Shown: in pieces, positions 1-59,375 of the stretch | Position numbering within the stretch: the stretch's first letter is position 1 | How the letters are laid out: each line of letters begins with the position of its first letter | Assembly (NCBI GenBank): GCA_964551485.1 | Contig: CAZKDU010000001.1 | Location: forward strand, 1 to 59,375 | Reading direction: 5' to 3' | Source of the DNA: an uncultured Burkholderiaceae bacterium | Lineage (GTDB): Bacteria; Pseudomonadota; Gammaproteobacteria; Burkholderiales; Burkholderiaceae_C | DNA: 59,375 nucleotides | Program-made: the position numbers and the translations under genes | The notes under the pieces: model-generated | Told to the model about the DNA's origin: nothing | Database searches by the model: none | What the model saw: only the letters and a program-made list of their open reading frames with translations

Positions 1-592
1 GGGGCAGCTGCAGCTCCGTCAGGCGCGCGCTCAGCGACACCGCCGGAGGGTCGCCGGCGCGGCCGGCCGCGTAATTGTTCAGGCCGACGTGGATCTTGCC
101 ATCAAGGAAGGTGCCGGCCGTCAGCACCACTGCGCGGGCACGGAAGCGGATGCCCACCTGGGTCACAGCGCCCACCACCCGGTCACCCTCGACCATCAGG
201 TCGTCCACCGCCTGCTGGAACAGCCAAAGGTTGGGCTGGTTCTCCAGCCGGCGCCGGATCGCCGCCTTGTAGAGCACGCGGTCGGCCTGGGCCCGGGTGG
301 CACGCACCGCTGGCCCCTTGGAGCTGTTCAGGGTGCGGAACTGGATGCCGCCCTCGTCCGTGGCAATGGCCATGGCACCGCCCAGCGCGTCCACCTCCTT
401 GACCAGGTGGCCCTTGCCAATGCCGCCGATGCTGGGGTTGCAGCTCATCTGGCCCAGGGTCTCGATGTTGTGGCTCAGCAGCAGGGTGCGGCTGCCCATG
501 CGCGCCGCGGCCAGCGCGGCCTCGGTGCCGGCATGGCCGCCACCGACCACGATCACGTCGAATTCCTGGGGGTACACATAGGCAGGGGTCAT
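1..592 (-). CDS. mnmG: tRNA uridine 5-carboxymethylaminomethyl modification enzyme MnmG (GidA), N-terminal part. The gene runs off the left edge of the window.
   Basis: Absent from the ORF track because it is open at the window edge. My translation of the reverse strand from the ATG at 592-590 gives [72 protein letters not shown]... This has the FAD-binding GGGHAG motif and the conserved MnmG N-terminus. Confidence 0.9.
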
Positions 593-962
593 GTCGGGCC
601 TCGATCCATCTGGGGGCCGGGCGCCCTGGCGGGTGCGGCGGCCACGGCCCTCGGGCCGCGCGGGGCCGGCCTGTGGCCGGCAAAAGGGCAGCGGTCCACG
701 GCCTGGGCCATCGGCGCCTGGCCACAGGGGCGGTTGCCGTGCTGCGGTTGAACCCCCGATTTTAGCCGCCGGGACCCGTGGGCACAGGCAGCGCTGGGCG
801 CGACTTATTTCTCAAAACCACCCGCCGTGATCGCGGCAAATGGCCCGAAATCGTGACTTTGTTCCGTTTCAACTTCGGCCCGCCCCCCGTCGATACACCG
901 AAGGCAGGGTCTGAACTGGATGAACCCCGCACCGCCCCACCACCCACATTGCGAGGTTCCAC

Positions 963-1550
963 ATGAAAAGCATCAAGACCCTGATCACCGCCGCCGGCAT
1001 CGCTGCCCTGAGCACCCTGGCCCAGGCCGAGCTGATCTACCCGACGCAGCCCATCGTGTCGCAGACCCTGTCACCCGTGAACCAGGCCAGCCTGGCCGCC
1101 GTGGCCGACGGCGTCAGCACCCTGGGTGCGCTGGCCAACGGCGCCGTTGAAAAGAACCCGCTGCTGCCCAGTTCACCGGTCGGCATCATCGCCACCACAG
1201 CCATGAAGGTCGGTCTGACCCGCTGGGCCGACACCCTGCCCGATGAGCAGCGCGCCACCTTCCTGACCAGCTTCCGTTCGTTCTTCGGTGGTGCGGCGGT
1301 CAACAACCTGCTGGTGCTGGCCAGCGCCGCCAACCCGGTGGCCATGCTGGGTGGCATCCTCACCGGTGGCTACCTGTGGCAGGACTCCAAGAAGACGTTT
1401 GAAGCCGAGGCCGTGGCCAAGGCAGAAGCCCGCAAGGCCCAGGCCTTGGCCCAGGCCCAGCCCAACAATGCACCGGCCTCGTCTTTCAACTTTGCCGCGC
1501 GCCAGGTGCCCACCATCATTGCCTCGGCCTCGCCGTTCACGCACCAGTAA
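963..1550 (+). CDS. hypothetical secreted protein
   Basis: ORF track, 195 aa. Signal peptide MKSIKTLITAAGIAALSTLAQA/E. GAGG lies about 7 nt upstream of the ATG. Followed by a hairpin plus T-tract. No family recognised. Confidence 0.6.
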   Translation: MKSIKTLITAAGIAALSTLAQAELIYPTQPIVSQTLSPVNQASLAAVADGVSTLGALANGAVEKNPLLPSSPVGIIATTAMKVGLTRWADTLPDEQRATFLTSFRSFFGGAAVNNLLVLASAANPVAMLGGILTGGYLWQDSKKTFEAEAVAKAEARKAQALAQAQPNNAPASSFNFAARQVPTIIASASPFTHQ

Positions 1551-1578
1551 ATCCACAAGCCTTTTCGCTGTCACACCC

Positions 1579-1609
1579 AACGCCCGGCTGGTTCGGGCGT
1601 TGTCGTTTT
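1579..1609 (+). terminator. rho-independent terminator after the 963..1550 gene
   Basis: Stem AACGCCCG (1579-1586) / CGGGCGTT (1594-1601), loop GCTGGTT, followed by GTCGTTTT. Confidence 0.6.
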
Positions 1610-1675
1610 CAGGACAGCCAGCAGCGGGGCCCGCAGCGTAAGCTGCAGCGGTTTTGTTGCACCGAAAGCCCCGCC

Positions 1676-2443
1676 ATGCACATTCCGTCCTTGCAAGACC
1701 AGGTCAGCGCTGCCGAGTGGCAGGTGCGCTGCGATCTGGCTGCCGCCTACCGGCTGGTCGCGGTCCATGGCTGGAGCGACCTGGTGTTCACCCACATCAG
1801 CGCCCGCCTGCCCGAGTCGGTCAGCGGGCCCGGGCATCAGTTCCTGATCAACCCCTACGGCCTGATGTTCGAGGAGATCACCGCCTCCAGCCTGGTCAAG
1901 GTCGACATGCAGTGCCGCGCCCTGCACGACACCCCGTTCCCCGTGAACCCGGCCGGCTTCGTGATCCACAGCGCCGTGCACGAGGCCCGTGCCGACGCTC
2001 AGTGCGTGCTGCACACCCACACCCGCGCCGGCGTGGCGGTGAGCGCCCAGCAGGGCGGCGTGCTGCCGATCAGCCAGCAGTCCACGTTTGTGCTGGCGTC
2101 GCTGGCCTACCACAACTACGAGGGCGTGGCCTTCCGCCCCGACGAGAAGCCGCGCCTGCAGGCCGACCTGGGCGACAAGACCTACCTGATGCTGCGCAAC
2201 CACGGCCTGCTGACCGTGGGCCGCAGTGTGGCCGAAGCGTTCCTCAACATGTACCTGTTCGAGGCCACCTGCCAGATCCAGGTCATGGCCCAGGCCGGCG
2301 GCCCGCTGGTGCAGGTGCGGCCCGAGATCATTCAGAACATGGGCGAGGTCATGCGCGTGGCCACCGCCGGCCAGGGTGCGGCGCTGGCCTGGCCGGCGCT
2401 GCTGCGCAAGCTCGACCGGCTCGATCCGGGCTACAAGACCTGA
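1676..2443 (+). CDS. class II aldolase/adducin family protein
   Basis: ORF track, 255 aa. Sequence such as ...CDLAAAYRLVAVHGWSDLVFTHISARLP...FVIHSAVHEARADAQCVLHTHT...MLRNHGLLTVG matches the aldolase_II/adducin-head signature, including the metal-binding His cluster. Confidence 0.85.
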   Translation: MHIPSLQDQVSAAEWQVRCDLAAAYRLVAVHGWSDLVFTHISARLPESVSGPGHQFLINPYGLMFEEITASSLVKVDMQCRALHDTPFPVNPAGFVIHSAVHEARADAQCVLHTHTRAGVAVSAQQGGVLPISQQSTFVLASLAYHNYEGVAFRPDEKPRLQADLGDKTYLMLRNHGLLTVGRSVAEAFLNMYLFEATCQIQVMAQAGGPLVQVRPEIIQNMGEVMRVATAGQGAALAWPALLRKLDRLDPGYKT

Positions 2444-2524
2444 GCCCGGAATTGCTATACATTCAATAGCAAACTATTGTTCTGCAGCAAGGGCTTCGGG
2501 CCTGTTTTATCATTGCCACCCGCA

Positions 2525-2547
2525 GGCGGCACCCCAGGTGTGCCGCC
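2525..2547. terminator. GC hairpin between convergent genes (possible bidirectional terminator)
   Basis: GGCGGCAC (2525-2532), loop CCCAGGT, GTGCCGCC (2540-2547). It lies between the stop at 2443 (+) and the stop at 2554 (-). There is no clear U-tract. Confidence 0.4.
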
Positions 2548-2553
2548 CCGTGG

Positions 2554-3078
2554 TCACAGCTTGGGCTTGCGCCCGCTGACCATGCTGACCACCAGGTTCT
2601 CGCGGTGGCGCCAGCTGGCCAGCAGCACCCCGGCCACATGCAGCACCACCAGGCCCTGCAGACCCAGGGCCAGGGCCTCATGCAGGCCCTCCAGGCCTTC
2701 GTGACCAGCCCAGGCGTCCAGCCCCATCATCCAGCCGCTGACACCCAACCCCAAAAGGTTGGCCAACAGGGCGAGCACCATCCAGCCCCCAGCCGGGCTG
2801 TGCCCGAGGTAGCGAGGGGGGTGGCCATGCAGCAAGGCCCGCATGTAGCGCCAGGCCTGCGCCGGTGAGGTCATGAAGTCATCAAAACGCGCGTGCCCCG
2901 GCCCGACCAGGCCCCACAGCACCCGCCACACGGCCATGGCCGCCACCCCGTAGCCCACCCAGCGGTGCGGGGCGTCGCCTTCCTCCAGCCACCAGAGGTC
3001 CAGCGCCACCCCGAGCACCACCAGCCAGTGGGCCAGGCGAATGGCCCAGCCCCAGACCCGGATGCCTGGTGCGGCCAT
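2554..3078 (-). CDS. cytochrome b (b561 / Ni-hydrogenase b-type) family membrane protein
   Basis: ORF track, 174 aa. Four hydrophobic helices with conserved His residues (RLAHWLVVLG..., ...LHVAGVLLASWRHREN). Sits immediately downstream of a PepSY gene, a pairing I recall as common. Confidence 0.75.
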   Translation of the reverse strand: MAAPGIRVWGWAIRLAHWLVVLGVALDLWWLEEGDAPHRWVGYGVAAMAVWRVLWGLVGPGHARFDDFMTSPAQAWRYMRALLHGHPPRYLGHSPAGGWMVLALLANLLGLGVSGWMMGLDAWAGHEGLEGLHEALALGLQGLVVLHVAGVLLASWRHRENLVVSMVSGRKPKL

Positions 3079-3082
3079 GGGG

Positions 3083-3358
3083 TCAGGAACGCGACTTGAC
3101 CACGGCGCCGGTCACCGGGTGGTAGTACACCTCGGCGCGCTGGCCCTTCTTGTCACGGCCGTAGATCTCGTAGCAGTTGCCCTTGGTGACCTTGAAGACC
3201 TCGATCTGGTAACCCTCGTCGGCGATCTTCTTTTTCATGACCTCGGCCGGCATCCACTTGCTCTGCGGCTCGGTGGTGCATTGCGGGCCAGCGTGGGCGG
3301 CCACAGCGGTCAAGCCCATCACGGTCAGGGCCAGGGTGTGTTTGATCAACGTGTTCAT
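3083..3358 (-). CDS. PepSY domain-containing periplasmic protein
   Basis: Signal peptide MNTLIKHTLALTVMGLTAVAAHA, then ...GYQIEVFKVTKGNCYEIYGRDKKGQRAEVYYHPVTGAVVKS (PepSY-like). The ORF-track start at 3394 (AAGGTGG upstream) is an alternative, but the codons between 3394 and 3358 are AT-rich. Confidence 0.7.
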   Translation of the reverse strand: MNTLIKHTLALTVMGLTAVAAHAGPQCTTEPQSKWMPAEVMKKKIADEGYQIEVFKVTKGNCYEIYGRDKKGQRAEVYYHPVTGAVVKSRS

Positions 3359-3433
3359 GTGGAATGCTTTCAAAATATCAACAGGGTTGGCCATGACCGA
3401 CCACCTTGAGTGTGCCAGCCATGGCCAGGCTCA

Positions 3434-3964
3434 TCACAGGCTCAGTGTCTTCAGTGACGAGAGCACGCCCAGGGGGGCGGCCAGCGGCAGCGTGCCCGCC
3501 TGGCTGGAGATCGACACCATGCCCGCATGGTCCATGGCACCGGCCTGTGCGCTCACGCCGGCGTTGTGCACCGAGCCCGTGGCCTGCAGCGTGCCACCGG
3601 ACATTGCGCCCAGCAGGCCGTTGTCCAGCAAACCCGCACCCGTGGGCAAGCCACCGAGCAGCTTGGCCACGGAAGCCACGCCCGACAGGTCGGACAGGCC
3701 GCCCAGCTTGCTGATCGGCAGGTTCTCCGCCAACGGCAGGGCCTTGGTCAGGCCGGACACATCGGGCAGGCCCAGCTTGCCCAGCGACGCACTGTCGGCC
3801 AGAGGCAGCGACCTGGTCAGGGTGCTGGGGTTCAGCACGTCCAGACCGGACAGCTTGGGGGCCGACACGGTCGACGCGCCCGGGATCAGGTTGAAATGCT
3901 GTTGCGAAGCACTGAGCACGCTGTTCAGCAAGGCCGAGGGATTGACGGGAAGAGACTTGGTCAT
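3434..3964 (-). CDS. hypothetical low-complexity Leu/Gly/Ser-rich protein
   Basis: ORF-track 239-aa ORF trimmed to the internal ATG at 3964 (MTKSLPVNPSALL...), which has GGAG upstream. Degenerate L-x-x-L-G-L-P/S-D-L/V-S-G repeats. The upstream 140 bp is strikingly AT-rich. Confidence 0.5.
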   Translation of the reverse strand: MTKSLPVNPSALLNSVLSASQQHFNLIPGASTVSAPKLSGLDVLNPSTLTRSLPLADSASLGKLGLPDVSGLTKALPLAENLPISKLGGLSDLSGVASVAKLLGGLPTGAGLLDNGLLGAMSGGTLQATGSVHNAGVSAQAGAMDHAGMVSISSQAGTLPLAAPLGVLSSLKTLSL

Positions 3965-4105
3965 CGTTTTCACTCCAGGGTTATTGAATGCATCGATTGT
4001 GAAAAACCAAGATGAATCTCCTCTGAAGAATCGATGTGTTTCATAGAAACATCGGTCATTTCTCACCGTCGTTACTTCATTGTTCCGTGCATGAACGCCA
4101 TACAT

Positions 4106-4136
4106 AAAAAAAGACCGCCGATCCCTCGGCGGTCTT
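4106..4136 (-). terminator. rho-independent terminator of the DUF5666 lipoprotein gene
   Basis: On the minus strand: AAGACCGCCGA-GGGA-TCGGCGGTCTT followed by T7 (plus-strand A-run 4106-4112). Confidence 0.6.
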
Positions 4137-4214
4137 GAAACGAGAGGCATCAACCAACGGCCTGGTCACTCGTTCACCAGGCCACACCCCTCGTGCAGCC
4201 ATGCACTGTGGGGC

Positions 4215-5609
4215 TCATCGGCTGGTGCTGCTGGACAACTCCACTTTCGTGGCCTTGAACACACCGGCCGCGTTCTGACTGCCCTTGATTTCCACAAACA
4301 CACCGTTGGCCAAACTGGCCGCAGTGCCACGCTCGAACACGGCCGTGCCGGCATCGACCTTCATGCCATTGAGCTTGAAGTCAGCCACCGACACAAAGTT
4401 GGACACCACACCGTTCTGCTCGAAGTAACCGCCAGACGGCGTGTTGCCCGCCTTGAACTCCAGCTTGGTGGCCTTGAGCACATTGCCCTGCATGTTGCCC
4501 TTGATCTCCACATAACTGCCCGCACCCAATTGGGCCGAGGTACCGCCCTCCAGGCGCGCGGTGCTGGCGTCCACCGTCACACCATTGACCACCATCTGGG
4601 CCAACGACGTGAAGCTGCTCACAGCGCCATACAACTCATTGCGCCCGCCCACCAAGCCGTCGCGGTAGCCCTCAAGCTCCACCTCGCGCGCCACCAGGGT
4701 GCCATTGACCCAACGGCCCTTGACCTCCACCAATTGGCCGGCCGACACGGCAGCGCCCCCCTTGACCGTGGCAGCGCCTGCATCCACCGGGGTGCCCGAC
4801 ACCTTGAATTTGCCAGCCACGGGGGCCGCTTCCACCACGCCCTTGACCTTCACCTGCCCCGCATTGGCTTGGGCGTATGCCGCGGCATCGTCGCTCGGTT
4901 TGACGCTGCTGGCCGTCAGCACGTTGCCCACCGGGCCACTGCCCGACTTCACGCGCACCACCTGGCCTTCGGCCAGCGTTCCGGTCACCGCCGCCGCGGC
5001 GTAGCTCACGTCCAGGCCTCCCACACGGAAGGTCTTGGCCGTGGGGTTGAGCGCAGCCACCTTGCCACGGACCCCGCTGCCAGCAAGCGCCTTCTTCTCG
5101 ATCAAGGTGGCCAGCCAGCTGCCATCGGCCTGGCTCAGGCCATACACCTCGACCGTGTCTCCCACCGCCAGCGCCGCCAGATTGGCTGCGCCCTGGAACA
5201 CCGTGGCGGCGTTGGTGCCCACCTGCTGGCCCAGCAGGGTGAAGCTGCCCGCCGCCGGGTTCAGCGTGGCAATGGCCCCCTGCAGGCCCCGCACCACGGT
5301 GATGCTGCCGGCCGCGCCCAATTGGGTGGCGTCGTCGCTGCTGCCCACCACCTTGACCGTCTGCCCCAGCTTCAGGTCATCCACACGCTGGGAACTGCCA
5401 TCGTCATCGGACAGGCTGGCGCCCACGGTGGAGAAACGCACGCCGTTGACAACCACAGACCCCAAGCCGGAAATCGGCCCGGCGTACAGGGCCGATCCGC
5501 TCGTGCCGCCAGCGCCTGCCGACGGACCTGCGTCGCCGCCACCACCACATGCCGCCAGGCTGGCCACCACCGCCCAGGCCAAAGGCCGGGTCCAAAAAAT
5601 CACCTTCAT
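4215..5609 (-). CDS. lipoprotein with repeated DUF5666-like domains
   Basis: ORF trimmed to MKVIFWTRPLAWAVVASLAACGGGG (lipobox LAAC). Several repeats of the ...VNGV.V......F..G....L..G..VEV.G... module, which I recall as DUF5666. Confidence 0.7.
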   Translation of the reverse strand: MKVIFWTRPLAWAVVASLAACGGGGDAGPSAGAGGTSGSALYAGPISGLGSVVVNGVRFSTVGASLSDDDGSSQRVDDLKLGQTVKVVGSSDDATQLGAAGSITVVRGLQGAIATLNPAAGSFTLLGQQVGTNAATVFQGAANLAALAVGDTVEVYGLSQADGSWLATLIEKKALAGSGVRGKVAALNPTAKTFRVGGLDVSYAAAAVTGTLAEGQVVRVKSGSGPVGNVLTASSVKPSDDAAAYAQANAGQVKVKGVVEAAPVAGKFKVSGTPVDAGAATVKGGAAVSAGQLVEVKGRWVNGTLVAREVELEGYRDGLVGGRNELYGAVSSFTSLAQMVVNGVTVDASTARLEGGTSAQLGAGSYVEIKGNMQGNVLKATKLEFKAGNTPSGGYFEQNGVVSNFVSVADFKLNGMKVDAGTAVFERGTAASLANGVFVEIKGSQNAAGVFKATKVELSSSTSR

Positions 5610-5823
5610 GTTTGACTCCTGTTGCCGTCGCAAAAACACTTCACAATCCAAACACCCGGTCCGGACCGGGGCGGGTTCAACGCCATGGCCATGCTGTGTC
5701 TGGCATGGCCTTGCCGATGGCCGTCGATTCTGAAAACCCGGCCTGAAGCCTGCTTGAAGCGCGTCTTCAGCCGGGCTTCATCAAAAACTTTTCCAATCAA
5801 ACGTTCGACACAGGAGTGATGGC

Positions 5824-6492
5824 ATGCGCGTGTTGTTGGTGGAAGACGATGTGTCGCTGGCCGAAGCGCTGGCCAGCTACCTGCGCGCGCAAACCTTTGT
5901 CGTCGAAACCGCTGCCAGCCTGGCCCAGGCACGTGCCCTGCTGCCGCTGGCCGACTGGGCCGTGGTGCTGCTGGACCTGCACCTGCCCGACGGCGATGGG
6001 CTCAGCCTGCTGCCCGCGCTGCGCCAGCGCATGCCCGAAGCCCCGGTGATCGTGCTCACCGCACGCGATCAGGTCAGCGACCGCATCCGTGGCCTGGACG
6101 CCGGCGCCGACGACTACCTGGTCAAGCCCTTCGATGCCGAAGAATTGCTGGCCCGGCTGCGTGCCGTGCAGCGCCGCCTGGGCAACCCCGGCAGCGCCGT
6201 GCTGACCCTGGGCCCGCTGCAGATCCACCTGGGCCGCTCCATGGTCTTTCTCCAGGGCCAGCCCGTCACACTCACCGCCAAGGAATGGGCGCTGCTGCGG
6301 GTTCTGGCCACGCGCCCTGACCGCATCCATTCGCGTGAGGCCTTGATCAACGCCCTCTATGGCTTTGACGACGAGGTGGGCAGCAACACCCTGGAGGTGT
6401 TCATCAGCAACCTGCGCCGCAAGCTCGGCCGCGACAGCATCCAGACCCTGCGCGGCATGGGGTATCGGCTGACCGGGAGCACCGGCGCATGA
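5824..6492 (+). CDS. OmpR/PhoB-family response regulator
   Basis: MRVLLVEDD..., phospho-acceptor context VLLDLHLPDGDG, C-terminal winged helix (...LRRKLG...IQTLRGMGYRL). 4-nt overlap with the kinase gene. Confidence 0.9.
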   Translation: MRVLLVEDDVSLAEALASYLRAQTFVVETAASLAQARALLPLADWAVVLLDLHLPDGDGLSLLPALRQRMPEAPVIVLTARDQVSDRIRGLDAGADDYLVKPFDAEELLARLRAVQRRLGNPGSAVLTLGPLQIHLGRSMVFLQGQPVTLTAKEWALLRVLATRPDRIHSREALINALYGFDDEVGSNTLEVFISNLRRKLGRDSIQTLRGMGYRLTGSTGA

Positions 6493-7868
6493 AGTCGGCC
6501 CTGCGCAGCCTGGTGGGCCGCCTCACGCGCGACCTGCTGCTCACCGTGGGGGCCATCTGGCTGGCGGCGGCCATGCTGTCCGCCTGGTATGTGCGCGCCG
6601 AAATCACCGAAGGCTTTGACAGCGCCCTGCTGCAGAGCGCCTACAAGCTGCTGGACCTGGTGGACCACGAGCTGGAAGAAAAAGAGCAGCACCCGGAAAT
6701 GGCCATGAACCTGCGCCTGCTCGCCCAGAAAGAGCTGGCCAAGCTGGGGCAGGACGAAAGCTTCTTGATTTTCCAGATCGTTGACCCACAGCACCGAGTG
6801 CTGCGACGCTCGCCTGACGCGCCGAGCAAAGCCCTGGCTTTGCCTCTGAAAAGCGGTTACAGCGAGGTCGACGGCCTGCGGGTGTTCACCCTGAAGCACC
6901 CGCTGGAGCCCATCTTCATCCATGTGGCCGACCCGCTGGAACACCGCCAGCACGCGCTCTGGCAAACCACGCTGCGCCTGCTGCTGCCCCTGCTCGCCGT
7001 GCTGCCCCTGCTGGCTTGGGTGATCGGGCGCGTCACACGCCATGCCCTGCGATCGGTGGGCAGTGTGGCCGCGCAGATCCAGCGCCGCAGTGGCGACGAC
7101 CTTTCCCCGATTGACGGCAGCGGCCTGCCCACCGAGCTGCAATCGATTGCCGACAACACCAACCACCTGCTGCAACGCCTGGCCAGCGCCCTCAACACCG
7201 AGCGGGCCCTGGCCGCCAATGCCGCACACGAACTGCGCACCCCCCTGGCCACCACCCGCTTGCGGCTCCAGGGCGTGCTGGGCCACGACCTGTCCGACAC
7301 CTCGCGCCACGAGCTGCTGCAGGCCCAGGACGCGCTGGAGAGGCTCAGCCGCCGCACCGAGAAGCTGCTTCAGCTCTCACGCGCCGAGTCCGGCGCGGCG
7401 CTGGCCCACAGCGTGGTGAACCTGGGTGCCGTGGCCGCTGCCGTGGCCCAGGATTTCTGGTCCGATCCCAGCCTGCTTGAACGCCTGCGGCTGGAAGTGC
7501 CGGCCGACACCGACGTGCTGGTGCTCGGCGACTTCGACGCGCTGGCGATTGCCGTGCGCAACCTGGTGGAAAACGCGGTCCGTTATGCCCCGGGGGCTCG
7601 CATCGACATCCGGGTGCAGGCCCCGGCCACCCTGTGCGTGCGCGACCAGGGCCCCGGCGTCTCGGCCGATCAGCGCCAGACCCTGACGCACCGGCATGTC
7701 CGCCATGCCCGCAACACCGCAGGCTTTGGGCTCGGCATGTCCATCGTGCACAGCATCGCCGAACGCCACCAGGCGCAGCTGGAACTGTCTTCGCCACCCG
7801 CCGGCTGGCCGACAGGGCTGCAGGCCTGCCTGCGGCTGCGCCCGGCCCCCACCACCACCGAGGCCTGA
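6489..7868 (+). CDS. sensor histidine kinase (QseC/PmrB-like architecture)
   Basis: Two TM segments. H-box AAHELRTPLA. N/G boxes VENAVRYAP, DQGPGV, GFGLGMSIV. Confidence 0.9.
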   Translation: MKSALRSLVGRLTRDLLLTVGAIWLAAAMLSAWYVRAEITEGFDSALLQSAYKLLDLVDHELEEKEQHPEMAMNLRLLAQKELAKLGQDESFLIFQIVDPQHRVLRRSPDAPSKALALPLKSGYSEVDGLRVFTLKHPLEPIFIHVADPLEHRQHALWQTTLRLLLPLLAVLPLLAWVIGRVTRHALRSVGSVAAQIQRRSGDDLSPIDGSGLPTELQSIADNTNHLLQRLASALNTERALAANAAHELRTPLATTRLRLQGVLGHDLSDTSRHELLQAQDALERLSRRTEKLLQLSRAESGAALAHSVVNLGAVAAAVAQDFWSDPSLLERLRLEVPADTDVLVLGDFDALAIAVRNLVENAVRYAPGARIDIRVQAPATLCVRDQGPGVSADQRQTLTHRHVRHARNTAGFGLGMSIVHSIAERHQAQLELSSPPAGWPTGLQACLRLRPAPTTTEA

Positions 7869-7923
7869 TGGCCTCGCCCCACCTCACCCACCGCCCCCGA
7901 CGCCGGGTTTTCTGTTGACGCCC

Positions 7924-9102
7924 ATGCCACACCACGCCTTTGCCCGCTGTCTCATCCTGTCCCTGGCCTGTGGTTTGGCCTGGCCATGGGCCGCATCTGC
8001 CCAACCTCAGCCGATCACCTGGTCCGACGCCCAGGCCCAGGCCGCCGGCCTCGCCACCGAGGTGCTCCACAGCACCGGCGGCGACTCGGGCCTGGTGCTG
8101 CAAGGCACGGTGGTGCTGCCCATGCAGGCCACCGAAGTGGTCAGCACCCCGGTGGCCGGGGTGGTGCAGTCGGTGCTCGTGAACCCGGCCCAGGCCCTGC
8201 GCGCCGGCCAGGCCCTGGCCGTGCTGCAAAGCCCCCAGCTGCTCGAGTGGCAGCGCGACTGGCTGCAGGCCGAGGCCCAGTCCCAGCTGGCCGACGCCAA
8301 GCTGCAGCGTGACGAGCAGCTGTTTGCCGAAGGCGTGATCGCCGAGATGCGGGTGCGCGAATCGCGCACCCAGGCGCGGCTGGCGCGGCTGAGCCTGGAC
8401 GAAAAACGCCTGGCCCTGCGCCTGGCCGGCCATGAACCACGCGCCAACCGCACCGACCTGAGCGCGGGCCTGTCGGTGCCGACCCGGGTGGCCGGGACCG
8501 TCATGGAGCTGCTGGTGGCCCCGGGCCAGCGCCTGGAAGCCGGCGCCCCCCTGGCCAAGCTGGCACGCGACGGGGTGCTGGCCATCGAGCTGCAGGCCTC
8601 GGCCGCCCAGGCCGCCGCCCTGCGCGTGGGCGACCTGCTGCAGCCCGAGGGCTGCCGCACGCCGGCCCGCCTGGTGGCCCTGGCACCGCAGCTCAACAGC
8701 AGCACTCAATCGATCTCCCTGCGCGCCGAGTGGCAGCGCCCGGCCGGTCAGGCCGAGCCCTGCCTGCGGCCCAACCAGTTCGTGCAGGTGCGCCTGCTGC
8801 GCCGGGCCGACCCCGCCGGCGGCCTGACCGTGCCCGCCGCCGCCGTGGTGCGGCAGGCCGGCCAGGCCCATGTGTTCGTGAAGCGCCAGGGCCAGTACCT
8901 GCCCACGCCTGTGACCCTGGGCCCGGCCGGTGGCCAGCGCCTGCCCGTGCTGCAAGGGCTGAAGGCCGGTGACGAGGTGGTGGTGCGTGGCACCGCCGCC
9001 CTCAAGGGCGCGTGGCTGGGCCTGGGCAGCGAAGCCGAGACCGCACCAGTGGCCCCGCCGCCCGCCAGCCAGCCCAAGGCCTCGGCCGCCAAGGGGGCCT
9101 GA
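7924..9102 (+). CDS. efflux RND transporter periplasmic adaptor subunit (CzcB/CusB-like)
   Basis: ORF trimmed to MPHHAFARCLILSLACGLAWPWAASA (signal peptide). Coiled-coil/lipoyl/beta-barrel type sequence. Stop overlaps the RND pump start (ATGA at 9100-9104). Confidence 0.85.
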   Translation: MPHHAFARCLILSLACGLAWPWAASAQPQPITWSDAQAQAAGLATEVLHSTGGDSGLVLQGTVVLPMQATEVVSTPVAGVVQSVLVNPAQALRAGQALAVLQSPQLLEWQRDWLQAEAQSQLADAKLQRDEQLFAEGVIAEMRVRESRTQARLARLSLDEKRLALRLAGHEPRANRTDLSAGLSVPTRVAGTVMELLVAPGQRLEAGAPLAKLARDGVLAIELQASAAQAAALRVGDLLQPEGCRTPARLVALAPQLNSSTQSISLRAEWQRPAGQAEPCLRPNQFVQVRLLRRADPAGGLTVPAAAVVRQAGQAHVFVKRQGQYLPTPVTLGPAGGQRLPVLQGLKAGDEVVVRGTAALKGAWLGLGSEAETAPVAPPPASQPKASAAKGA

Positions 9103-12100
9103 TGCTGGCGCGATTGATTGCCTTCGCCCTGTCGCAGCGGCTGCTGGTGGCCGTGCTCTCGCTCGGGCTGGTGGCCGCCGGTGTACAGGCCCTGCGCTCG
9201 CTGCCGATCGATGCCTTTCCCGACGTCTCCTCGACCCAGGTGAAGATCGTGCTCAAGGCGCCGGGCATGACCCCGTCCGAGGTCGAGACACGCATCGTGG
9301 CGCCGATCGAGCAGGAGCTGCTGGGCATCCCGCGCCAGAAGCTGCTGCGCTCGCAGTCCAAGTACGCCATCGCCGACATCACGCTCGACTTCGAGGACGG
9401 CACCGACATCTACTGGGCGCGCCAGCAGGTCGGTGAACGGCTCAACGGCGTGCTCGGCGACCTGCCGCCGGGCCTGAGCGGGGGCCTGGCGCCCATCACC
9501 ACCCCGCTGGGCGAGATGTTCATGTTCACCCTGGATGGCACGGCCTCGCTGATGGACAAGCGCACCGTGCTCGACACCGTGATCCGCCCGCGGCTGCGCA
9601 GCATCGCCGGGGTGGCCGACGTCAACACCCTGGGCGGCATGGTGCAGACCTTCGAGGTCGTGCCCGATGTCACGGCCCTGGCCGCACGCAGGGTCTCGCT
9701 TGAGCAACTGCAGGCCGCCCTGGCCAGCAACAACCGCAGCGACGGCGCCGGCCGCCTGTCCAGCGGTGAGGAGTCGCTGCTGGTGCGCAGCGACGGCAGC
9801 GTGCGCACGCTCGACGACGTGCGCGCCATCGCCGTGCTGCAGCGCGACGGCCAGGCGGTGCGCGTCGGCGACGTGGCCGAGGTGCGCATCGGCCACCTGA
9901 GCCGCTACGGCAGCGTCACCAAGGACGGCCAGGGCGAGGCCGTGCAGGGCCTGGTGCTGGGCCTGCGCGGCGCCAACGCGCGCGCCGTGGTCGAGCAGGT
10001 CAAGGTGCAGCTTGACACCCTGCAGGCCACCCTGCCCCCGGGCATGGCCATCACGCCCTTCTATGACCGGGGCGACCTGGTCGAGCGCGCCACCGGCACC
10101 GTGGGCAAGGCCCTGGCCGAGGCCATCGCCCTGGTGCTGGTGCTGCTGCTGGTGTTCCTGGGGCACCTGCGCGCGGCCCTCACGGTGTCGTTGATCCTGC
10201 CGCTGTCCGCGCTCGCCACCTTCCTGCTCATGCAGCACGCCGGCCTGTCGGCCAACCTGATGTCCCTGGGCGGCCTGGCCATCGCCATCGGCATGCTGGT
10301 GGACGCCGCGGTGGTGGTGGTGGAAAACATCGTCGCCCGGCAAACCCCGGCGGCCCCGGGCCAGGTGGCGCTGCCGCACCTGCACGCCGTGTACCAGGCC
10401 ACGCGCGAAGTGGCCCTGCCGGTGAGCGCGGGCATGTTCATCATCGTGATCGTTTTCCTGCCCCTGCTCACGCTGCAGGGCCTGGAGGGCAAGCTGTTCG
10501 GCCCGGTCGCACTGACCATCGTGTTCGCCCTGCTGGCCTCGTTGCTGCTGTCGCTGACGGTGATCCCCGTGCTGTCGTCCTGGCTGCTGCGCCCTTCCGG
10601 CACGGCCGAGGCCCACGCCAGCCCGCGCCTGGTGCGCTGGCTCGAACAGCGCTACGCCCCCCTGCTCGACGCCGCCCTGCAGCACGCCCGCGCCGTGGTG
10701 ATCGCGGCCGTGCTGGCCCTGGCTGCGGCCCTGATGCTGTTCCCGTTCATCGGCAAGTCCTTTATGCCGGTGCTCGATGAGGGCGACGTGATCATGCAGA
10801 TCGAGAAGCTGCCCTCGGTCACGCTGGAGCGCTCGATCCAGACCGACCTCGCCGTGCAGCAGCGCCTGCTCAAGGCCGTGCCCGAGGTCAAGAGCATCGT
10901 GGCGCGCGTCGGCTCGGACGAGCTGGGCCTGGACCCGATGGGCCTGAACGAGACCGACACCTTCATGGTGCTCAAGCCACGCAGTGAATGGCGCTTTGCC
11001 GACAAGGCCGAGCTGATCGACGCCCTTCGCGAGGCCGCGGGCACCATCCCCGGCCAGAACCTGAGCTTCACCCAGCCGATCGAAATGCGCACGGCCGAGA
11101 TGCTCTCGGGCGTGCGCGGCGACCTCGCGGTGAAGGTGTTCGGCCCGAACGAGCGCACCCTCACGCAGCTGGCCGAGCAGATCGCCCACACGCTCTCCGG
11201 CCTGCCCGGCAGCGAAGACGTGATCGCCGCCAAGAACGAGGGCGTGCAGTACCTGCGCGTGGACATCGACCGCACGGCCGCCGGGCGCCTGGGGCTCAAC
11301 GCCGAGACCCTGCAGCACGACCTGCGCACCCTGGTCGAGGGCCAGCGCAGCGGCACCGTGCTGCAGGACGCGCGCCGCATCCCCCTGACGCTGCGCGGCC
11401 CCGACAGCCTGCGCATGTCGCCCGAGCTGTTCCAGCAGCTGCGCCTGCCGCAGGCCGACGGCTCCTCGATCCCGCTGAGTGCCGTGGCCCGGCTCGAGGT
11501 CGGCGACGGGCCGGTGCGCATCGAGCGCGAGAACGCCTCGCGCATGGCCGTGGTGCGCGCCAACGTGCGCGGGCGCGACCTGGTGGGCTTTGTGCGCGAC
11601 GCCCAGGCCGCCGTGGCCCAGCAGGTCACGCTGCCTGCCGGCTACCGCCTGACCTGGGGCGGCCAGTTCGAGAACCAGCAACGCGCCGCCGCACGCCTGG
11701 GCCTGGTGGTGCCCGTGGCCCTGGGCCTGATCGTGCTGGTGCTGTTCACCACCCTGGGCTCGCTGCGCCAGGCCATCCTGGTGCTGGCCAACATCCCGTT
11801 CGCCCTGATCGGCGGCATCGCTGCCCTGGCCCTGGCCCGCGAGTATCTGTCGGTGCCGGCCTCGGTGGGCTTCATCGCGCTCATGGGCATCGCCGTGCTC
11901 AACGGCCTGGTGCTGGTCACCTGCTTCAACCAGCTCGCCGCGCGTGGCCTGCCGCTGGACGAGGTGGTGCGCCAGGGCAGCCTGCGCCGCCTGCGCCCGG
12001 TGCTCATGACCGCCAGCATCACGGCGCTCGGCCTGATCCCGCTGCTGCTGGCCAGTGGCCCGGGCTCGGAAATCCAGCGCCCGCTGGCTGTGGTGGTGAT

Positions 12101-12212
12101 TGGCGGCCTGGTCAGCTCCACGCTGCTGACCCTGGTGCTGCTGCCCATCCTGTACCGCCGCTTCGGCCAGGCCCCGGCGCGGCGCGCCCTCTCCCAGCCC
12201 CAATCTGCCTGA
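9102..12212 (+). CDS. CusA/CzcA-family heavy-metal efflux RND permease
   Basis: Starts MLARLIAFALSQRLLVAVLSLGLVAAGVQALRSLPIDAFPDVSSTQVKIV..., about 1036 aa with 12-TM RND topology. The ORF-track start at 9012 lies inside the adaptor gene. Confidence 0.93.
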   Translation: MLARLIAFALSQRLLVAVLSLGLVAAGVQALRSLPIDAFPDVSSTQVKIVLKAPGMTPSEVETRIVAPIEQELLGIPRQKLLRSQSKYAIADITLDFEDGTDIYWARQQVGERLNGVLGDLPPGLSGGLAPITTPLGEMFMFTLDGTASLMDKRTVLDTVIRPRLRSIAGVADVNTLGGMVQTFEVVPDVTALAARRVSLEQLQAALASNNRSDGAGRLSSGEESLLVRSDGSVRTLDDVRAIAVLQRDGQAVRVGDVAEVRIGHLSRYGSVTKDGQGEAVQGLVLGLRGANARAVVEQVKVQLDTLQATLPPGMAITPFYDRGDLVERATGTVGKALAEAIALVLVLLLVFLGHLRAALTVSLILPLSALATFLLMQHAGLSANLMSLGGLAIAIGMLVDAAVVVVENIVARQTPAAPGQVALPHLHAVYQATREVALPVSAGMFIIVIVFLPLLTLQGLEGKLFGPVALTIVFALLASLLLSLTVIPVLSSWLLRPSGTAEAHASPRLVRWLEQRYAPLLDAALQHARAVVIAAVLALAAALMLFPFIGKSFMPVLDEGDVIMQIEKLPSVTLERSIQTDLAVQQRLLKAVPEVKSIVARVGSDELGLDPMGLNETDTFMVLKPRSEWRFADKAELIDALREAAGTIPGQNLSFTQPIEMRTAEMLSGVRGDLAVKVFGPNERTLTQLAEQIAHTLSGLPGSEDVIAAKNEGVQYLRVDIDRTAAGRLGLNAETLQHDLRTLVEGQRSGTVLQDARRIPLTLRGPDSLRMSPELFQQLRLPQADGSSIPLSAVARLEVGDGPVRIERENASRMAVVRANVRGRDLVGFVRDAQAAVAQQVTLPAGYRLTWGGQFENQQRAAARLGLVVPVALGLIVLVLFTTLGSLRQAILVLANIPFALIGGIAALALAREYLSVPASVGFIALMGIAVLNGLVLVTCFNQLAARGLPLDEVVRQGSLRRLRPVLMTASITALGLIPLLLASGPGSEIQRPLAVVVIGGLVSSTLLTLVLLPILYRRFGQAPARRALSQPQSA

Positions 12213-12215
12213 ACC

Positions 12216-12554
12216 ATGCCCACCCCCGCCCACCCCCTCTCTCCGGACACCCCGGACCGCCTGCTCACGCTGGCGCTGCCCCATGGCCTGCAGGACGAGC
12301 TGATCGGCCTGCTGCACGCCCTGCCCGACCCACTGCCCGGCTTCTCCCTGGTGCAGGGCCATGGCCTGGGCGCCGATGCCTCGCTGGCCTCGCCCATGGA
12401 GCAGGTGCTGGGCCGGGCCCGGCGCGTGTTCGTGCAGATTGCCCTGCCGCAGTCGCGCGTGCCCGAGCTGCTGGCGCAGCTGCACCAGGCCCTGCCCAGC
12501 CCGGAGATCGCCTACTGGGTGCAACCCCTGCTGGCGTTCGGGAGGCTGGCATGA
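12216..12554 (+). CDS. DUF3240-like small protein commonly linked to CzcA-type pumps
   Basis: 112 aa, 4 nt after the pump stop and overlapping the next gene by 4 nt. The family name is recalled from position and the LL.LALP.GLQDELIG.L motif. Confidence 0.65.
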   Translation: MPTPAHPLSPDTPDRLLTLALPHGLQDELIGLLHALPDPLPGFSLVQGHGLGADASLASPMEQVLGRARRVFVQIALPQSRVPELLAQLHQALPSPEIAYWVQPLLAFGRLA

Positions 12555-13867
12555 GCGCACGCACGCCCTCTCGCCCCCACACGGCACCGTGGCGCCTGGC
12601 CCTGACCGCACTGGCCCTCTGCCTCGGGCCATGCCTGGCCCAGGCCCAGCCCTTGCCCCCCGCGGCCGAGACCATGCCCCTGGCCCTGCCCCCGGCGCCC
12701 CAGGCCGTGGCAGTGATCGAGCAATTGCCCGTGGTGCGCGCCGCCCAGGCCGGGCGTGCCCAGGCCGCCGCCCGGGCCGACCGCTGGCAAGCCGGCCCGC
12801 ATGAGTGGGCCATCAGGCTGGGGGCCCAGCAACGCCGTGAACAGGCAGGGCCGCGCTACCGTGAGCACGACTGGGGCCTGGAGCGCGGCCTGCGCTGGCC
12901 CGACAAGGCCACCACCGACCGCGCCCTGGGCCAGAACGAGCGCACCCTGGGCGACCTGCAGTTTGCCGACGCCTGGCACGAGGCCGCGCGCGGCCTGCTG
13001 GCGGCCTGGTTCGGCTGGCTGCGCGACGCCCGCAGCGCCGCCGTGCTGGCGGCCCAGGCCGAGCTGGCCCAGCAGCAGCTGGACGTGGCCAACCGGCGCC
13101 TGCGCGCCGGTGAGGCCGCACGCCTGGAGCAGCTCATGGCCCAGGCCGAGCAGCAGCGCGCCCAGGCCGTGGCGCGGCAGGCCCAGCTCCAGGCCGACCT
13201 GCAAGGGCAGGCCTTGAAACAGCGCTACCCGGACCTGGGCCTGCACCTGCCCCAACCGCTGCCCCGCCCCGCCCCACTCCCAGACAGCGACCGTGAATGG
13301 GCCCAGCGGATCCTCGACGACAACCATGAGCTGGAGCTGGCCGAGGCCACGGCCCGGCAGGCGGGCCTGCTGGCCGAGCGCAGCGGCCGCGAGCGCCGCC
13401 CCGACCCGGTGCTGGGCGTGCGCAGCAGCCGCGAGCGCGGCGGCCAGGAGCAGGTGCTCGGGGTGTACCTGAGCCTGCCGCTGGCCGGCGACCTGCGCCA
13501 CGCCAACGAGCGCGAAGCCCTGGCCCAGGCAGCCCAGGCCGAGCAGCAGCTGGCCGACACCCGGCTGCGCCTGCAGACAGCCGCGCTGCGGCTGGCCATG
13601 CAGGCCCGGCAGACCCAGGTCGCCTGGGCCTCTCTCGACCAGGCCCGTCAGGCCATGCAGCAGGCCGCCGCCCTGGCCCAGCGGGCCTATGCCCTTGGCG
13701 AAACCCCGTTGACCGACGCCCTGCAGGCGCGCCGCGCCGCGCTTGACGCCGAACTCGCGGCCGAAGCACAGCGCCTGGACGCCCTGGAACACAGAGCCCG
13801 GTTGCAACTCGACACCCACCAGCTATGGCAGCCACCGGGTGGCCACCACCCTGCGGAGATGCCGTGA
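12551..13867 (+). CDS. TolC/CzcC-family outer membrane efflux protein
   Basis: In-frame ATG at 12551 within the long 10988..13867 ORF. MSARTPSRPHTAPWRLALTALALCLGPCLAQA signal. Alanine/glutamine-rich coiled repeats typical of outer-membrane factors. Confidence 0.8.
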   Translation: MSARTPSRPHTAPWRLALTALALCLGPCLAQAQPLPPAAETMPLALPPAPQAVAVIEQLPVVRAAQAGRAQAAARADRWQAGPHEWAIRLGAQQRREQAGPRYREHDWGLERGLRWPDKATTDRALGQNERTLGDLQFADAWHEAARGLLAAWFGWLRDARSAAVLAAQAELAQQQLDVANRRLRAGEAARLEQLMAQAEQQRAQAVARQAQLQADLQGQALKQRYPDLGLHLPQPLPRPAPLPDSDREWAQRILDDNHELELAEATARQAGLLAERSGRERRPDPVLGVRSSRERGGQEQVLGVYLSLPLAGDLRHANEREALAQAAQAEQQLADTRLRLQTAALRLAMQARQTQVAWASLDQARQAMQQAAALAQRAYALGETPLTDALQARRAALDAELAAEAQRLDALEHRARLQLDTHQLWQPPGGHHPAEMP

Positions 13868-13900
13868 CCACGCCACGGCGGCGGCGCCACAGGCCGGCAG

Positions 13901-15298
13901 TCACACCGCCGGGGGAGCCACCGCCTCGAACCGCAGACTCGCACACAGACCCACGCCGCCCTCGCCAGGCCCCAAGGACAGGGGCACCCCCATCACGCGC
14001 GCGTACTGCGCCACGATGGCCAGTCCCAGGCCCGTACCCTGGCCGAGGCGCTCGCCCAGGGCACCCTGGGCCCAGCGCTGCATCAGCTGTCGGCGTTCGC
14101 GCGGGGCAATGCCCGGGCCGTTGTCGCACACCGACAGCGTCACACCCGCCGCGCCCTGGCCCACGGCCACCGTGATGCGCGCCGGGGCATCTGCCGGCCG
14201 TCCATAGCGCAGCGCGTTGTCGATCAGGTTGTTCAACACCCCTTCAATGAGGCCCGCGTGGCCACGCACCACCAGCTGAGGCTCCAGGCCATGGGCACCC
14301 AGGTCCACCCCGGCCGCGTCGGCACGCGGCAAAAACCGCAGCACCGCCTCGCGCACCAGGGGCTCGAGCGGCACAGGCGCTGGCACCATGTCGGCCCGGG
14401 CCTCGTCCGCCAAGGCCAGGGCCAGCAGCTGGTCCACCAGGTGGCTGGCACGCGCTTCGCTGCGCGCCACCCCTTCAAGCTGGGCACGCCAGGTGGCGGG
14501 GTCGGGTTGCGCCAAACCGTACTCGGCCTGGGCCCGGATGCCTGCCAGCGGGGTGCGCAGCTCATGCGCCACGTTGCCGGCAAACTGCCGTTGCGCGGTC
14601 ACGCTTTGCGCCACCCGCGCCAGCAGGGCGTTGACGGCACGCGTCAGGCGCTGCAGGTCCCTGGTGCTGGCCGGCACCGTCACCGGCCGCAGGTCCTGCG
14701 CGTCGCGCTGATCCAGGGCCTCCTCCAGCTCGGTGAGCGGCGCCAGATCGGTCTGGATGGCGCGGCGCAGCCAGGCGGCCAGCAGCACCAGCAGCACCAG
14801 CGGCGGCATGGCCGAGAACACTGCCAGGCGCTGCAGCAGCAGGCCCTGGCTGCGGGTGGTCTGGCCCAGCACCACGGTGAACGTGCCGCCTGCGCGCCGC
14901 AGCGTCACGGTGCGCAGCCAGTGGCCGTCATAGGCCTGCTCTGCCAGGCCGTGGGAAAGTCCCGGTGACAGGCGCTCGGCCCTCAGGCCCGGGTGCCCGG
15001 CGATCAGACGGCCGTCCCCATCGAGCACCGCGAAGTACACGTTCTCGACCTGATCGAACAGCACAGTCTTGATTTCGGCCGGGGTCAGCTCCAGCACCAA
15101 GCGGCCCTGGGTCGGCCTCACCGAGGCCGCCAGGGCATGGGCATCGTCCAGCAGGGCACGGTCGAACGCCTGGCGCACGAAATAGTGGGCCTGCCAAATG
15201 CCCAGGGCCGAGCCCAGCAGCCAGGTCAAGGCCAGCGGCAACAGCACATGGCGCAGCAGGCGCGAGCGCAATGAGGGTGCCGCAAAGACCGCCGTCAT
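13901..15298 (-). CDS. sensor histidine kinase (TctE-like N-terminal sensor)
   Basis: Trimmed to MTAVFAAPSLRSRLLRHVLLPLALTWLL, whose ATG overlaps the regulator stop (ATGA). H-box NVAHELRTPLAGI. NLIDNALRYG, DNGPGI, GTGLGLAIV. Confidence 0.88.
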   Translation of the reverse strand: MTAVFAAPSLRSRLLRHVLLPLALTWLLGSALGIWQAHYFVRQAFDRALLDDAHALAASVRPTQGRLVLELTPAEIKTVLFDQVENVYFAVLDGDGRLIAGHPGLRAERLSPGLSHGLAEQAYDGHWLRTVTLRRAGGTFTVVLGQTTRSQGLLLQRLAVFSAMPPLVLLVLLAAWLRRAIQTDLAPLTELEEALDQRDAQDLRPVTVPASTRDLQRLTRAVNALLARVAQSVTAQRQFAGNVAHELRTPLAGIRAQAEYGLAQPDPATWRAQLEGVARSEARASHLVDQLLALALADEARADMVPAPVPLEPLVREAVLRFLPRADAAGVDLGAHGLEPQLVVRGHAGLIEGVLNNLIDNALRYGRPADAPARITVAVGQGAAGVTLSVCDNGPGIAPRERRQLMQRWAQGALGERLGQGTGLGLAIVAQYARVMGVPLSLGPGEGGVGLCASLRFEAVAPPAV

Positions 15299-15987
15299 GG
15301 GGCGTCCGTCTCCAGCAGGTAGCCAATGCCCCGCAGCGTGCGGATGCTGGCCCCACTGCCCGCCAGCTTTTTGCGCAGCCGCGAGATGAAGGTCTCCAGC
15401 GCGTTGTCGCCCAGGGTCTCGTCCAGGGTGGAGAGTTTGTCCGACAGTACGCGCTTGCTCAGGGTGCGCCCAGGCGGGGTCATCAGTTCCCACAGCACCT
15501 CGAACTCTCGGGCCGGCAGGTCCAGCGGCTGGCGCTGCATGTACACGCGGCGCGCCTTGCGGTCCAGCGCCAGGGCGCCCACCTCGACCCAGTCTTCCGT
15601 GCCCTGCACGCGCCGCACCACGGCACGCAACCTGGCCTCCACCTCGGCCAGCTCGAAGGGCTTGCCCAGGTAGTCATCAGCACCGGCGTCCAGCCCGGCG
15701 ATGCGCTCGTCGGTGCGGTTGCGCGCCGTCAGCACCAGCACCGGCGTGCGATCACCGCGCGCACGTGCCTCGCGCAGCAGGGTCAGGCCACTGCCCCAGC
15801 CCTCGTGTGGCCGCGCCGAGACCGGCAGATTCAGGTCCAGCAGCACGGCGTCGAATGGCTGCACCCGCCACCAATGGCGCGCCTCCTCCAGCGTGGCCGC
15901 CACATCCACCCGATGGCCGGCATCGACCAGGCTGCGCAGCATCACCTCGCGCAGCACGGCGTCGTCTTCAACCAGCAGGATTCGCAT
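15295..15987 (-). CDS. OmpR-family response regulator
   Basis: MRILLVEDDAVLREVM..., AVLLDLNLP, C-terminal ...ISRLRKKL...IRTLRGIGYLL. Confidence 0.9.
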   Translation of the reverse strand: MRILLVEDDAVLREVMLRSLVDAGHRVDVAATLEEARHWWRVQPFDAVLLDLNLPVSARPHEGWGSGLTLLREARARGDRTPVLVLTARNRTDERIAGLDAGADDYLGKPFELAEVEARLRAVVRRVQGTEDWVEVGALALDRKARRVYMQRQPLDLPAREFEVLWELMTPPGRTLSKRVLSDKLSTLDETLGDNALETFISRLRKKLAGSGASIRTLRGIGYLLETDAP

Positions 15988-16060
15988 GGCCCGATTGTGC
16001 GGGGAAACCCGGGGCCTTGGTCAGGCCCAGGTCAGTCGTGTTGAGGGATAACCCGAAGGT

Positions 16061-17401
16061 ATGAACCTCCGCCCCTTGTTTTTGGCCGCCGGTGTCTGGT
16101 GGGCCTGCGCAGCCATGGCCCAGCCCATGCAGGCACCGCTGTCCCTGGACGAGGTGCTGCAAGCGGCGCGCAACAACTTGGACAGCGCCATGGCCAGCCG
16201 GGGTCTGGCCGCGGCACGTGCCGACGTGCTGGCCGCCGACCATGCACCGCTGCCTGTGTTGTCCGCCAAAACGGCGTCCATCGACCTGCAAAATGGCGTG
16301 GGCGGCGGCAACTGGCTCACCCAGAAGCGCGTTGACAAGGCCATCGGCCTGGACTGGACCTGGGAGCGTGGCAACAAGCGTGCCCTGCGCACCCAGGCCG
16401 CCCAAGGCGCCGCCCAGGCCGCCCAGGCCGACCTGGACGAGGTGCGCACCCAACAGCAGCTGGCAGGCCATGGGGCCTTCTATGACCTGCTCTCGGCGGA
16501 TGAACGACTGGAAGAGGTGCGTCAGATCGAGCGCGGCACCCGCCAGCTCGCCGCCAGCGCTGCGCGCCGTGTGCAGGCCGGCGACCTGGCCGCGCAGGAC
16601 GCCAGCCGCATCGACATCGAGGCGCGCCGGGCCCAGCTCGACGTGCAGGCCGCGGTGCTGGAGCGCCAACGGGCCGCGGTGCAGCTGGCCCAGCTGCTGG
16701 GCCATGCCAACGGCAGCCCCGACCCGGGCACACTGCGGGTGCGCCCCGAGTGGCCCAGCCTCGGCCCATGGGCTGAAGCCGATGGTGCGATGGAGTCACT
16801 GATCGCCAACCGCCCCGACGTGCGTGCGGCCCAGGCCCGGGTGGATGCAGCCCAGGCGGTGCGTGATGCGGCGCTCGCACTCACGAAGAACGACCTGACC
16901 TGGGGCGCGTCGTACGACCATTACCCTGGCAACTCCACCCGGCTGCTCGAGTTCCGCGTGCAGCTGCCGCTGCAGTGGGGCTACAGCTACCAGGGCGAAA
17001 TCGGGCGCGCCGAAGCCCAGCTCGACCTGGCGCGCGACAGCCTGGAAAAAACCCGGCTGCTGGCACGCACCGAGTGGTTGCGCCTGCGCCAGGAACTGGC
17101 CAGTGCGGCCGAACGGGCCCATGCTTACGCCAACGACATCCTGCCCCGGGCACGCGCCGTGGCCGACCGCGCCGAGCTCGCCTATCAGCGCGGCGCCACG
17201 CCGCTGAGCGACTTGCTCGACGCCCGCCGCACCCTGCGCGCCACCTTGCTGGACGCCCTGGCCGCCCGCGCCGAGCACGCCCGCGCCTGGGGCGCATGGC
17301 GTTTGCGCACCCAGGGCATTGCGCCCATCGCCCCCCCAGTGAATGCACCGCCCGATGCGGACCTGGCACGCAACCACACCGACGCCCCGCTGCCCCGCTG
17401 A
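16061..17401 (+). CDS. TolC/CzcC-family outer membrane efflux protein
   Basis: 446 aa. Signal MNLRPLFLAAGVWWACAAMAQP. Divergent from the two-component pair and first gene of a C-B-A order operon. Confidence 0.88.
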   Translation: MNLRPLFLAAGVWWACAAMAQPMQAPLSLDEVLQAARNNLDSAMASRGLAAARADVLAADHAPLPVLSAKTASIDLQNGVGGGNWLTQKRVDKAIGLDWTWERGNKRALRTQAAQGAAQAAQADLDEVRTQQQLAGHGAFYDLLSADERLEEVRQIERGTRQLAASAARRVQAGDLAAQDASRIDIEARRAQLDVQAAVLERQRAAVQLAQLLGHANGSPDPGTLRVRPEWPSLGPWAEADGAMESLIANRPDVRAAQARVDAAQAVRDAALALTKNDLTWGASYDHYPGNSTRLLEFRVQLPLQWGYSYQGEIGRAEAQLDLARDSLEKTRLLARTEWLRLRQELASAAERAHAYANDILPRARAVADRAELAYQRGATPLSDLLDARRTLRATLLDALAARAEHARAWGAWRLRTQGIAPIAPPVNAPPDADLARNHTDAPLPR

Positions 17402-17452
17402 GCCACAGCGCTTGCACAGCCTGTTCCAGTTCCCTTGTTTTTTCCAGCCCAG

Positions 17453-18724
17453 ATGTCCCCCGTGAAACGACTGACCCTCCTGCTCGGCAGCACCTTGGCC
17501 CTGGCCCTGGTGGCCTGCAGCGAGCCGCCTGCCCCTGCCCCGCAACCGCTCGCGCCCATCCTGCAAGGCAACCAGCTCCGCTTCCCGCCCGGTCATCCGC
17601 AACTGGCCCTGCTGGGCCTGAGCACGGCCGCACCGGGCCAGACCATGACCGTGGAACTGCCAGCCAAGCTGGTCTGGAACGAAGAGCGCACCCAGCGCAT
17701 CTACCCGGCCTTCGCCGGCCGCGTCACCGCCATCCGCGCCGACGTGGGCCAGGCCGTCAAGCCGGGCAGCGTGCTGGCGCAGCTGGCCTCGCCCGACTTC
17801 GGCGCAGCCCAGGCCGACACTGCCAAGGCCCGCAGCGATGCCGCGCTCACCCAGAAAGCGCTGTCGCGTCAGCGCGAGCTGTTCGACGCCGGCATCGTCG
17901 CCCGCAAAGACCTGGAGCAGGCCGAGGCCGACGCCTCGCGAGCCCAGGCCGAGGTGGCCCGCGCCGATGCCCGCACCCGGCTCTACGGTGGCGGCGACAG
18001 CGTCAACCAGTCGCTGCCCTTGAGTGCCGGCCTCGCCGGTGTGGTGGTGGAGCGCAACCTCAATCCCGGCCAGGAGCTGCGCCCGGACCAAAGCGGCCCC
18101 GGCGTGCCGCCCTTGTTTGTGGTCACGGACCCCGGCTCGTTGTGGGTGCAGATCGACGCCCGCGAGTCCGAGGTGGGCACGCTGCGCCCGGGCAGCAGTT
18201 TCGAGCTGGTCATCCCGTCGCTGCCGGGCGAGCGCTTTGAAGGGCGTGTGTTGACCCTGGCCGATGCCATCGACCCGGCCACCCGAACCATCAAGGTGCG
18301 GGGGGTCATCGCCAACCCCGAACGCCGGCTCAAGGCCGAGATGCTGGCCACCGCGCGGCTGCAGCGCAGCCTGGGCAGTGGTGTGCTGGTGCCCGCTGGC
18401 GCCGTGGTGCTGCGCGGCACCCAGCAGTGGGTCATGGTCCAGGTTCAGCCTGGGGTGTTCGAGCCCCGCGAGGTGAAGCTCGGCTACGAAGGCCCGCAGG
18501 AGGTGCTGATCTCGCGCGGGCTGGAGGTCGGCGAGCAGGTGGTGAGTGAAAACACCCTGCTGCTGGCACGCCAGTTCCGGATTGCCCGGGAAGAGGCATC
18601 TGCAGAACAGAAACGGGCCTCAGCCCTTGCCAACACTGCGAACGTTGCTCCTAAAACAGGAGCGAATGGGGGTGGCGGGGTCCGTGGTGCCGCCCCGGCG
18701 GCCAGCGGAGCACGCCAGCCATGA
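17453..18724 (+). CDS. efflux RND transporter periplasmic adaptor subunit (CzcB-like)
   Basis: ATG at 17453 (MSPVKRLTLLLGSTLALALVAC, lipobox-like). The ORF-track TTG at 17435 is an alternative. Stop overlaps the pump start. Confidence 0.85.
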   Translation: MSPVKRLTLLLGSTLALALVACSEPPAPAPQPLAPILQGNQLRFPPGHPQLALLGLSTAAPGQTMTVELPAKLVWNEERTQRIYPAFAGRVTAIRADVGQAVKPGSVLAQLASPDFGAAQADTAKARSDAALTQKALSRQRELFDAGIVARKDLEQAEADASRAQAEVARADARTRLYGGGDSVNQSLPLSAGLAGVVVERNLNPGQELRPDQSGPGVPPLFVVTDPGSLWVQIDARESEVGTLRPGSSFELVIPSLPGERFEGRVLTLADAIDPATRTIKVRGVIANPERRLKAEMLATARLQRSLGSGVLVPAGAVVLRGTQQWVMVQVQPGVFEPREVKLGYEGPQEVLISRGLEVGEQVVSENTLLLARQFRIAREEASAEQKRASALANTANVAPKTGANGGGGVRGAAPAASGARQP

Positions 18725-21700
18725 GGCGCCTGATCCACTACGCGCTGCACCAGCCGCTGTTCATCGTGCTGGGCACGCTGCTGTTCGCGCTGGCCGGTGT
18801 CGTGGCCTTCAAGAATCTTTCGGTCGAGGCCTTCCCCGACGTCACCGACACCCAGGTCACGGTGATTGCGCTGTACCCGGGGCGCGCCGCTGAAGAGGTG
18901 GAGAAACAGGTCACGCTGCCCATCGAGGTGGCGCTGTCGGGACTGCCCAACTCGATCCGGGTGTTCTCGCACACCCAGTTCGGCCTGAGCTTCACCGTGG
19001 TCACCTACGACGACCGGGCCGACGTGAACCTGGTGCGCCAGCAAGTCGGTGAACGCCTGCGCGGCGTCGACCTGCCGGCCGGCGTGGAGGCCAGCATTGC
19101 GCCCAACGCCACCCCGGTGGGCGAGATCATGCGCTACCGCCTGCGCGGCGACGGCCTGTCCACCACCGAGCTGCGCAGCATCGAGGACTGGGTGGTCGAG
19201 CGTGCGCTGCGCCAGGTGCCCGGCGTGGCCGACGTGGTGGCCATGGGCGGCTTCATCAAGCAGTACGAGGTGCAGCCCGACCTGGAAAAACTGCGCGCCT
19301 TCAAGCTCACCTTCCAGAACCTGCTGGACGCGCTGGGCCGCGGCAACGCCAACGCCGGCGGCAGCTACGTGGCCCAGGGCGCGCAGCAGTACGCCATCCG
19401 CGGCATCGGCCTGCTGCGCTCGGCCGAGGACATTGGCCGCATCGTGGTCTCGGCCAGGGCCGGCACCCCCATCCTGATCCGCGACCTGGCCCAGGTCAAG
19501 GTGGGCGCGGTACCACGCCTGGGCACGGTTGGCCAGGACCAGGACGACGACGTCATCACCGGCATCGTGGTCATGCGCAAGGGCGAGAACCCGAGCGTGG
19601 TGCTCAAGGGCGTGAAGGACAAGATCGCCGAACTCAACGCGCGCGGCCTGCCCCGCGGCGTGCAGGTGGTGCCGTTCTACGACCGCACCTGGCTCATGGG
19701 CAAGACCCTGTCCACCGTGTTCAAGAACCTGGTCGAGGGCGCGCTGCTGGTGGCCCTGGTGCTGTACCTGTTCCTGTCCAACCTGCGTGCCAGCCTGGCC
19801 GTGGTGGTGGTGATCCCGCTGGCCCTGCTGGCCACCTTCCTGGGCCTGAAGGTCATGGGCGTTCCGGCCAACCTGCTGAGCCTGGGCGCGATGGACTTCG
19901 GCATCATCGTGGACGGCGCGGTGATCGTGATCGAGAACATCATGCACCGCCTGGCCGAGCGGCGCGAGAACCTGAGCGACGAGGAGCGGCGCGCCGTCAT
20001 CACCGACGCGGCCAGCGAGGTCGGGCGGCCCACGCTGTTCTCCATGCTCATCATCATCGCCGCGCACATCCCCATCTTTGCGCTGCAGCGCCACGAAGGC
20101 CGCATCTTCCAGCCCATGGCGCTGTCGGTCACCACCGCCCTGGTGGGCTCGCTGGTGTTCTCGCTGACCCTGGTGCCGCTGCTGGCCTCGTGGATGCTGC
20201 GCCGGCGCCTGCCGCACGGCGACAACCGCGTGGTGGGCGGCGCCAAGCGCCTGTACGCGCCGGTGCTGGACTGGGCCCTGGGCCACCGCCGCCAGGTGGT
20301 GGCGATCGCGCTGGCGGCCTTCGCCCTGGCCCTGGCTGCGGCCGCGCGCCTGGGCTCGGAGTTCCTGCCCGAACTCAACGAGGGCACCATCTGGGTCAAC
20401 GTGCGCCTGCCCGCCAGCGTCTCCAACAGCGAGGCCACGGCCATGCTGCGCCAGGTGCGCCAGGCCCTGCTGTCGGTGCCCGAGGTCCGCACCACCGTCT
20501 CCAAGGCCGGCCAGCCCGAGGACGGCACCGACCCCAAGACCATCAGCATGGCCGAGGTGTTCGTGGACCTGAAGCCACCCGAGCAGTGGCGCCCCGGCCT
20601 CACGCGCGAGCAGCTGATCGACCAGATGGACCGCGCGGTCTCGGCCCTGCCCGGCATGGAGCCGGCGTTCTCGCAGCCGATCCGCGACAACGTGCTGGAG
20701 TCGATCTCGCAGATCGACGGGCAGATCGTCATCAAGATCGCCGGCGACGACCTGACCGAGCTCAAGCGCACGGCCGAGGCCATCGAGCGCGAGGTCAAGC
20801 AGGTGCAGGGCGTGTACCGCGCCGAGATCGACCGCCTGGGCGAACTGCCGCAGCTGCTGATCGACATCGACCGCGACCGCGCGGCGCGCCTGGGCCTGAA
20901 CGTGGGCGACATCCAGGACGTGATCGAGGCCGCGCTGGCCGGCAAGGCCGCCACCAGCCTCTGGGAGGGCGAGCGCCGCTTTGCCGTGGCCGTGCGCCTG
21001 CCCGAGCACAAGCGCCTGATCAGCGCCTTGCCGCAGACCCTGATCCCCACGCCCGAGGGCGGCTACGTGGCACTGAGCAACGTGGCGGACATCCGCCAGA
21101 CCAGTGGCGCCATGAACATTGCCCGCGAGGCAGGGCGCCGCACCATGGCCATCGGCATCTTCATCAAGGGCCGCGACATGGGCTCGATCGTCGCCGACAT
21201 GAAAACACGCGTGGCCCAGCACGTGAAGTTGCCTGACAACTACGTGCTGAACTGGTCGGGCGAGTTCGAGAACCAGGAGCGTGCCATGCAGCGCCTGAGC
21301 GTCGTCGTGCCGATCTCGCTGCTGCTGATCTTCGTGCTGCTGTTCGACGCCTTCAAGTCGTTCAAGACCGCCGCGCTGGTCCTGGTCAACGTGCCGCTGG
21401 CATTGATCGGTGGCTTCGTCGCGCTGTGGGTGTTCGGCATCCCGCTGTCGGTGTCGGCGGCCATCGGCTTCATTGCGCTCAGCGGCCAGGCGGTGCTCAA
21501 TGGCGTGGTCATGCTCTCGGTGTTCCAGCAGCTGCGCGAACAGGGCCTGGGCGTGGTCGAGGCGGTGCGCCAGGGCTCCATGCAGCGCCTGCGCACCGTG
21601 CTCATGACCGCGTTGCTCGCCGCCCTGGGTCTGCTGCCGATGGCGCTGTCGCACGACATCGGCTCGGAAACCCAGCGCCCGCTGGCCATCGTGGTGATTG

Positions 21701-21807
21701 GCGGCTTGGTCACCGCCACCCTGCTGACGCTGGTGGTGCTGCCCGTGCTCTACGTGGCCTGGTTCTCGCGCCAGGACGACCACCCACCCGCTGGGCAAGG
21801 GGCCTGA
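18721..21807 (+). CDS. CusA/CzcA-family heavy-metal efflux RND permease
   Basis: 1028 aa. MRRLIHYALHQPLFIVLGTLLFALAGVVAFKNLSVEAFPDVTDTQVTVIALYPGRAAEEVEKQVTLPIE... Confidence 0.93.
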   Translation: MRRLIHYALHQPLFIVLGTLLFALAGVVAFKNLSVEAFPDVTDTQVTVIALYPGRAAEEVEKQVTLPIEVALSGLPNSIRVFSHTQFGLSFTVVTYDDRADVNLVRQQVGERLRGVDLPAGVEASIAPNATPVGEIMRYRLRGDGLSTTELRSIEDWVVERALRQVPGVADVVAMGGFIKQYEVQPDLEKLRAFKLTFQNLLDALGRGNANAGGSYVAQGAQQYAIRGIGLLRSAEDIGRIVVSARAGTPILIRDLAQVKVGAVPRLGTVGQDQDDDVITGIVVMRKGENPSVVLKGVKDKIAELNARGLPRGVQVVPFYDRTWLMGKTLSTVFKNLVEGALLVALVLYLFLSNLRASLAVVVVIPLALLATFLGLKVMGVPANLLSLGAMDFGIIVDGAVIVIENIMHRLAERRENLSDEERRAVITDAASEVGRPTLFSMLIIIAAHIPIFALQRHEGRIFQPMALSVTTALVGSLVFSLTLVPLLASWMLRRRLPHGDNRVVGGAKRLYAPVLDWALGHRRQVVAIALAAFALALAAAARLGSEFLPELNEGTIWVNVRLPASVSNSEATAMLRQVRQALLSVPEVRTTVSKAGQPEDGTDPKTISMAEVFVDLKPPEQWRPGLTREQLIDQMDRAVSALPGMEPAFSQPIRDNVLESISQIDGQIVIKIAGDDLTELKRTAEAIEREVKQVQGVYRAEIDRLGELPQLLIDIDRDRAARLGLNVGDIQDVIEAALAGKAATSLWEGERRFAVAVRLPEHKRLISALPQTLIPTPEGGYVALSNVADIRQTSGAMNIAREAGRRTMAIGIFIKGRDMGSIVADMKTRVAQHVKLPDNYVLNWSGEFENQERAMQRLSVVVPISLLLIFVLLFDAFKSFKTAALVLVNVPLALIGGFVALWVFGIPLSVSAAIGFIALSGQAVLNGVVMLSVFQQLREQGLGVVEAVRQGSMQRLRTVLMTALLAALGLLPMALSHDIGSETQRPLAIVVIGGLVTATLLTLVVLPVLYVAWFSRQDDHPPAGQGA

Positions 21808-21810
21808 CCC

Positions 21811-23156
21811 ATGCAACGCGCCGACCACCCCCTGCTGCCCAGGGTCACGGCGTTTGCCCTGGCCGCCGTGGCCCTCTGGTGCCTGTCGGCGGCATGGGTC
21901 AACAGCGGCCAGTTCGGCGACAGCGTGGAGCAGTTCGTCTGGGCCCACAGCCTGGAGTGGGGCTACTGGAAGCACCCGCCCCTGCCCACCTGGCTGCTGG
22001 CCGCGCTGGTCCGCGGCATAGGCTTCTGGCCTTATTGGACCTACGTGCTCGCGGCCCTGTGTTTTGCCCTGACCCTGGTCGTCACGGGCCGCATTGCCAC
22101 GCGCCTGGGCGGGCCACGCGCCGGCGCCCTGACCGTGCTGCTGCTCGGGCTGCACCTGGGGTTTTCCTGGCGCGCCCAGCTCTACAACCACAACACCGTG
22201 CTGCTGCCGCTGTGTGCGCTGACCGTCTGGGCCACGCTGCAGGCGCTGGACCGCCAGCGCCTGCGCGACTGGCTGCTGGCCGGCCTCTGGGCGGGGCTGG
22301 CCATGCTTGCCAAGTACCAGGCCCTGCTGCACCTGGTGGGCATCCTGGTGGCTTTGGCCGCCAGCGGGGCCTGGCGCCAGCCACGCGTGCGCACCGGTGT
22401 GCTGCTGGCCCTGGCCACGGCTTTGCTGGTGTTCAGCCCGCACCTGCTCCACCTGCTGAACGCACCCGGCTCGCCGCTGCGCTACTCGATGCATGCGGCC
22501 CAGGGGTTGGCACTGACCGACGGGCTGCGCACGCTGCTGGGCTACTGGGTCAACGCCCTGAGGGTGCACCTGCCTGTGCTGGCCGCCATGGCACTGCTGG
22601 TGCTGTTCACACAGCCGCCATCCCAAATTGACAGAAGGCTGCGGCCTTTGCCCATGGGCAGGCCGAGCGCCGTGCCTGGCTGTTGGGCCTGGTGGTCTGG
22701 CCGGTGCTGGCCCTGAGCCTGATGGCGCTGCTCGGCGGGGTGCGCCTGCAGGCCCATTGGGGCCTGTCGGCGTTCCAGTTCCTGGTGGTGTTCCTGGCCT
22801 GCCGGCTGTCGGTGCGTGTGCCAGACCTGCGCTGGCAAGAGCTGTTGGCCACTGGCCTGGCCGTGCACCTGGCGCTGGCCGGTTTCTTTGCCTGGTCACA
22901 CAGCAGCAAAACCCCCACCGGCAGCCAGCTCGACCGCGCTTACCCTGCGCGTGAACTGGCACAAGCGGTGGCCCAGGACTGGGCCCGCGCCACCGCCTGT
23001 CCCCTGGCCGTGATCTCGGGGCCCATGTTCGAGGCCGGCCTGGTGTCCCTGCACACCGGCTACCCGCCCGTGGTGGAAGACCACAACCTTGCCAAATCCC
23101 CGTGGGTCGCCCCCGCCGACCTGCAGCGCCTGGGTGAAGCGCGCCGCGATATTTGA
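21811..23156 (+). pseudogene. glycosyltransferase family 39 (ArnT/PMT-like) membrane protein, split by a frameshift near 22630
   Basis: Two ORFs (21811..22716 and 22683..23156) read as one polytopic GT39-like protein. Upstream of 22683 the second frame is open back to the TGA at 22629-22631 (QKAAAFAHGQAERRAWLLGLVVWPV...). The first frame turns into a non-membrane tail (...RRLRPLPMGRPSAVPGCWAWW) after about 22630. Confidence 0.6.
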
Positions 23157-23167
23157 CGCGGGCACGG

Positions 23168-23180
23168 TGAGATAAATGGG
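23168..23180. repeat. candidate prophage terminus (tail/dam side), 5'-TG...
   Basis: TGAGATAAATGGG matches 11 of 13 positions with the reverse complement of 56784-56796. It lies 12 nt after the GT39 stop codon. Confidence 0.5.
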
Positions 23181-23227
23181 TTAGCGCGCATATTACGCTG
23201 TACGAAACGTAATTCCGCGTCAGGAAA

Positions 23228-23437
23228 TCAGCTCCGGCCGGCAGCCACCGCCACAAGCTCCACCCCCCGCTTGATCACCTGCAGCGTGTCATGCAGCTTG
23301 CCCGGCTTGCAGCCTGCGGTAGCGGCCGCCAGGGGCCTGGCCAGGCCGTCGACCAGGTGCAGCCTAGCTGCCTCACGCTGAGGGCCGTCGCGCAGGCGCA
23401 GCAGGGTGGCCAGGGCCTCGAATTGCTCCGCCGTCAT
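23228..23437 (-). CDS. small HTH DNA-binding protein (KorA/TrfB-like, recalled)
   Basis: ATG at 23437 overlaps the upstream stop (ATGA). MTAEQFEALATLLRLRDGPQREAARLHLVDGLARPLAAATAGCKPGKLHDTLQVIKRG resembles sigma-70 region-4-like HTH proteins. Confidence 0.55.
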   Translation of the reverse strand: MTAEQFEALATLLRLRDGPQREAARLHLVDGLARPLAAATAGCKPGKLHDTLQVIKRGVELVAVAAGRS

Positions 23438-23679
23438 GGATTGCGCTGGTGCCACTCCAGCGCCTCCTTGTTGAGACGAATCAGCCGCTGAGCCAGGTCG
23501 TGCAGCGGCACACCGCGCGCCAGCTCGTGGCCCTGGAATGCGTCCAGCGTGGACTTGTCGGCCAGGATGTCGGTGTACCCGTTGCCCCGCACCACGTCGA
23601 AGCGCAGGCCGCTGATGTGGACCAGGCTGGCACCGTCGCGGCGCCAGGCCTTGTGCCAGTTGTGGTGCTTGCCGGTCAT
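23434..23679 (-). CDS. hypothetical phage protein (81 aa)
   Basis: ORF track. 4-nt overlaps with both neighbours. Balanced composition. Confidence 0.55.
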   Translation of the reverse strand: MTGKHHNWHKAWRRDGASLVHISGLRFDVVRGNGYTDILADKSTLDAFQGHELARGVPLHDLAQRLIRLNKEALEWHQRNP

Positions 23680-23978
23680 GCGCGCCCCGGTTGGTGGCTG
23701 TACCCGCCGCCGCGCTCGTCTTCCAGGCGCGCCTCGGCGATCAGCTCCTCTTGCACCGGGTCAGGTGCCCCGCCCTCGGCCAGGTGCGCGCGGTACCAGG
23801 TGGTGAGCAGCCCGGCGATGGCGTCCTCGGTGCTCAGGGCGTTGGCCGACAGGCCGCTGGCCTCGCGCACGCGCTCGATGACGGCGGTATCGAAGCTCAC
23901 GCCCCCGTCAGCGTCGCGCGAGAGCTTGAGGTCGGCATAGGTCAAGCCGTCCGGGATGGTGATGGCGACCTTGCTCAT
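23676..23978 (-). CDS. hypothetical phage protein (100 aa)
   Basis: ORF track. 4-nt overlaps with both neighbours. Confidence 0.55.
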   Translation of the reverse strand: MSKVAITIPDGLTYADLKLSRDADGGVSFDTAVIERVREASGLSANALSTEDAIAGLLTTWYRAHLAEGGAPDPVQEELIAEARLEDERGGGYSHQPGRA

Positions 23979-24223
23979 GGCTTGACCTCGATGCCGGCAG
24001 GCAGCGGCTGGTAGGGAGCGGTGGCCACGCCGGTGATGGGGTCGCGCATGGGCCGGTTGTCCGGGTTGGCACGGGCCACGGCCTGCGCCTGGTGCATGGT
24101 GAGCTTGCCGTCCAGGCCGGCGTACAGCTCCGCGCCGTCGAGGGTGCGCAGCCGTGCGGCCCAGTTGCCATTGTGGCCGCCGCCGTAGAGGCGCACGGTG
24201 GTGATTGACTTGACATTGCTCAT
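23975..24223 (-). CDS. hypothetical phage protein (82 aa)
   Basis: ORF trimmed to the ATG at 24223 (MSNVKSITTVRLYGGG...), preceded by GGAGAC. Confidence 0.55.
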   Translation of the reverse strand: MSNVKSITTVRLYGGGHNGNWAARLRTLDGAELYAGLDGKLTMHQAQAVARANPDNRPMRDPITGVATAPYQPLPAGIEVKP

Positions 24224-24315
24224 GATGGTCTCCAGAGAGAGCCGCCTGCCGGGCGGCGTCGGGGTGCGGCTTGATGCCACTCCACTGCCCTGGCTCGCAG
24301 GGCAGCAGGGTGGGA

Positions 24316-24534
24316 TCAGGCCTGCTGGATATCCTTCACGGCGTCCTCTGCCGACGTGTAGCCATCGTCCCATCCGTGAAGCCCGCCATCGGCGCTGACA
24401 AAGACGACGTACCAGAGACCGTCGCGCGGGTCGATGGCCACGGCAGTATCACCGGGAGAGCATTGATTATTCAGGGTCTCGTGCTCGTCGAGCACGACGA
24501 TGTCGCCGGACTGGTGGGGTATGCGCTTTGCCAT
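24316..24534 (-). CDS. hypothetical phage protein (72 aa), first gene of the end operon
   Basis: ORF track. GAGGAG upstream of the ATG. Sits about 60 nt downstream of a near-consensus promoter. Confidence 0.55.
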   Translation of the reverse strand: MAKRIPHQSGDIVVLDEHETLNNQCSPGDTAVAIDPRDGLWYVVFVSADGGLHGWDDGYTSAEDAVKDIQQA

Positions 24535-24603
24535 TTCAATCTCCTCGGAGAGCCCGGAGCCGCCGGGCGTCGGTGGCGATCAATTGCGATCACCATGGTC
24601 CGA

Positions 24604-24631
24604 ATAATACCCGCTTATGCGGGTATGTCAA
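24604..24631 (-). promoter_or_regulatory. near-consensus sigma70 promoter with a palindromic operator in the spacer
   Basis: Minus strand: TTGACA (24631-24626), 16-nt spacer, TATTAT (24609-24604). The 18-bp perfect inverted repeat TACCCGC-ATAA-GCGGGTA (24625-24608) fills the spacer. An A-tract lies upstream. Two GATC sites 10 bp apart (24578-24581, 24588-24591) lie in the leader. Confidence 0.6.
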
Positions 24632-24649
24632 CGACTTTTTGTCGCTATC

Positions 24650-25441
24650 TCAGAAAAGCCCCGCCGGCTCCGCACCCCGGTCCCAGTTGTAGATGATCAC
24701 CTCCCCGCGCTCCACCCGGTTGGCACCTCCGCCCACCGTGTAGTCCAGCGTCAGGCCCTCGATGTCAAAGCCCTCGAAGCACCGCCGAATGTCCGGGTGG
24801 TCATTGAGACTCACGATGGCCTTGCCCTTGATGCCCCGCAGCAGCTGGGCCATGCGCTCGTACTCGGCCCACTCAAACGGCACCCCATAGCCCTCGGTCT
24901 GCCAGTAAGGCGGGTCCAGGTAGAAAAGCGTGTGCGGCCGGTCATAGCGCTCGATGCAGGCCGCCCAGTCCAGCTGCTCGATGTACGTCCCGCCGGCCAG
25001 GCGCAGGTGCGCAGCGCTCAGGTTTTCTTCGATCCGCAGCAGGTTGATCGCCGGCGCCGTGGTGGCCGTGCCGAAAGTCTGCCCCTGCACCTTGCCGCCG
25101 AATGTTTGCTGCTGCAGGTAGAAGAAGCGCGCCGCGCGCTGAATGTCCGTCAGAGTCTCCGGCCGCGTCATCTTCATCCACTCGAAGACCTGGCGGCTGG
25201 TCAGGGCCCACTTGAACTGCCTCACAAACTCCTCCAGGTGGTGGCACACCACCCGGTAGAGATTGACCAGCTCGCCGTTCACGTCGTTGAGCACCTCCAC
25301 CTCAGCCGGGTGGCGGGCAAAGTACACCGCGGCGCCGCCCGCAAAGACCTCGCAGTAGCACGTGTGGGGCGGGAAGCGGCTGAGCAGCAGCTCTACGAGG
25401 CGGCGCTTGCCGCCGATCCAGGGGACGATGGGTGTTGCCAT
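24650..25441 (-). CDS. DNA N6-adenine methyltransferase (D12 class, Dam-like), no cognate endonuclease nearby
   Basis: MATPIVPWIGGKRRLVELLL...EVFAGGAAVYF...LFYLDPPYW (motif I FxGxG and motif IV DPPY). Confidence 0.92.
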   Translation of the reverse strand: MATPIVPWIGGKRRLVELLLSRFPPHTCYCEVFAGGAAVYFARHPAEVEVLNDVNGELVNLYRVVCHHLEEFVRQFKWALTSRQVFEWMKMTRPETLTDIQRAARFFYLQQQTFGGKVQGQTFGTATTAPAINLLRIEENLSAAHLRLAGGTYIEQLDWAACIERYDRPHTLFYLDPPYWQTEGYGVPFEWAEYERMAQLLRGIKGKAIVSLNDHPDIRRCFEGFDIEGLTLDYTVGGGANRVERGEVIIYNWDRGAEPAGLF

Positions 25442-25597
25442 GGTGCAAGCCTTTTCGTGTCAGGAAAGTGATGTAGGCTTCGCCCGCTCTCGCGAGAGTG
25501 GCGGGTCTTCGCCTGGCTTGCAGCTAGTCCTGCAGGTTGGGGGCTTGGCCAGGTGCTCCAACACCTGACCAGGTCGCCCGTCTTTTTTTCGTGGGCG

Positions 25598-26515
25598 TTA
25601 GTTGAGCAGCTCCGACTCAATGTACGCGCCCGCCTTCGCCGTGATCGCCGAGTTGGCAATCTCGGAAGCAAAGCGCACCACCACCGTGCCATTCGCTGCG
25701 GCAGTCAGCGTGCCCTCGATCACCGCGTTGTTGCCTGTGGTGAGCGACGTGGCGTTGGCTGCGGCCGGGCTGTCGTAGGCCGCCACGTGGTTGGTGGTCT
25801 CGGTTGTGGCGGTCAGGGTGTACTGGCTCTTGTAAGACAGCGCCGAGGTGGCTGGCCCGTTGATGGCCCAGCGGCTGCCCGTGGTGGTGGCGGCCGAGGT
25901 GTACGGGATGACCGCCTTGAAGCGGTAGCTCTTGCCAGCCGTGACTGCAAAGCTCAGGCCCGTCACATCGGCCATGGTGTTGGCCGTGGCGTTGTTGTTG
26001 GTCACGTCAGCGGCCAGCATCACCACTTTTCTGGGGCTGTCGAGCAGCAGCGCCCAGTCCGATGGCGACGTGAGGGGGTCGGCGTTGGTGTTGTCACGCA
26101 GCGCGCCGTAGGCGGCCCCGTTGCGAGAGGTCACGTCGTTGGTGGTGTAGGTCGCAGCCGAGCTCCAGGCGCCCTTGGCGCTGAAACCCTTGGCCACCGT
26201 GGTGGCCGAGCTGTAGATGGACGACAGCAGGTTCACCGAGCCCGCGGCGCTGCACAGCGCCTCCACACGGTCACCGGGCTGGAGGTTGATGGGCTTGGGG
26301 TAGGCATACACCTCCCCAGCCGCCAAGGTCCGCCCGCTGACCACCGCCACAGTGGTGGCCAGGGCGGCGTTGAAGACGTTGACCGTCAACGTCACAGGGC
26401 TGCCGCTGTAGTTGTGGGCCACCAGGCCATGCACAGAGGCCTCCACCCCCACGCCCGCCTGGTACACGGTTTGTGCGCTGGTCGCCAGACCCAGCGGCTT
26501 GTTTGTCAGTGCCAT
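25598..26515 (-). CDS. putative distal tail fibre / receptor-binding protein
   Basis: 305 aa, Ser/Thr/Ala/Asn-rich and beta-rich. Last structural gene after the fibre and its chaperone. The call rests on position and composition only. Confidence 0.5.
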   Translation of the reverse strand: MALTNKPLGLATSAQTVYQAGVGVEASVHGLVAHNYSGSPVTLTVNVFNAALATTVAVVSGRTLAAGEVYAYPKPINLQPGDRVEALCSAAGSVNLLSSIYSSATTVAKGFSAKGAWSSAATYTTNDVTSRNGAAYGALRDNTNADPLTSPSDWALLLDSPRKVVMLAADVTNNNATANTMADVTGLSFAVTAGKSYRFKAVIPYTSAATTTGSRWAINGPATSALSYKSQYTLTATTETTNHVAAYDSPAAANATSLTTGNNAVIEGTLTAAANGTVVVRFASEIANSAITAKAGAYIESELLN

Positions 26516-26518
26516 CTG

Positions 26519-26785
26519 TTACTCCTCGGTGCTGATGTTGGGTGGCATTGGCCAGGTGATTTCGGTAGGGAACCCTGGCTGCGCCGAAATGTCTCGCAGC
26601 GCCTGGCGGTAGCCCGCCCAGGCCTGGGCCACCGGCTCGGCAATGTCGCGGCCCTGGGTCCAGTCGCAGGCGGCGATGAGCGCGTTGCGCCGTGTGCGTG
26701 CGCGGTGGGCCTGCTGCGCCAGGTCGATGGGTGGCGCCGGCATCTCGGTGCACACGCCCGTGGTGATGTCAATGACCAGGTTCAC
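26519..26785 (-). CDS. tail fibre assembly/chaperone-like protein (DUF4376-like)
   Basis: GTG at 26785 overlaps the fibre stop (GTGA), with GGAGGA 7 nt upstream. ...RRNALIAACDWTQGRDIAEPVAQAWAGYRQALRDISAQPGFPTEITWP matches the recalled DUF4376 signature. Confidence 0.6.
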   Translation of the reverse strand: MNLVIDITTGVCTEMPAPPIDLAQQAHRARTRRNALIAACDWTQGRDIAEPVAQAWAGYRQALRDISAQPGFPTEITWPMPPNISTEE

Positions 26786-29511
26786 TTGGCGGTCCTCCCA
26801 TAGACCAGGATGGTTCCGAAGTTGAGCGGGTAGCCTCCCCACTCATAAAAGCCGATGGCCGTGGATGGGCCATTCGTGCGGGCGGTCGCGCCCAGGCCTT
26901 GAGAGAGGACGTAGCTGTCGGGGCCAATGGTGCTGAACGCCAGGCCGTTGGATGCGTCCAGGTAATCGATCAAGACGCCGCCCCGGTTGTTGCCACCCTC
27001 GTACATGCCGAGCACACCCAAATACGAAAATCCGGGCCCAGACCCAGTGCCGGTGTCCATGTAGATCATCTTGTTCAGCCCGCTTGACGTGCCCGATGCA
27101 TCGGACACGCTGGTAAAGAAGACCGCCAGGCTCTTGCGGTCGGTCGGCAGGCCCGACAAGGTGATGCTGGAGACCCCACTGGCGCCGGCCACGGTGGCTA
27201 GCAGTTCCCAGTCGCCATTGAGCTTGCTGGGCGGCTCTCCCCCACCGCCACCGCCAAACAGCAGCGCTGCCACCACCGGGTCAAGCCTGTTCAGGGCCGG
27301 GTCCACATAGGCGCGCAGCGCTGCCTCTGTGGGCACCTTGGCCGCGCTGTTGGCGGCCATGGTGGGGTCATTGCTGACCAGCACGCCGCTGTCCTTGAGC
27401 AGCTTGCCACTCACCCCGTCGAACGCCGCCAGGCGGCTGTCTGTGGCCGAGGCGGGGCCAATCACGGCACCGTCCAGGTTGGTCTGCGCCACCGACCAGG
27501 CGGCGCCCACACTGGCCTGGGTACCGCTGGCCGTGCCATCGGTCAGGCACAGCAGAATGTCCCCCGCCTCCACGTTCAGCCCACCAGCGCCGCCAATCTT
27601 GCCCGCCACGCTCACACGGTAGGTCCAGCCACGGTCTGCAGCAGGGTAGTTGGGGCTGGTCGAGCAGTCCACCACGCCCTTGAAAATCATGGCGTCCTGA
27701 GCGCCCAGCAGCTGGTCCACATAGGCCTTGATGGCCTTCTCGGTGGGCACCTTGGCGTCGCTGTTCGCGGCCAGCGTGCCATCGGTGCTCAGCGCCACAC
27801 CCGAGTCCTTGACGCTTTTACCCGTGGTGCCGTTGAACAGCACAAGGTTGTTGTTCGCCGCCGAGGCGGGCCCGGAGACATCGCCCGTGCCCGTGCCGTC
27901 TGCGCCTTTGATGCCGCCGGGCACCACCGCCGCTGCGGTGGCCACGGTGGCCCCAGCAGTGGCGTTGCCGGTGGCCCCGCTGTTGGTGAGCGACACCGTG
28001 GTGGCGTTGGTCACGCTGGCCACGGTGTAGCTGCCACCGCCGGCCACGTAGATGGGTTGGCCCGCCGTCATCCAGCCGGTGTTGCCCACACTCACAGCCA
28101 CCGAGCCACCCACCGCAGGTTGGGTAAAGGCTGCCGTGCTCACGGTGAAAGGGTCTTGCCCCCTGTCGGCAATGCGCTGCACTGTGACCACCGTGTTGCC
28201 ACCTGTGCCATTCAGCGCCCCGGCGCCTGCGATGTAGCTCAGGTTGAGCTTTCTGTAGCCCGTGGCCGTGACCACCGAGGTGATGTAGAAAAACGCAAAG
28301 TTGGCAGCCTGCGAATCGTTGCGGGCCACCTTGAGCACCGCCTTGTTGGGGCTGGTGCTGGTGTTGAGGGTGTCCAGCCAGTTGGTCACGTCTGCCGAGC
28401 CCGCGTTGAGCAGGTCGATGTAGGCCTGTGTGGCTGTGGACAACGTGGCACTGTTGAAGCGAATGACGCCGTTGCCGGGGTCGGCATCGGTCAGGGTGGC
28501 GCTGTAGGTGTACAGGTTGGTGTCACCACCTGGCACGCCCTGCGCGCCGGTGTCGCCAGTGCGAGACCAGGACAGCACCACTGAGTCACCTGCAGCAAAA
28601 CTGCCGGCGCCGCTCAGATACACCACCGGGAAGGTGTCCCAGGTGCCGTTGTCGGTACCGCCTGCGCTGATGCGCAGGGTGTGCCACACCGAGGGGTCGC
28701 CAGCCTTGCGCAGCGTCACGTAGGCCCTGACGCTGGAGTGCGTCGAGTCATCCAGCGTGGCCAGCAGCGTGGCCACTGCACCGCCCAGGGCGTCGGTTTC
28801 GCTGATGTAGATGGCCGTGGCTGAGGCAATGGCCGCGTTATTGACCCGCACCAGACCGGCGCCAGGGTCTGCGGCGGTGGTGCCAGCGTCCCACGTGAAG
28901 CGCAGACCAAAGTCCACACCGTTGGTGCCGCTCACACCGGCTGGGCCGACCAGGCCACCAGTGGGCACGGTGCCACCCACCGGCGCGTTGCCATTGGTGC
29001 CCTGGTTGACCAGGGTCAAGGTGGTGCCGCTGGGCTTGGCACTGACCAGGTAGTAGCCTCCACCCGAGACGAACACCGTCTGCCCCACACTCAGCCATGT
29101 GTGCCCCTGCACCGAGGCGCTGACCGAGCCACCCACCGCAGGTTGGGTGAAGTCGGCCGTGGTGAGCGTGAATGCGTTGGTACCGTTTGTGCCCTGAGGG
29201 CCAGGCTGCCCTGCCGCCAGCACGCTCCAGGCGCTGTAGGTGCCGCTGCCCAGCACGTTGTAGGGCTGAATGGTCAAGGCACCCGTGCCAGCGTTGTAGC
29301 TGGTCACCTTGCCGTAGATGAAGTTCTGCTCCGATGCAAACAGCGTGACGGGCATGCCACTGGCCAGGGCCAGGCCAGCCTGGGTGGTGAGTGACTTGCT
29401 GGTCGAGTCAATGGCCAGGTTGGTGGTGCTTGTGCCGACCGGAAAGTAGAGGTCGTTGAGCATTTGCACGGCCAGCGGCCCGGGCTGCCCAGAAAAGAAT
29501 GGACCTGGCAT
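26782..29511 (-). CDS. tail fibre protein with internal duplications
   Basis: 909 aa. Duplicated FTQPAVGGSV...G...V.GGG.Y.V modules. Duplicated AKVPTE.A..AYVD motif, common in fibres. Gly/Thr/Ala-rich. Confidence 0.75.
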   Translation of the reverse strand: MPGPFFSGQPGPLAVQMLNDLYFPVGTSTTNLAIDSTSKSLTTQAGLALASGMPVTLFASEQNFIYGKVTSYNAGTGALTIQPYNVLGSGTYSAWSVLAAGQPGPQGTNGTNAFTLTTADFTQPAVGGSVSASVQGHTWLSVGQTVFVSGGGYYLVSAKPSGTTLTLVNQGTNGNAPVGGTVPTGGLVGPAGVSGTNGVDFGLRFTWDAGTTAADPGAGLVRVNNAAIASATAIYISETDALGGAVATLLATLDDSTHSSVRAYVTLRKAGDPSVWHTLRISAGGTDNGTWDTFPVVYLSGAGSFAAGDSVVLSWSRTGDTGAQGVPGGDTNLYTYSATLTDADPGNGVIRFNSATLSTATQAYIDLLNAGSADVTNWLDTLNTSTSPNKAVLKVARNDSQAANFAFFYITSVVTATGYRKLNLSYIAGAGALNGTGGNTVVTVQRIADRGQDPFTVSTAAFTQPAVGGSVAVSVGNTGWMTAGQPIYVAGGGSYTVASVTNATTVSLTNSGATGNATAGATVATAAAVVPGGIKGADGTGTGDVSGPASAANNNLVLFNGTTGKSVKDSGVALSTDGTLAANSDAKVPTEKAIKAYVDQLLGAQDAMIFKGVVDCSTSPNYPAADRGWTYRVSVAGKIGGAGGLNVEAGDILLCLTDGTASGTQASVGAAWSVAQTNLDGAVIGPASATDSRLAAFDGVSGKLLKDSGVLVSNDPTMAANSAAKVPTEAALRAYVDPALNRLDPVVAALLFGGGGGGEPPSKLNGDWELLATVAGASGVSSITLSGLPTDRKSLAVFFTSVSDASGTSSGLNKMIYMDTGTGSGPGFSYLGVLGMYEGGNNRGGVLIDYLDASNGLAFSTIGPDSYVLSQGLGATARTNGPSTAIGFYEWGGYPLNFGTILVYGRTAK
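28100..28125. repeat. 26-nt exact direct repeat inside the fibre gene (partner at 29123..29148)
   Basis: ACCGAGCCACCCACCGCAGGTTGGGT is present at both positions. It encodes the FTQPAVGGS start of each duplicated module. Confidence 0.9.
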
Positions 29512-30338
29512 TACCAGCCCTCCATGGTGATTGTGGTGCTGTGGGCTTCAAAAAAATCAAACGTGATGCCCGCTTGTTGACGCTTGCCGTACAGCTGCAG
29601 GTCTTGCTCCAGAACGGTGTCGTCCCACCCAGGCACCACACTCACGAAGATGGGCCGTGACGTGCCATTGGCGCGAATGATTTGCCTCAGACGCGCCCGG
29701 TCGGCCGGCGGCATGTACTGCAGCTGCAGCTTGAGGGTGTCGTACTGCGGGCCTCGGTCGGTCACGCTGTCGCCGCTCTGCGCGCGGCTGGTCTTGCTGG
29801 TGTCTGGGCTGTCGTCCTCCAGGCCGTAGCGGGCGTTGTAGGTCGCCTCCCAAAAGGCACCCGCGACCACCCGCGCACAGTCAATGCACCCCGCCGGGTT
29901 GCCTGGGTCGCTCACGTCAATTTGCAAGCGCTTGGCAGCCACGTGCGCGGGAAACCACTTGCTGGTGCGGCTGGCCCCCCCGTAGGCAAATGCGTTGGCA
30001 TTGAGTGGCTGGGTCCAGTCCCACAGGCTGAGCACCCGCCCTGGGCATGCGTAGACCACCCCCGTGTCGGCCAGCAGGGTGCCGCCGGACGCGGCGTCGT
30101 AAGCCCGGCCGCGCACCGTGGCGCTGGCCGTGAGGTTGATGGCGGGCAGCGCAAAGCCGCCCACGGTCTCAAAGCCGCCCCAGGTGAGCGTGTAGCTCAC
30201 ACTGGTGCCCACCGAGCGGTGCACCTGCGACTTGACGTCCGTCTGCAAGTTGGCAGCCCCCAGCGCGCCCGCCGTCGAGCTGGCCACTATCGTGGCGCGG
30301 TCGGCGGCGTTGTCGTGGATCACGCGCAGGTTGGGCAT
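29511..30338 (-). CDS. hypothetical tail/baseplate-region protein (275 aa)
   Basis: ORF track. Start/stop coupled to its neighbours within the tail module. Confidence 0.5.
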   Translation of the reverse strand: MPNLRVIHDNAADRATIVASSTAGALGAANLQTDVKSQVHRSVGTSVSYTLTWGGFETVGGFALPAINLTASATVRGRAYDAASGGTLLADTGVVYACPGRVLSLWDWTQPLNANAFAYGGASRTSKWFPAHVAAKRLQIDVSDPGNPAGCIDCARVVAGAFWEATYNARYGLEDDSPDTSKTSRAQSGDSVTDRGPQYDTLKLQLQYMPPADRARLRQIIRANGTSRPIFVSVVPGWDDTVLEQDLQLYGKRQQAGITFDFFEAHSTTITMEGW

Positions 30339-30341
30339 GGC

Positions 30342-30665
30342 TTACTCGGCGGCAGCAGTGGCAGGGGCTGGCGCGCTGGGCTCTGGCGCTGGGGCGGGCA
30401 CCGGGCCGGGCGCTGCGCCACCGCCCAGCGGCCGCACCTCCAGGCCCAGCACCGCAAACTGCTGATTCAGGGTGACCAGCAGCTCCGGTGTCATGTCCTC
30501 GGCGATCAGTGGTGTCTGCTGGTGTGCCGGCTGGCTCATCACCTGGCCAGTGGCGTTGACTGCCAGCGTCACCTGGTTGAGCACGGCGGCTGCACCGTAG
30601 GCGGGTGGCTGCACCTGGTTAGGAAACTGCAGGGTCAGGCTGATGGGAATGGTCAAACGAGGCAT
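30342..30665 (-). CDS. hypothetical tail-region protein (107 aa) with a Pro/Ala-rich tail
   Basis: ORF track. Lies within the tail module. Confidence 0.45.
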   Translation of the reverse strand: MPRLTIPISLTLQFPNQVQPPAYGAAAVLNQVTLAVNATGQVMSQPAHQQTPLIAEDMTPELLVTLNQQFAVLGLEVRPLGGGAAPGPVPAPAPEPSAPAPATAAAE

Positions 30666-30696
30666 GGTGTGCTCCAGTAAAAATGGGTGTGATGGG

Positions 30697-31713
30697 TCAG
30701 GCCCAGGTGCCGTTGCCGCGCAGGCTGTGCGAGGCGTTGCCGGTGGGGGGCTGGATCGTGACGCCGCCGTAGCGGATCTGGCCGCTCACGATCTCGATGG
30801 CGTAGGACGAGGTGCTGAGGTTGACCTGCGTGCTGGCGCTCACATGCTGGAAGATCGCAGCCGTGTCGCCCAGGCCCAGCAGGGCCTTGGTGCGGGTGCC
30901 CGCGCCGCCCGAGAAGCCGCCGAGGAACGATCCCGCAATGCCGCCGTTGTTGCCGCAGGTGGTGGCGGCCACCAGGCCGAAGCCGCCCGAGGCGTCGAGG
31001 TTGATGAACTGGCCCGCGTAGTAGCTGCTGCTGAGGCTGGCGCCGCCCACGGCTGCCGCACCAAAGCCCGCCAGCACCGAGCCGTTGAGGGCAAACTGCA
31101 GGTTGGTGTTGGACAGGTACGCCACGCCGCTCTGGAGCCTGTCCACCGTGATGCTGTTGGCCGTGATCTGCGTGCCGGTGATCTGACCCGCGTAGATCAC
31201 GCCTGCGGCCAGCGTGCCCGCTGCAATGCGCCCCGCGCTCAGGTTGCCCACCGCGTAGCTGGTGCTCAGGTCGATGCTGCTCAGGGGTGCAAGCGCCCCA
31301 AAACCGCTCAGGTACGCCCCGCCGTAGGCCAGGCTGCTCTGGCCTGCCACGGCCCCAAACCCGGTAAGAAAACTGCCCCCCAGCGACAGCGTGCTTTGCG
31401 TGGCGAGGTTGGTCACCCCGGTCACGCGCGTGTACCCCGGCAGGTTGCCCGAGGCGTAGGCGCTGGAGAGGTCCACGCTGCTCAGCGGGGCGAGCTGCCC
31501 GAAGCCGTTGAGGTAGGTGCCGCCGTAGCTCAGCGCGGCCTGGGTGGCCAGGGCCGTGACGCCGCTGACGCGCGTGTAGTCCGGCAGGTTGTTGATGACC
31601 TGGCTGGCGTCTGCCAGGTTGGCCACCAGGCCCACGGCTGCAAGGGTGACGGCGGCCACGCGCGGGCTCATGGCCTGCAGCAGGGTGTCACGGGCGTTTT
31701 GGATGGTGGCCAT
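30697..31713 (-). CDS. tail fibre-like protein with tandem repeats
   Basis: 338 aa. Repeats LP.YTRV.GVT.LATQ..LS.GG..L.GFG and GG.YL.GFG.LAPLSS.DLS.SYA.GNL. Ends ...LRGNGTWA, a motif seen in fibre tips. Confidence 0.6.
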   Translation of the reverse strand: MATIQNARDTLLQAMSPRVAAVTLAAVGLVANLADASQVINNLPDYTRVSGVTALATQAALSYGGTYLNGFGQLAPLSSVDLSSAYASGNLPGYTRVTGVTNLATQSTLSLGGSFLTGFGAVAGQSSLAYGGAYLSGFGALAPLSSIDLSTSYAVGNLSAGRIAAGTLAAGVIYAGQITGTQITANSITVDRLQSGVAYLSNTNLQFALNGSVLAGFGAAAVGGASLSSSYYAGQFINLDASGGFGLVAATTCGNNGGIAGSFLGGFSGGAGTRTKALLGLGDTAAIFQHVSASTQVNLSTSSYAIEIVSGQIRYGGVTIQPPTGNASHSLRGNGTWA

Positions 31714-33185
31714 CAGGCAAGCACTCCTACGTCAATGCGGCCGGCGATCCAGTCGCGCTGGATGCTCACCACCAGGCCGGTCACGCCGCCTGCCAGGCCG
31801 AAGCGGTTGCTGGTGAGCGTGACCGCGTCGCCCAGCTCCAGCAGCATCAGGTGGCTGAAGCAGCGCGCGGTGTAGATGTGGCGAGGGGTCTTCCACAGCG
31901 CCAGGCGGCGCGCGGCCTCGGCGTCTGCGTCGGCCTGGGTGATGAGCAGCGTCTCCTCGGGCACGGGCTCGGTGTCCAGGCGGTAGGCGCTGGCCACAGC
32001 GGCGTCACTGGCTGTGGTGTAGAACCACTCGGCACCGAAGTTCTCCAGCGCGGCATCGGGCAGGCCCGTGGCCAGGCCGCTGGCCTGTACCGTCCAGTTG
32101 CGGCAGTAGGCCAGCTTGACGGCCGCGCGCACGCTCACGCGCTGGCTGATGCGCAGGCTGCCCAGCTCGAAGTCGCTCTCGCCAATGGCGGTGGGTGTGC
32201 CAGTGGCCGGCAAGGCCAGGCGCACGAGGCGCAGCAGACCGGTGCTGGTCATGACGACCTGGGCGCCCACGCTGGCGGCGAGCTGCTGGCAGGCCACCAG
32301 CACGTTGGTGCGCTCGGTCACGGCCAGGCCCACGCGCTGCGGGCAGGCGCCGGCAAAGGCGGTGAGCTGGGCCGAGTCGAGGTCGCCAGCACTCAGGCGC
32401 GTGTTGGCCGGGCCATAGGCCGTGGCCAGGCGCTGCACCAGGGCCGCAATGGTGTCGCTGTAGGTGCCGGGCTTGTCGCCCTGCACGCTGGCGGTGATCT
32501 GGCCCACGCGGGCCGCGTTCAGCGTGAATTTGCCGGTACTCAGGGCCTTGGTGATGGTGCGCGGCGCGCCGTTGTCCCGCACCTCGATGATGTCTTCCAC
32601 CGCGCCGCCGTGCACCTGGTATTCGAGCGTGGCGGCGTTGGTGAGCAGTGGCTCCACGTTGAAGACCTCGCCGAAGGTCAGCGGGATGAGCTTGTCCTTG
32701 TTGACGCTGCTGCCGCCCAGCAGCGTCTCGCTGATGGGCCGGTCCAGCCGCTTGAGCTTGTCCACCAGCACCAGGGTGAGCGTGGTGCGGTCGCTGCTGC
32801 TCAGGTCGGCCACCAGGCCGTCGAACACCAGGCGGAAGTCTGCGCGCGGCCAGCGCGGGTCGCCCACCCAGGCCCGCACCTGGCGGTTGGCCCACACGTA
32901 GGTCAGCCAGGCGTCACGCTCGCCACTGTCATTGCCGATGGCGATGTCGCCCACGCTCATGCTGGCCGTGCCGTCCAGGCTCAGGCTGCCCCCAAAGGCC
33001 ACGCCGTCGCTGATGCATGGCAGGTAGGCCGTGTGTGCGGGGGTGTCGGCACCGCCGGTGACGTAGGGCAGGCTGCTGAGGTAGAGCGTGGTCTCCACCC
33101 CGGCGATGGACGCCACGGCCTCCACCAGCACGCAGCGGATGCTGCTGGGCTGGCGCAGCCAGGCGAGGAATAGCGCGTCGGTCAC
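31713..33185 (-). CDS. tail protein following the tape measure (distal tail/hub-like)
   Basis: 490 aa. 4-nt overlap with the tape measure stop and 1-nt overlap with the next gene. The call rests on position. Confidence 0.5.
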
Positions 33186-36100
33186 GTGGGCACCCCCACG
33201 GCCGCTGCCAGGCCGGCGCGCGTGCCCTTGGCAGCGCCCCGCTCCAGGGCCTGGGCCATGGCCTGGCCGGTGGCCTGGGTGGCCACGGCATTGACCTCGT
33301 GGCCCCGGTTGTTTTGCTCGCGCAGCCTGCGCACCTCAGCGCGCAGCGAGGCCATCTCGGCCAGCAGGGGCTGCAGGTCCACCGGGGCGCTCGGCCCGGT
33401 GCCGGTGCGGTACACCTCGGCCGGCTGCAGGAAGCGCACGACCTCGGGGCCGTTCTCGCCCACCAGGGCGTCCCCTGGGCCAGCAATGCCGCCCAGCGCA
33501 AAGGCGGGCAGGCCTCGGGCCTTGGCCCACTCATTGGCGCCACCGGCCGGCAGGTTGAGCGCAGCCTCCAACTCGGCCGAGCTGACGCCGTTGTTCACGG
33601 CCGCCCGGTACATGGCCATGGCGCCGGCCTCGTCGTTGCTGAGCGTGGCGGCGTAGGCGCGGATGGTCTGGGCCCGGCCGGCGTCAAAGCCGCCCGCGCT
33701 GCTGCCCACGTTGGCCGTGCCGTTGATGAGCGGGGCCAGCGCGTTGGCAATGCCGCCCGGCAGGCCGGCCAGCAGGCCGGGCACGGGGTCGGTGGCCAGC
33801 ACCTGCAGCTGCACGCTGGCCAGGTATTGGGCAGCCTCCGTCTGCACCTGGGCCAGCCGGTTCTCGGCGGCCTTGACAGACTCCTTGGTGGCCTGCTCCA
33901 GGGCCTGCACGGCTGACTCTGAGGCTGCCAGCTGACTCTCGATGGAGGCCAGGCTGGCATTGGCCACAGCCAGCTGCGCGCCCGAGGTGGCGGCACCACT
34001 GGCGGCCTCGCCGTACAGGCGCTCCACAGTGCGCTGCAGGTCGGCCAGCTGCGCGACCTGGTCGGCGCTCAGCTTGTTGTTGCTGCCACTGGCGTCCACC
34101 AGGTCGCTCAGCAGGTCCACCTGGGCTTGCCCGCTGGTCTGTGCGGCCGCGCCCAGCTGGTCCAGCGTGCTGCTCACGTTGGCAAACACCGTGGTGGCAT
34201 AGCCCTCCGGGTCAAACGCCTGGGCCAGCTTGAGGTAGGTGTCGCTGGCGCCTTGTAGCTTGCTGCGCGCGTCGGCATCACCAGCCTGGGCCTGCTGCAC
34301 CAGCGCCTGGAAGGCGTCGCGTGCTTCGGCCAGCTGCTGCTCGGGCTTGAGGGGCGAGAGGTCGCTGGTCTTCAGGCCAGCCACGTAGTCCTGCAGCTGC
34401 CGGCCATAGGCCACCAGGCCCTTGGCGGCCTCCAGCTGCTTTTGCTGGGCCGCCAGGCTGGCCTGGTCGCCCTGCTTGATGATGTCGTACAGCTCGCGCG
34501 CGGCGCTCAGCCGCTCATCGATGTCGGCGCCCGAGGCGAGCGTGGCGCGCAGGCCGGCCGCACGGCCATCGGTGGCCCCCAGCGACACGGCAATGTCGTT
34601 GAGCAGGTTGCTTGCGCCCTTGCTGGCCTGCCTGAGCTGGTTGACTTGCTGCTCCAGCTCACTCACGGTGGTCTTGGCCGTGTCACGCTGCTGCTGCAGG
34701 GCCGACTGCATGTCCCTGGCCGCGTCAGCCGCGTCACGGTTCACATCGGCCGCAGCGCTGATGGCGTCCTGGGCGTCCTCGATCCGGTAAATCCACTGCT
34801 GCAGCGCACGGCTGCTTGGGTCCACCAGGGCGGCCAGCTCACGGTCGCGGCCGTAGCCCTTCACGTTCGCCGCGGAGGCCAGGCTGCTGCTGAGCTGGCT
34901 GCGCTGACCGTTGATGGCGATGGTGCGGCGCAGCTCCTCGTTCATGCTGTACAGGCCCAGCTGCACGGCATCAAAGCCCTGGGTGGCCAGGCGCGTCTCC
35001 TCGGCCACAGCGCCCAGCTCATCGCCCAGCGAGCGCAGGTAGTCCACAAACAGGGTGCTGCGCTCAGCCTTGAGCTGGTCCACCGCCGCGCGGTAGCTGG
35101 CCATGCCGGAGGACGCATCCTTGAAGGCGCCGGCCAGGCCGATCAGCTGCGCGTAGGTGCGCCGGCCGCTCTCGGTCGTCAGGTCTTGGGCCTGCACCAG
35201 GCGCTTGAAGTTCTCCTCGGTGGGTGCGTCGGCCAGTGCCTGCAGCTGCGTCAGCGTGTCGGTAAAGGCGCCGCTGTTGCTCATCTCCACCAGGGCGCGC
35301 TGCACGCTGGCGGCCTTGGCCTGGGTGCGCTCGGCCTCGCTCAGAAAGCCGTCGAAGAACGCGCTCAGGCCCTGGCTCAGGTTTTCCACGCCGCCGAACA
35401 TCTGCACAAACTTCACCTGCGCGTCCACCGACACACCGGCCAGCTGGGCCAGGTTGCCGCCCAGCGAGGCAAAGGCTTTGTCGAGCTGGGCCACGGTGGT
35501 GATGGTCTGCACCGCGCTGGTGATGTCGGTGGCCTGCTCCAGGTAGTCCTTGAACTTCTGCGGCAGGTCGGTCTTTTGCAGGGCCGCGGCCATCACGCGC
35601 GCGGTCTCCTCGGCCACGGCCGCGGCATAGGCCTCGGCGCTGCGGCCCACGTTTTCTTGAGCGCCCGGGGTGCCGCCCAGGCGGGCATAGCGGTTGTAGA
35701 TTTCCTGGCCACCCTGCACAGCCACCACCTGCAGCTGGGTCAGCGAGTCGCCTGCGGTGTCAATGGCCGAGGCCACGCCCACCTCCAGGTCTTTCACGGC
35801 CAGGCCCAGGGTCTTGGCAAGCTGGCTGTAGGCGCCCTGAATCTGCTCACTGATCGCCTTGGCCGAGGCCGGGTCGCCGCGCAGGTCCACGCCCGGGCCG
35901 TAGCCGCTCTCGGTCTTGGGGCCACCCTTGCTGCCAAAGAGCTTGTCGGCCACCTGGTAGGCCACCAGGGCACCGGCCACCCACGGGGCGGCCGTGGCCA
36001 CGGTCGAGCCCAGCGAGGCCGCCGAGGTGGCCGCTGCGCTGGCTGCGGCCGCAGCCTCTGCGGCCGCCACGGCCGCAGCCTGGGCCGAGGCAATGTCGCC

Positions 36101-38773
36101 CGTGAGGGTGGCCGCCATGGCCGCGTTGGATGCCGTGGCGCCACCCAGCACGTTGGCAATGGCACCCGTCACCCCGGCAAAGCCGGACTGGATGCCACCC
36201 ATGAGGCTGGAGCCCAGGTTGGCCAGGTTGCCGGCTGAGCCCAGCGTGCCCAGCAGGCCGCCGCCACCGGCTGCAGTGGTGCTGTCCAGGCCGAACAGGC
36301 TGGCGGCCAGCTTCACCACAAACGGCTTGGCCAGGAACTTGTAAATCTGGTCCGCCACCTCGGTCTTGAAGGCGTTTTTCAGGCTCGTGGTGAAGGCCGA
36401 CCACTTGTCCTTGCCGCCCTCCAGCAGGCGCGTGAATCCGGCCTTGAAGTTGCTCTCCATGCCGTCAACAAACGCGCGGGCTTTGTCCAGCGCGGGCCGG
36501 CTGGCCTGGTTGCGGTACCAGACCTCGTACTCGGCGGCCAGCTTCTTCTGCGCATCGGTCCCCTCGCCGGCCAGGGCGATTCGGTCGCGCCAGGCCTGGG
36601 CGTCGATCTCCACCAGCGCCCGTGCGCGGGCCTCGCCGTCCAGGATGGACTCGGCCGCAAAGCGCTTGTTGTCCAGGCGCAGCTGCTCGGCACCAGCCAG
36701 CGCCTGGCGCTCGGCGGCAATGGCGGTCACGTTCAAGGCTCGGGCCTCAGCGGTGGCGCGCAGCTGCGCGGCCTCTTTGTCGCCCAGTGGCTGGTTCGCC
36801 CGCTTGGCGTCGGCAATGGTTTTTTCGGCGTCGGCCAGCAGCTTCATGCCGGCCAGGGCCACGGTGCGGGCCTCGGCCGACTGGCCAAAGAATTGCAGCT
36901 CTTGGTCCAGCGCCCGCTGCGAGGCGTCGCTCTCCAGGGCCCAGTCGGCAGCCTTGTCGCGCAGGCGCTTGGCCTGGGCTGCGTCCACCTCTTGCAGGTC
37001 ACGCGAGCGCTTTTCGTCGCGCAGCGTCAGCTCCAGTCCCTTCTGGGCCAGCTCGCCCTTGAGTGCGGCCACCTCTTTCAGGCTGTCCTTTTTCTTGGAC
37101 GCAATTGCAATCTCTTGCTGCAGCGCCGCCATGCTGGCCTGGATCTGGCCACGCTCGGCATCGGCCACGCGGTTGATCTGCTCGACCTGGTCGATGGCCT
37201 GCTGCTTGTACAGGCTGTTGACGGTGTCGATGGCGTCCTTGGTCAGCTTCTCGCGCTGGCTCAGGCCCTGCTTGATGGCCTCGATCTGCGCGTTGCTCGC
37301 GTCGCCGTTGAAGTAGCGCATGCGCGCGGCCTGCACCTCTTTCTCGATGGCGGCCGCATCCATGCCAGCGCGCCCGCCCGTCTGGCGAATGGTGGCAATT
37401 TCACGCTGCAGTTTTTCTTGCTGGCTCAGGTTGGCCGTGACCAGCCTGCTCCACTCGGCACTGGCCTTCGTCTCTTCGGCAGCCTTGGCAGCCGCCTCCG
37501 CAGAGCGCTTCTCCATGCGGTCTGTTTCACCCAAGTAGGCAAGACCCTGTTTGAGTGCATCGACCTTGCTCTGGGCTGCATTGCCCAGCACTGAGCCTTT
37601 GAACATTTCTGCCATGCGCTCGTACATGGCGATGTTGCTTTCAAGGGCACTGCGCTGCTGCGTCAAGGTGTCTTCACGTCCAATGCTGGCCAGCGCATCC
37701 CACGCGCCAGTGATCGCGCCCTTCACGCCGTTCCAGGCCCGCTCCAGCAGGCCCACATTGGCCTCCATCTGCGGGATGCGCGTGGCCAGGGCGTTGGCAA
37801 AGGCCTCTTGCGCCAGGGCGGCGGCCTCGGTCTGGCGGCCCTCGTCTTCCAGCGCCTTGATGCGGCGGTACACGGCCGGCTGCAAGTGGTTGTAGGCCTG
37901 GTTGAGCTTCTCGCTGGCAGCAGTGGGCTTTTCGGCCAGCTGGGCAAAGGCCTCGGCGGTCTTGCCCACGGCCGGGCCGCCCACCTTCTCCAGCTGCACG
38001 GCCAGGGCGGTCATGCGGCCCAGGGCATCGCCGCCCACGTCGGCCCGCGTGGCGATCTGCGCCAGGGCTTCCATGGCCGCGCCCTTGCTCACCTTGGCCA
38101 GGCCAGCCACCGAGCTGCTCAGGCTGTCGTACTGGGCCATGGTCTTGCCGGCCGCATTGCCCGACAAGATGATCGCGTTGTTGAATTCCTTGCTCTGCTG
38201 CTGGCCCGCCAGGAAGCCGGCGGCCACCAGTCCCACCACCCCCAGCACCACGGTCAGCGGAGAGATCAGGCCCACCAGGTAGCCGCCAATGGCACGGGCC
38301 GCGTTGCCGACCCCGCCAAACATGTCCTTGAGCTGCCCGCCTTGCTGCAGCAGAACGGTGAGCGGGTTTTGCCCAGACCCCAGGCTCGTGAAAATGTCGG
38401 TCATCTGCGCCGGCAGACCACGCAGGGCCGCGGCCGTCTGCTTGGCCGAGAGGCCCACCCTTTGCACGCCCGTGTCCATGGCCTTGGTGGCGGTGGCCAC
38501 CTGGGCACCCGCGTTGGTGGCGCTGGCACCCACCTCGGAAAAGACCATGGTGGCCTTGGTACCCGCAGCCGTCAGCTGGGTGCCCAGGGCGTTGGCCCGG
38601 TTGCCCACCTGGTCGAGCGCGTCGCTGGCACGGCCGTAGTTGCGGGCCATGTCTTCGCTGGCCTTGCGGGCGGCGCCGGCCAGGCGGTCCATGCCGGCCG
38701 TGGTGGCCGCAAAGCCGCTGGCGGTGGCGCTGCTGTCCAGCTCCACTTTGATCGCAATCTTGTACTGGGTCAT
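33182..38773 (-). CDS. tail tape measure protein (1863 aa)
   Basis: Long Ala/Gln/Leu-rich helical protein. The N-terminal region with hydrophobic [28 protein letters not shown] is typical of tape measure proteins. Sits directly downstream of the frameshifting chaperone pair. Confidence 0.92.
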
Positions 38774-38820
38774 GGCGGTGCGGCAGCGGGTGGTTCAGTG
38801 GCGCTCAGTCAGAGGGTCGG

Positions 38821-39554
38821 TCAGGGTGTGCGCTCTTTGTGTTTCTGTTCATCGCGGCGCTGGCGGGCACCGGATCGAAACCCCATTTCCATGGCCAGCA
38901 TGGCGTCCCAGGCGGCTTCAAACCGGCGCCCGCGCAGGTGGCGGCGGCGCAGGAAGGTCTCCAGGCCGGGGTAGTCCCACGCCGGCAGATCGCCCGCGTC
39001 ACGGCGCCACAGCGAACAGGCGTCCAGAAACAGCTGGTAGTGCTCGCAGTTCTCGGGTGCCAGGTGGAAGATGTCGGCATGCGCGGCCTCGTCCGGCTCT
39101 GACGACTGCACGCGGTCGGCATCAATGCCCAGGGGGTCCGGTGCATGTTCGTCAGGCTCGGGCTCGGCCGGGGCACTGCTCGTGATCAGCCCGAGGGCCT
39201 CAAAACGCGCGAGGGCCCTCAGGTTTTTTTTGGGACCACCGCGTCGATATAGGCGCCGTACAGCTTGAGCGGCACGCCGGTGGCACTGAGCATGGCCGCG
39301 AAGGAGTCCGGGTTGAACTCGGCGGGCTCGCCCTGCTCGTCGGTGATGAAGCGCTGATCTGCCCAGCCAGTGGTGACCTCCTTGAGGAAGTCGCTGCACT
39401 TTTCTTCGCTGGAGCCCTGGAAGCTGTCAATGCGCTCCTGAGGCACCCGGTTGCAAAGCAGCTTGAACTTGAACTGGCGAGTGCCATCGGGCGTGTCGAA
39501 GCTCAGCTTGACGGGCACGTGGACGGTGTTGGAAATGGCAATGCGGTAGCTCAT
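38821..39554 (-). CDS. tail assembly chaperone -1 frameshift fusion product (gpGT analogue)
   Basis: The -1 frame is open from the A8 run to 38821 (...GGPKKNLRALARFEALGLITSS...). Codon-start coordinates are congruent to 2 mod 3 in the zero frame and 0 mod 3 in the extension, consistent with a -1 slip on the minus strand. Confidence 0.65.
39219..39554 (-). CDS. tail assembly chaperone (lambda gpG analogue), zero-frame product
   Basis: ATG at 39554 (MSYRIAISNTVHVPVKLSFDTPDGTRQFKFKLL...). Ends ...AVVPKKT* across an A8 run. Located immediately 5' of the tape measure. Confidence 0.75.
   Translation of the reverse strand: MSYRIAISNTVHVPVKLSFDTPDGTRQFKFKLLCNRVPQERIDSFQGSSEEKCSDFLKEVTTGWADQRFITDEQGEPAEFNPDSFAAMLSATGVPLKLYGAYIDAVVPKKT
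39224..39232 (-). promoter_or_regulatory. programmed -1 ribosomal frameshift slippery site
   Basis: Minus strand reads CCC-AAAAAAAA-CCT. The heptamer A_AAA_AAA sits in the zero frame (CCA AAA AAA ACC TGA). Confidence 0.65.
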
Positions 39555-39663
39555 GGGCAGTCTGCGCACCGCATGTCATGGCTCAGCTCTTGGCAGGCCA
39601 CGTCCTTGCTGGGGCATACGCTCACCACGCCGAGCTTGATGTGGCATGCGGTTGGCTGGACCG

Positions 39664-40185
39664 TCATGCTCGGGACTCCATGTCCACCTCGAACGGGGTG
39701 ATGGTGAAGTCTTCCACGCCGGTGACGATGGTCACGCCTGGAATGGCGCGGGCGGCGTCGGGCTCGTTGAGCATGGCGTCTTTGTTGACCTCGTCCTTGC
39801 TGCGGATGAAGCGCGCCAGCCCGCTGCTGCGCAGGCACTCCAGCACGGCGTCAGCGCCACGGATGCTGATGCTCGGCGGGCGCTGGCGCCAGGCCACCTC
39901 GCCGGTGATGAGGTTGGCCGACTTGCCCTTGCCGCACAGCTCGGTGCGGTTGGCCTCGCACCAGGCCTGGATGCCTTCCTCCAGCAGCGCGATGCGTGCG
40001 CCCAGCTCTTCCATCCGGGGGGCTGCGGCCTTGGTGAGCTTGGCAATGGCGTCGTCCAGGTCGGCCTTGACGCGCAGGGCCTGGCGCTTGAGGTCGCCCA
40101 GCTTCTTGATGTCGGCCTGCGCGTCGGCGCGGCTTTGAGAGACGTAGGCCAGGGCCTTGCTCTTGGATTTTTTGGTGGTGGCCAT
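39664..40185 (-). CDS. gam: host-nuclease inhibitor Gam (Mu Gam family)
   Basis: MATTKKSKSKALAYVSQSRADAQADIKKLGDLKRQALRVKADLDDAIAKLTKAAAPRMEELGARIALLEEGIQAWCEANR...GEVAWRQRPPSISIRG matches the Mu Gam signature. Confidence 0.88.
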   Translation of the reverse strand: MATTKKSKSKALAYVSQSRADAQADIKKLGDLKRQALRVKADLDDAIAKLTKAAAPRMEELGARIALLEEGIQAWCEANRTELCGKGKSANLITGEVAWRQRPPSISIRGADAVLECLRSSGLARFIRSKDEVNKDAMLNEPDAARAIPGVTIVTGVEDFTITPFEVDMESRA

Positions 40186-40194
40186 GGTGGACTC

Positions 40195-40473
40195 CTAGTG
40201 CAGGTGGGCGCCCGGGTTGGGCGGGTTGTTGTTGTCTTGGGCCAGCTGGTGCAGCGTGATCGCGGTGTCTGCGGCCATGGCTGCAGCCATACCTGCGCAA
40301 CAGCCATGGACTCGGGCCACCGCTTGGAACGCGGTCATGAGCGACATGAGCATCTGGCGGTGGTTGCCAGTGGCGCGTGCGGCCAGGTCGATCAGGGCAT
40401 GTGCGGTTTTTTCCACCACGGCGGATTCGGCCGATGCCTCGGGGAGAGGGAGGGTGCCAGCCATGCTCAGCAC
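40195..40473 (-). CDS. hypothetical early protein (92 aa)
   Basis: ORF track. Overlaps the upstream gene end by 7 nt. Confidence 0.45.
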   Translation of the reverse strand: MLSMAGTLPLPEASAESAVVEKTAHALIDLAARATGNHRQMLMSLMTAFQAVARVHGCCAGMAAAMAADTAITLHQLAQDNNNPPNPGAHLH

Positions 40474-40904
40474 CTCACGCCCACGCTGCGCGCGGCCAGG
40501 TGGTCCATGGCGCCGGGGCGCATGACGGGGCTGGGCCCTGGGCGCCAGGGAGGGGCGCGCATGACGTCGTATTGCGCGGGCGGCACCACCTGGCCCAGGT
40601 GAGGCTTGCTGGCCGGGTGCAGGGCCATCGCCCGTTTGGTGCTGGGTGGCGCCACCGCGTGGTCTGGCCCCGACCAGGCGCGCTGATGGGTCTCACCGCT
40701 GACAGTGATGCGCCCCACGTCCACCAGGTAGCTGAGCCGGGCGCGCAGGCGCTTGATGCCGGTGGTCGTGAGCGGCTTGGCGCAAAACAGGTCGGCCAGG
40801 GCGGCGAACTTCACGGGCTCGTGGGCGGTGATGTGATCCACCAGCTCTTGGTTGCGGTTGTGCTCCAGCGGTGTGTTGTAGGTGTCTTGATGCATGGCTT
40901 TCAC
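40467..40904 (-). CDS. hypothetical early protein (145 aa)
   Basis: ORF track. 4-nt overlap with the upstream gene. Confidence 0.5.
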   Translation of the reverse strand: MKAMHQDTYNTPLEHNRNQELVDHITAHEPVKFAALADLFCAKPLTTTGIKRLRARLSYLVDVGRITVSGETHQRAWSGPDHAVAPPSTKRAMALHPASKPHLGQVVPPAQYDVMRAPPWRPGPSPVMRPGAMDHLAARSVGVRC

Positions 40905-41539
40905 TCCTTGGTGGTGGGTGGGCGGCGCAGGCTGGCCAGCTGCTCACGCACGGCAGCGGGCATGGGGGCGGCGTTTTTCTGGTGGCGCTCGATCTGCACC
41001 AGGGCCGGGTCGCGCCCGCCATGCACCTGCTGCAGCGCGTCGCCGATGGACAGGGTCTGGCCGTTCACCTGCACGGTGTGCTGGGTGGTGCGGCGCTGGG
41101 CGCGCTCGGTCTCGCGCTCGGCCTCCTGGCGGGCCTCGTGCTTGTTGGCCATGCCGGCCATGACCTTGTAGAGGTAGGCGTGGCTGGCCATGGGCAGCTC
41201 CAGGCGGCCCTGGTCGCGCAGGAACAGCATGTGGTCGATGGCGGCGGCCCACACGTCCAGCGGGGCGGGCCAGTCACGCCCGGCGTGGGTGATGGCTCGG
41301 CGCTCCAGGTCGGGCAGCAGCGCCAGGATGTGCTTGGCCTGCTTGGCAATGGTCAGGCGGGTGCGCGGCGGGGCAAACAGGCCCACGTAGCTGGTGACAC
41401 GGGCCCCCAGGGGCACCGACACCTCGGCCAGGCGAACAAAGGCGCGCTGAGACTCTTCGGTGCCGAAGATGTCTGCCGGGGTGACCTCTGCGCCACAGCG
41501 CGGGCACCCCAGGGTGGTGGGTGAGGCGCTGCCGGTCAT
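40901..41539 (-). CDS. hypothetical early protein with an N-terminal CxxC motif (212 aa)
   Basis: Trimmed to the ATG at 41539 (MTGSASPTTLGCPRCGAEV...), which overlaps the upstream stop (ATGA). Confidence 0.55.
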   Translation of the reverse strand: MTGSASPTTLGCPRCGAEVTPADIFGTEESQRAFVRLAEVSVPLGARVTSYVGLFAPPRTRLTIAKQAKHILALLPDLERRAITHAGRDWPAPLDVWAAAIDHMLFLRDQGRLELPMASHAYLYKVMAGMANKHEARQEAERETERAQRRTTQHTVQVNGQTLSIGDALQQVHGGRDPALVQIERHQKNAAPMPAAVREQLASLRRPPTTKE

Positions 41540-41745
41540 GCCCACCCCCGGGCGAGCAGCAGCTTGACCACCAGCGCCATGGCAGTCACCGCACTGAGCA
41601 CGGCCACGGGCCAGAGCACCCACAGGGCCAGGGCCACGGCGCGGGCGGGTGTAAGCCATCGGCGGCGGCGCCGGCCAGCGCCCTGGATGACGCCAGGGGC
41701 CAGGTAGTAGCTTTCTGCGCGGCGGGCGCGGTGCAGCTTCAGCAT
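41536..41745 (-). CDS. small membrane protein (69 aa)
   Basis: ATG at 41745. Arg-rich stretch, then a hydrophobic helix pair AVALALWVLWPVAVLSAVTAMALVVKLLL. Confidence 0.4.
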   Translation of the reverse strand: MLKLHRARRAESYYLAPGVIQGAGRRRRRWLTPARAVALALWVLWPVAVLSAVTAMALVVKLLLARGWA

Positions 41746-41894
41746 GGGCGCACCTCCCGGCGGGCGCTGATGCGGCGCGCGTCGTGAAACGCGGCCAGCA
41801 TGGCGTCGATGGCGTCCCATTCGGTGCCAAACAGGCCCCGGCAGCGTCCGGCAGAGCCGTCGTGCATGACGATGGTGATGACGTAGGCGTGCAT
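41739..41894 (-). CDS. small hypothetical protein (51 aa)
   Basis: ATG at 41894 (MHAYVITIVMHDGSAGRCRGLFGTEWDAIDAMLAAFHDARR...), 15 nt after the MuB-like stop. Confidence 0.4.
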   Translation of the reverse strand: MHAYVITIVMHDGSAGRCRGLFGTEWDAIDAMLAAFHDARRISARREVRPC

Positions 41895-41908
41895 GTTGTG
41901 CCCCCTGC

Positions 41909-42814
41909 TCAGCACTTGGCCACCACGGCGGCGTCCACCACCGGGTAGGCGGCCGCGGCGGCGGCGTTCATGGCGCGGGCCAGCAGGTTGTTCACGGCCA
42001 GCGGGTAGCACTGGCTGCGCACGTCGCTGGGCTTGCCGCCGCGCGGCAGGTACACCAGGCGCGCGCGGATGGCGTCGGCCGCGTCGGGGGCGAGCACGTC
42101 GTCCAGCTTGAGGTTGAAGCGGGCAAACTTGTGCTGGATGTAGGCCTCCAGGTCGGCGTCCAGCGGCTGCAGCTCGACCACCTCGCAGCGCTGGGCCACC
42201 TCACGCACCTCGGCGTTTTGGCTGTGCAGGCGCTCGCGCAGCTCGGGCTGGCCCACCAGGGCCACACCGATCAGCCGGCGCAGGCCGTCTTTCAGCTCGG
42301 TGAAGCGCTTGAGGTGCTTGAGCGTGGCCAGCGGCAGGCAGTGGGCCTCTTCGATGAGCAGCAGGTGGTGGCGGCCGCTGCGGCTGCTGGCGCGCAGCAG
42401 CTCGTGCACCTGCCGAAACCGCGCCTCGGGGCTGGACTTGATCTTGAGGTTGGCGTCCAGCGCGGTGGCAATGGCCTCGGCCATGTGGTGGCTCTTGAGG
42501 GTTTTGCCCTTTTGGTCGCTGGCCTCCATGGCCAGCACGTAGGGGCGAATGACCACGATGTCTTCGCGCTCGGCGCGGATGCGCTCCTCCAGGTCTTCGG
42601 CCAGGGTGGACTTGCCGGCACCGCTCTCACCCACCACCGCCAGGAAGCCATGGTGGCGGGCGCAGTCGAGCAGCGAGGCGCGCACGTAGCGGATGCTGTG
42701 CGTCTGGAAGACGTCGTCGCAGGTGGCCACGTCGTCCACAAAGGGGTTGCGTGGCAGGTTGAAGTGCTGGCGCGCCTCCAGGGTGAGCGCGGCGTTTTGC
42801 AGTAGCATGGTCAT
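41909..42814 (-). CDS. MuB-like AAA+ ATPase (transposition target-DNA activator, ExeA/TniB-like)
   Basis: Walker A VVGESGAGKST and Walker B LLLIEEAH. Immediately downstream of the transposase. Start trimmed to the ATG at 42814 (MTMLLQNAAL...). Confidence 0.85.
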   Translation of the reverse strand: MTMLLQNAALTLEARQHFNLPRNPFVDDVATCDDVFQTHSIRYVRASLLDCARHHGFLAVVGESGAGKSTLAEDLEERIRAEREDIVVIRPYVLAMEASDQKGKTLKSHHMAEAIATALDANLKIKSSPEARFRQVHELLRASSRSGRHHLLLIEEAHCLPLATLKHLKRFTELKDGLRRLIGVALVGQPELRERLHSQNAEVREVAQRCEVVELQPLDADLEAYIQHKFARFNLKLDDVLAPDAADAIRARLVYLPRGGKPSDVRSQCYPLAVNNLLARAMNAAAAAAYPVVDAAVVAKC

Positions 42815-42910
42815 GTCCTCTTCTGTTGCTGGTTCAAGTTGCGGGGGTGGATCGGCCTCGGCAGGGTGCGAACCTGCCGGGGCCAACTTCTTTACAGGGG
42901 GCGGCCTGGC

Positions 42911-44695
42911 TCATGACGCGCCCCCACCGGCCACCACGCGCAGGCCGGCGCGCACGGTGAGGCGGTCTGCCAGAGCGGCCAGCTCGGCCTCGGGCACGCC
43001 CTGGGGGTACCAGGCGCGCAGCTGCTCGTTTTTGGCGCGGTCCATGCGGGTGCCCAGGCGGGCCAGCTCGCTGGCGGCCTCGAACAGGCTCAGCACGCGT
43101 GGTGGCAAGGCCGTGAGGCTGGTGGTGACGGCCGGCTGCAGCTCGGTGCCGCGGCGCGGCAGGAAGGTGCGCTCGGGCGCCTGCTCGATGACCTTGAAGG
43201 GGTCCAGCCGGCCACCAAACGGCAGGGCCTGGGCGCGCCGCGCAGCGGCCGCCTCTTCGTTGCTGGCCGCGCCGTAGGTGATGCGATCGACCTCGGCGCG
43301 GTGCTGATCGGCCAGGGTGCTGGGCGCGCGGGCGTAGTCTTCGCCGATGACGTTGGCGTCCACCCGGAAGCCCGAGTCATTGCGCTGCACGGCCGGCACG
43401 GTGTGCAGCAGCTCGTTGCCGTCGCTGTCGGTCAGCACGACCACGGCCGCGTCTGCCTGGTAGGGGTTGCTGGCAATGAGCAGCTTCTCGCCCACCATGA
43501 CGCCGGGCACGCTGCGCACGTCGTACTCGGTGCCGCCGTAGCTCACGCCGAGCGTGGGGCTGACTGTGCGGCGCTCGGGCACCTCGGACACCAGGGCGCG
43601 GCACACCTCGGGCGGCGGGGCCACGCGCAGCTGCTCGGCGCTGATGGTGAGCCACTGCTCATAGCGGGACTTGCCGTGGCGGCTGTGCACCCGCGCGGCG
43701 TTGAACCAGCGCACCCAGCGCTGGGCCTGGGCGTTGAGTTCGGCCAGGCTGGAGACGGGCCGAAAGCGCAGGCTGGACTCGAACCCGCGCTCGATGAGGT
43801 CGCGCGCTTTTTCTACCTGACCAGTGGCACGGGCGTTGCCCGGGGCGTGGGCAATGACCTTGACCTGCAGGCGCCGCGCCAGGTTGCTGAACACCCCGCT
43901 GGTGTTGGCCGAGCCCTGGTCCATCATGAGGATGCGGGGCACGCCGTGAAAGGGGTCGCCTTCGCGCTGGCAGATGGCGTGGATGAAGCTCTCGATGAGG
44001 TTGGCGCTGCTCTCTGCGCCCATGACGTAGTGCACGGCAATGGCGCCGGAGTTGTGGTCTGTGACCTCGTATGACCACACGCGGTCGGCCTCGACCCGCT
44101 TGAGCTGGGCGGGCTTGTTTTTGTAGAAGCGCTCGCGGTCCATCACCTGCAGGCCGGCCTGGGCAGGGTTGGTGGTGTGCAGGTAGTACAGCACGCAGAG
44201 CGAGGCGTCGATCTGCCACACGTGGTTGGGGTGCAGGCTCTGCAGCTCCACGGCCGGGGCCGGGCGGTTGAGCTGGTCGGGGTGCAGGCCGTAGGCGCGC
44301 AGGGCGCTGGCGATGGCGCTGTCGCTCAAGGGCACCAGCTCGCCGGTGGCGGGGTCTGTGCGCTCGGCACGCACTTCGCCGTTGGCGCGCAGCACCTCCA
44401 CCGCCTGGCCGATGCTGAGCAGGCGCTTAGTCGTTTTGCGGTGGCTGGCCATGAGGGCGGCGCTGATGATCAGGGCCTCTTGGCGGTCGAGGGCGAAGCT
44501 GCCGGCGTCTGAGCGCTGTTTGCGCTCGGGCCGCAGGGCCACCTGGCGCAGGTAGCGGTGCAGCGTGGCCGGGCTCTTGATCTGCAGCTCTTGCATGGCC
44601 TGCTGGTAGATGGCTTGCCGGCCGCCGTGCGGGGCCTCTGCCGCGGCCTGGGCCACCTGGCTCAGGCGGGCAATGAGCACGGGGTTGAGGGGCAT
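42911..44695 (-). CDS. Mu-type DDE transposase (MuA-like)
   Basis: N-terminal HTH (SPATLHRYLRQV), rve-type core (HPNHVWQIDASL...IHAICQREGDPFHGVPRILMMDQGSAN...) and a Mu-transposase-like C-terminal region. The GTG at 44755 is an alternative start. Confidence 0.88.
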   Translation of the reverse strand: MPLNPVLIARLSQVAQAAAEAPHGGRQAIYQQAMQELQIKSPATLHRYLRQVALRPERKQRSDAGSFALDRQEALIISAALMASHRKTTKRLLSIGQAVEVLRANGEVRAERTDPATGELVPLSDSAIASALRAYGLHPDQLNRPAPAVELQSLHPNHVWQIDASLCVLYYLHTTNPAQAGLQVMDRERFYKNKPAQLKRVEADRVWSYEVTDHNSGAIAVHYVMGAESSANLIESFIHAICQREGDPFHGVPRILMMDQGSANTSGVFSNLARRLQVKVIAHAPGNARATGQVEKARDLIERGFESSLRFRPVSSLAELNAQAQRWVRWFNAARVHSRHGKSRYEQWLTISAEQLRVAPPPEVCRALVSEVPERRTVSPTLGVSYGGTEYDVRSVPGVMVGEKLLIASNPYQADAAVVVLTDSDGNELLHTVPAVQRNDSGFRVDANVIGEDYARAPSTLADQHRAEVDRITYGAASNEEAAAARRAQALPFGGRLDPFKVIEQAPERTFLPRRGTELQPAVTTSLTALPPRVLSLFEAASELARLGTRMDRAKNEQLRAWYPQGVPEAELAALADRLTVRAGLRVVAGGGAS

Positions 44696-44733
44696 GTCTG
44701 CGTCTGCGGCGGCGGGGAGTGGGCGGCGCGGCT

Positions 44734-45642
44734 TCACTTGGCGGGGCCGAACCACTGGGCCGACTCGGCAAGGCTCTGCAGCTCGGCCGCGTTGCTGACG
44801 TCGGGCAGGCTGAACTCTTCGCGCAGGGCGGCCAGGTCGGCCACCAGCTGGCCCACCAGGCCGGCCATGAAGACCTGCATGTCTGCGCTGCCGCGCTCGG
44901 TGGTGGCGTTGTTGAGCGCAATGAGGGCCTGGCGCATGGTGCCGCGCAGCAGGCCGCTGGCGTCGTGCATGTGGCTGGTGGCCTCTTTTTGCAGGTCGGC
45001 CAGCACCTGGTCGGGCGGCGCGGCCTGGATGCGTTTTTGCGCGGCCTTGAGCTGGTCGATGCGCTTGTTTTTGTCGGCCAGCACTTGCTCGACGGCGGAT
45101 TTTTCTTGGCGGGATTCGCGCAGCGCGCTGCGCAACTCCTTGACAGACATGGTGGCCACGTCGTCCAGGCTCAGCTCACCCGTCTGGCCCGTCAGCACCA
45201 GCTCGTCAATTTCCTCGTTGTCCAGGACGAGCATTTCCAGCAGCTTGGTCTTGCCCAGCGCCTCCAAATGCGAATTCGAATTCGCATTTGAGAACCGGCG
45301 GGTCACCTGCATGTACTGCTGTGCAACGCGTGGCTCCAGGCCCAGACGCGCCAGGCGCTGGACAAAATTGCCGTGCTCACAGGTCTCCCGCAGCAGCAGC
45401 AGGTATCCGCCCAGCTCAAACAAGGCCATGCTGATGCGCCGGCAGGCCTCGCGCGCTCCGTTTTCCAGCGCATCTGGCAACAGCGACCCCTCGTAGCGCA
45501 GCTGTTGTGCCAGTGCGTTCAGGTGTGCTTGCTCTTGGGCGCCCAGGGTGGCCACGGTGTTGAAGTCGGCGCGGACCAGGGCTTCGTTGATGGGCGTGGC
45601 CTTGCTGGCAACGGGAGGGGTGGGTTTGCGTCCTGCGGTCAT
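44734..45642 (-). CDS. DUF3102-like phage/plasmid protein (302 aa)
   Basis: ...GGYLLLLRETCEHGNFVQRLARLGLEPRVAQQYMQV resembles the recalled DUF3102 core. Contains the 26-bp palindrome at 45265-45290. Confidence 0.6.
   Translation of the reverse strand: MTAGRKPTPPVASKATPINEALVRADFNTVATLGAQEQAHLNALAQQLRYEGSLLPDALENGAREACRRISMALFELGGYLLLLRETCEHGNFVQRLARLGLEPRVAQQYMQVTRRFSNANSNSHLEALGKTKLLEMLVLDNEEIDELVLTGQTGELSLDDVATMSVKELRSALRESRQEKSAVEQVLADKNKRIDQLKAAQKRIQAAPPDQVLADLQKEATSHMHDASGLLRGTMRQALIALNNATTERGSADMQVFMAGLVGQLVADLAALREEFSLPDVSNAAELQSLAESAQWFGPAK
45265..45290. repeat. perfect 26-bp palindrome carrying two tandem GAATTC sites
   Basis: CAAATGCGAATTC|GAATTCGCATTTG was checked base by base. 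It is AT-rich and embedded in a GC-rich coding region. Confidence 0.95.
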
Positions 45643-45663
45643 GGTGGTGTGGGTGGGGTTGGG

Positions 45664-45990
45664 TTACACGGGCACGCTGTAGCGGGCGGCGGTTTGTTCC
45701 AGGCGCTGGCGCTCGGCGTTGAGGTTGGTTTGCACGGTGGTGGCAATGCGGACCAGGGGCACGCCCAGGCGCCAGCGGTTGGCCTCTGCCATGCGCTCCA
45801 CAAAGCCGGTCTCGGCCTCCAGGGCGGGCAGGTTCACGCTGACCCAGCTGGGCGACACCTGCAGGGCACGGGCGATCTCGCCTGGCGCCAGGCCCAGCAC
45901 CTCATGGCCAGCCAGCAGGCGCAGCAGCTCGCAGACCTTGCGCAGGTTTTCGGCCAGCTTGGGGGGCTTGGAATCTGTGTGTGTGTTCAT
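45664..45990 (-). CDS. winged-helix DNA-binding protein (IclR-N-like HTH)
   Basis: ...LRLLAGHEVLGLAPGEIARALQVSPSWVSVNLPALEAETGFVER... Confidence 0.6.
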   Translation of the reverse strand: MNTHTDSKPPKLAENLRKVCELLRLLAGHEVLGLAPGEIARALQVSPSWVSVNLPALEAETGFVERMAEANRWRLGVPLVRIATTVQTNLNAERQRLEQTAARYSVPV

Positions 45991-45993
45991 CTT

Positions 45994-46476
45994 TCAAAAC
46001 TCCAGTTCGGGCTGGTCGAAGCCGGCCACGTTGGCGCGGTGGTAGGCCACTTGCTCGATGTGCTGGGACAGCGCGTCGATGACGGCCTGGGTGGCATTGC
46101 CGGCAGGGTTGGCGTAGAAGTCGGTCAGCAGCTGCAGGGCCTGGGCAAAGCCGCTGTTGAGGCCCACCATGTCTTCGCTGCCGGGGCGGCGGCCGGTGGG
46201 CATGTCCACCAGCAGCTTGTTGGCGCTGGCGGCCAGCCACTGGGTGACGTAGTCGATGCCACACACCTCTTCGTAAGCGCGCACCAGGCAGGCGGGCATA
46301 CGGCCGCTTTGAAGCCACTTGTACAGAGCCCAGTGGTCGGGCAGGCCCATGCGCTCGGCAATGCGCTCCACCGACAGGTGGCGCACGGCCAGGGCGTGGT
46401 CTTTGCACAGCTCCAGCGCCTGGCGCAGGCTGCTGGGGCGCAGGCGTTTCCAATGGGCGCGTGGCTTTGGAGTCAT
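45994..46476 (-). CDS. putative phage regulatory DNA-binding protein (160 aa)
   Basis: Trimmed to the ATG at 46476. HTH-like LSVERIAERMGLPDHWALYKWLQSGRMP. Confidence 0.5.
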   Translation of the reverse strand: MTPKPRAHWKRLRPSSLRQALELCKDHALAVRHLSVERIAERMGLPDHWALYKWLQSGRMPACLVRAYEEVCGIDYVTQWLAASANKLLVDMPTGRRPGSEDMVGLNSGFAQALQLLTDFYANPAGNATQAVIDALSQHIEQVAYHRANVAGFDQPELEF

Positions 46477-46569
46477 GCGGCGCCCCCGGGCTCCAAACAA
46501 ATGGCGGGCGTGGGGCTGGTGCGGCCAGCGGCGCTGGCAAAGAATTCAGCCAGGTCAACACCACAGGGG

Positions 46570-46848
46570 ATGGACATGGACGACTTTGACGAGCTGGCCG
46601 GGCGCACCGAGGGCGTGGCCCGTGCGGTGCTGGTGCTGGCGCAGCTGCTGCAGGCCGCAGGCGTGGTGGACACGCCAACCCTGGTGGCGGCCTGGCGCGA
46701 GCAGTTCAGCCAGGCGCCGGGGCGGGCTGCGCTGCGCACGGCCGACCGCACACTGGGCGAGCTGGCCGCTGCGCTGGCGCAGGCCCACCGCGAGACGGCG
46801 CCAGCCTTGTCGGCTAGGCGACAGGCCGGGCGGGATTTGTTACATTGA
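46570..46848 (+). CDS. hypothetical protein (92 aa) oriented against the early operon
   Basis: The last 92 codons of the otherwise implausible 45373..46848 ORF. Very high third-position GC and balanced helical sequence (MDMDDFDELAGRTEGVARAVLVLAQLLQAAGVVDTPTLVAAWREQF...). Minus-strand alternatives are Ser/Arg/Cys-rich shadow ORFs. Confidence 0.5.
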   Translation: MDMDDFDELAGRTEGVARAVLVLAQLLQAAGVVDTPTLVAAWREQFSQAPGRAALRTADRTLGELAAALAQAHRETAPALSARRQAGRDLLH

Positions 46849-46857
46849 GAGAGCACT

Positions 46858-47046
46858 TCAACCCTCGGCGGCAGCACTCTTGAGGCCGAGCTTGACCGCG
46901 ATCTCATGGGCCTTGCCATAGTGGCCCTTGTCAAAGCCGTTCAGCACGCGTGATACGCGCTGGGGTGGGAAGCCGTTGTCTCGGGCCCATTGAGAAATGG
47001 TGATCCCTTTGTGACGGAGATTTTTCTTGAATTCCTCGGGGGTCAT
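46858..47046 (-). CDS. ner: Ner-like DNA-binding protein
   Basis: 62 aa. ...ITISQWARDNGFPPQRVSRVLNGFDKGHYGKAHEIAVKLGLK. Divergent from the repressor gene. Confidence 0.8.
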   Translation of the reverse strand: MTPEEFKKNLRHKGITISQWARDNGFPPQRVSRVLNGFDKGHYGKAHEIAVKLGLKSAAAEG

Positions 47047-47141
47047 TGCAGTGACTCCTGTGTTGAAAATTGTTTGAACTAGTTGTTGAGTTGATTATGC
47101 GGCATGTTTGTTCCGCTTTGCAATCACTTTGAGGAAATAAA
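47047..47141. promoter_or_regulatory. divergent promoter/operator (immunity) region
   Basis: 95-bp AT-rich gap between ner (minus) and the repressor (plus). Repeated TGTTG/GTTTG motifs and the palindrome AACTAGTT (47077-47084). GAGGAA precedes the repressor TTG start. Confidence 0.6.
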
Positions 47142-47681
47142 TTGCCTCAAATTGCGGATCGATTGAAGAGCCAGCGCGAGGCGCTGGGTCTCAGCCAGCA
47201 GGCGTTAGCCGAACGGTGTGGGATATCTGCGCGCTCTCAGCGCAACTACGAGTCGGGCGAGCGAGTGCCCGATGCGGACTACCTCAATGCCGTAGCGGCG
47301 GCCGGTGGCGACGTGCTGTATGTGGTGACTGGCGTGCGCTCAGAAGCGCATGCACGCCTGGCCAGCGTGCGCACTGCCGCAGAGATGGCCAAGAAGCTCG
47401 GTGGCACACCCGAGCAGATGGCCAAGACCCAAGAGGCCATCTTCATGCAGCTGATGAGCGCTGAGAAAGCGACTAACCAGTCGCTTTTGCTCACTGCGCC
47501 AGAACAACTGCTGCTGGACGAATACCGAAAGATGAGCCTGGACGAGCAGACCGCGCTGCTGCGCCAGGTGATGACCCGTGGGCAGGCTCAGCCCACTGCA
47601 GGCGCAGAGGCCGTGACGGCCGTGGTCAGCAAGAGCATTTTTGGGTTCTCCTCTGCCAAGGGGAGATCGAAGGGCAAATAG
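47142..47681 (+). CDS. XRE-family prophage repressor
   Basis: N-terminal HTH LKSQREALGLSQQALAERCGISARSQRNYESGERVPDADYL. TTG start. Confidence 0.85.
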   Translation: MPQIADRLKSQREALGLSQQALAERCGISARSQRNYESGERVPDADYLNAVAAAGGDVLYVVTGVRSEAHARLASVRTAAEMAKKLGGTPEQMAKTQEAIFMQLMSAEKATNQSLLLTAPEQLLLDEYRKMSLDEQTALLRQVMTRGQAQPTAGAEAVTAVVSKSIFGFSSAKGRSKGK

Positions 47682-47690
47682 CAGAAGAAC

Positions 47691-48245
47691 GTGCAACAGG
47701 GAGACGATGTGCAACCGGTCAGCGAACAAAAACTCAACATCAGCTCGGTGCAAAACAGTCAGCTCAGCATTGCGCTGAGCGTGGGCGACATTCACCTGTT
47801 TCAGGTGACGCCAGCGCAGGAGCGCCGGCAGATGTTGCAGGCCACCTTGCCCGCCGCCTCATGGCCGCAGGCGGCCTGGCTGCTGGACCACGGCAACATG
47901 GCCAGCGAAGACTTGCTGCGCTGTGTGCAGCGTGGCTATTTGCGGTGGAGCCCGGCCAAGAGCCGGTTGAGCTATGCACACAGCTGGCTGCGCTGTGTGG
48001 CAGTGCTGTTGACCATGGTGGGCGTGGGCTACTTTGCCTGGGCGCTGGCGCACATGGTGTGGCACCACCAGACCCCCATGGACATGCACCGCGTGGGCAC
48101 GGTGGTGGGCCTGGGCGTGCTGCTGGTGCTGATGCTGATGTGGCTGGAGCACCGGGTGATGCGACCGCATGCGCTGGCGGTGCATGCGCATCGGCTGGTC
48201 AAGGGCAAGTACTCAATCAAACAAATCCATCAGGAGCTTTTGTGA
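47691..48245 (+). CDS. hypothetical two-helix membrane protein (184 aa), accessory gene 1
   Basis: ORF track. The GTG at 47709 with GGGAGA upstream is an alternative start. TM helices WLRCVAVLLTMVGVGYFAWALAHMVW and VGTVVGLGVLLVLMLMWL. Confidence 0.6.
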   Translation: MQQGDDVQPVSEQKLNISSVQNSQLSIALSVGDIHLFQVTPAQERRQMLQATLPAASWPQAAWLLDHGNMASEDLLRCVQRGYLRWSPAKSRLSYAHSWLRCVAVLLTMVGVGYFAWALAHMVWHHQTPMDMHRVGTVVGLGVLLVLMLMWLEHRVMRPHALAVHAHRLVKGKYSIKQIHQELL

Positions 48246-48250
48246 CCGAT

Positions 48251-49189
48251 ATGGCCACCCTGCTATGGATTGCTGTCGCTGCCCTATCGGGCTTCGTGTT
48301 GCTGAGAATCGTCCGTAAATCCAAGGCTTATCAGGGCGAGCAGAAGGTTCATGGCTGGCTACCCGACTCTGATAGCAGCCCAGGCACATCGCTTTCGTCA
48401 GCCGCATCGATTGCGATGCCAGATGGCTGGAAATCCGATGCTTTCCAATTCGATGATGCGTACAGATCTTCATTCGATCTGGTGGTGAAAGAGATCACAG
48501 GTGAAGCCATTGACCTGGCGCCACTCATGAAGGTACGCGAAGAGATTCTTGGACTCAATGGAAATCCCGCAGAGCAGGCAAAGATCATCATGCAAGCGCT
48601 GGCTGGACAAGCCTGGGACTGGCCTCGGTATGCGAGCCACGAAATGGGTGAAACCATCATTCAAATCTGCGCGGCGTTTAGTTCTATGCCTGTTGATGAG
48701 GTGCTGAGTTTCTGTACGGTGGCTGAACTCAAAACACTCTGCTCACTGCATGGCCTTGCGAGAGGGGCAAGGAAGAAGGAGGAATTTGTCCAGGCCCTTT
48801 TGAAAGCGGACCAGAGCGTGTGGGGTCCGTTGATGACTGAGACATTGAGTGCAAAACGAGAAATGTCATTGCACCGCTGCAGGAAAAAAATGGCCAAAAT
48901 GCTCACCTGTAGAGTGAGTGCGGTTGCTTACAACCAATGGCGGGTGAAGGAACTCATCGGCCTTGCCGAACATGGGTATCTAACCCACTGGAGGCTTCAT
49001 CGCCCTGAACTAGACGGGCCTGTCGCAGAGTGCGGCTGGAAAACCGATGCCTGCCTGCACTTCAAGCAGGCCATTCATGAGTTCCCAGAATTGCCATGTG
49101 CATCACTTCGATGTGACTGCAGGATTGTTGCGCTGAGCCCTAGAGAGGCGAGGAAAATCGGCCTGGGCAAGAAATCAGCCAACCTCTGA
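48251..49189 (+). CDS. hypothetical membrane-anchored protein (312 aa), accessory gene 2, low GC
   Basis: In-frame ATG at 48251 of the 47861..49189 ORF. Anchor LLWIAVAALSGFVLLRIV followed by RKSK. SAP-like VAELKTLCSLHGLARGARKKEEFVQALLK. C-terminal Cys/His cluster. GC is clearly below that of its neighbours. Confidence 0.65.
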   Translation: MATLLWIAVAALSGFVLLRIVRKSKAYQGEQKVHGWLPDSDSSPGTSLSSAASIAMPDGWKSDAFQFDDAYRSSFDLVVKEITGEAIDLAPLMKVREEILGLNGNPAEQAKIIMQALAGQAWDWPRYASHEMGETIIQICAAFSSMPVDEVLSFCTVAELKTLCSLHGLARGARKKEEFVQALLKADQSVWGPLMTETLSAKREMSLHRCRKKMAKMLTCRVSAVAYNQWRVKELIGLAEHGYLTHWRLHRPELDGPVAECGWKTDACLHFKQAIHEFPELPCASLRCDCRIVALSPREARKIGLGKKSANL

Positions 49190-49227
49190 AGCTCTCCCTT
49201 TAGAACTTCACGCGCGCGCACGGCAAA

Positions 49228-49563
49228 GTGCCGCGCATGAACCGACCTCAACTCCTCCAATTCCTGCAGCGCGCCCCGCGCATGTCTGACTGGCTGGCAG
49301 CGGCTGTGCTGCTGGCCGTGGTCATCTGGCTGATTGCCCCGCAGCAGCTGCCGGTGAGCCTTTACAAGCTGAGCCTGGTCGCCATGGCGGCGGTGGTGGG
49401 CTACTGGATCGACCGCTCGCTGTTCCCCTACGCCCGGCCCGACGCGCTGCTGGAGTCTCTGGAGAACGAGGACGACACGCTGCTGCGCCTGGTGGGCACG
49501 TGCATGCTGCGCCGCGCGGTGATCGTGGCGGCGGTGGTGGTGGCCGTGAGCCTGGGGGCCTGA
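49228..49563 (+). CDS. putative holin (three hydrophobic segments)
   Basis: 111 aa, directly upstream of the SLT endolysin. The ATG at 49237 is an alternative to the GTG at 49228. Confidence 0.5.
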   Translation: MPRMNRPQLLQFLQRAPRMSDWLAAAVLLAVVIWLIAPQQLPVSLYKLSLVAMAAVVGYWIDRSLFPYARPDALLESLENEDDTLLRLVGTCMLRRAVIVAAVVVAVSLGA

Positions 49564-49565
49564 CG

Positions 49566-50171
49566 GTGCTGCGCCTCACGGGCATGGTGCTGGCCTGGCT
49601 GGGCTTGCTGTGGGCGGTGCTGCCCGGCGGCGCCCATGCCCAGGTGCCGCCAGCCGCTGCAGCCCACCGCGCCACGCTGACGCGGGCCGCTCATTCGCAA
49701 TGGGGGCTGGACGCCCCGCTGCCGGCCCTGGCGGCCCAGGTGCACCAAGAGAGTGGCTGGAACGCCATGGCCACCAGCCCGGTGGGCGCACAGGGCCTGG
49801 CGCAGTTCATGCCGGCCACGGCCACCTGGTGGTGTGAGCTGAATGGCATGCGCCCGGCAGACTGCCAGCCGCGCAACCCGGCCTGGGCGCTGCGCGCGCT
49901 GGTGGGCTACGACAAATGGCTGTACGACCGCACGCCGCTGCGCTACAGCACGCGTGACCGCATGTGGGTGGCCCTGCGGGCCTACAACGGCGGCTTGGGC
50001 CACTGGCAGGCCGAGGCGCGACTGGCCCATGGCAGCACCCGCGAGGCGGTGGACGCTGCCTGTGGCCTGGCGCGGCGCGCCGCCCTGCATTGCAGCGAAA
50101 ACCTTGGCTACCCGGCGCGCATTTTGGGTGTGCTGCAGCCGCGCTATGCCACTTGGGGGGCCTTGCTGTGA
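49566..50171 (+). CDS. lytic transglycosylase (SLT domain) endolysin with signal/SAR-like N-terminus
   Basis: ...VHQESGWNAMATSPVGAQGLAQFMPATA... (catalytic Glu context). GTG at 49566 or ATG at 49584. Confidence 0.85.
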   Translation: MLRLTGMVLAWLGLLWAVLPGGAHAQVPPAAAAHRATLTRAAHSQWGLDAPLPALAAQVHQESGWNAMATSPVGAQGLAQFMPATATWWCELNGMRPADCQPRNPAWALRALVGYDKWLYDRTPLRYSTRDRMWVALRAYNGGLGHWQAEARLAHGSTREAVDAACGLARRAALHCSENLGYPARILGVLQPRYATWGALL

Positions 50172-50581
50172 AGCCCCTGACTCTGGCTCTGCTCACGCTG
50201 TGCGCCTGCCTGGGCGCTGGCGTGGGCGGTTTCTTCTACGGCAAGCACCTGGGCGAGCGGCTGGAGGCCGGTGCCCGCGACGCGAGCGCGGTGGGCCAGC
50301 TGACCACCCTCATAGAGGCGCAGAAGGGCCTGGTGGCCCAGGCCAACCTGGCCAGCCGCGCCATGCGCCAAGCCACCTCGGCCCGCCTGCTGGCCGACCA
50401 ACAGTCCACCCTGGAGCTTCAAGATGCGCTACGCGCCACTGCCGACAGCCGTGCTGGCTGTGTGTTTGACCCTGGCGTCTTGCGCCAGCTCACCGCCGCC
50501 CGTGACCGCGCTGCCCAGGCCGCTGCCAGCGGACTACGTGCAGCGGTGCCCGCCCCCGGCGCCAGCGCCGCAAAGCCCTGA
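50168..50581 (+). CDS. i-spanin (Rz-like)
   Basis: GTG overlaps the SLT stop (GTGA). N-terminal TM LTLALLTLCACLGAGVGGFFYG followed by a coiled region. Confidence 0.7.
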   Translation: MKPLTLALLTLCACLGAGVGGFFYGKHLGERLEAGARDASAVGQLTTLIEAQKGLVAQANLASRAMRQATSARLLADQQSTLELQDALRATADSRAGCVFDPGVLRQLTAARDRAAQAAASGLRAAVPAPGASAAKP

Positions 50582-50684
50582 GGCCGACCCGATGTTGCTG
50601 GCACTCAAGGGCATGTACGACCTGTATGGCCTGTGCGCGGGCCGCCTGGCCGACCTGTTGGACTGGCTGGAGGCCACGCCATGA
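50424..50684 (+). CDS. o-spanin (Rz1-like lipoprotein), overlapping the Rz 3' end in another frame
   Basis: MRYAPLPTAVLAVCLTLASC (lipobox LASC), Pro-rich, 86 aa. Confidence 0.7.
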   Translation: MRYAPLPTAVLAVCLTLASCASSPPPVTALPRPLPADYVQRCPPPAPAPQSPEADPMLLALKGMYDLYGLCAGRLADLLDWLEATP

Positions 50685-51040
50685 CGGTGCAGCTGGAGCT
50701 GTGGCACGTGCTGAGCCTGGGCGTGACGATCATCGGTGGCTACTGGGCGGTGGCCAAGCTGCTGGCCAGCCAGGCCAAAAGCAGCCTGGACCTGCGTTTT
50801 GCCGCGGTGACGGAGGGGCTGGGCCGCATTGAGCGGGCGCGCAGCGATGACCGCAGCGAGCTGAACCAGCTGCACCGCGATTTCATGGAGTTCAAGGTGC
50901 ACTTGCCCTTGCATTACGTGCAGCGCGAGGACTACGTGCGCGGCCAGAGCGTGATCGAGGCCAAGCTGGACAGCCTGGCCGTGAAGCTGGAGAACGTGCA
51001 GCTGCGCTCGGCACTGAATTCCAAGGGAGAGGGCCCATGA
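50681..51040 (+). CDS. DUF2730-like phage protein
   Basis: ATG at 50681 overlaps the Rz1 stop. N-terminal TM then coiled coil. The position before the terminase genes matches Mu-like phages. Confidence 0.55.
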   Translation: MTVQLELWHVLSLGVTIIGGYWAVAKLLASQAKSSLDLRFAAVTEGLGRIERARSDDRSELNQLHRDFMEFKVHLPLHYVQREDYVRGQSVIEAKLDSLAVKLENVQLRSALNSKGEGP

Positions 51041-51345
51041 ACATTGACCAGGCCAAGATTCGCCGTGAGGCGCTGCGCTGGCTGATTTTGCTGACGCTGA
51101 ACAACGCGCGGCCCATGGGCGCCTACGAGAGTGTGGTGCTGGCGGTGGCGCAAAGCGAGTACCCGGACGCCACCCCGCTGGAGCTGCGGCGCGAGCTGGA
51201 CTACCTGGAGGAGCGCGAGCTTGTGAAGCTGCGCAAGGAGCCCAGCGGCCGCTGGCACGCGGAGCTGACGCGCTGCGGCATTGACGTGGCCGAGTACACG
51301 GTGGAGTGCGATCCGGGCATTGCGCGCCCGGTGAAGTACTGGTGA
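51037..51345 (+). CDS. small winged-helix-like phage protein (102 aa)
   Basis: ORF track. 4-nt overlap upstream. ...LRRELDYLEERELVKLRKEPSGRWHAELT... Confidence 0.5.
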   Translation: MNIDQAKIRREALRWLILLTLNNARPMGAYESVVLAVAQSEYPDATPLELRRELDYLEERELVKLRKEPSGRWHAELTRCGIDVAEYTVECDPGIARPVKYW

Positions 51346-51348
51346 GCC

Positions 51349-51918
51349 ATGGGCCGCAAGAGCAGCATCACGCGCCTGCCCAGCGAGGTCAAGGCTTACA
51401 TCGAGGCCATGCTGGCCACGGGCTCGCAGACGCTGGATGAGCTGATTGCCGACCTGCAGGAGCGGTTTCCGGCCGAGGCGCAGGCCAAGAGCCTGCCGAG
51501 CCGCAGCGCGCTGGGCCGCTACGGCCAGAAGCTGGACCGCCGGCTCTCTGCCATCAAGGCGAGCACGGAGGCGGCCAAGCTGATCCAGGCGCAGGCCGGC
51601 GATAACCAGGACGCGCGCAGCGAGGCGCTGACGGCGTTGGTGCAGACCGAGCTGTTTGAGGCCATTTTGCAGCTGCAGGATGCCGACGAGGCCGACGAGC
51701 CCGGTGACCGCGTGGCCATGCTGAGTGCGGCGGCCAAGAACATTGCCACGCTCACGCGCAGCAGCGTGAACCTGAAAAAGTTTCAGGCCGAGGTGGAAGA
51801 AGCCACCCGGAAGAAGCTGCTGGAGGAGCAGCGCGTGAAGCTGGATGCGCTGCAGAGCAAGGGTGGCGTGAGCGTGCAGACGCGCGACGCGATCCGCGAG
51901 GTGCTGGGGATTTCGTGA
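51349..51918 (+). CDS. DUF3486 protein (Mu gp27-like terminase small subunit)
   Basis: MGRKSSITRLPSEVKAYIEAMLATGSQTLDELIADLQERFP... Immediately upstream of the large terminase, with overlapping stop/start. Confidence 0.75.
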   Translation: MGRKSSITRLPSEVKAYIEAMLATGSQTLDELIADLQERFPAEAQAKSLPSRSALGRYGQKLDRRLSAIKASTEAAKLIQAQAGDNQDARSEALTALVQTELFEAILQLQDADEADEPGDRVAMLSAAAKNIATLTRSSVNLKKFQAEVEEATRKKLLEEQRVKLDALQSKGGVSVQTRDAIREVLGIS

Positions 51919-53321
51919 TGGTGATGCGACCGGGCAACGCCAAGGTGATTCCGGCCAACCCGGAGGGGATTTTTCTGCCGTTTCAAAGTGCGTGGATCAA
52001 GGACGATTCGCGCCTGAAGCTGATGGAGAAAAGCCGGCAGATCGGCCTGAGCTGGTCCACCGCCTACAAGGCCGATGAGCGCACGGCGGCCCAGGGCGCC
52101 AAGCAGGACCAATGGGTGAGCAGCCGCGACGACCTGCAGGCGCGGCTGTTCATTGAGGACTGCAAGATGTGGGCGGGCGTGATGAACATGGCCGCGCGCG
52201 ACCTGGGCGAGGTGGTGATCGACAGCAAGGACAAGCTCACGGCCTATGTGCTGGAGTTCGCCAGTGGCCGGCGCATCCACAGCATGAGCAGCAACCCGGA
52301 CGCGCAGGCGGGCAAGCGCGGCGGGCGGATTCTGGACGAGTTTGCGCTGCACCCGGACCCTCGCAAGCTGTGGTCGATTGCCTACCCGGGCATCACCTGG
52401 GGCGGCAGCATGGAGGTGATCAGCACGCACCGGGGCAGCCACAACTACTTCAACCAGCTGGTGCGCGAGGTGCGCGAGGGTGGCAACCCGAAGAAGATCA
52501 GCCTGCACCGGGTGACGCTGAAGGACGCGCTGGACAGCGGGTTTCTGTTCAAGCTGCAGCAGATGCTGCCTGCCGACCATGAGGTGCAGGCGCTGGATGA
52601 GGCGGCCTACTTTGACTTCATTCGCAGTGGGTGTGCGGATGAGGAGTCGTTCCTGCAGGAGTACATGTGCGAGCCGGCGGACGACGATGTGGCGTTCCTG
52701 GAGTACGCGCTGATCGCGGCGGCCGAGTACCCCAACTGGTTTGACTGGCAGCAGCGCGAGCTGGGCCCGCTGTTTGTGGGCGTGGACATTGGCCGCAAGA
52801 AGGATTTGACGGTGATCTGGGTGCTGGAGCGCCTGGGCGACACCTTCTACACCCGCGAGGTGATTTCGCTGCAGAACATGACCAAGGGCGAGCAGGAGAA
52901 GGTGCTGTGGCCCTGGATTGAGCTGAGCGCGCGCACGTGTATTGACGCCACGGGCCTGGGCATTGGCTGGGTGGACGACGCCCAAACGAAGTTTGGCAAG
53001 ACCCGGGTGGAGGGGGTGACCTTCACCGGCCCGGTGAAGGAGGCGCTGGCCTACCCGGTGCGCGGCGCGTTCGAGGACCGCAAGGTGCGCATTCCCTACG
53101 ACCCGAAGGTGCGGGCTGACCTGCGCTCTGTGACCAAGCAGGTGACGGCGGCGGGGAACATCCGTTTCACGGCCGAGCGCACGCCTGACGGCCACGCCGA
53201 CCGCTTCTGGGCGCTGGCGCTGGGCCTGCACGCGGGCACGGGCCCCACGGGCCTGCCGGGTGTGAGCAGCCGCCCGCGCACGAGCGGGCCGCGCGGTGTG
53301 GACATGAACGGCTACCAATGA
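51915..53321 (+). CDS. terminase large subunit (Mu gp28-like)
   Basis: 468 aa. ...SRQIGLSWSTAY... (Walker A-like) and ...GRILDEFALH... (Walker B). C-terminal nuclease region. Confidence 0.88.
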   Translation: MMVMRPGNAKVIPANPEGIFLPFQSAWIKDDSRLKLMEKSRQIGLSWSTAYKADERTAAQGAKQDQWVSSRDDLQARLFIEDCKMWAGVMNMAARDLGEVVIDSKDKLTAYVLEFASGRRIHSMSSNPDAQAGKRGGRILDEFALHPDPRKLWSIAYPGITWGGSMEVISTHRGSHNYFNQLVREVREGGNPKKISLHRVTLKDALDSGFLFKLQQMLPADHEVQALDEAAYFDFIRSGCADEESFLQEYMCEPADDDVAFLEYALIAAAEYPNWFDWQQRELGPLFVGVDIGRKKDLTVIWVLERLGDTFYTREVISLQNMTKGEQEKVLWPWIELSARTCIDATGLGIGWVDDAQTKFGKTRVEGVTFTGPVKEALAYPVRGAFEDRKVRIPYDPKVRADLRSVTKQVTAAGNIRFTAERTPDGHADRFWALALGLHAGTGPTGLPGVSSRPRTSGPRGVDMNGYQ

Positions 53322-53331
53322 AGAGAGCCCT

Positions 53332-54831
53332 ATGGCAAACCAACTGACTCAGCACATTGCCAGCCGCGCGCGGAGCACGGATTTCGTGTTCATGGGCATG
53401 CTGCTGCCCAACCCGGACCCGATCTTGAAGGCGCAGGGCCGAGACATTCGGGTGTACCGTGACATGCGCTCGGACGCGCTGATTGGCGGGAGCATTCGCC
53501 GCCGCAAGAGCGCGGTGAAGGCCCTGGACAACGGGGTGGACCGTGGCCGCTCGGCCAGCCGCGTGACCAAGGCGGTGCAGGAGATGCTGCAAGGCCTGGA
53601 CCTGGATGGGCTGATTGGCGACACGCTGAACGCGTGCTTTTACGGCTACCAGCCCCTGGAGGTGATGTGGGAGCGGCGCGGCGCCATGCTGGTGCCGGCC
53701 AGTGTGGTGGCCAAGCCGCCGGAGTGGTTTGGGTTTGACGCGGACAATTTGCTGCGCTTCAAGTCGCGCGAAGCGCTGCTGCACGGCGAGGAGCTGCCGC
53801 CGCGCAAGTTCTTGCTGCCGCGGCAAGAGCCCACTTACACCAACCCCTATGGCTTGCCCGACCTGAGCATGTGCTTCTGGCCCCTGGTATTCAAGAAGGG
53901 GGGCATGAAGTTCTGGCTGGCCTTTGTGGAGAAGTACGGCAGCGCGTTTGCCTTGGGCAAGCTGCCCAGGGGGGCGTCGGACAAGGACCGCACGCTGTTG
54001 CTGGACAGCCTTGAGGCGTTGATCCAGGACGGGGTGGCCACGATTCCCGACGATGGCAGTGTGGAGCTGCTGGAGATGGCGGGCAAGAGCGCCAGCTCTG
54101 ACTTGCACCAGGCGCTGGTGATGCACTGCCGGGGCGAGATTTCGATTGCGCTGCTGGGCCAGAACCAGACAACGGAGGCGAGCGCGAACAAGGCCAGCGC
54201 CACGGCCGGCCTGGAGGTGACGGAGGACCTGCGCGACGCGGACGCGAAGCTGGTGGCGGCGACGGTGAATGAGCTGATCAAGTGGTTCTGCGAGCTGAAC
54301 TTTGCGAGTGTGCTGCCGCCGGTGTTCAGCCTGTGGGACCAGGAGGCGCAGGACCGGCTGCAGGCCGAGCGGGACAAGAGCAACTACGCGGCGGGCGCGC
54401 GTTTCACGAACGCGTATTTCATGCGCGCCTACGGCTACCAGGAGGGTGACTTGCAGTACCAGGCACCGGGGGGCACCACGCCCTTGGCGTCTGCGGCCGG
54501 CGGCCGGGTGGTACCGGCGGCAGAGCCGGAGCAGGACGCGGCCGCGTTTGCCGAGGCCGCGCTGCAGGTGGCTGGCGCAGACCCCATGGCGGCCGAGGTG
54601 GATGAGCTGGCGGCCGCTGCGGCGCCGAGCTGGACGGGCATGGTGCGCCAGCTGGAGGCGCTGGTGGCAAGGGCGGAGTCGATGGAGCAGCTGCAGGCGG
54701 CGCTGCTGTCGGCCTACGGCGGTGCACCCGAGCTGACCCGTGTCATGGGCGCGGCCATGGCGCTGGCGGAACTGCGCGGCATGGCGGCGGTGCAGGCCGA
54801 GTCGGGTGATGATGGAGCGGCCGGTGCCTGA
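53332..54831 (+). CDS. portal protein (DUF935, Mu gp29-like)
   Basis: 499 aa. Position and sequence (...YGYQPLEVMWE...FKKGGMKFWLAFVEKYG...) fit Mu-type portals. Confidence 0.9.
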   Translation: MANQLTQHIASRARSTDFVFMGMLLPNPDPILKAQGRDIRVYRDMRSDALIGGSIRRRKSAVKALDNGVDRGRSASRVTKAVQEMLQGLDLDGLIGDTLNACFYGYQPLEVMWERRGAMLVPASVVAKPPEWFGFDADNLLRFKSREALLHGEELPPRKFLLPRQEPTYTNPYGLPDLSMCFWPLVFKKGGMKFWLAFVEKYGSAFALGKLPRGASDKDRTLLLDSLEALIQDGVATIPDDGSVELLEMAGKSASSDLHQALVMHCRGEISIALLGQNQTTEASANKASATAGLEVTEDLRDADAKLVAATVNELIKWFCELNFASVLPPVFSLWDQEAQDRLQAERDKSNYAAGARFTNAYFMRAYGYQEGDLQYQAPGGTTPLASAAGGRVVPAAEPEQDAAAFAEAALQVAGADPMAAEVDELAAAAAPSWTGMVRQLEALVARAESMEQLQAALLSAYGGAPELTRVMGAAMALAELRGMAAVQAESGDDGAAGA

Positions 54832-56026
54832 ACCCGGGTTTGACGTGGGGTTCAACACCCCATGGGAGCCACAGATTGCGTTTCTGCGCAACAAGCTGCG
54901 GTTGCCCAGCGAGCGTTGGGACGACATTCAGCGCAGCGCGCATGACCGGGCCTTCATGGTGGCCGGGGCGGTGCAGGCGGACTTGCTGGCAGACCTGCAC
55001 CAGGCGGTGACGCAGAGCATTGCCGAGGGCACCGGGCTGGAGGCGTTTCGGCGTGATTTCAAGGAGATTGTGGCCAGGCGCGGCTGGACGGGATTCACCG
55101 GCAGCGACAGCCAAGCTGGGCTGGCCTGGCGGACACGGGTGATCTACCAGACCAACCTGAGCACGAGCTATGCGGCCGGGCGGTACAAGCAGCTGACCGA
55201 GCCCGGGTTTGCAAAGCTCAACCCGTATTGGCGCTACCTGCACAATGACTCGGTGCTGCACCCGCGGCCGCAGCACGTGGCCTGGCATGGCCTGACGCTG
55301 CCGCGCGAGCACGCTTTCTGGGCGGCCCACTTTCCGCCCAATGGCTGGGGGTGCCAGTGCCGGGTGACGGCGGTGAGCCGGCGCGAGGGCGAGGCGAGTG
55401 CGCGCGCCGGGGTTGGGGAACCGCCCGAGGGCTGGAACACGCGCGATGGCAAAACCGGGGCGCCGGTTGGAATCGACCGGGGGTTCGACTACACGCCTGG
55501 CGCGAGCGTGGACACGTCGCTGCGGCAGTTGGTGCAGGACAAGCTGATCACGTACCCGCCGGCCATTGCGACAGCGCTCTCGCGCGACGTGACCCGCTAC
55601 CTGAATGCCACGGACGCGCCGGCGGCCTTTGTGGCCAAAGCGCTGGCCGACAAGCAGCTGGTGGAGACGCTGTGGATGGGCTTTGTGGAGGACCCGAAGC
55701 GGCTGAGCCAGGTGCTGGGGCAGGACGTGACGGGCTATCTGGTGACGCTGCCGGCCGAGGCAGCGCGCCATGTGGAGGCCAGCCATGGCATGGATGGGGG
55801 CACGCAGCGGGCGCCTGCGCCTGAGGACTTCAACCGGTTGATGGAGGTGCTGAACGGGGCCGACAGCATCAAGCCAGGGAATGCCACCTCATCCACCGGT
55901 GATCCACGGGTGGTGGTGACGAAAGCCATTGGTGCTGAGGAGTTCAGGGCCGTGTTCGAGCTGCGGCCGGGCAAAAAAAACAGGGCCTTGGCCCTGCTTT
56001 CGTTCGTGGTGAAAGTCACGCAATGA
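54809..56026 (+). CDS. head morphogenesis protein (MuF / SPP1 gp7 family) with a C-terminal extension
   Basis: ...NPYWRYLHNDSVLHPRPQHVAWHGLTLP...FPPNGWGCQCRV (MuF core), plus about 100 extra C-terminal residues. ATG at 54809 within the 54740 ORF. Confidence 0.88.
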   Translation: MMERPVPEPGFDVGFNTPWEPQIAFLRNKLRLPSERWDDIQRSAHDRAFMVAGAVQADLLADLHQAVTQSIAEGTGLEAFRRDFKEIVARRGWTGFTGSDSQAGLAWRTRVIYQTNLSTSYAAGRYKQLTEPGFAKLNPYWRYLHNDSVLHPRPQHVAWHGLTLPREHAFWAAHFPPNGWGCQCRVTAVSRREGEASARAGVGEPPEGWNTRDGKTGAPVGIDRGFDYTPGASVDTSLRQLVQDKLITYPPAIATALSRDVTRYLNATDAPAAFVAKALADKQLVETLWMGFVEDPKRLSQVLGQDVTGYLVTLPAEAARHVEASHGMDGGTQRAPAPEDFNRLMEVLNGADSIKPGNATSSTGDPRVVVTKAIGAEEFRAVFELRPGKKNRALALLSFVVKVTQ

Positions 56027-56136
56027 GGATTCCTCTCGCAAGCCGTCGACCTGTACGTCCGAAACGGGACCGAGTTCTGACTCGGGAGCCGATGCACTTG
56101 CGCGAGGAGCCTCGATTTTAAGAGGAGTGCACGGCC

Positions 56137-56670
56137 ATGACAAGTTTCACCCTGCAGGTTCACGACAAGCTGGTTCGTGACGCCCTGTCCAGGTTGCAGG
56201 CCAGGCTCGAGCAGGCCCAGCCGGTGCTGGAGAGCATTGGCGAGCACTCGGTGGAGCGCATCAAGCGCCGGTTCGAGACCAGCTCGGCCCCGGACGGCAC
56301 GCCCTGGAAGCCCAACAGCCAGTCCACCCTCGACCAGGTCGCCAGCCGCCTGGGGAAGTCGTTCAGGAAAAAGGGTGGTGCGCTCAACGCGAAGGGGCAG
56401 GCCCGGGTGACCGGCAAGAAGCCGCTGATCGGCGAATCGCGGGCGCTGAGCACGCAGATCGTGCGCTTCACCAGCCAGGACAGCCTGACCGTGGCCAGCA
56501 CGCCCATCTACGCTGCGATCCAGCACCTGGGAGGCCAAGCCGGCCGTGGCGGCAAGGTGACGATCCCGGCCCGGCCCTTCATGCCCATCATGCCGGACGG
56601 CCAGCTCTACCCCGAGGAGCGGGACGCGATTCTGCTGGACCTTAACAACTACCTCGCCGACCTCGTTTGA
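56137..56670 (+). CDS. virion morphogenesis protein (Mu G / gp31-like)
   Basis: 177 aa. ...FETSSAPDGTPWKPNS...PLIGESRAL...IYAAIQHLGGQAGRGGKVTIPARPF... AAGAGGAG RBS. Confidence 0.85.
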   Translation: MTSFTLQVHDKLVRDALSRLQARLEQAQPVLESIGEHSVERIKRRFETSSAPDGTPWKPNSQSTLDQVASRLGKSFRKKGGALNAKGQARVTGKKPLIGESRALSTQIVRFTSQDSLTVASTPIYAAIQHLGGQAGRGGKVTIPARPFMPIMPDGQLYPEERDAILLDLNNYLADLV

Positions 56671-56783
56671 GGCCAGAATAGGGGCCTCCAGCCCTCCGCC
56701 GGGCGTTCCGCCGGTGTGTTTCGCGTGAGAAAAGTGTTTTTCGGAGGCCCGTCCCGATTTTTCCCATCAAGGCCCCCAAAATC

Positions 56784-56796
56784 CCCATTTATTGCA
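56784..56796. repeat. candidate prophage terminus (head-gene side), ...CA-3'
   Basis: CCCATTTATTGCA is the reverse complement of TGCAATAAATGGG. Preceded internally by the direct repeats GTGTTTCGCG (56716-56725) and GTGTTTTTCGG (56734-56744). Confidence 0.45.
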
Positions 56797-56991
56797 CCGA
56801 TCCCCCTTGGAATATCTCAATACCCGTCACCTGGGGGTGGTCTACCTGGGCACCCCCCACCTGCCCCTGCCCGCCGGCCGGCCTGTGCACGGCCAGTGGA
56901 CGCCGCCGCCCTCCGCCCCCAGCCCAGGCCCGGTGGTCTGGTCGTTTGTCCTGCCGCCCCATGCCTGCATCCAGGCCCAGGGGGGCGGACG

Positions 56992-57870
56992 GTGAACGCA
57001 CGCGACCTGAGCCTGCCCCCACCCGCCGCCGCCAGCCCGACCCGTGCCAGCGGGCGCGTGGCCGTGGTGCTGCTGCACGGCCTGTGCAGCACGCCGGACG
57101 AGTTGCTCTCGGTGCACAGCGGCCTGCGCGGCGCCGGCCACAGCACCCACGCGCTGCTGATCCCCGGCTACTCCTACGACCGCACTGCCACACGCCAGCG
57201 CGCCAGCCGCTTCGAGACCTGGGTCGACCAGGTCGAGGACTGCGTGCGGACCCTGCGCCAGACCCACGCCCGGGTGGTGCTGGTCGGCCTGTCGGCCGGC
57301 ACCTCGCTGGCCCTGGCCAGTGTGCTGCGCGGCTGCCCGGTCGACGGCCTGGTGCTGCTGTCCACCAGCCTGGTCTACGACGGCTGGGCCATCCCGCGCC
57401 ACCACGTTCTGCTGCCGCTGGCGCTGTACACCCCGATCGGGCGCCTGTGGCGCTACCGGGAGCGACCGCCCTACGGCGTGAAAAACGAGCGCGTGCGCGC
57501 CTGGATCGCCCACGAACTGGCCGAGCGCCAGGTGTCCAGCGCCGGCGCCGCCGTGCTCGGCGTGGACCACCTGCGCGAGCACGACCGCATGAACCGCCAC
57601 GTGCGCCGCCGCCTGCCCGGCATGGCCTGCCCGCCGGTGCTGGCCCTGCACGCCCGCGACGACGAGGTCACCAGCCCGGCCAACGTGGCGCTGCTGCAGC
57701 GCCACCTGAGCTGCCCCGCCTTCACCAGCGTGCTGCTCGACCACAGCTACCACATGATCACCCTGGACAACGACCGCCGCGAGGTGGTGCGGCACTGCCT
57801 GGCCTTCGTGCACGGCATCGACCAGGCGCTGGCCACGCCGGCGCCCCGGCCGGCCGCAGCGGTCCTGTGA
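56992..57870 (+). CDS. alpha/beta hydrolase (esterase/lipase-like)
   Basis: GTG at 56992 within the 56716 ORF. VAVVLLHGLCSTPDEL..., nucleophile elbow VGLSAGTSLAL, ...HSYHMITLD. Confidence 0.8.
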   Translation: MNARDLSLPPPAAASPTRASGRVAVVLLHGLCSTPDELLSVHSGLRGAGHSTHALLIPGYSYDRTATRQRASRFETWVDQVEDCVRTLRQTHARVVLVGLSAGTSLALASVLRGCPVDGLVLLSTSLVYDGWAIPRHHVLLPLALYTPIGRLWRYRERPPYGVKNERVRAWIAHELAERQVSSAGAAVLGVDHLREHDRMNRHVRRRLPGMACPPVLALHARDDEVTSPANVALLQRHLSCPAFTSVLLDHSYHMITLDNDRREVVRHCLAFVHGIDQALATPAPRPAAAVL

Positions 57871-57934
57871 CCCGTGCGCGTCTGTGCCCTCTCCCGCTTC
57901 CCCCACTTGTTTGCCTGACCCGGTTCCCCTGCCC

Positions 57935-58192
57935 ATGAGCGACGCCATCTACCCCCAACTCTGCACCCTGCTGCACGAGCGCTTCCAGCTCGACCCGGCC
58001 CAGTTCAGCCCCGAGCACAGGCTCGAAGACCTGGGCCTGGACTCCCTGGCCCTCATGGAGTTCGTGTTCGCCGTGGAGGACCATTTCCAGCTGCGCATCC
58101 CCGAAGACCAGCTCGACCCGCGCCAGGCAGGCCACACCCTGGACCACCTGAGCACGGTCATCGCCGGCGTGGTGGGCGCCGCACCGCGCTGA
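57935..58192 (+). CDS. acyl carrier protein
   Basis: 85 aa. Phosphopantetheine attachment motif EDLGLDSLALMEF. Confidence 0.85.
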   Translation: MSDAIYPQLCTLLHERFQLDPAQFSPEHRLEDLGLDSLALMEFVFAVEDHFQLRIPEDQLDPRQAGHTLDHLSTVIAGVVGAAPR

Positions 58193-58197
58193 GCCCC

Positions 58198-59375
58198 ATG
58201 GCCCACGAGGACGTCCACATCACCGGCCAGGGCCTGGTCTCGCCACTGGGCCACACACTGGCCGGTTTCCACGAGGCCCTGTTCGCCGGCCGCTCGGCCG
58301 TGGCCGCGCGCACGCTGGCCGTGCCCGGGCTCGACCCCGTGGCCCTGCCCGTGGCCGCCTGCGCCTTCGACGAGCGCCAGGTCCGCCCGCCCTCGCGCGT
58401 GCCGGCCGACCGCGGCACCTCCATGGCCCTGCAGGCCGCCGCCGACGCCATGGCCATGGCCGGGCTGGGCGCGGGTACACACGACCCCGACCGCCTGGGC
58501 GTGTACTGGGGCACCGGCATGGGCGGCGCCGCCACCTTCGACGCCACCTGCCAGGCCCTGTACGCGGAGCAGCGGCGCATGCGCCCCACCACCGTCATCA
58601 CCACCATGCCCAACGCCGCGCTGGGCGAGCTGGCCCTGCAGTTCCAGGCGCGCGGCAGCGCGCTCGGCTACACCTGCGCCTGCGCCTCCTCGGCCGTGGC
58701 CATCGGCGAGGCCCTGCGTGCCTTGCGCGGCGGCTGGATCGACGTGGCCCTGGTCGGTGGCCACGAGGCCATGCTCAGCCCCGGCGTCCTGGCCAGCTGG
58801 CAGGCGCTGCGTGTGCTGGCGCCGGCGGCCGACGACGCGGCACGCGCCTGCCGCCCCTTCGCCCAGGACCGCGCCGGCTTCGCGCTCGGCGAGGGCGCGG
58901 CCGCGCTGGTGCTGGAGTCGGCGCGCCACGCCCGCGCGCGGCGCGGCCTCGCCACTGCGCCTGCTGGGCTACGCCAGCACCTGCGACGCCAGCCACATCA
59001 CCCACCCGGACCCGGCCGGCCAGGCCCGGGCCCTGCGCCTGGCCCTGCACGACGCCGGGCTGGCACCGCAGGACGTCGGCCACGTCAACGCCCACGGCAC
59101 CGCCACCCAGGCCGGCGACGCGGCCGAGGCGGCCTCGCTGGCCCAGGTGTTCGGCGAGCACGCGCCCGCCGTCTGCTCGACCAAGGCCATCCACGGCCAC
59201 CTGCTGGGCGCCGGCGGCGCGATGGAGCTGCTGGCCACCCTGGCCGCGCTCACACACGGGCGCGTGCCGCCCACTGCCCACCTGGACCGGCCCGACCCGG
59301 CCCTGGCCGCGCTCGACCTGGTGCGCGGCGCAAGCCGGCCCGCGCCCGGCCTGCGCCATGCGCTGTCGAACTCGT
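58198..59375 (+). pseudogene. beta-ketoacyl-ACP synthase (KAS I/II family) with an apparent frameshift near 58938. The 3' end lies outside the window.
   Basis: Frame 1 reads ...GYTCACASSAVAIGEA...GEGAAALVLESARHARA. After the GC-repeat at 58931-58947 the KAS sequence continues in another frame (RGAASPLRLLGYASTCDASHITHPDPAGQ...VNAHGTATQAGD...TKAIHGHLLGAGGAME). Confidence 0.75.

Follow-up and report, generated by a model that had tools for sequence, protein, structure and literature searches.

The window, a stretch of 59,375 nucleotides from an uncultured Burkholderiaceae bacterium, carries a defective Mu-type transposable prophage, a B3-like siphovirus, that spans 33,695 bp (33.7 kb) from 23135 to 56829. 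The genes were called by PHROG and Pfam scans over the ORFs of the element, and these scans bear out the gene content and order given in a preliminary description of this DNA. The features are as follows.

23129-23134, no strand: left copy of the target-site duplication, CCTGGG (from the sequence and the host ORF restored when the flanks are joined)
23135-23200, plus strand: dam-proximal phage end, 5'-TGAAGCGCGCCGCGATATTTGA...GGTGAGATAAATGGG (end-to-end match, homologous ends of relatives, X4 contig)
23228-24534, minus strand: four or five small ORFs close to the phage end, function unknown (ORF list; no PHROG match)
24650-25441, minus strand: dam-like DNA adenine methyltransferase (phrog_56, E 1.9e-86)
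25598-33185, minus strand: distal tail module, all frames open (PHROG tail fibre, fibre assembly, phrog_8610, phrog_8917), comprising a fibre (25598-26515), a fibre-assembly protein (26519-26842) and tail proteins of 909, 275, 107, 338 and 490 aa (26782-33185, PHROG scan)
33182-38773, minus strand: tape measure protein, 1863 aa (phrog_25966, E 3.8e-109)
38821-39554, minus strand: tail assembly chaperone pair (phrog_569, phrog_680)
39551-39667, minus strand: truncated Cys-rich ORF after Gam, 38 codons (translation)
39554-39556, no strand: deletion joint, a 3-bp overlap TGG where the Gam side meets the chaperone side (spanning and diverging contigs)
39664-40185, minus strand: Gam (phrog_491, E 2e-58)
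40195-41830, minus strand: early ORFs of unknown function, 92, 145/109 and 309 aa (phrog_2161 for the 309-aa ORF)
41909-42886, minus strand: MuB-like transposition ATPase (phrog_296, E 5.8e-54)
42911-44755, minus strand: MuA-like DDE transposase (phrog_310, E 3.6e-113)
44734-47046, minus strand: start of the early operon (phrog_925, phrog_1368, phrog_1748), with a ner-like HTH protein (46858-47046), a 168-aa ORF, a regulator (45664-45990) and a 302-aa ORF
47142-47681, plus strand: HTH repressor, divergent from the early operon (PF01381, phrog_8)
47691-49189, plus strand: moron-like cassette of low GC content, 55-59% (composition; no Pfam or PHROG match)
49228-51345, plus strand: lysis region (PF13272, PF01464, phrog_462), with a holin (49228-49563), an SLT transglycosylase endolysin (49500-50171), a spanin-like lipoprotein and small ORFs
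51349-56670, plus strand: packaging and head-start block (phrog_426, phrog_2/5909, phrog_113, phrog_220, phrog_26), with gp27-like TerS (51349-51918), TerL (51915-53321), portal (53332-54831), MuF (54809-56026) and G (56137-56670)
56671-56829, plus strand: G-proximal phage end, ...TTGGAATATCTCAATACCCGTCA-3' (terminal motif common to nine relatives)
56830-56835, no strand: right copy of the target-site duplication, CCTGGG (sequence)

Both ends lie 33 bp further out than the 23168 and 56796 first assigned to them. TGAAGCG... begins at 23135 and ...CCGTCA finishes at 56829, and the two ends, reading TGA...TCA and identical at 31 of 50 positions in register, form the 5'-TG...CA-3' inverted repeats of a transposable phage. 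Homologues of the dam-proximal end are present in the relatives G001 and G006, the G001 homologue of the dam-like protein (83% identical) adjoins that phage's own end, and the X4 contig matches from exactly 23135, preceded by a different flank. When the flanks are joined without the prophage, a host ORF reappears and its stop overlaps the start of the next gene, and host genes (esterase-like, acyl carrier protein) continue from ~56.99 kb, so that a single transposition event would have placed the element in the 3' end of a glycosyltransferase-like host gene. A search for the empty site in 40 relatives, none of the same genus, found no orthologous site.

No ORF of the element matched a protease/scaffold, capsid, head-completion or tube family in the PHROG and Pfam scans, as had been reported from the sequence, and the terminator, GemA and Mor families were likewise without a match. 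Neither tblastn against the element with the missing-family proteins of three relatives nor a search with Mor and GemA of the relative BLA1 returned anything. Across the whole MAG (65% complete, 443 contigs) PF10124 had no match, and the missing genes were not found as a Mu-type set elsewhere in it, although at this completeness another Mu-type prophage of the cell may have escaped the search. Contig C3, which carries tube and chaperone genes, was considered as the missing block and rejected, as it is a complete, unrelated lambdoid prophage.

The arrangement of the element, in which early and tail genes share one strand, the genes from lysis to G occupy the other and G lies beside the phage end, recurs in its relatives. 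Among MuF loci with at least 3 kb of downstream sequence 55 were informative, and in 30 of these, including four isolate genomes, no head gene follows G and non-phage DNA stands there instead; host genes after G were confirmed in L001, L021 and L023. In nine loci, whose ends were located by a motif search after blastn-short had missed them, the terminal motif GAATATCTCA..TCA lies 130-170 nt past G, with differing DNA beyond and flanks that are all different. On the MuF tree the window belongs to a clade of nine, every member of which is G-terminal (SH-aLRT 99). All seven G-terminal genomes examined, which include isolates of Rhodoferax (two), Paracidovorax anthurii and Diaphorobacter caeni, carry MuA, MuB, GemA, Mor, protease/scaffold, capsid and gp36 on one strand, joined in some of them by Gam and DUF3164, and in the two Rhodoferax genomes the same strand continues with terminator, tube, chaperone and tape measure. 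The prophage of the isolate Rhodoferax sp. U2-2l measures 39.6 kb and its homologous ends are flanked by a perfect 6-bp duplication, CAAGTA, while comparison of the G001 flanks gave no matching target duplication.

We conclude that this split layout is the native order of the lineage, and that the lineage is an undescribed yet common group of Mu/B3-like prophages in Burkholderiales. An intact member would have one arm running through repressor, lysis, TerS, TerL, portal, MuF and G to the end, and a second running through ner, A, B, Gam, DUF3164, GemA, Mor, protease/scaffold, capsid, connectors, terminator and tube, and on through chaperone, tape measure, tail and dam to the other end. The G-terminal label requires at least eight changes on the MuF tree; some G-terminal loci may be truncated remnants themselves, or MuF may move between layouts. 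Protein similarities to the relatives are moderate: MuA shares 59-69% identity with the transposases of G001, G007, G009, G010 and G014, the best relative of Gam reaches 68%, the chaperones placed after the tube gene in relatives are 30-37% identical to that of the window, and the early ORFs at 40195-41830 have syntenic homologues downstream of MuB in relatives. The nearest Gam context, L105, is a B3-type phage of collinear order that carries Mor at its end. A scan of viral contigs with the MuF protein alone gave no match, a search of a 5.8-billion protein set found no homologue of the chaperone except itself, and the right arm, compared with phage records by megablast, returned solely a TerL match and a 95-bp match. 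That relatives might themselves lack a capsid was suggested by PF10124 (Mu gpT), which matched one of 14 relatives' genomes, and there on another contig; the idea was rejected because the capsids belong to families unmatched by PF10124, namely PF03864 in the two scanned. When the 14 genomes were searched for the tape measure, most proved to have tails of other types.

In the split order the place of the missing genes is between Gam and the chaperone, which is where the window carries its joint. The called chaperone gene (111 aa) starts with the ATG at 39554 and not at 39569; its G form occupies 39219-39554 and an overlapping shifted frame, the frameshift arm, reaches 38821. The gap from the Gam stop to this ATG, put earlier at about 110 bp, measures 109 bp and is filled by the truncated Cys-rich ORF, the TGA of which overlaps the chaperone ATG. 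The joint is covered with 0 mismatches by contigs of three runs from two studies (X1 at 38791-40652, X2 at 39381-39856 and, from the other study, X3 at 39516-39666). Phages in X5 and X10, 95-99% identical, match up to 39556 and then diverge, whereas X4 matches from 39554 and has other sequence beyond the joint, where its Cys-rich frame runs on (…CADCPAKPTLCVCCG); in G001 a Cys-rich ORF of ~90 aa occupies the same position. X4, X5 and X10 are represented by short contigs and 30-letter loose ends only, with no intact sibling assembled.

Based on these data we propose that a single deletion in a native split-layout B3-like prophage explains the element, a reading that we hold to be very probable. 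The deletion, of roughly 7.5-8 kb as estimated from the 39.6-kb U2-2l relative, would have extended from within the Cys-rich gene after Gam to a point 2 bp short of the start codon of the chaperone, its content and size being deduced from relatives with no more than about 70% protein identity. It would also account for the absence of Mor and GemA, and its 3-bp overlap fits illegitimate recombination. The deletion is private to this copy, the split layout is not. Since all remaining genes are still open, the deletion looks recent; lacking Mor, capsid, connectors and tube, the prophage alone would be unable to make virions. The deleted form occurs at the same chromosomal site in bacteria of two studies' metagenomes, which fits vertical inheritance of a defective prophage.

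The preliminary description had read the element as a collinear BcepMu/B3-type prophage that underwent an inversion of 39.55-56.67 kb, private to it, and lost 5-6 kb through intramolecular Mu-type transposition. The collinear order that it assumed, with early genes leftward and repressor to tape measure rightward, does occur in relatives (Lsp-JY19, L053); in these about 6 kb from protease to tube lie between G and chaperone, and geometrically a single inversion turns one order into the other. The early-to-G block is thus inverted relative to the collinear order, yet this was no event in the present element, as the clade and the isolate genomes share the order, the end sequences and target duplications of their own, and the inversion must therefore long predate this copy. 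The structural genes are really gone, but from between Gam and chaperone and not from after G, and therefore one deletion suffices and no inversion is needed. The 159 bp from the G stop at 56670 to the phage end at 56829, and the end sequence itself, are conserved in relatives, and therefore 56.67 kb is not a breakpoint. A rearrangement made by transposition would put a phage terminus at the joint, whereas the sole private joint, 39554-39556, lies 16.4 and 17.3 kb from the ends and no end-like sequence, only the 3-bp overlap, was found within 39400-39720. We therefore regard a private inversion by transposition as highly improbable. A capsid-less architecture served in trans, offered as the other reading, finds no support, as every intact relative of the same layout has its own capsid block. 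An artefact, by which phage fragments were misjoined at 39.55 kb or the phage misended at 56.8 kb, could be suspected in a MAG so fragmented and incomplete, and assemblies often break at the ends of transposable phages. Against it, the per-run Logan contigs described above span the internal joint, contigs of X1 and X3 cover both host junctions without a mismatch and X2 covers the left one, and the ends carry matching inverted repeats and a target duplication; the junctions, for which misassembly had been raised as a concern, are genuine, and an artefact is so improbable that we scarcely entertain it.

It is conceivable, though improbable, that the element is a natural mini-Mu or satellite-like element that borrows capsid, connector and tube from an intact sibling or from the C3 lambdoid prophage. 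The ends and the transposase, packaging and tail-tip genes are kept, all intact, the deleted form was found in two studies, and the new joint gives the chaperone ATG an ATGA overlap with the truncated ORF. X4 holds a near-identical phage at another site in another organism, so that siblings are active, and this phage is the candidate helper. The C3 tube is ~32% identical to that of a Mu-like relative, and the C3 chaperone and a tape-measure segment are ~30% and 59% identical to those of the window; the C3 capsid and portal, however, are of an unrelated type (HK97-fusion, lambdoid). The host junctions are identical in every run with the deleted joint, which argues for vertical descent and not mobility, and among these runs no mobilisation of the deleted form was found, while X4, the copy at another site, is without the joint. 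With Mor lost, the late promoters would need the activator of the helper, and the genome is 33.7 kb against ~39.6 kb in the one relative measured. Phage satellites have helper-exploiting functions of their own and occupy many sites, whereas this element has one pair of host junctions and a gene content that is a plain subset of that of intact relatives. That the deleted genome transposes and is packaged when a sibling supplies Mor, capsid, connectors and tube, as a parasite of its own lineage, has in our view a slim chance of being true.

Under the single-deletion reading the element itself is an ordinary prophage recently crippled, and its apparent scrambling is the standard layout of its lineage. 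As the end of this lineage directly follows G, callers that expect collinear late genes mis-set the boundaries, here by 33 bp. The at least eight layout changes on the MuF tree hint at recurrent whole-arm inversions or module swaps in transposable phages. With its joint located to within 3 bp, and with near-identical siblings that lack the deletion in public runs, the element offers a natural and dated case of a prophage decaying through a single illegitimate recombination.

Transposable phages ('Saltoviridae' sensu Toussaint) have a MuA-type transposase adjoining a MuB-type ATPase, as here, and duplicate 5 or 6 bp at unrelated sites, as seen in CCTGGG here, in CAAGTA of U2-2l and in the differing flanks of nine relatives and X4. 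They further have Mor/C-type activators and GemA, and genomes of about 36-40 kb in which the set of head and tail genes is complete, all of which this shorter copy lacks. The B3-like subgroup is recognised by a 6-bp duplication and by divergent arms around the immunity region, both present here, and by late genes that all lie on the repressor arm, which does not apply to the window and seven relatives, where the tail is on the early arm. In B3 the late genes are all collinear on the other arm. Pseudomonas phage B3 and its kin share with the window the DDE transposase, MuB-like ATPase, Gam, ner-like regulator, divergent arms from a central repressor region, siphovirus tail and long tape measure. 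The lineage differs from B3 in having protease to tail after Mor on the early arm and only lysis to G on the repressor arm, and this copy in being without GemA, Mor and the capsid-to-tube genes. B3 is reported to make 6-bp target duplications and to have gemA near one genome end (PMC8705779). The Leptospira transposable prophages of group TG1 also have two divergent arms and 6-bp repeats (PMC8705779), but, as compared by the text of that paper, their hosts and sequences are unrelated and Mor/C is altogether absent from them.

Leptolyngbya phage Lsp-JY19 (PP438411), an isolated virion whose TerL has 77% DNA identity to that of the window, shares MuA, Gam, lysis, TerL, portal, MuF, G, chaperone and a 5.7-kb tape measure, yet there G is followed collinearly by protease, capsid, connectors, tube, chaperone and tape measure; relative to it and L053 the window has the early-to-G block reversed and no capsid block. 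The prophages of Rhodoferax sp. U2-2l and BLA1, Paracidovorax anthurii CFPB 3232 and Diaphorobacter caeni NR2-3-3-1 have the layout of the window in all four cases (MuF 51-60% and MuA 37-65% identical), with homologous ends, the G-proximal one included, in both Rhodoferax prophages and the 6-bp duplication in U2-2l. All four keep GemA, Mor, protease/scaffold, capsid and gp36, and three of them DUF3164, none of which the window has; U2-2l and BLA1 also keep, before the chaperone, the terminator and tube that the window is without. Laboratory mini-Mu and defective Mu resemble the element in that the ends and transposition genes are kept, an internal late block is lost and a helper would be needed for particles, whereas the window's element is of natural origin and retains terminase, portal and tail-tip genes.

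The element in the window is a single clean transposition insert, as indicated by its two ends, the CCTGGG direct repeat that flanks it, the host ORF that is restored by its removal, and the agreement with phage B3, which generates a 6-bp target duplication (PMC8705779). In the preliminary description the shared ATAAATGGG had been taken to mark the ends, at 23168 and 56796, yet four results place them 33 bp farther out on each side. The features are as follows.

Features of the window (gene content of the prophage from profile scans)
22683-23134 and 56836-56993: glycosyltransferase-like host gene, with the prophage within its 3' part and its last 52 codons severed
23135-56829: prophage, 33,695 bp, CCTGGG direct repeat on both flanks
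Prophage, minus strand: dam, tail fibre, fibre-assembly protein, five tail proteins, 1863-aa tape measure, chaperone pair, Gam, early ORFs, MuB, MuA, ner-like gene
Prophage, plus strand: HTH repressor, low-GC cassette without family match, holin, SLT endolysin, lipoprotein, TerS, TerL, portal, MuF, G
47691-49189, after the repressor: low-GC stretch (55-59%, against ~69% G+C for the window) encoding 184-aa and 442-aa ORFs
Downstream of G: ~160 bp of phage end, then host genes (glycosyltransferase-like ORF tail, esterase-like gene, acyl carrier protein)

Over 50 nt, the two ends agree in register at 31 positions when each is read outward; they start with TGA and finish with TCA. A contig of X4, one of the public sequencing runs that we read as per-run contigs, carries a 99%-identical phage from another organism, in which the match begins exactly at 23135 and the flank differs. 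The prophage end of the Rhodoferax isolate BLA1, ...TTTGAATATCTCAACTCCCCTCA, is homologous to the window end ...TTGGAATATCTCAATACCCGTCA, and the ends in two genomes of relatives (G001 and G006), ...TCAAATATC[G/T]C[G/C][G/C]CGCGCTTCA, are homologous to the window end ...TCAAATATCGCGGCGCGCTTCA. Excising the element and one repeat copy in silico rejoins the host ORF, which becomes 52 codons longer and whose stop overlaps the start of the next gene (GTGA). The interrupted gene now stops 22 nt into the phage end.

The window spans the first 59,375 bases of contig C1 (70,928 bp), one of 443 contigs in a 2.4-Mb MAG whose completeness is estimated at 65%; no tRNA genes are present in the window. The gene list and the missing head and tube genes of the preliminary description were upheld, as profile scans of the element gave no ORF match to the protease/scaffold, capsid, decoration, head-completion, terminator, tube, GemA or Mor families, and tblastn with the same proteins from three relatives gave zero matches within it. 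PF10124 had zero matches across the entire MAG. Neither ORF of the low-GC stretch matches a Pfam or PHROG family; weak homologues (26%) sit at the equivalent position in two of the compared loci, L010 and L046.

The order of the modules is native to the lineage. MuF relatives were collected from 80 genomic loci in Betaproteobacteria and neighbours, and the layout was counted in the 55 loci with at least 3 kb beyond G. The collinear order that the preliminary description had expected is real in 25 of these 55, in which the genes past G are protease, capsid, connectors, tube, chaperone and tape measure (annotated examples are L053 and the isolated phage Lsp-JY19), and head genes are absent after G in the other 30; in L001, L021 and L023 plainly cellular genes come after G. 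The motif GAATATCTCA..TCA lies 130-170 nt past G in nine loci, the DNA beyond being different in each. In the MuF tree the window falls inside a clade of nine (SH-aLRT 99), in all of which the phage ends just after G, and this G-terminal state requires at least eight changes over the tree. The opposite arm was retrieved for seven G-terminal prophages. Four of them belong to isolates (two Rhodoferax, Paracidovorax anthurii and Diaphorobacter caeni), the other three to MAGs. In all seven, MuA, MuB, early ORFs (including Gam, DUF3164 and RdgC in some), GemA, Mor, protease/scaffold, capsid, cement in some maps and gp36 lie on the transposase strand. In the two Rhodoferax genomes, which share the tail type, terminator, tube, chaperone and tape measure continue that strand, and the 39.6-kb prophage of Rhodoferax sp. 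U2-2l has a perfect 6-bp duplication, CAAGTA. Because of the count, the shared ends, the G-terminal clade and the arms of the seven relatives, the split layout, with an early and capsid-to-tail arm opposite a repressor and lysis-to-G arm, is this lineage's working architecture.

Variants of the layout were seen in single loci. In L016, a leftward series of GemA, Mor, scaffold, capsid, gp36 and tape measure begins immediately upstream of MuF-G, and in L024 FluMu_N, gp36, terminator and tube run leftward, directly adjoining the lysis/TerS block. Portal and MuF are neighbours in the window, unlike in the Rhodoferax isolates L006 and L007, where ~4 kb separate the two genes (portal match at ~4.5-4.7 kb, MuF at 10.0 kb).

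Compared with the split layout, one contiguous block is missing in the window, between Gam and the chaperone. In relatives it holds DUF3164, RdgC in some, GemA, Mor, protease/scaffold, capsid, connectors, terminator and tube, ~7.5-8 kb as judged from the U2-2l map. Misassembly, which the preliminary description had allowed for, is excluded, since contigs of three runs cross the joint of the deletion with 0 mismatches: X1 (38791-40652), X2 (39381-39856) and, from a different study, X3 (39516-39666). The deleted form has identical host junctions in these runs, both ends being crossed in X1 and X3 and the left end in X2, which fits one bacterial lineage carrying the defective prophage. In X5 and X10, whose phages are ~95% identical, the chaperone-side match ends at 39556, 2 bp before the ATG, and other sequence (...CCCACCCTTCAAGAGCCACC) lies beyond; in X4 the Gam-side match runs from 39554, with other sequence beyond. 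These two matches share 3 bp, TGG, at their edges. The Gam-side breakpoint falls within a small Cys-rich ORF that is uninterrupted in X4 (…CADCPAKPTLCVCCG) and has a counterpart of ~90 aa in G001. Together these features have the appearance of a simple deletion by illegitimate recombination, probably a recent one, as every retained gene is still open.

The preliminary description had proposed an inversion plus deletion through intramolecular transposition. The structural block is truly missing, as it held, but the inversion fails: the split layout is clade-wide, and neither a phage terminus nor an end-like sequence is found at the joint. With both breakpoints also far from the ends, the deletion bears no transposition signal. 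A helper-dependent, mini-Mu life style of the deleted form is very improbable in our estimate. The rest of the MAG, which the preliminary description had suggested searching, did yield a second prophage, on contig C3 (~500-21700; L095, L096), a complete lambdoid siphovirus unrelated to the first (TerS, TerL, head-tail joining protein, portal, protease-capsid fusion, head closure protein, terminator, tube, chaperone, 1743-aa tape measure and CII-like regulator). The C3 tube shares ~32% identity with its counterpart in the Mu-like relative L053, the C3 chaperone ~30% with the window chaperone, and one stretch of the C3 tape measure 59% with that of the window (72% at the DNA level across 400 bp), so part of the C3 tail is related to Mu-like counterparts. 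However, the C3 capsid-protease fusion and portal are of an unrelated type, no third prophage was found in the MAG, and the deleted joint was never found with other flanks.

Simple deletion from a split-layout phage is thus the reading we retain, and an intact sibling is suggested to be active now or recently, as the X4 phage has another organism as its source (organism A, a different study), another left-end flank and no deletion joint. It is 95-100% identical across tail, early and head genes, in pieces on window 23135-56535.

A CRISPR array lies on contig C16 of the same MAG (1136-2933, L099), with at least 30 repeats (GGTCTATCCCCGCTCACGCGGGGCAACC) and 33-nt spacers. Of the spacers, two match the window prophage at 100% identity, with protospacers at 25922-25954 and 30544-30576, in the fibre gene and the 107-aa tail gene, and two others match the C3 prophage, also at 100% identity; the triplets flanking the protospacers show no clear PAM. 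Either the array is self-targeting or the bin mixes lysogenic and immune strains. On contig C12 of the MAG (3302-3466, L098), 165 bp within a 600-aa ORF are 98.8% identical to the tape-measure gene (34935-35099), similarity ending on both sides, which could reflect gene conversion, a shared domain or a local assembly chimera.

Loss of Mor would leave the late promoters without activator, and loss of scaffold, capsid, connectors and tube would make particle formation impossible; with repressor, transposase and ends retained, transposition upon derepression would be conceivable. The element is a defective B3-like transposable siphovirus, a known kind. Its split layout is common but little described, and in some Leptospira transposable prophages the TerS-TerL-portal block likewise lies apart from the other structural genes (PMC8705779).

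Follow-up and report, generated by a model that had tools for sequence, protein, structure and literature searches.

Genetic layout of the repressor-to-holin interval

The window, by which we mean the whole 59,375-nucleotide stretch of DNA analysed, carries a BcepMu-like transposable prophage in which an operon for Ner, transposase and a MuB-like ATPase runs leftward while the repressor, lysis, TerS/TerL, Portal_Mu, MuF and gpG genes run rightward (Table 1). The gene order of BcepMu gp16-gp28 is identical, and the rightward genes of the window follow one another as repressor, cargo slot, holin, SLT endolysin, TerL, portal, MuF and gpG. Ner homologues flank the repressor in loci L001-L010, L024, L029 and L039, and the N-terminal domain of the repressor is 62-76% identical to repressors on 10 IMG/VR Mu-like contigs. 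An earlier note on this DNA had placed the repressor at 47142-47681, followed on the same strand by ORF1 at 47691-48245 (184 aa) and ORF2 at 48251-49189 (312 aa) with gaps of 9 and 5 nt, and the start of the lysis cassette at 49228; our analysis agrees on all these genes, the last through the match of the holin to Holin_2-3. The start sites, however, need revision, as ORF1 probably begins at GTG 47709, in agreement with database protein P0001 and with a GGGAGA Shine-Dalgarno sequence, and ORF2 may begin at GTG 48242, which overlaps the ORF1 stop codon as GTGA and has an AGGAG 5 nt upstream. Depending on the start chosen, the gap between the repressor and ORF1 is 9 or 27 nt, and ORF1 and ORF2 are either 5 nt apart or overlapping.

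Table 1. Positions of the genes and sequence features discussed, numbered along the window
Feature	Position	Strand	Evidence
Ner-like early regulator, opening the leftward early/transposition operon	46858..47046	-	phrog_925 E 3.8e-27, HTH_35
Sigma-70-like promoter of the early genes, TTGCAA-18-CATAAT, within the 95-nt divergent control region	47094..47123	-	promoter scan
Xre/cI-type prophage repressor, BcepMu gp17 homologue	47142..47681	+	HTH_3 E 1.8e-10; phmmer vs BcepMu gp17 E 2e-17
ORF1, 178 aa (184 aa from GTG 47691), two-TM hairpin protein, native-like composition	47709..48245	+	GC3 0.83
ORF2, 312 aa (315 aa from GTG 48242), MuF-core family member, foreign composition	48251..49189	+	GC3 0.58
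ORF2 N-terminal membrane anchor, residues 4-21, and RKSK, 22-25	48260..48325	+	topology prediction, AlphaFold2 model
ORF2 WDWP motif (W122, W124), family signature	48614..48625	+	alignment A1: W124 invariant, W122 at least 90% conserved
ORF2 HeH/SAP-like helix-extended-helix motif, residues 148-187	48692..48811	+	family-level profile matches
ORF2 core domain of MuF/SPP1-gp7 type (residues 223-304), with conserved C261, C283, C288 and C290	48917..49162	+	hhalign
Conserved holin leader, two hairpins, the second sequestering the holin start codon	49185..49241	+	RNA fold -25.7 kcal/mol, z -4.07
Holin, lysis cassette gene 1, right edge of the cargo slot	49228..49563	+	Holin_2-3 E 5e-26, phrog_1528 E 5e-34
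Canonical MuF of the window, after the portal (53332-54831) in the head module	54740-56026		

The two genes had been described as a low-GC, foreign pair. This description holds for ORF2 (GC 0.53, GC3 0.58, against a GC3 of 0.83-0.91 for the phage backbone) but not for ORF1, which has a native-like GC of 0.63 and GC3 of 0.83, and the break in composition falls at the ORF1/ORF2 junction. The foreign composition of ORF2, together with the position of its homologues below the median GC3 of their neighbours in 9/9 loci measured, bears out the earlier suggestion of horizontally acquired cargo.

Scanning for promoters and terminators revealed neither on the plus strand from the repressor to ORF2, nor any dedicated to ORF2 or its relatives; ORF2 is most likely transcribed together with the repressor in the lysogen. 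The early-promoter motif of the divergent control region recurs at the equivalent spot in L033 and L039 (TTGACA-17/18-CATAAT, 11/12 matches). At the other edge of the slot, alignment with the holin-upstream DNA of L006, L031 and L037 showed that related-phage homology restarts exactly at the ORF2 stop codon, and the lysis cassette retains its own conserved leader behind ORF2. The gap between ORF2 and the holin is 38 nt, which may allow late co-expression of ORF2.

ORF2 belongs to a rare family with an HeH/SAP motif and a MuF core

Scanned directly against Pfam, PHROGs, PADLOC and NCBIfam, the two ORFs returned nothing usable, in keeping with the earlier impression that neither protein belongs to a recognised family. 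A word-indexed homology search found nothing for the ORF2 sequence, its profile retrieved only P0027, comparison of both ORFs with 50,697 phage records (blastn, tblastn) gave no protein matches and only holin DNA matched, and IMG/VR scans with both ORFs yielded no match. When a loose FPxLPCxxLxCxC DNA motif was used on IMG/VR, all 12 matches were false positives, and a stricter two-anchor motif retrieved no more than one locus from genomes and three from metagenomes. An exhaustive search of 1.84 billion representative proteins identified 33 relatives of ORF2, all distant. The ORF2 family is rare and undescribed, with no Pfam, PHROG, NCBIfam or PADLOC model.

The family is assembled from an optional N-terminal anchor, a helical region carrying the WDWPxW motif, an HeH/SAP motif and a four-Cys, MuF-homologous C-terminal domain, and alignment A1 shows W124, C261, C283 and C288 to be invariant. 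Most relatives are soluble proteins of about 240 aa: 8 of the 33 have such an anchor with basic residues after it, and the other 25 have none. ORF2 itself carries the anchor and RKSK segment that the earlier note had recognised, with a predicted N-out/C-in orientation that would place the bulk of the protein in the cytoplasm. AlphaFold2 run with alignment A1 gave a model with pLDDT 82.4 and pTM 0.72; the single-sequence model was unusable (pLDDT 45.6).

The SAP/HeH-like stretch proposed earlier lies where it had been placed and holds at the level of the family. Against Pfam SAP-type models ORF2 has no match above threshold (FANC_SAP 15.7 bits with a cut-off of 23, E 0.018; SAP E 0.2), while in the same columns of its relatives Pfam matches HeH in 3/28 (best E 2.1e-5), SAP in 2/28 and Rho_N in 2/28. 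The A1 profile matches the Ku70 SAP domain (1jjr, E 2e-4) and FluMu gp35 (2out, E 1.2e-3), and the top matches of a PDB fold search with the ORF2 model, all of them weak, were to FAN1 in its SAP region.

The C-terminal domain is where the absence of a recognised family no longer stands, since remote homology to MuF was detected by three independent lines of evidence: Pfam matches in relatives, hhalign and BFVD folds. ORF2 itself does not match Phage_Mu_F (PF04233) at E<=1, but 4/28 relatives do (best E 6.1e-11). With hhalign, A1 matched the window's own MuF (96.6%, E 5.8e-10), aligning ORF2 residues 223-304 with MuF 140-221, and four Mu-type MuF proteins (97.3%, E 2.3e-11); PyWrF and CxC-R motifs are common to the two cores. 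Foldseek against BFVD gave top matches that were almost all MuF-like, head-morphogenesis or minor capsid proteins, although these were weak (E 3e-3 to 8e-2, best TM-score 0.52 on the target), and a sequence search found no solved MuF structure. Within the Cys/His cluster noted earlier, whose location is correct, conservation in A1 extends to C261, C283, C288 and C290 and not to the histidines or C268, and the four-Cys domain is probably zinc-binding. Recognition of this cluster as the MuF/gp7 head-morphogenesis core, which the earlier note had missed, changes the likely mechanism of ORF2, in which no effector domain is recognisable.

The likeness to Mu gpF and SPP1 gp7 (PF04233) is confined to the approximately 80 C-terminal residues of ORF2 that align with the MuF core. 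In contrast to these proteins, ORF2 lies outside the head module, behind the repressor, with foreign composition and in a phage that has a canonical MuF as well; it lacks the MuF C-terminal domain and adds the HeH/SAP motif, WDWPxW and a fourth Cys, and its family often has a membrane anchor. ORF2 has no gene call in the protein collections searched, which shows that low-GC cargo of this kind can escape gene callers. This lack of a call and the foreign composition might suggest that ORF2 is what is left of a captured MuF gene, now decaying and without function, but we find the idea of a remnant hardly credible: the 312-codon frame is intact and beyond chance (its 313 stop-free codons were reached by 0/2000 shuffles), every invariant or near-invariant residue of the family is kept, the AlphaFold2 model is confident, and a plausible Shine-Dalgarno sequence and start codon are present.

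ORF1 is a separate protein of the immunity region

ORF1 has the two hydrophobic helices expected from the earlier note (residues 99-124 and 135-152, nt 47985-48062 and 48093-48146), with the N-terminal half predicted to be cytoplasmic. The sole database match in a word-indexed homology search was ORF1 itself (P0001), and the one relative detected, which has the same topology (27% identity over 108 aa, E ~1e-6), is encoded in L029, again immediately after the repressor. An HMM built from these two proteins found no further match among the 5284 ORFs of all loci, including those of L031 and L032. MAFFT alignment had been suggestive of homology between ORF1 and the two-TM proteins upstream of the ORF2 relatives in L031 and L032; because the HMM retrieved neither, we treat them as analogous only. 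As for a lysis-regulator or antiholin role, ORF1 matches no lysis family in Pfam or PHROGs and does not adjoin the holin.

The arrangement of the two genes invites comparison with RexAB of lambda, which likewise lies behind the repressor and has a presumed membrane component, and the earlier note had accordingly described a two-gene cassette. Under such a two-component abortive infection system, the SAP/HeH motif of ORF2 would sense phage DNA and activate ORF1 as the membrane effector, leading to collapse of the cell. Both genes do lie behind the repressor, where they may be translationally coupled through the GTGA overlap, ORF1 is a two-TM protein, small membrane proteins are encoded immediately upstream of anchor-less ORF2 relatives in L024, L031, L032 and L026, and L029 harbors relatives of both ORFs. 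We nevertheless regard this scheme as quite unlikely, as the compositional histories of ORF1 and ORF2 differ, the HMM finds ORF1-like proteins nowhere else among the 5284 ORFs, two other genes stand between the ORF1 and ORF2 relatives in L029, and the ORF2 relatives of L033, L037, L030 and L039 have no membrane partner. Kinship with RexAB or a known defence system is likewise not borne out: neither ORF is similar to Rex, and ORF1, ORF2 and P0002 matched no component of PADLOC-DB v2. ORF1 further differs in having 2 TM segments rather than 4, ORF2 in having its own anchor and a domain derived from a virion protein, and the pair does not co-occur across loci. With most ORF2 relatives lacking an ORF1 relative and some standing alone in attC-like cassettes, the two-gene cassette is not supported; we read ORF1 as a two-TM protein in its own right, native in composition and part of the immunity region, that may cooperate with ORF2 but is not its obligate partner.

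ORF2 is a mobile accessory gene in a variable cargo slot

Eight independent Mu-like loci carry a member of the ORF2 family downstream of the repressor (the window, L024, L029, L031, L033/34, L037, L030 and L039), and in four of them the gene comes directly after the repressor, at a distance of 6-137 nt. No member occurs in BcepMu, KS10 or 10 related contigs, in which other, often low-GC genes fill the slot. BcepMu gp18-gp20 and KS10 gp11-gp12 are hypothetical genes in the same slot and orientation, with 53.5% and 54.9% GC for KS10 genes 11 and 12 (PMC2628397), and gp18 of BcepMu, which has a TM segment, overlaps the stop codon of the repressor gene; none has a detectable sequence relationship to ORF1 or ORF2. 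The repressor-to-holin interval of BcepMu-like phages is therefore a variable, often low-GC cargo slot, as the earlier note had anticipated. Its further suggestion of a defence site also gains ground, since neighbours of family members are often candidate defence pairs (PDC-M53A/B, DUF4747 with a TM protein, DUF6731 with a TM protein), those of P0002 matching the PADLOC models PDC-M53A/B. We map this interval as a cargo hotspot of BcepMu-like transposable phages in which candidate defence pairs are also lodged.

Members of the family also occur elsewhere. One relative occupies the G/I head-gene slot, between gpG and the protease and inside the late head operon, and two others (L041 and L026) lie beside attC-like repeats on short contigs that carry no phage genes and no integrase. 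The genes of integron cassettes are bracketed by attC-type imperfect palindromes with RYYYAAC and GTTRRRY ends, for which Rfam has no model. In L041 a 66-nt repeat with CCTAAC...GTTAGG ends occurs three times and folds into hairpins (z -2.2 to -4.0), and in L026 a 96-nt repeat with GCATAAC...GTTATGC ends occurs twice. The G/I-slot copy and the two attC-like cassette copies with no phage nearby argue for a host-beneficial, autonomous function, and the best reading of ORF2 is an independently mobile accessory ('moron') single gene inserted in the repressor-to-holin slot. We are highly confident of this description as regards the structure and composition of the gene, the family to which it belongs, its homology to the MuF core and to HeH, its recurrent position and its mobility.

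The close association with the repressor in many Mu-like prophages, the nearness of the lysis genes with their conserved leader, and the predicted DNA-binding motif would also suit a housekeeping role for ORF2 in the lysogen or phage that has nothing to do with defence, for example as a membrane-tethered DNA-binding factor for repressor stability, transposition, the choice of packaging site or the timing of lysis. One would, however, expect a core regulatory gene to be conserved and compositionally ameliorated, whereas this family is patchily distributed, retains its atypical GC and has reached both another slot and attC-like cassettes outside phages, making a housekeeping role unlikely.

A possible role in blocking head assembly

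The MuF/gp7 protein binds the portal and targets cargo into the capsid (PMC6316719, PMC5512222), and prophage proteins are able to defend their host by blocking virion assembly, as reported for Tab (PMC10884400). We tentatively propose that ORF2 acts against phages by interfering with assembly. In this mechanism, ORF2 would be made from the repressor transcript in the lysogen and would be a membrane-tethered mimic of the portal-binding MuF; at the membrane it would bind the portal, or the complex of portal and DNA during packaging, of superinfecting phages, Mu-like ones in particular. Portal binding by the ORF2 core alone is assumed by analogy with SPP1 gp7. Head assembly or packaging of the superinfecting phage would then be blocked, or ORF2 might instead provide the sensing step of an exclusion response. 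Unless the decoy is shut off or evaded on induction, it should also harm assembly of its own prophage; the lack of an anchor in most relatives, the lack of a PADLOC match and of a recognisable effector domain in ORF2, its failure to reach any Pfam threshold, and the short extent (about 80 residues) and weak fold matches of the MuF likeness likewise speak against this mechanism.

The relative inside the late head operon is compatible with a virion role as well. ORF2 could be an accessory virion-internal protein whose MuF core loads it into the procapsid via the portal, as for gp7 and MuF-toxin fusions, and whose HeH motif binds the packaged DNA end, and which after ejection aids the incoming genome through DNA protection or piloting or through counter-defence, the hydrophobic N-terminus entering the target membrane. 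Portal-mediated capsid targeting is the known role of the MuF/gp7 domain, most relatives are soluble and ORF2 adjoins the lysis and late region, all in agreement with such a passenger. We nonetheless judge both the virion-internal placement and these details of its action very unlikely, because an anchor with a positive-inside signature, as in the window protein and 8/33 relatives, does not suit a capsid passenger, four loci have the gene directly behind the repressor, relatives occur in attC-like cassettes on short contigs that show no phage genes, and each phage already encodes a canonical MuF.

If assembly interference is indeed the function of ORF2, it would represent defence by molecular mimicry of a head-assembly factor, widening the recently described assembly-blocking defences, which act on tails, to include portals and heads, and implying that phages reuse their own structural domains as weapons against relatives. 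It is doubtful, but conceivable, that ORF2 founds a class of prophage- and integron-borne anti-phage proteins that exapt a virion assembly module, with a tethered or free MuF-core HeH decoy that would capture the portal or packaging complex of invaders and abort their head assembly or DNA packaging, and that would spare the resident phage after induction through being expressed from the repressor transcript. The nearest parallels in concept are Tab of a P. aeruginosa prophage (PMC10884400) and Tai (PMC11364771), in which a constitutive prophage protein blocks virion assembly of invaders. These proteins are unrelated in sequence to ORF2 and target tail assembly, whereas the putative head or portal target of ORF2 is suggested by its MuF-core ancestry. 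Exclusion of superinfecting phages by small genes on the lysogenic repressor transcript is known for olg1 and gene 10 of the Pseudomonas Mu-like phage Fc02 (PMC9936078), although these much smaller genes precede the repressor and have no known relationship to ORF2. Accessory use of the MuF module in prophages has a further precedent in the MuF-toxin polymorphic toxins of temperate phages (PMC5576092), in which MuF is N-terminal, the toxin is C-terminal and an immunity gene is adjacent, all within the head module; in contrast, the MuF core of ORF2 is C-terminal and is accompanied by no toxin domain.

A MuF core in an unannotated protein family

Direct scans of ORF2 against Pfam, PHROGs, PADLOC and NCBIfam returned nothing except a sub-threshold FANC_SAP match, and no matches were found in word-indexed searches, IMG/VR or 50,697 phage records. 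When 1.84 billion representatives were searched exhaustively with phmmer, 33 relatives emerged, 12 of them at E<=1e-10, spanning ORF2 residues ~65-300; the family is rare and unannotated. Its alignment (A1) displays a WDWPxW motif, a HeH/SAP-like helix pair and a C-terminal block (RYEQL..P..PyWrF...aPkxC...G.vLP...A...FPxLPCxxLxCxCRI), with W124, C261, C283 and C288 invariant and W122, R221 and C290 nearly so.

By three independent lines, the C-terminal block is the MuF/SPP1 gp7 core. Pfam Phage_Mu_F matches 4 of 28 relatives (best E 6e-11). By hhalign, A1 aligns with the window's own MuF (96.6%, E 5.8e-10) and with four aligned Mu-type MuF proteins (97.3%, E 2.3e-11), pairing MuF residues 140-221 with ORF2 residues 223-304. 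Finally, an AlphaFold2 model of ORF2 built with A1 (pLDDT 82.4, pTM 0.72) matches almost exclusively head-morphogenesis, minor capsid or MuF-like proteins in BFVD, with weak E of 3e-3 to 8e-2. The earlier note, which saw a Cys/His cluster and recognized no family, had missed this ancestry. In contrast to canonical MuF, ORF2 lies outside the head module, has no C-terminal MuF domain, carries extra motifs and falls below Pfam thresholds; it is a new architecture built on a known domain. With such a core ORF2 could be a packaged virion protein, but we regard this as quite unlikely.

The SAP-like motif first noticed in ORF2 is supported at family level by HeH matches in three of 28 relatives (best E 2e-5) and by matches of the A1 profile to Ku70 SAP (E 2e-4) and FluMu gp35 (E 1.2e-3); PDB fold matches of the model are weak and all to FAN1. 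N-termini are variable: the single anchor followed by basic residues, correctly recognized in ORF2, is shared by 8/33 representatives, one has a soluble extension of ~150 aa, and the remainder begin at the core. The positive-inside pattern and four conserved cysteines suggest that the body of ORF2 is cytoplasmic and probably binds zinc.

ORF2, but not ORF1, is compositionally foreign

Repressor, ORF1 and ORF2 lie on the plus strand as previously described, followed by the holin. The 313 stop-free codons of ORF2 were reached in 0 of 2000 shuffles of its region, and it retains the invariant residues of the family; that ORF2 is a remnant is highly improbable. The open frame of ORF1 was matched in 40 of 2000 shuffles, a weak test in so short and GC-rich a region, and codon-position GC (GC2 0.40, GC3 0.83) together with one homologue supports its being a gene. 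ORF1 probably starts at GTG 47709, which has a GGGAGA Shine-Dalgarno sequence and agrees with the sole database copy (P0001), and ORF2 may start at GTG 48242, in a GTGA overlap with the ORF1 stop and with AGGAG 5 nt upstream. A 442-aa frame from a mechanical ORF list, extending ORF2 upstream across ORF1, was rejected as a high-GC artefact because family alignments and the anchor position place the real start at 48242 or 48251.

The GC3 of ORF1 resembles that of transposase, holin, terminase and portal (0.83-0.91), and only ORF2 is foreign in composition (GC 0.53, GC3 0.58). The GC minimum of the window therefore comprises ORF2 and slightly low immunity genes rather than a homogeneous two-gene block, so that the low-GC cassette proposed previously stands for ORF2 and falls for ORF1. 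As a called protein ORF2 is in neither of the two large protein collections, although they include ORF1 from that contig; it was apparently overlooked by gene callers, probably owing to its atypical composition.

The one relative that could be detected for ORF1 is a 177-aa protein of the Mu-like locus L029 that overlaps the repressor stop codon, shares the two-TM topology and is 27% identical over 108 residues, non-TM stretches included; between it and the ORF2 relative of that locus lie two other genes. Directly 5' of anchor-less ORF2 relatives lie proteins with two TM segments (L031, L032) or one (L024, L029, L026), none of which was retrieved by an HMM of ORF1 and its L029 relative. Membrane association, in cis or via a neighbour, is therefore a theme that recurs at ORF2 relatives, and on these comparisons ORF1 and ORF2 as a specific pair do not form a conserved cassette. 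The two genes might still form a Rex-like pair, although this is unlikely; ORF2 is not Rex.

The small one-TM proteins immediately upstream of the ORF2 relatives in L024 and L029 are mutually homologous (E 6e-9), the former with an N-terminal zinc-ribbon besides its TM segment. In several BcepMu-like phages, the gene that comes first behind the repressor begins with a similar beta-strand-like, Gly-rich motif (such as SVGDIHLFQV, SVAGRDIVNVNHG, GQVAGGDIHNYG). TM segments often come after the motif, which is found also at the C-termini of some repressors.

A variable slot, probably on the repressor transcript

The element has the BcepMu layout. Leftward, the Ner-like gene is followed by orf168, orf108, a 302-aa gene, the transposase and an AAA_22 MuB-like ATPase; rightward run repressor, slot, Holin_2-3, endolysin, Rz, two small genes, TerS-like, TerL, portal, MuF and gpG. 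The BcepMu order is gp16 (Ner-like), gp17 (repressor), gp18-gp20 (hypothetical), gp21 holin and gp22 SLT, and KS10 has two hypothetical genes (53.5% and 54.9% GC) between repressor and holin (PMC2628397). Ten IMG/VR Mu-like contigs with related repressor N-terminal domains hold other genes in this slot, several being low-GC inserts (0.51-0.55 vs 0.62-0.65), and relatives of ORF1 or ORF2 in none of the ten. The interval is therefore a variable cargo slot, as had been proposed, and the niche of ORF2 is of a known kind, a moron slot adjoining an immunity gene.

A sigma-70-like early promoter occupies the minus strand of the 95-nt divergent region and is conserved in L033 and L039; from repressor start to holin, the plus strand showed neither a promoter nor an intrinsic terminator. 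Homology to holin-upstream DNA of three Mu-like loci (L006, L031, L037) resumes directly behind the ORF2 stop codon. The holin leader forms two hairpins (-25.7 kcal/mol, z -4.07), the second occluding the holin start codon (GUG 49228 / AUG 49237), and may exert translational or transcriptional control of lysis. This arrangement fits ORF1 and ORF2 being carried on the repressor transcript and the lysis cassette having its own leader. The two-hairpin leader is common to the window and the same three loci.

Distribution and mobility of the ORF2 family

In eight independent loci, all of them Mu-like prophages, a family member is encoded 3' of the repressor: after ORF1 in the window, directly after the repressor (gaps of 6-137 nt) in L033/34, L037, L030 and L039, and behind one to three small genes in L031, L024 and L029. 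In L035/36 the relative occupies a different accessory slot, between gpG and protease, the place in which Pseudomonas Mu-like phages keep anti-CRISPR genes. GC3 of the family member is below the median of its neighbours in 9/9 loci measured and the lowest of all genes in L029, L033 and L035.

The family also occurs outside phages. On the metagenome contig L041, a 66-nt imperfect palindrome (ends CCTAAC...GTTAGG) is present in three copies that bracket a family gene and the gene next to it, and in L026-28 a 96-nt element (ends GCATAAC...GTTATGC) behind the relative brackets the next gene. These palindromes look like integron attC sites, which suggests that family members can move as integron gene cassettes too; no integrase was found on these short contigs. 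The L041 cassette seemingly has a second ORF of ~110 aa.

In three loci a pair made up of a ~300-aa protein and a ~190-aa multi-TM protein lies immediately 3' of the ORF2 relative: PDC-M53A/B, a PADLOC candidate system (E 6e-32 and 7e-61), DUF4747+TM and DUF6731+TM. Defence candidates thus share the slot, and the three pairs may be analogous defence modules; ORF2 itself is no known PADLOC component.

A possible decoy or sensor of incoming phages

SPP1 gp7 binds strongly to the portal oligomer and is thereby targeted to the procapsid, and MuF domains are reused for cargo loading into capsids (PMC6316719, PMC5512222). There are two precedents: prophage Tab is a tail assembly blocker (PMC10884400), and in the Mu-like phage Fc02 superinfecting phages are excluded by genes that share the transcript of the repressor (PMC9936078). 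Integron cassettes of unknown function are reported to encode phage defences (bioRxiv 10.1101/2024.07.02.601719). We tentatively propose that ORF2, a MuF-core protein predicted to be tethered to the membrane and encoded behind the repressor, would be a decoy or sensor for an incoming phage's portal or packaging machinery. MuF core, tether, repressor position, own mobility, attC-like cassettes and defence neighbours make this the simplest explanation, although we infer the function entirely and hold it as possible rather than probable. ORF2 might instead have a non-defence role in the lysogen or in regulation, which seems unlikely. For the decoy or sensor, the family yields a clear, testable hypothesis.

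Positions of features in the window and in related loci
Feature	Locus	Position	Direction	Remark
AAA_22 MuB-like ATPase	window	41909-42886	leftward
Transposase	window	42911-44755	leftward
Ner-like gene	window	46858-47046	leftward
Repressor	window	47142-47681	+
ORF1	window	47691-48245	+	probable start GTG 47709
Gly-rich motif	window	47739-47804		ORF1 residues ~17-38
Gly-rich motif	L029	1618-1700, 2191-2260
Gly-rich motif	L001	6440-6560
Gly-rich motif	L038 (BcepMu)			gp18 N-terminus
442-aa frame	window	47861-49189		rejected
ORF2	window	48251-49189	+	possible start GTG 48242
Holin leader	window	49185-49241
Holin (Holin_2-3)	window	from 49228	+
orf102	window	51037-51345
MuF, canonical	window	54740-56026	rightward
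gpG/Phage_tail_S	window	56137-56670	rightward
GC-rich DNA	window	56671-59375
One-TM protein	L024	8867-9190
One-TM protein	L029	2952-3185
66-nt palindromes	L041	115-180, 1335-1400, 1715-1780
Second cassette ORF	L041	197-607	minus
96-nt elements	L026	1516-1611, 2145-2240
PDC-M53A/B	L024	9985-11551
DUF4747+TM	L023	1267-2733
DUF6731+TM	L031	5747-7166
DUF4124-like lipoprotein	L031	5198-5740
DUF4124-like lipoprotein	L001	6871-7401
DUF4124-like lipoprotein	L006	3361-3999
DUF4124-like lipoprotein	L008	6432-6857
orf102 paralogue	L024	8437-8793
Non-phage-looking genes	L033	19155-21200

Other features of the prophages

In the window, gpG is followed by DNA of 74-80% GC that neither resembles a Mu-type protease/scaffold gene nor shows a clear coding frame. 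The genes behind gpG in L033 do not look phage-derived either (PP_kinase_C/PLD-like, Ppx-GppA); the two prophages are truncated at one and the same point, or else large cargo occupies the G/I slot. A DUF4124-like lipoprotein (AINKC.GPDGKV.FQD.PC), of which the window has no copy, recurs in the repressor-to-holin slot of several related Mu-like prophages. The gene directly after the repressor in L024 is a paralogue of orf102 (phmmer E 8e-16), a conserved small gene upstream of TerS in the window; the immunity slot of L024 has thus received a duplicate of a late-region gene.
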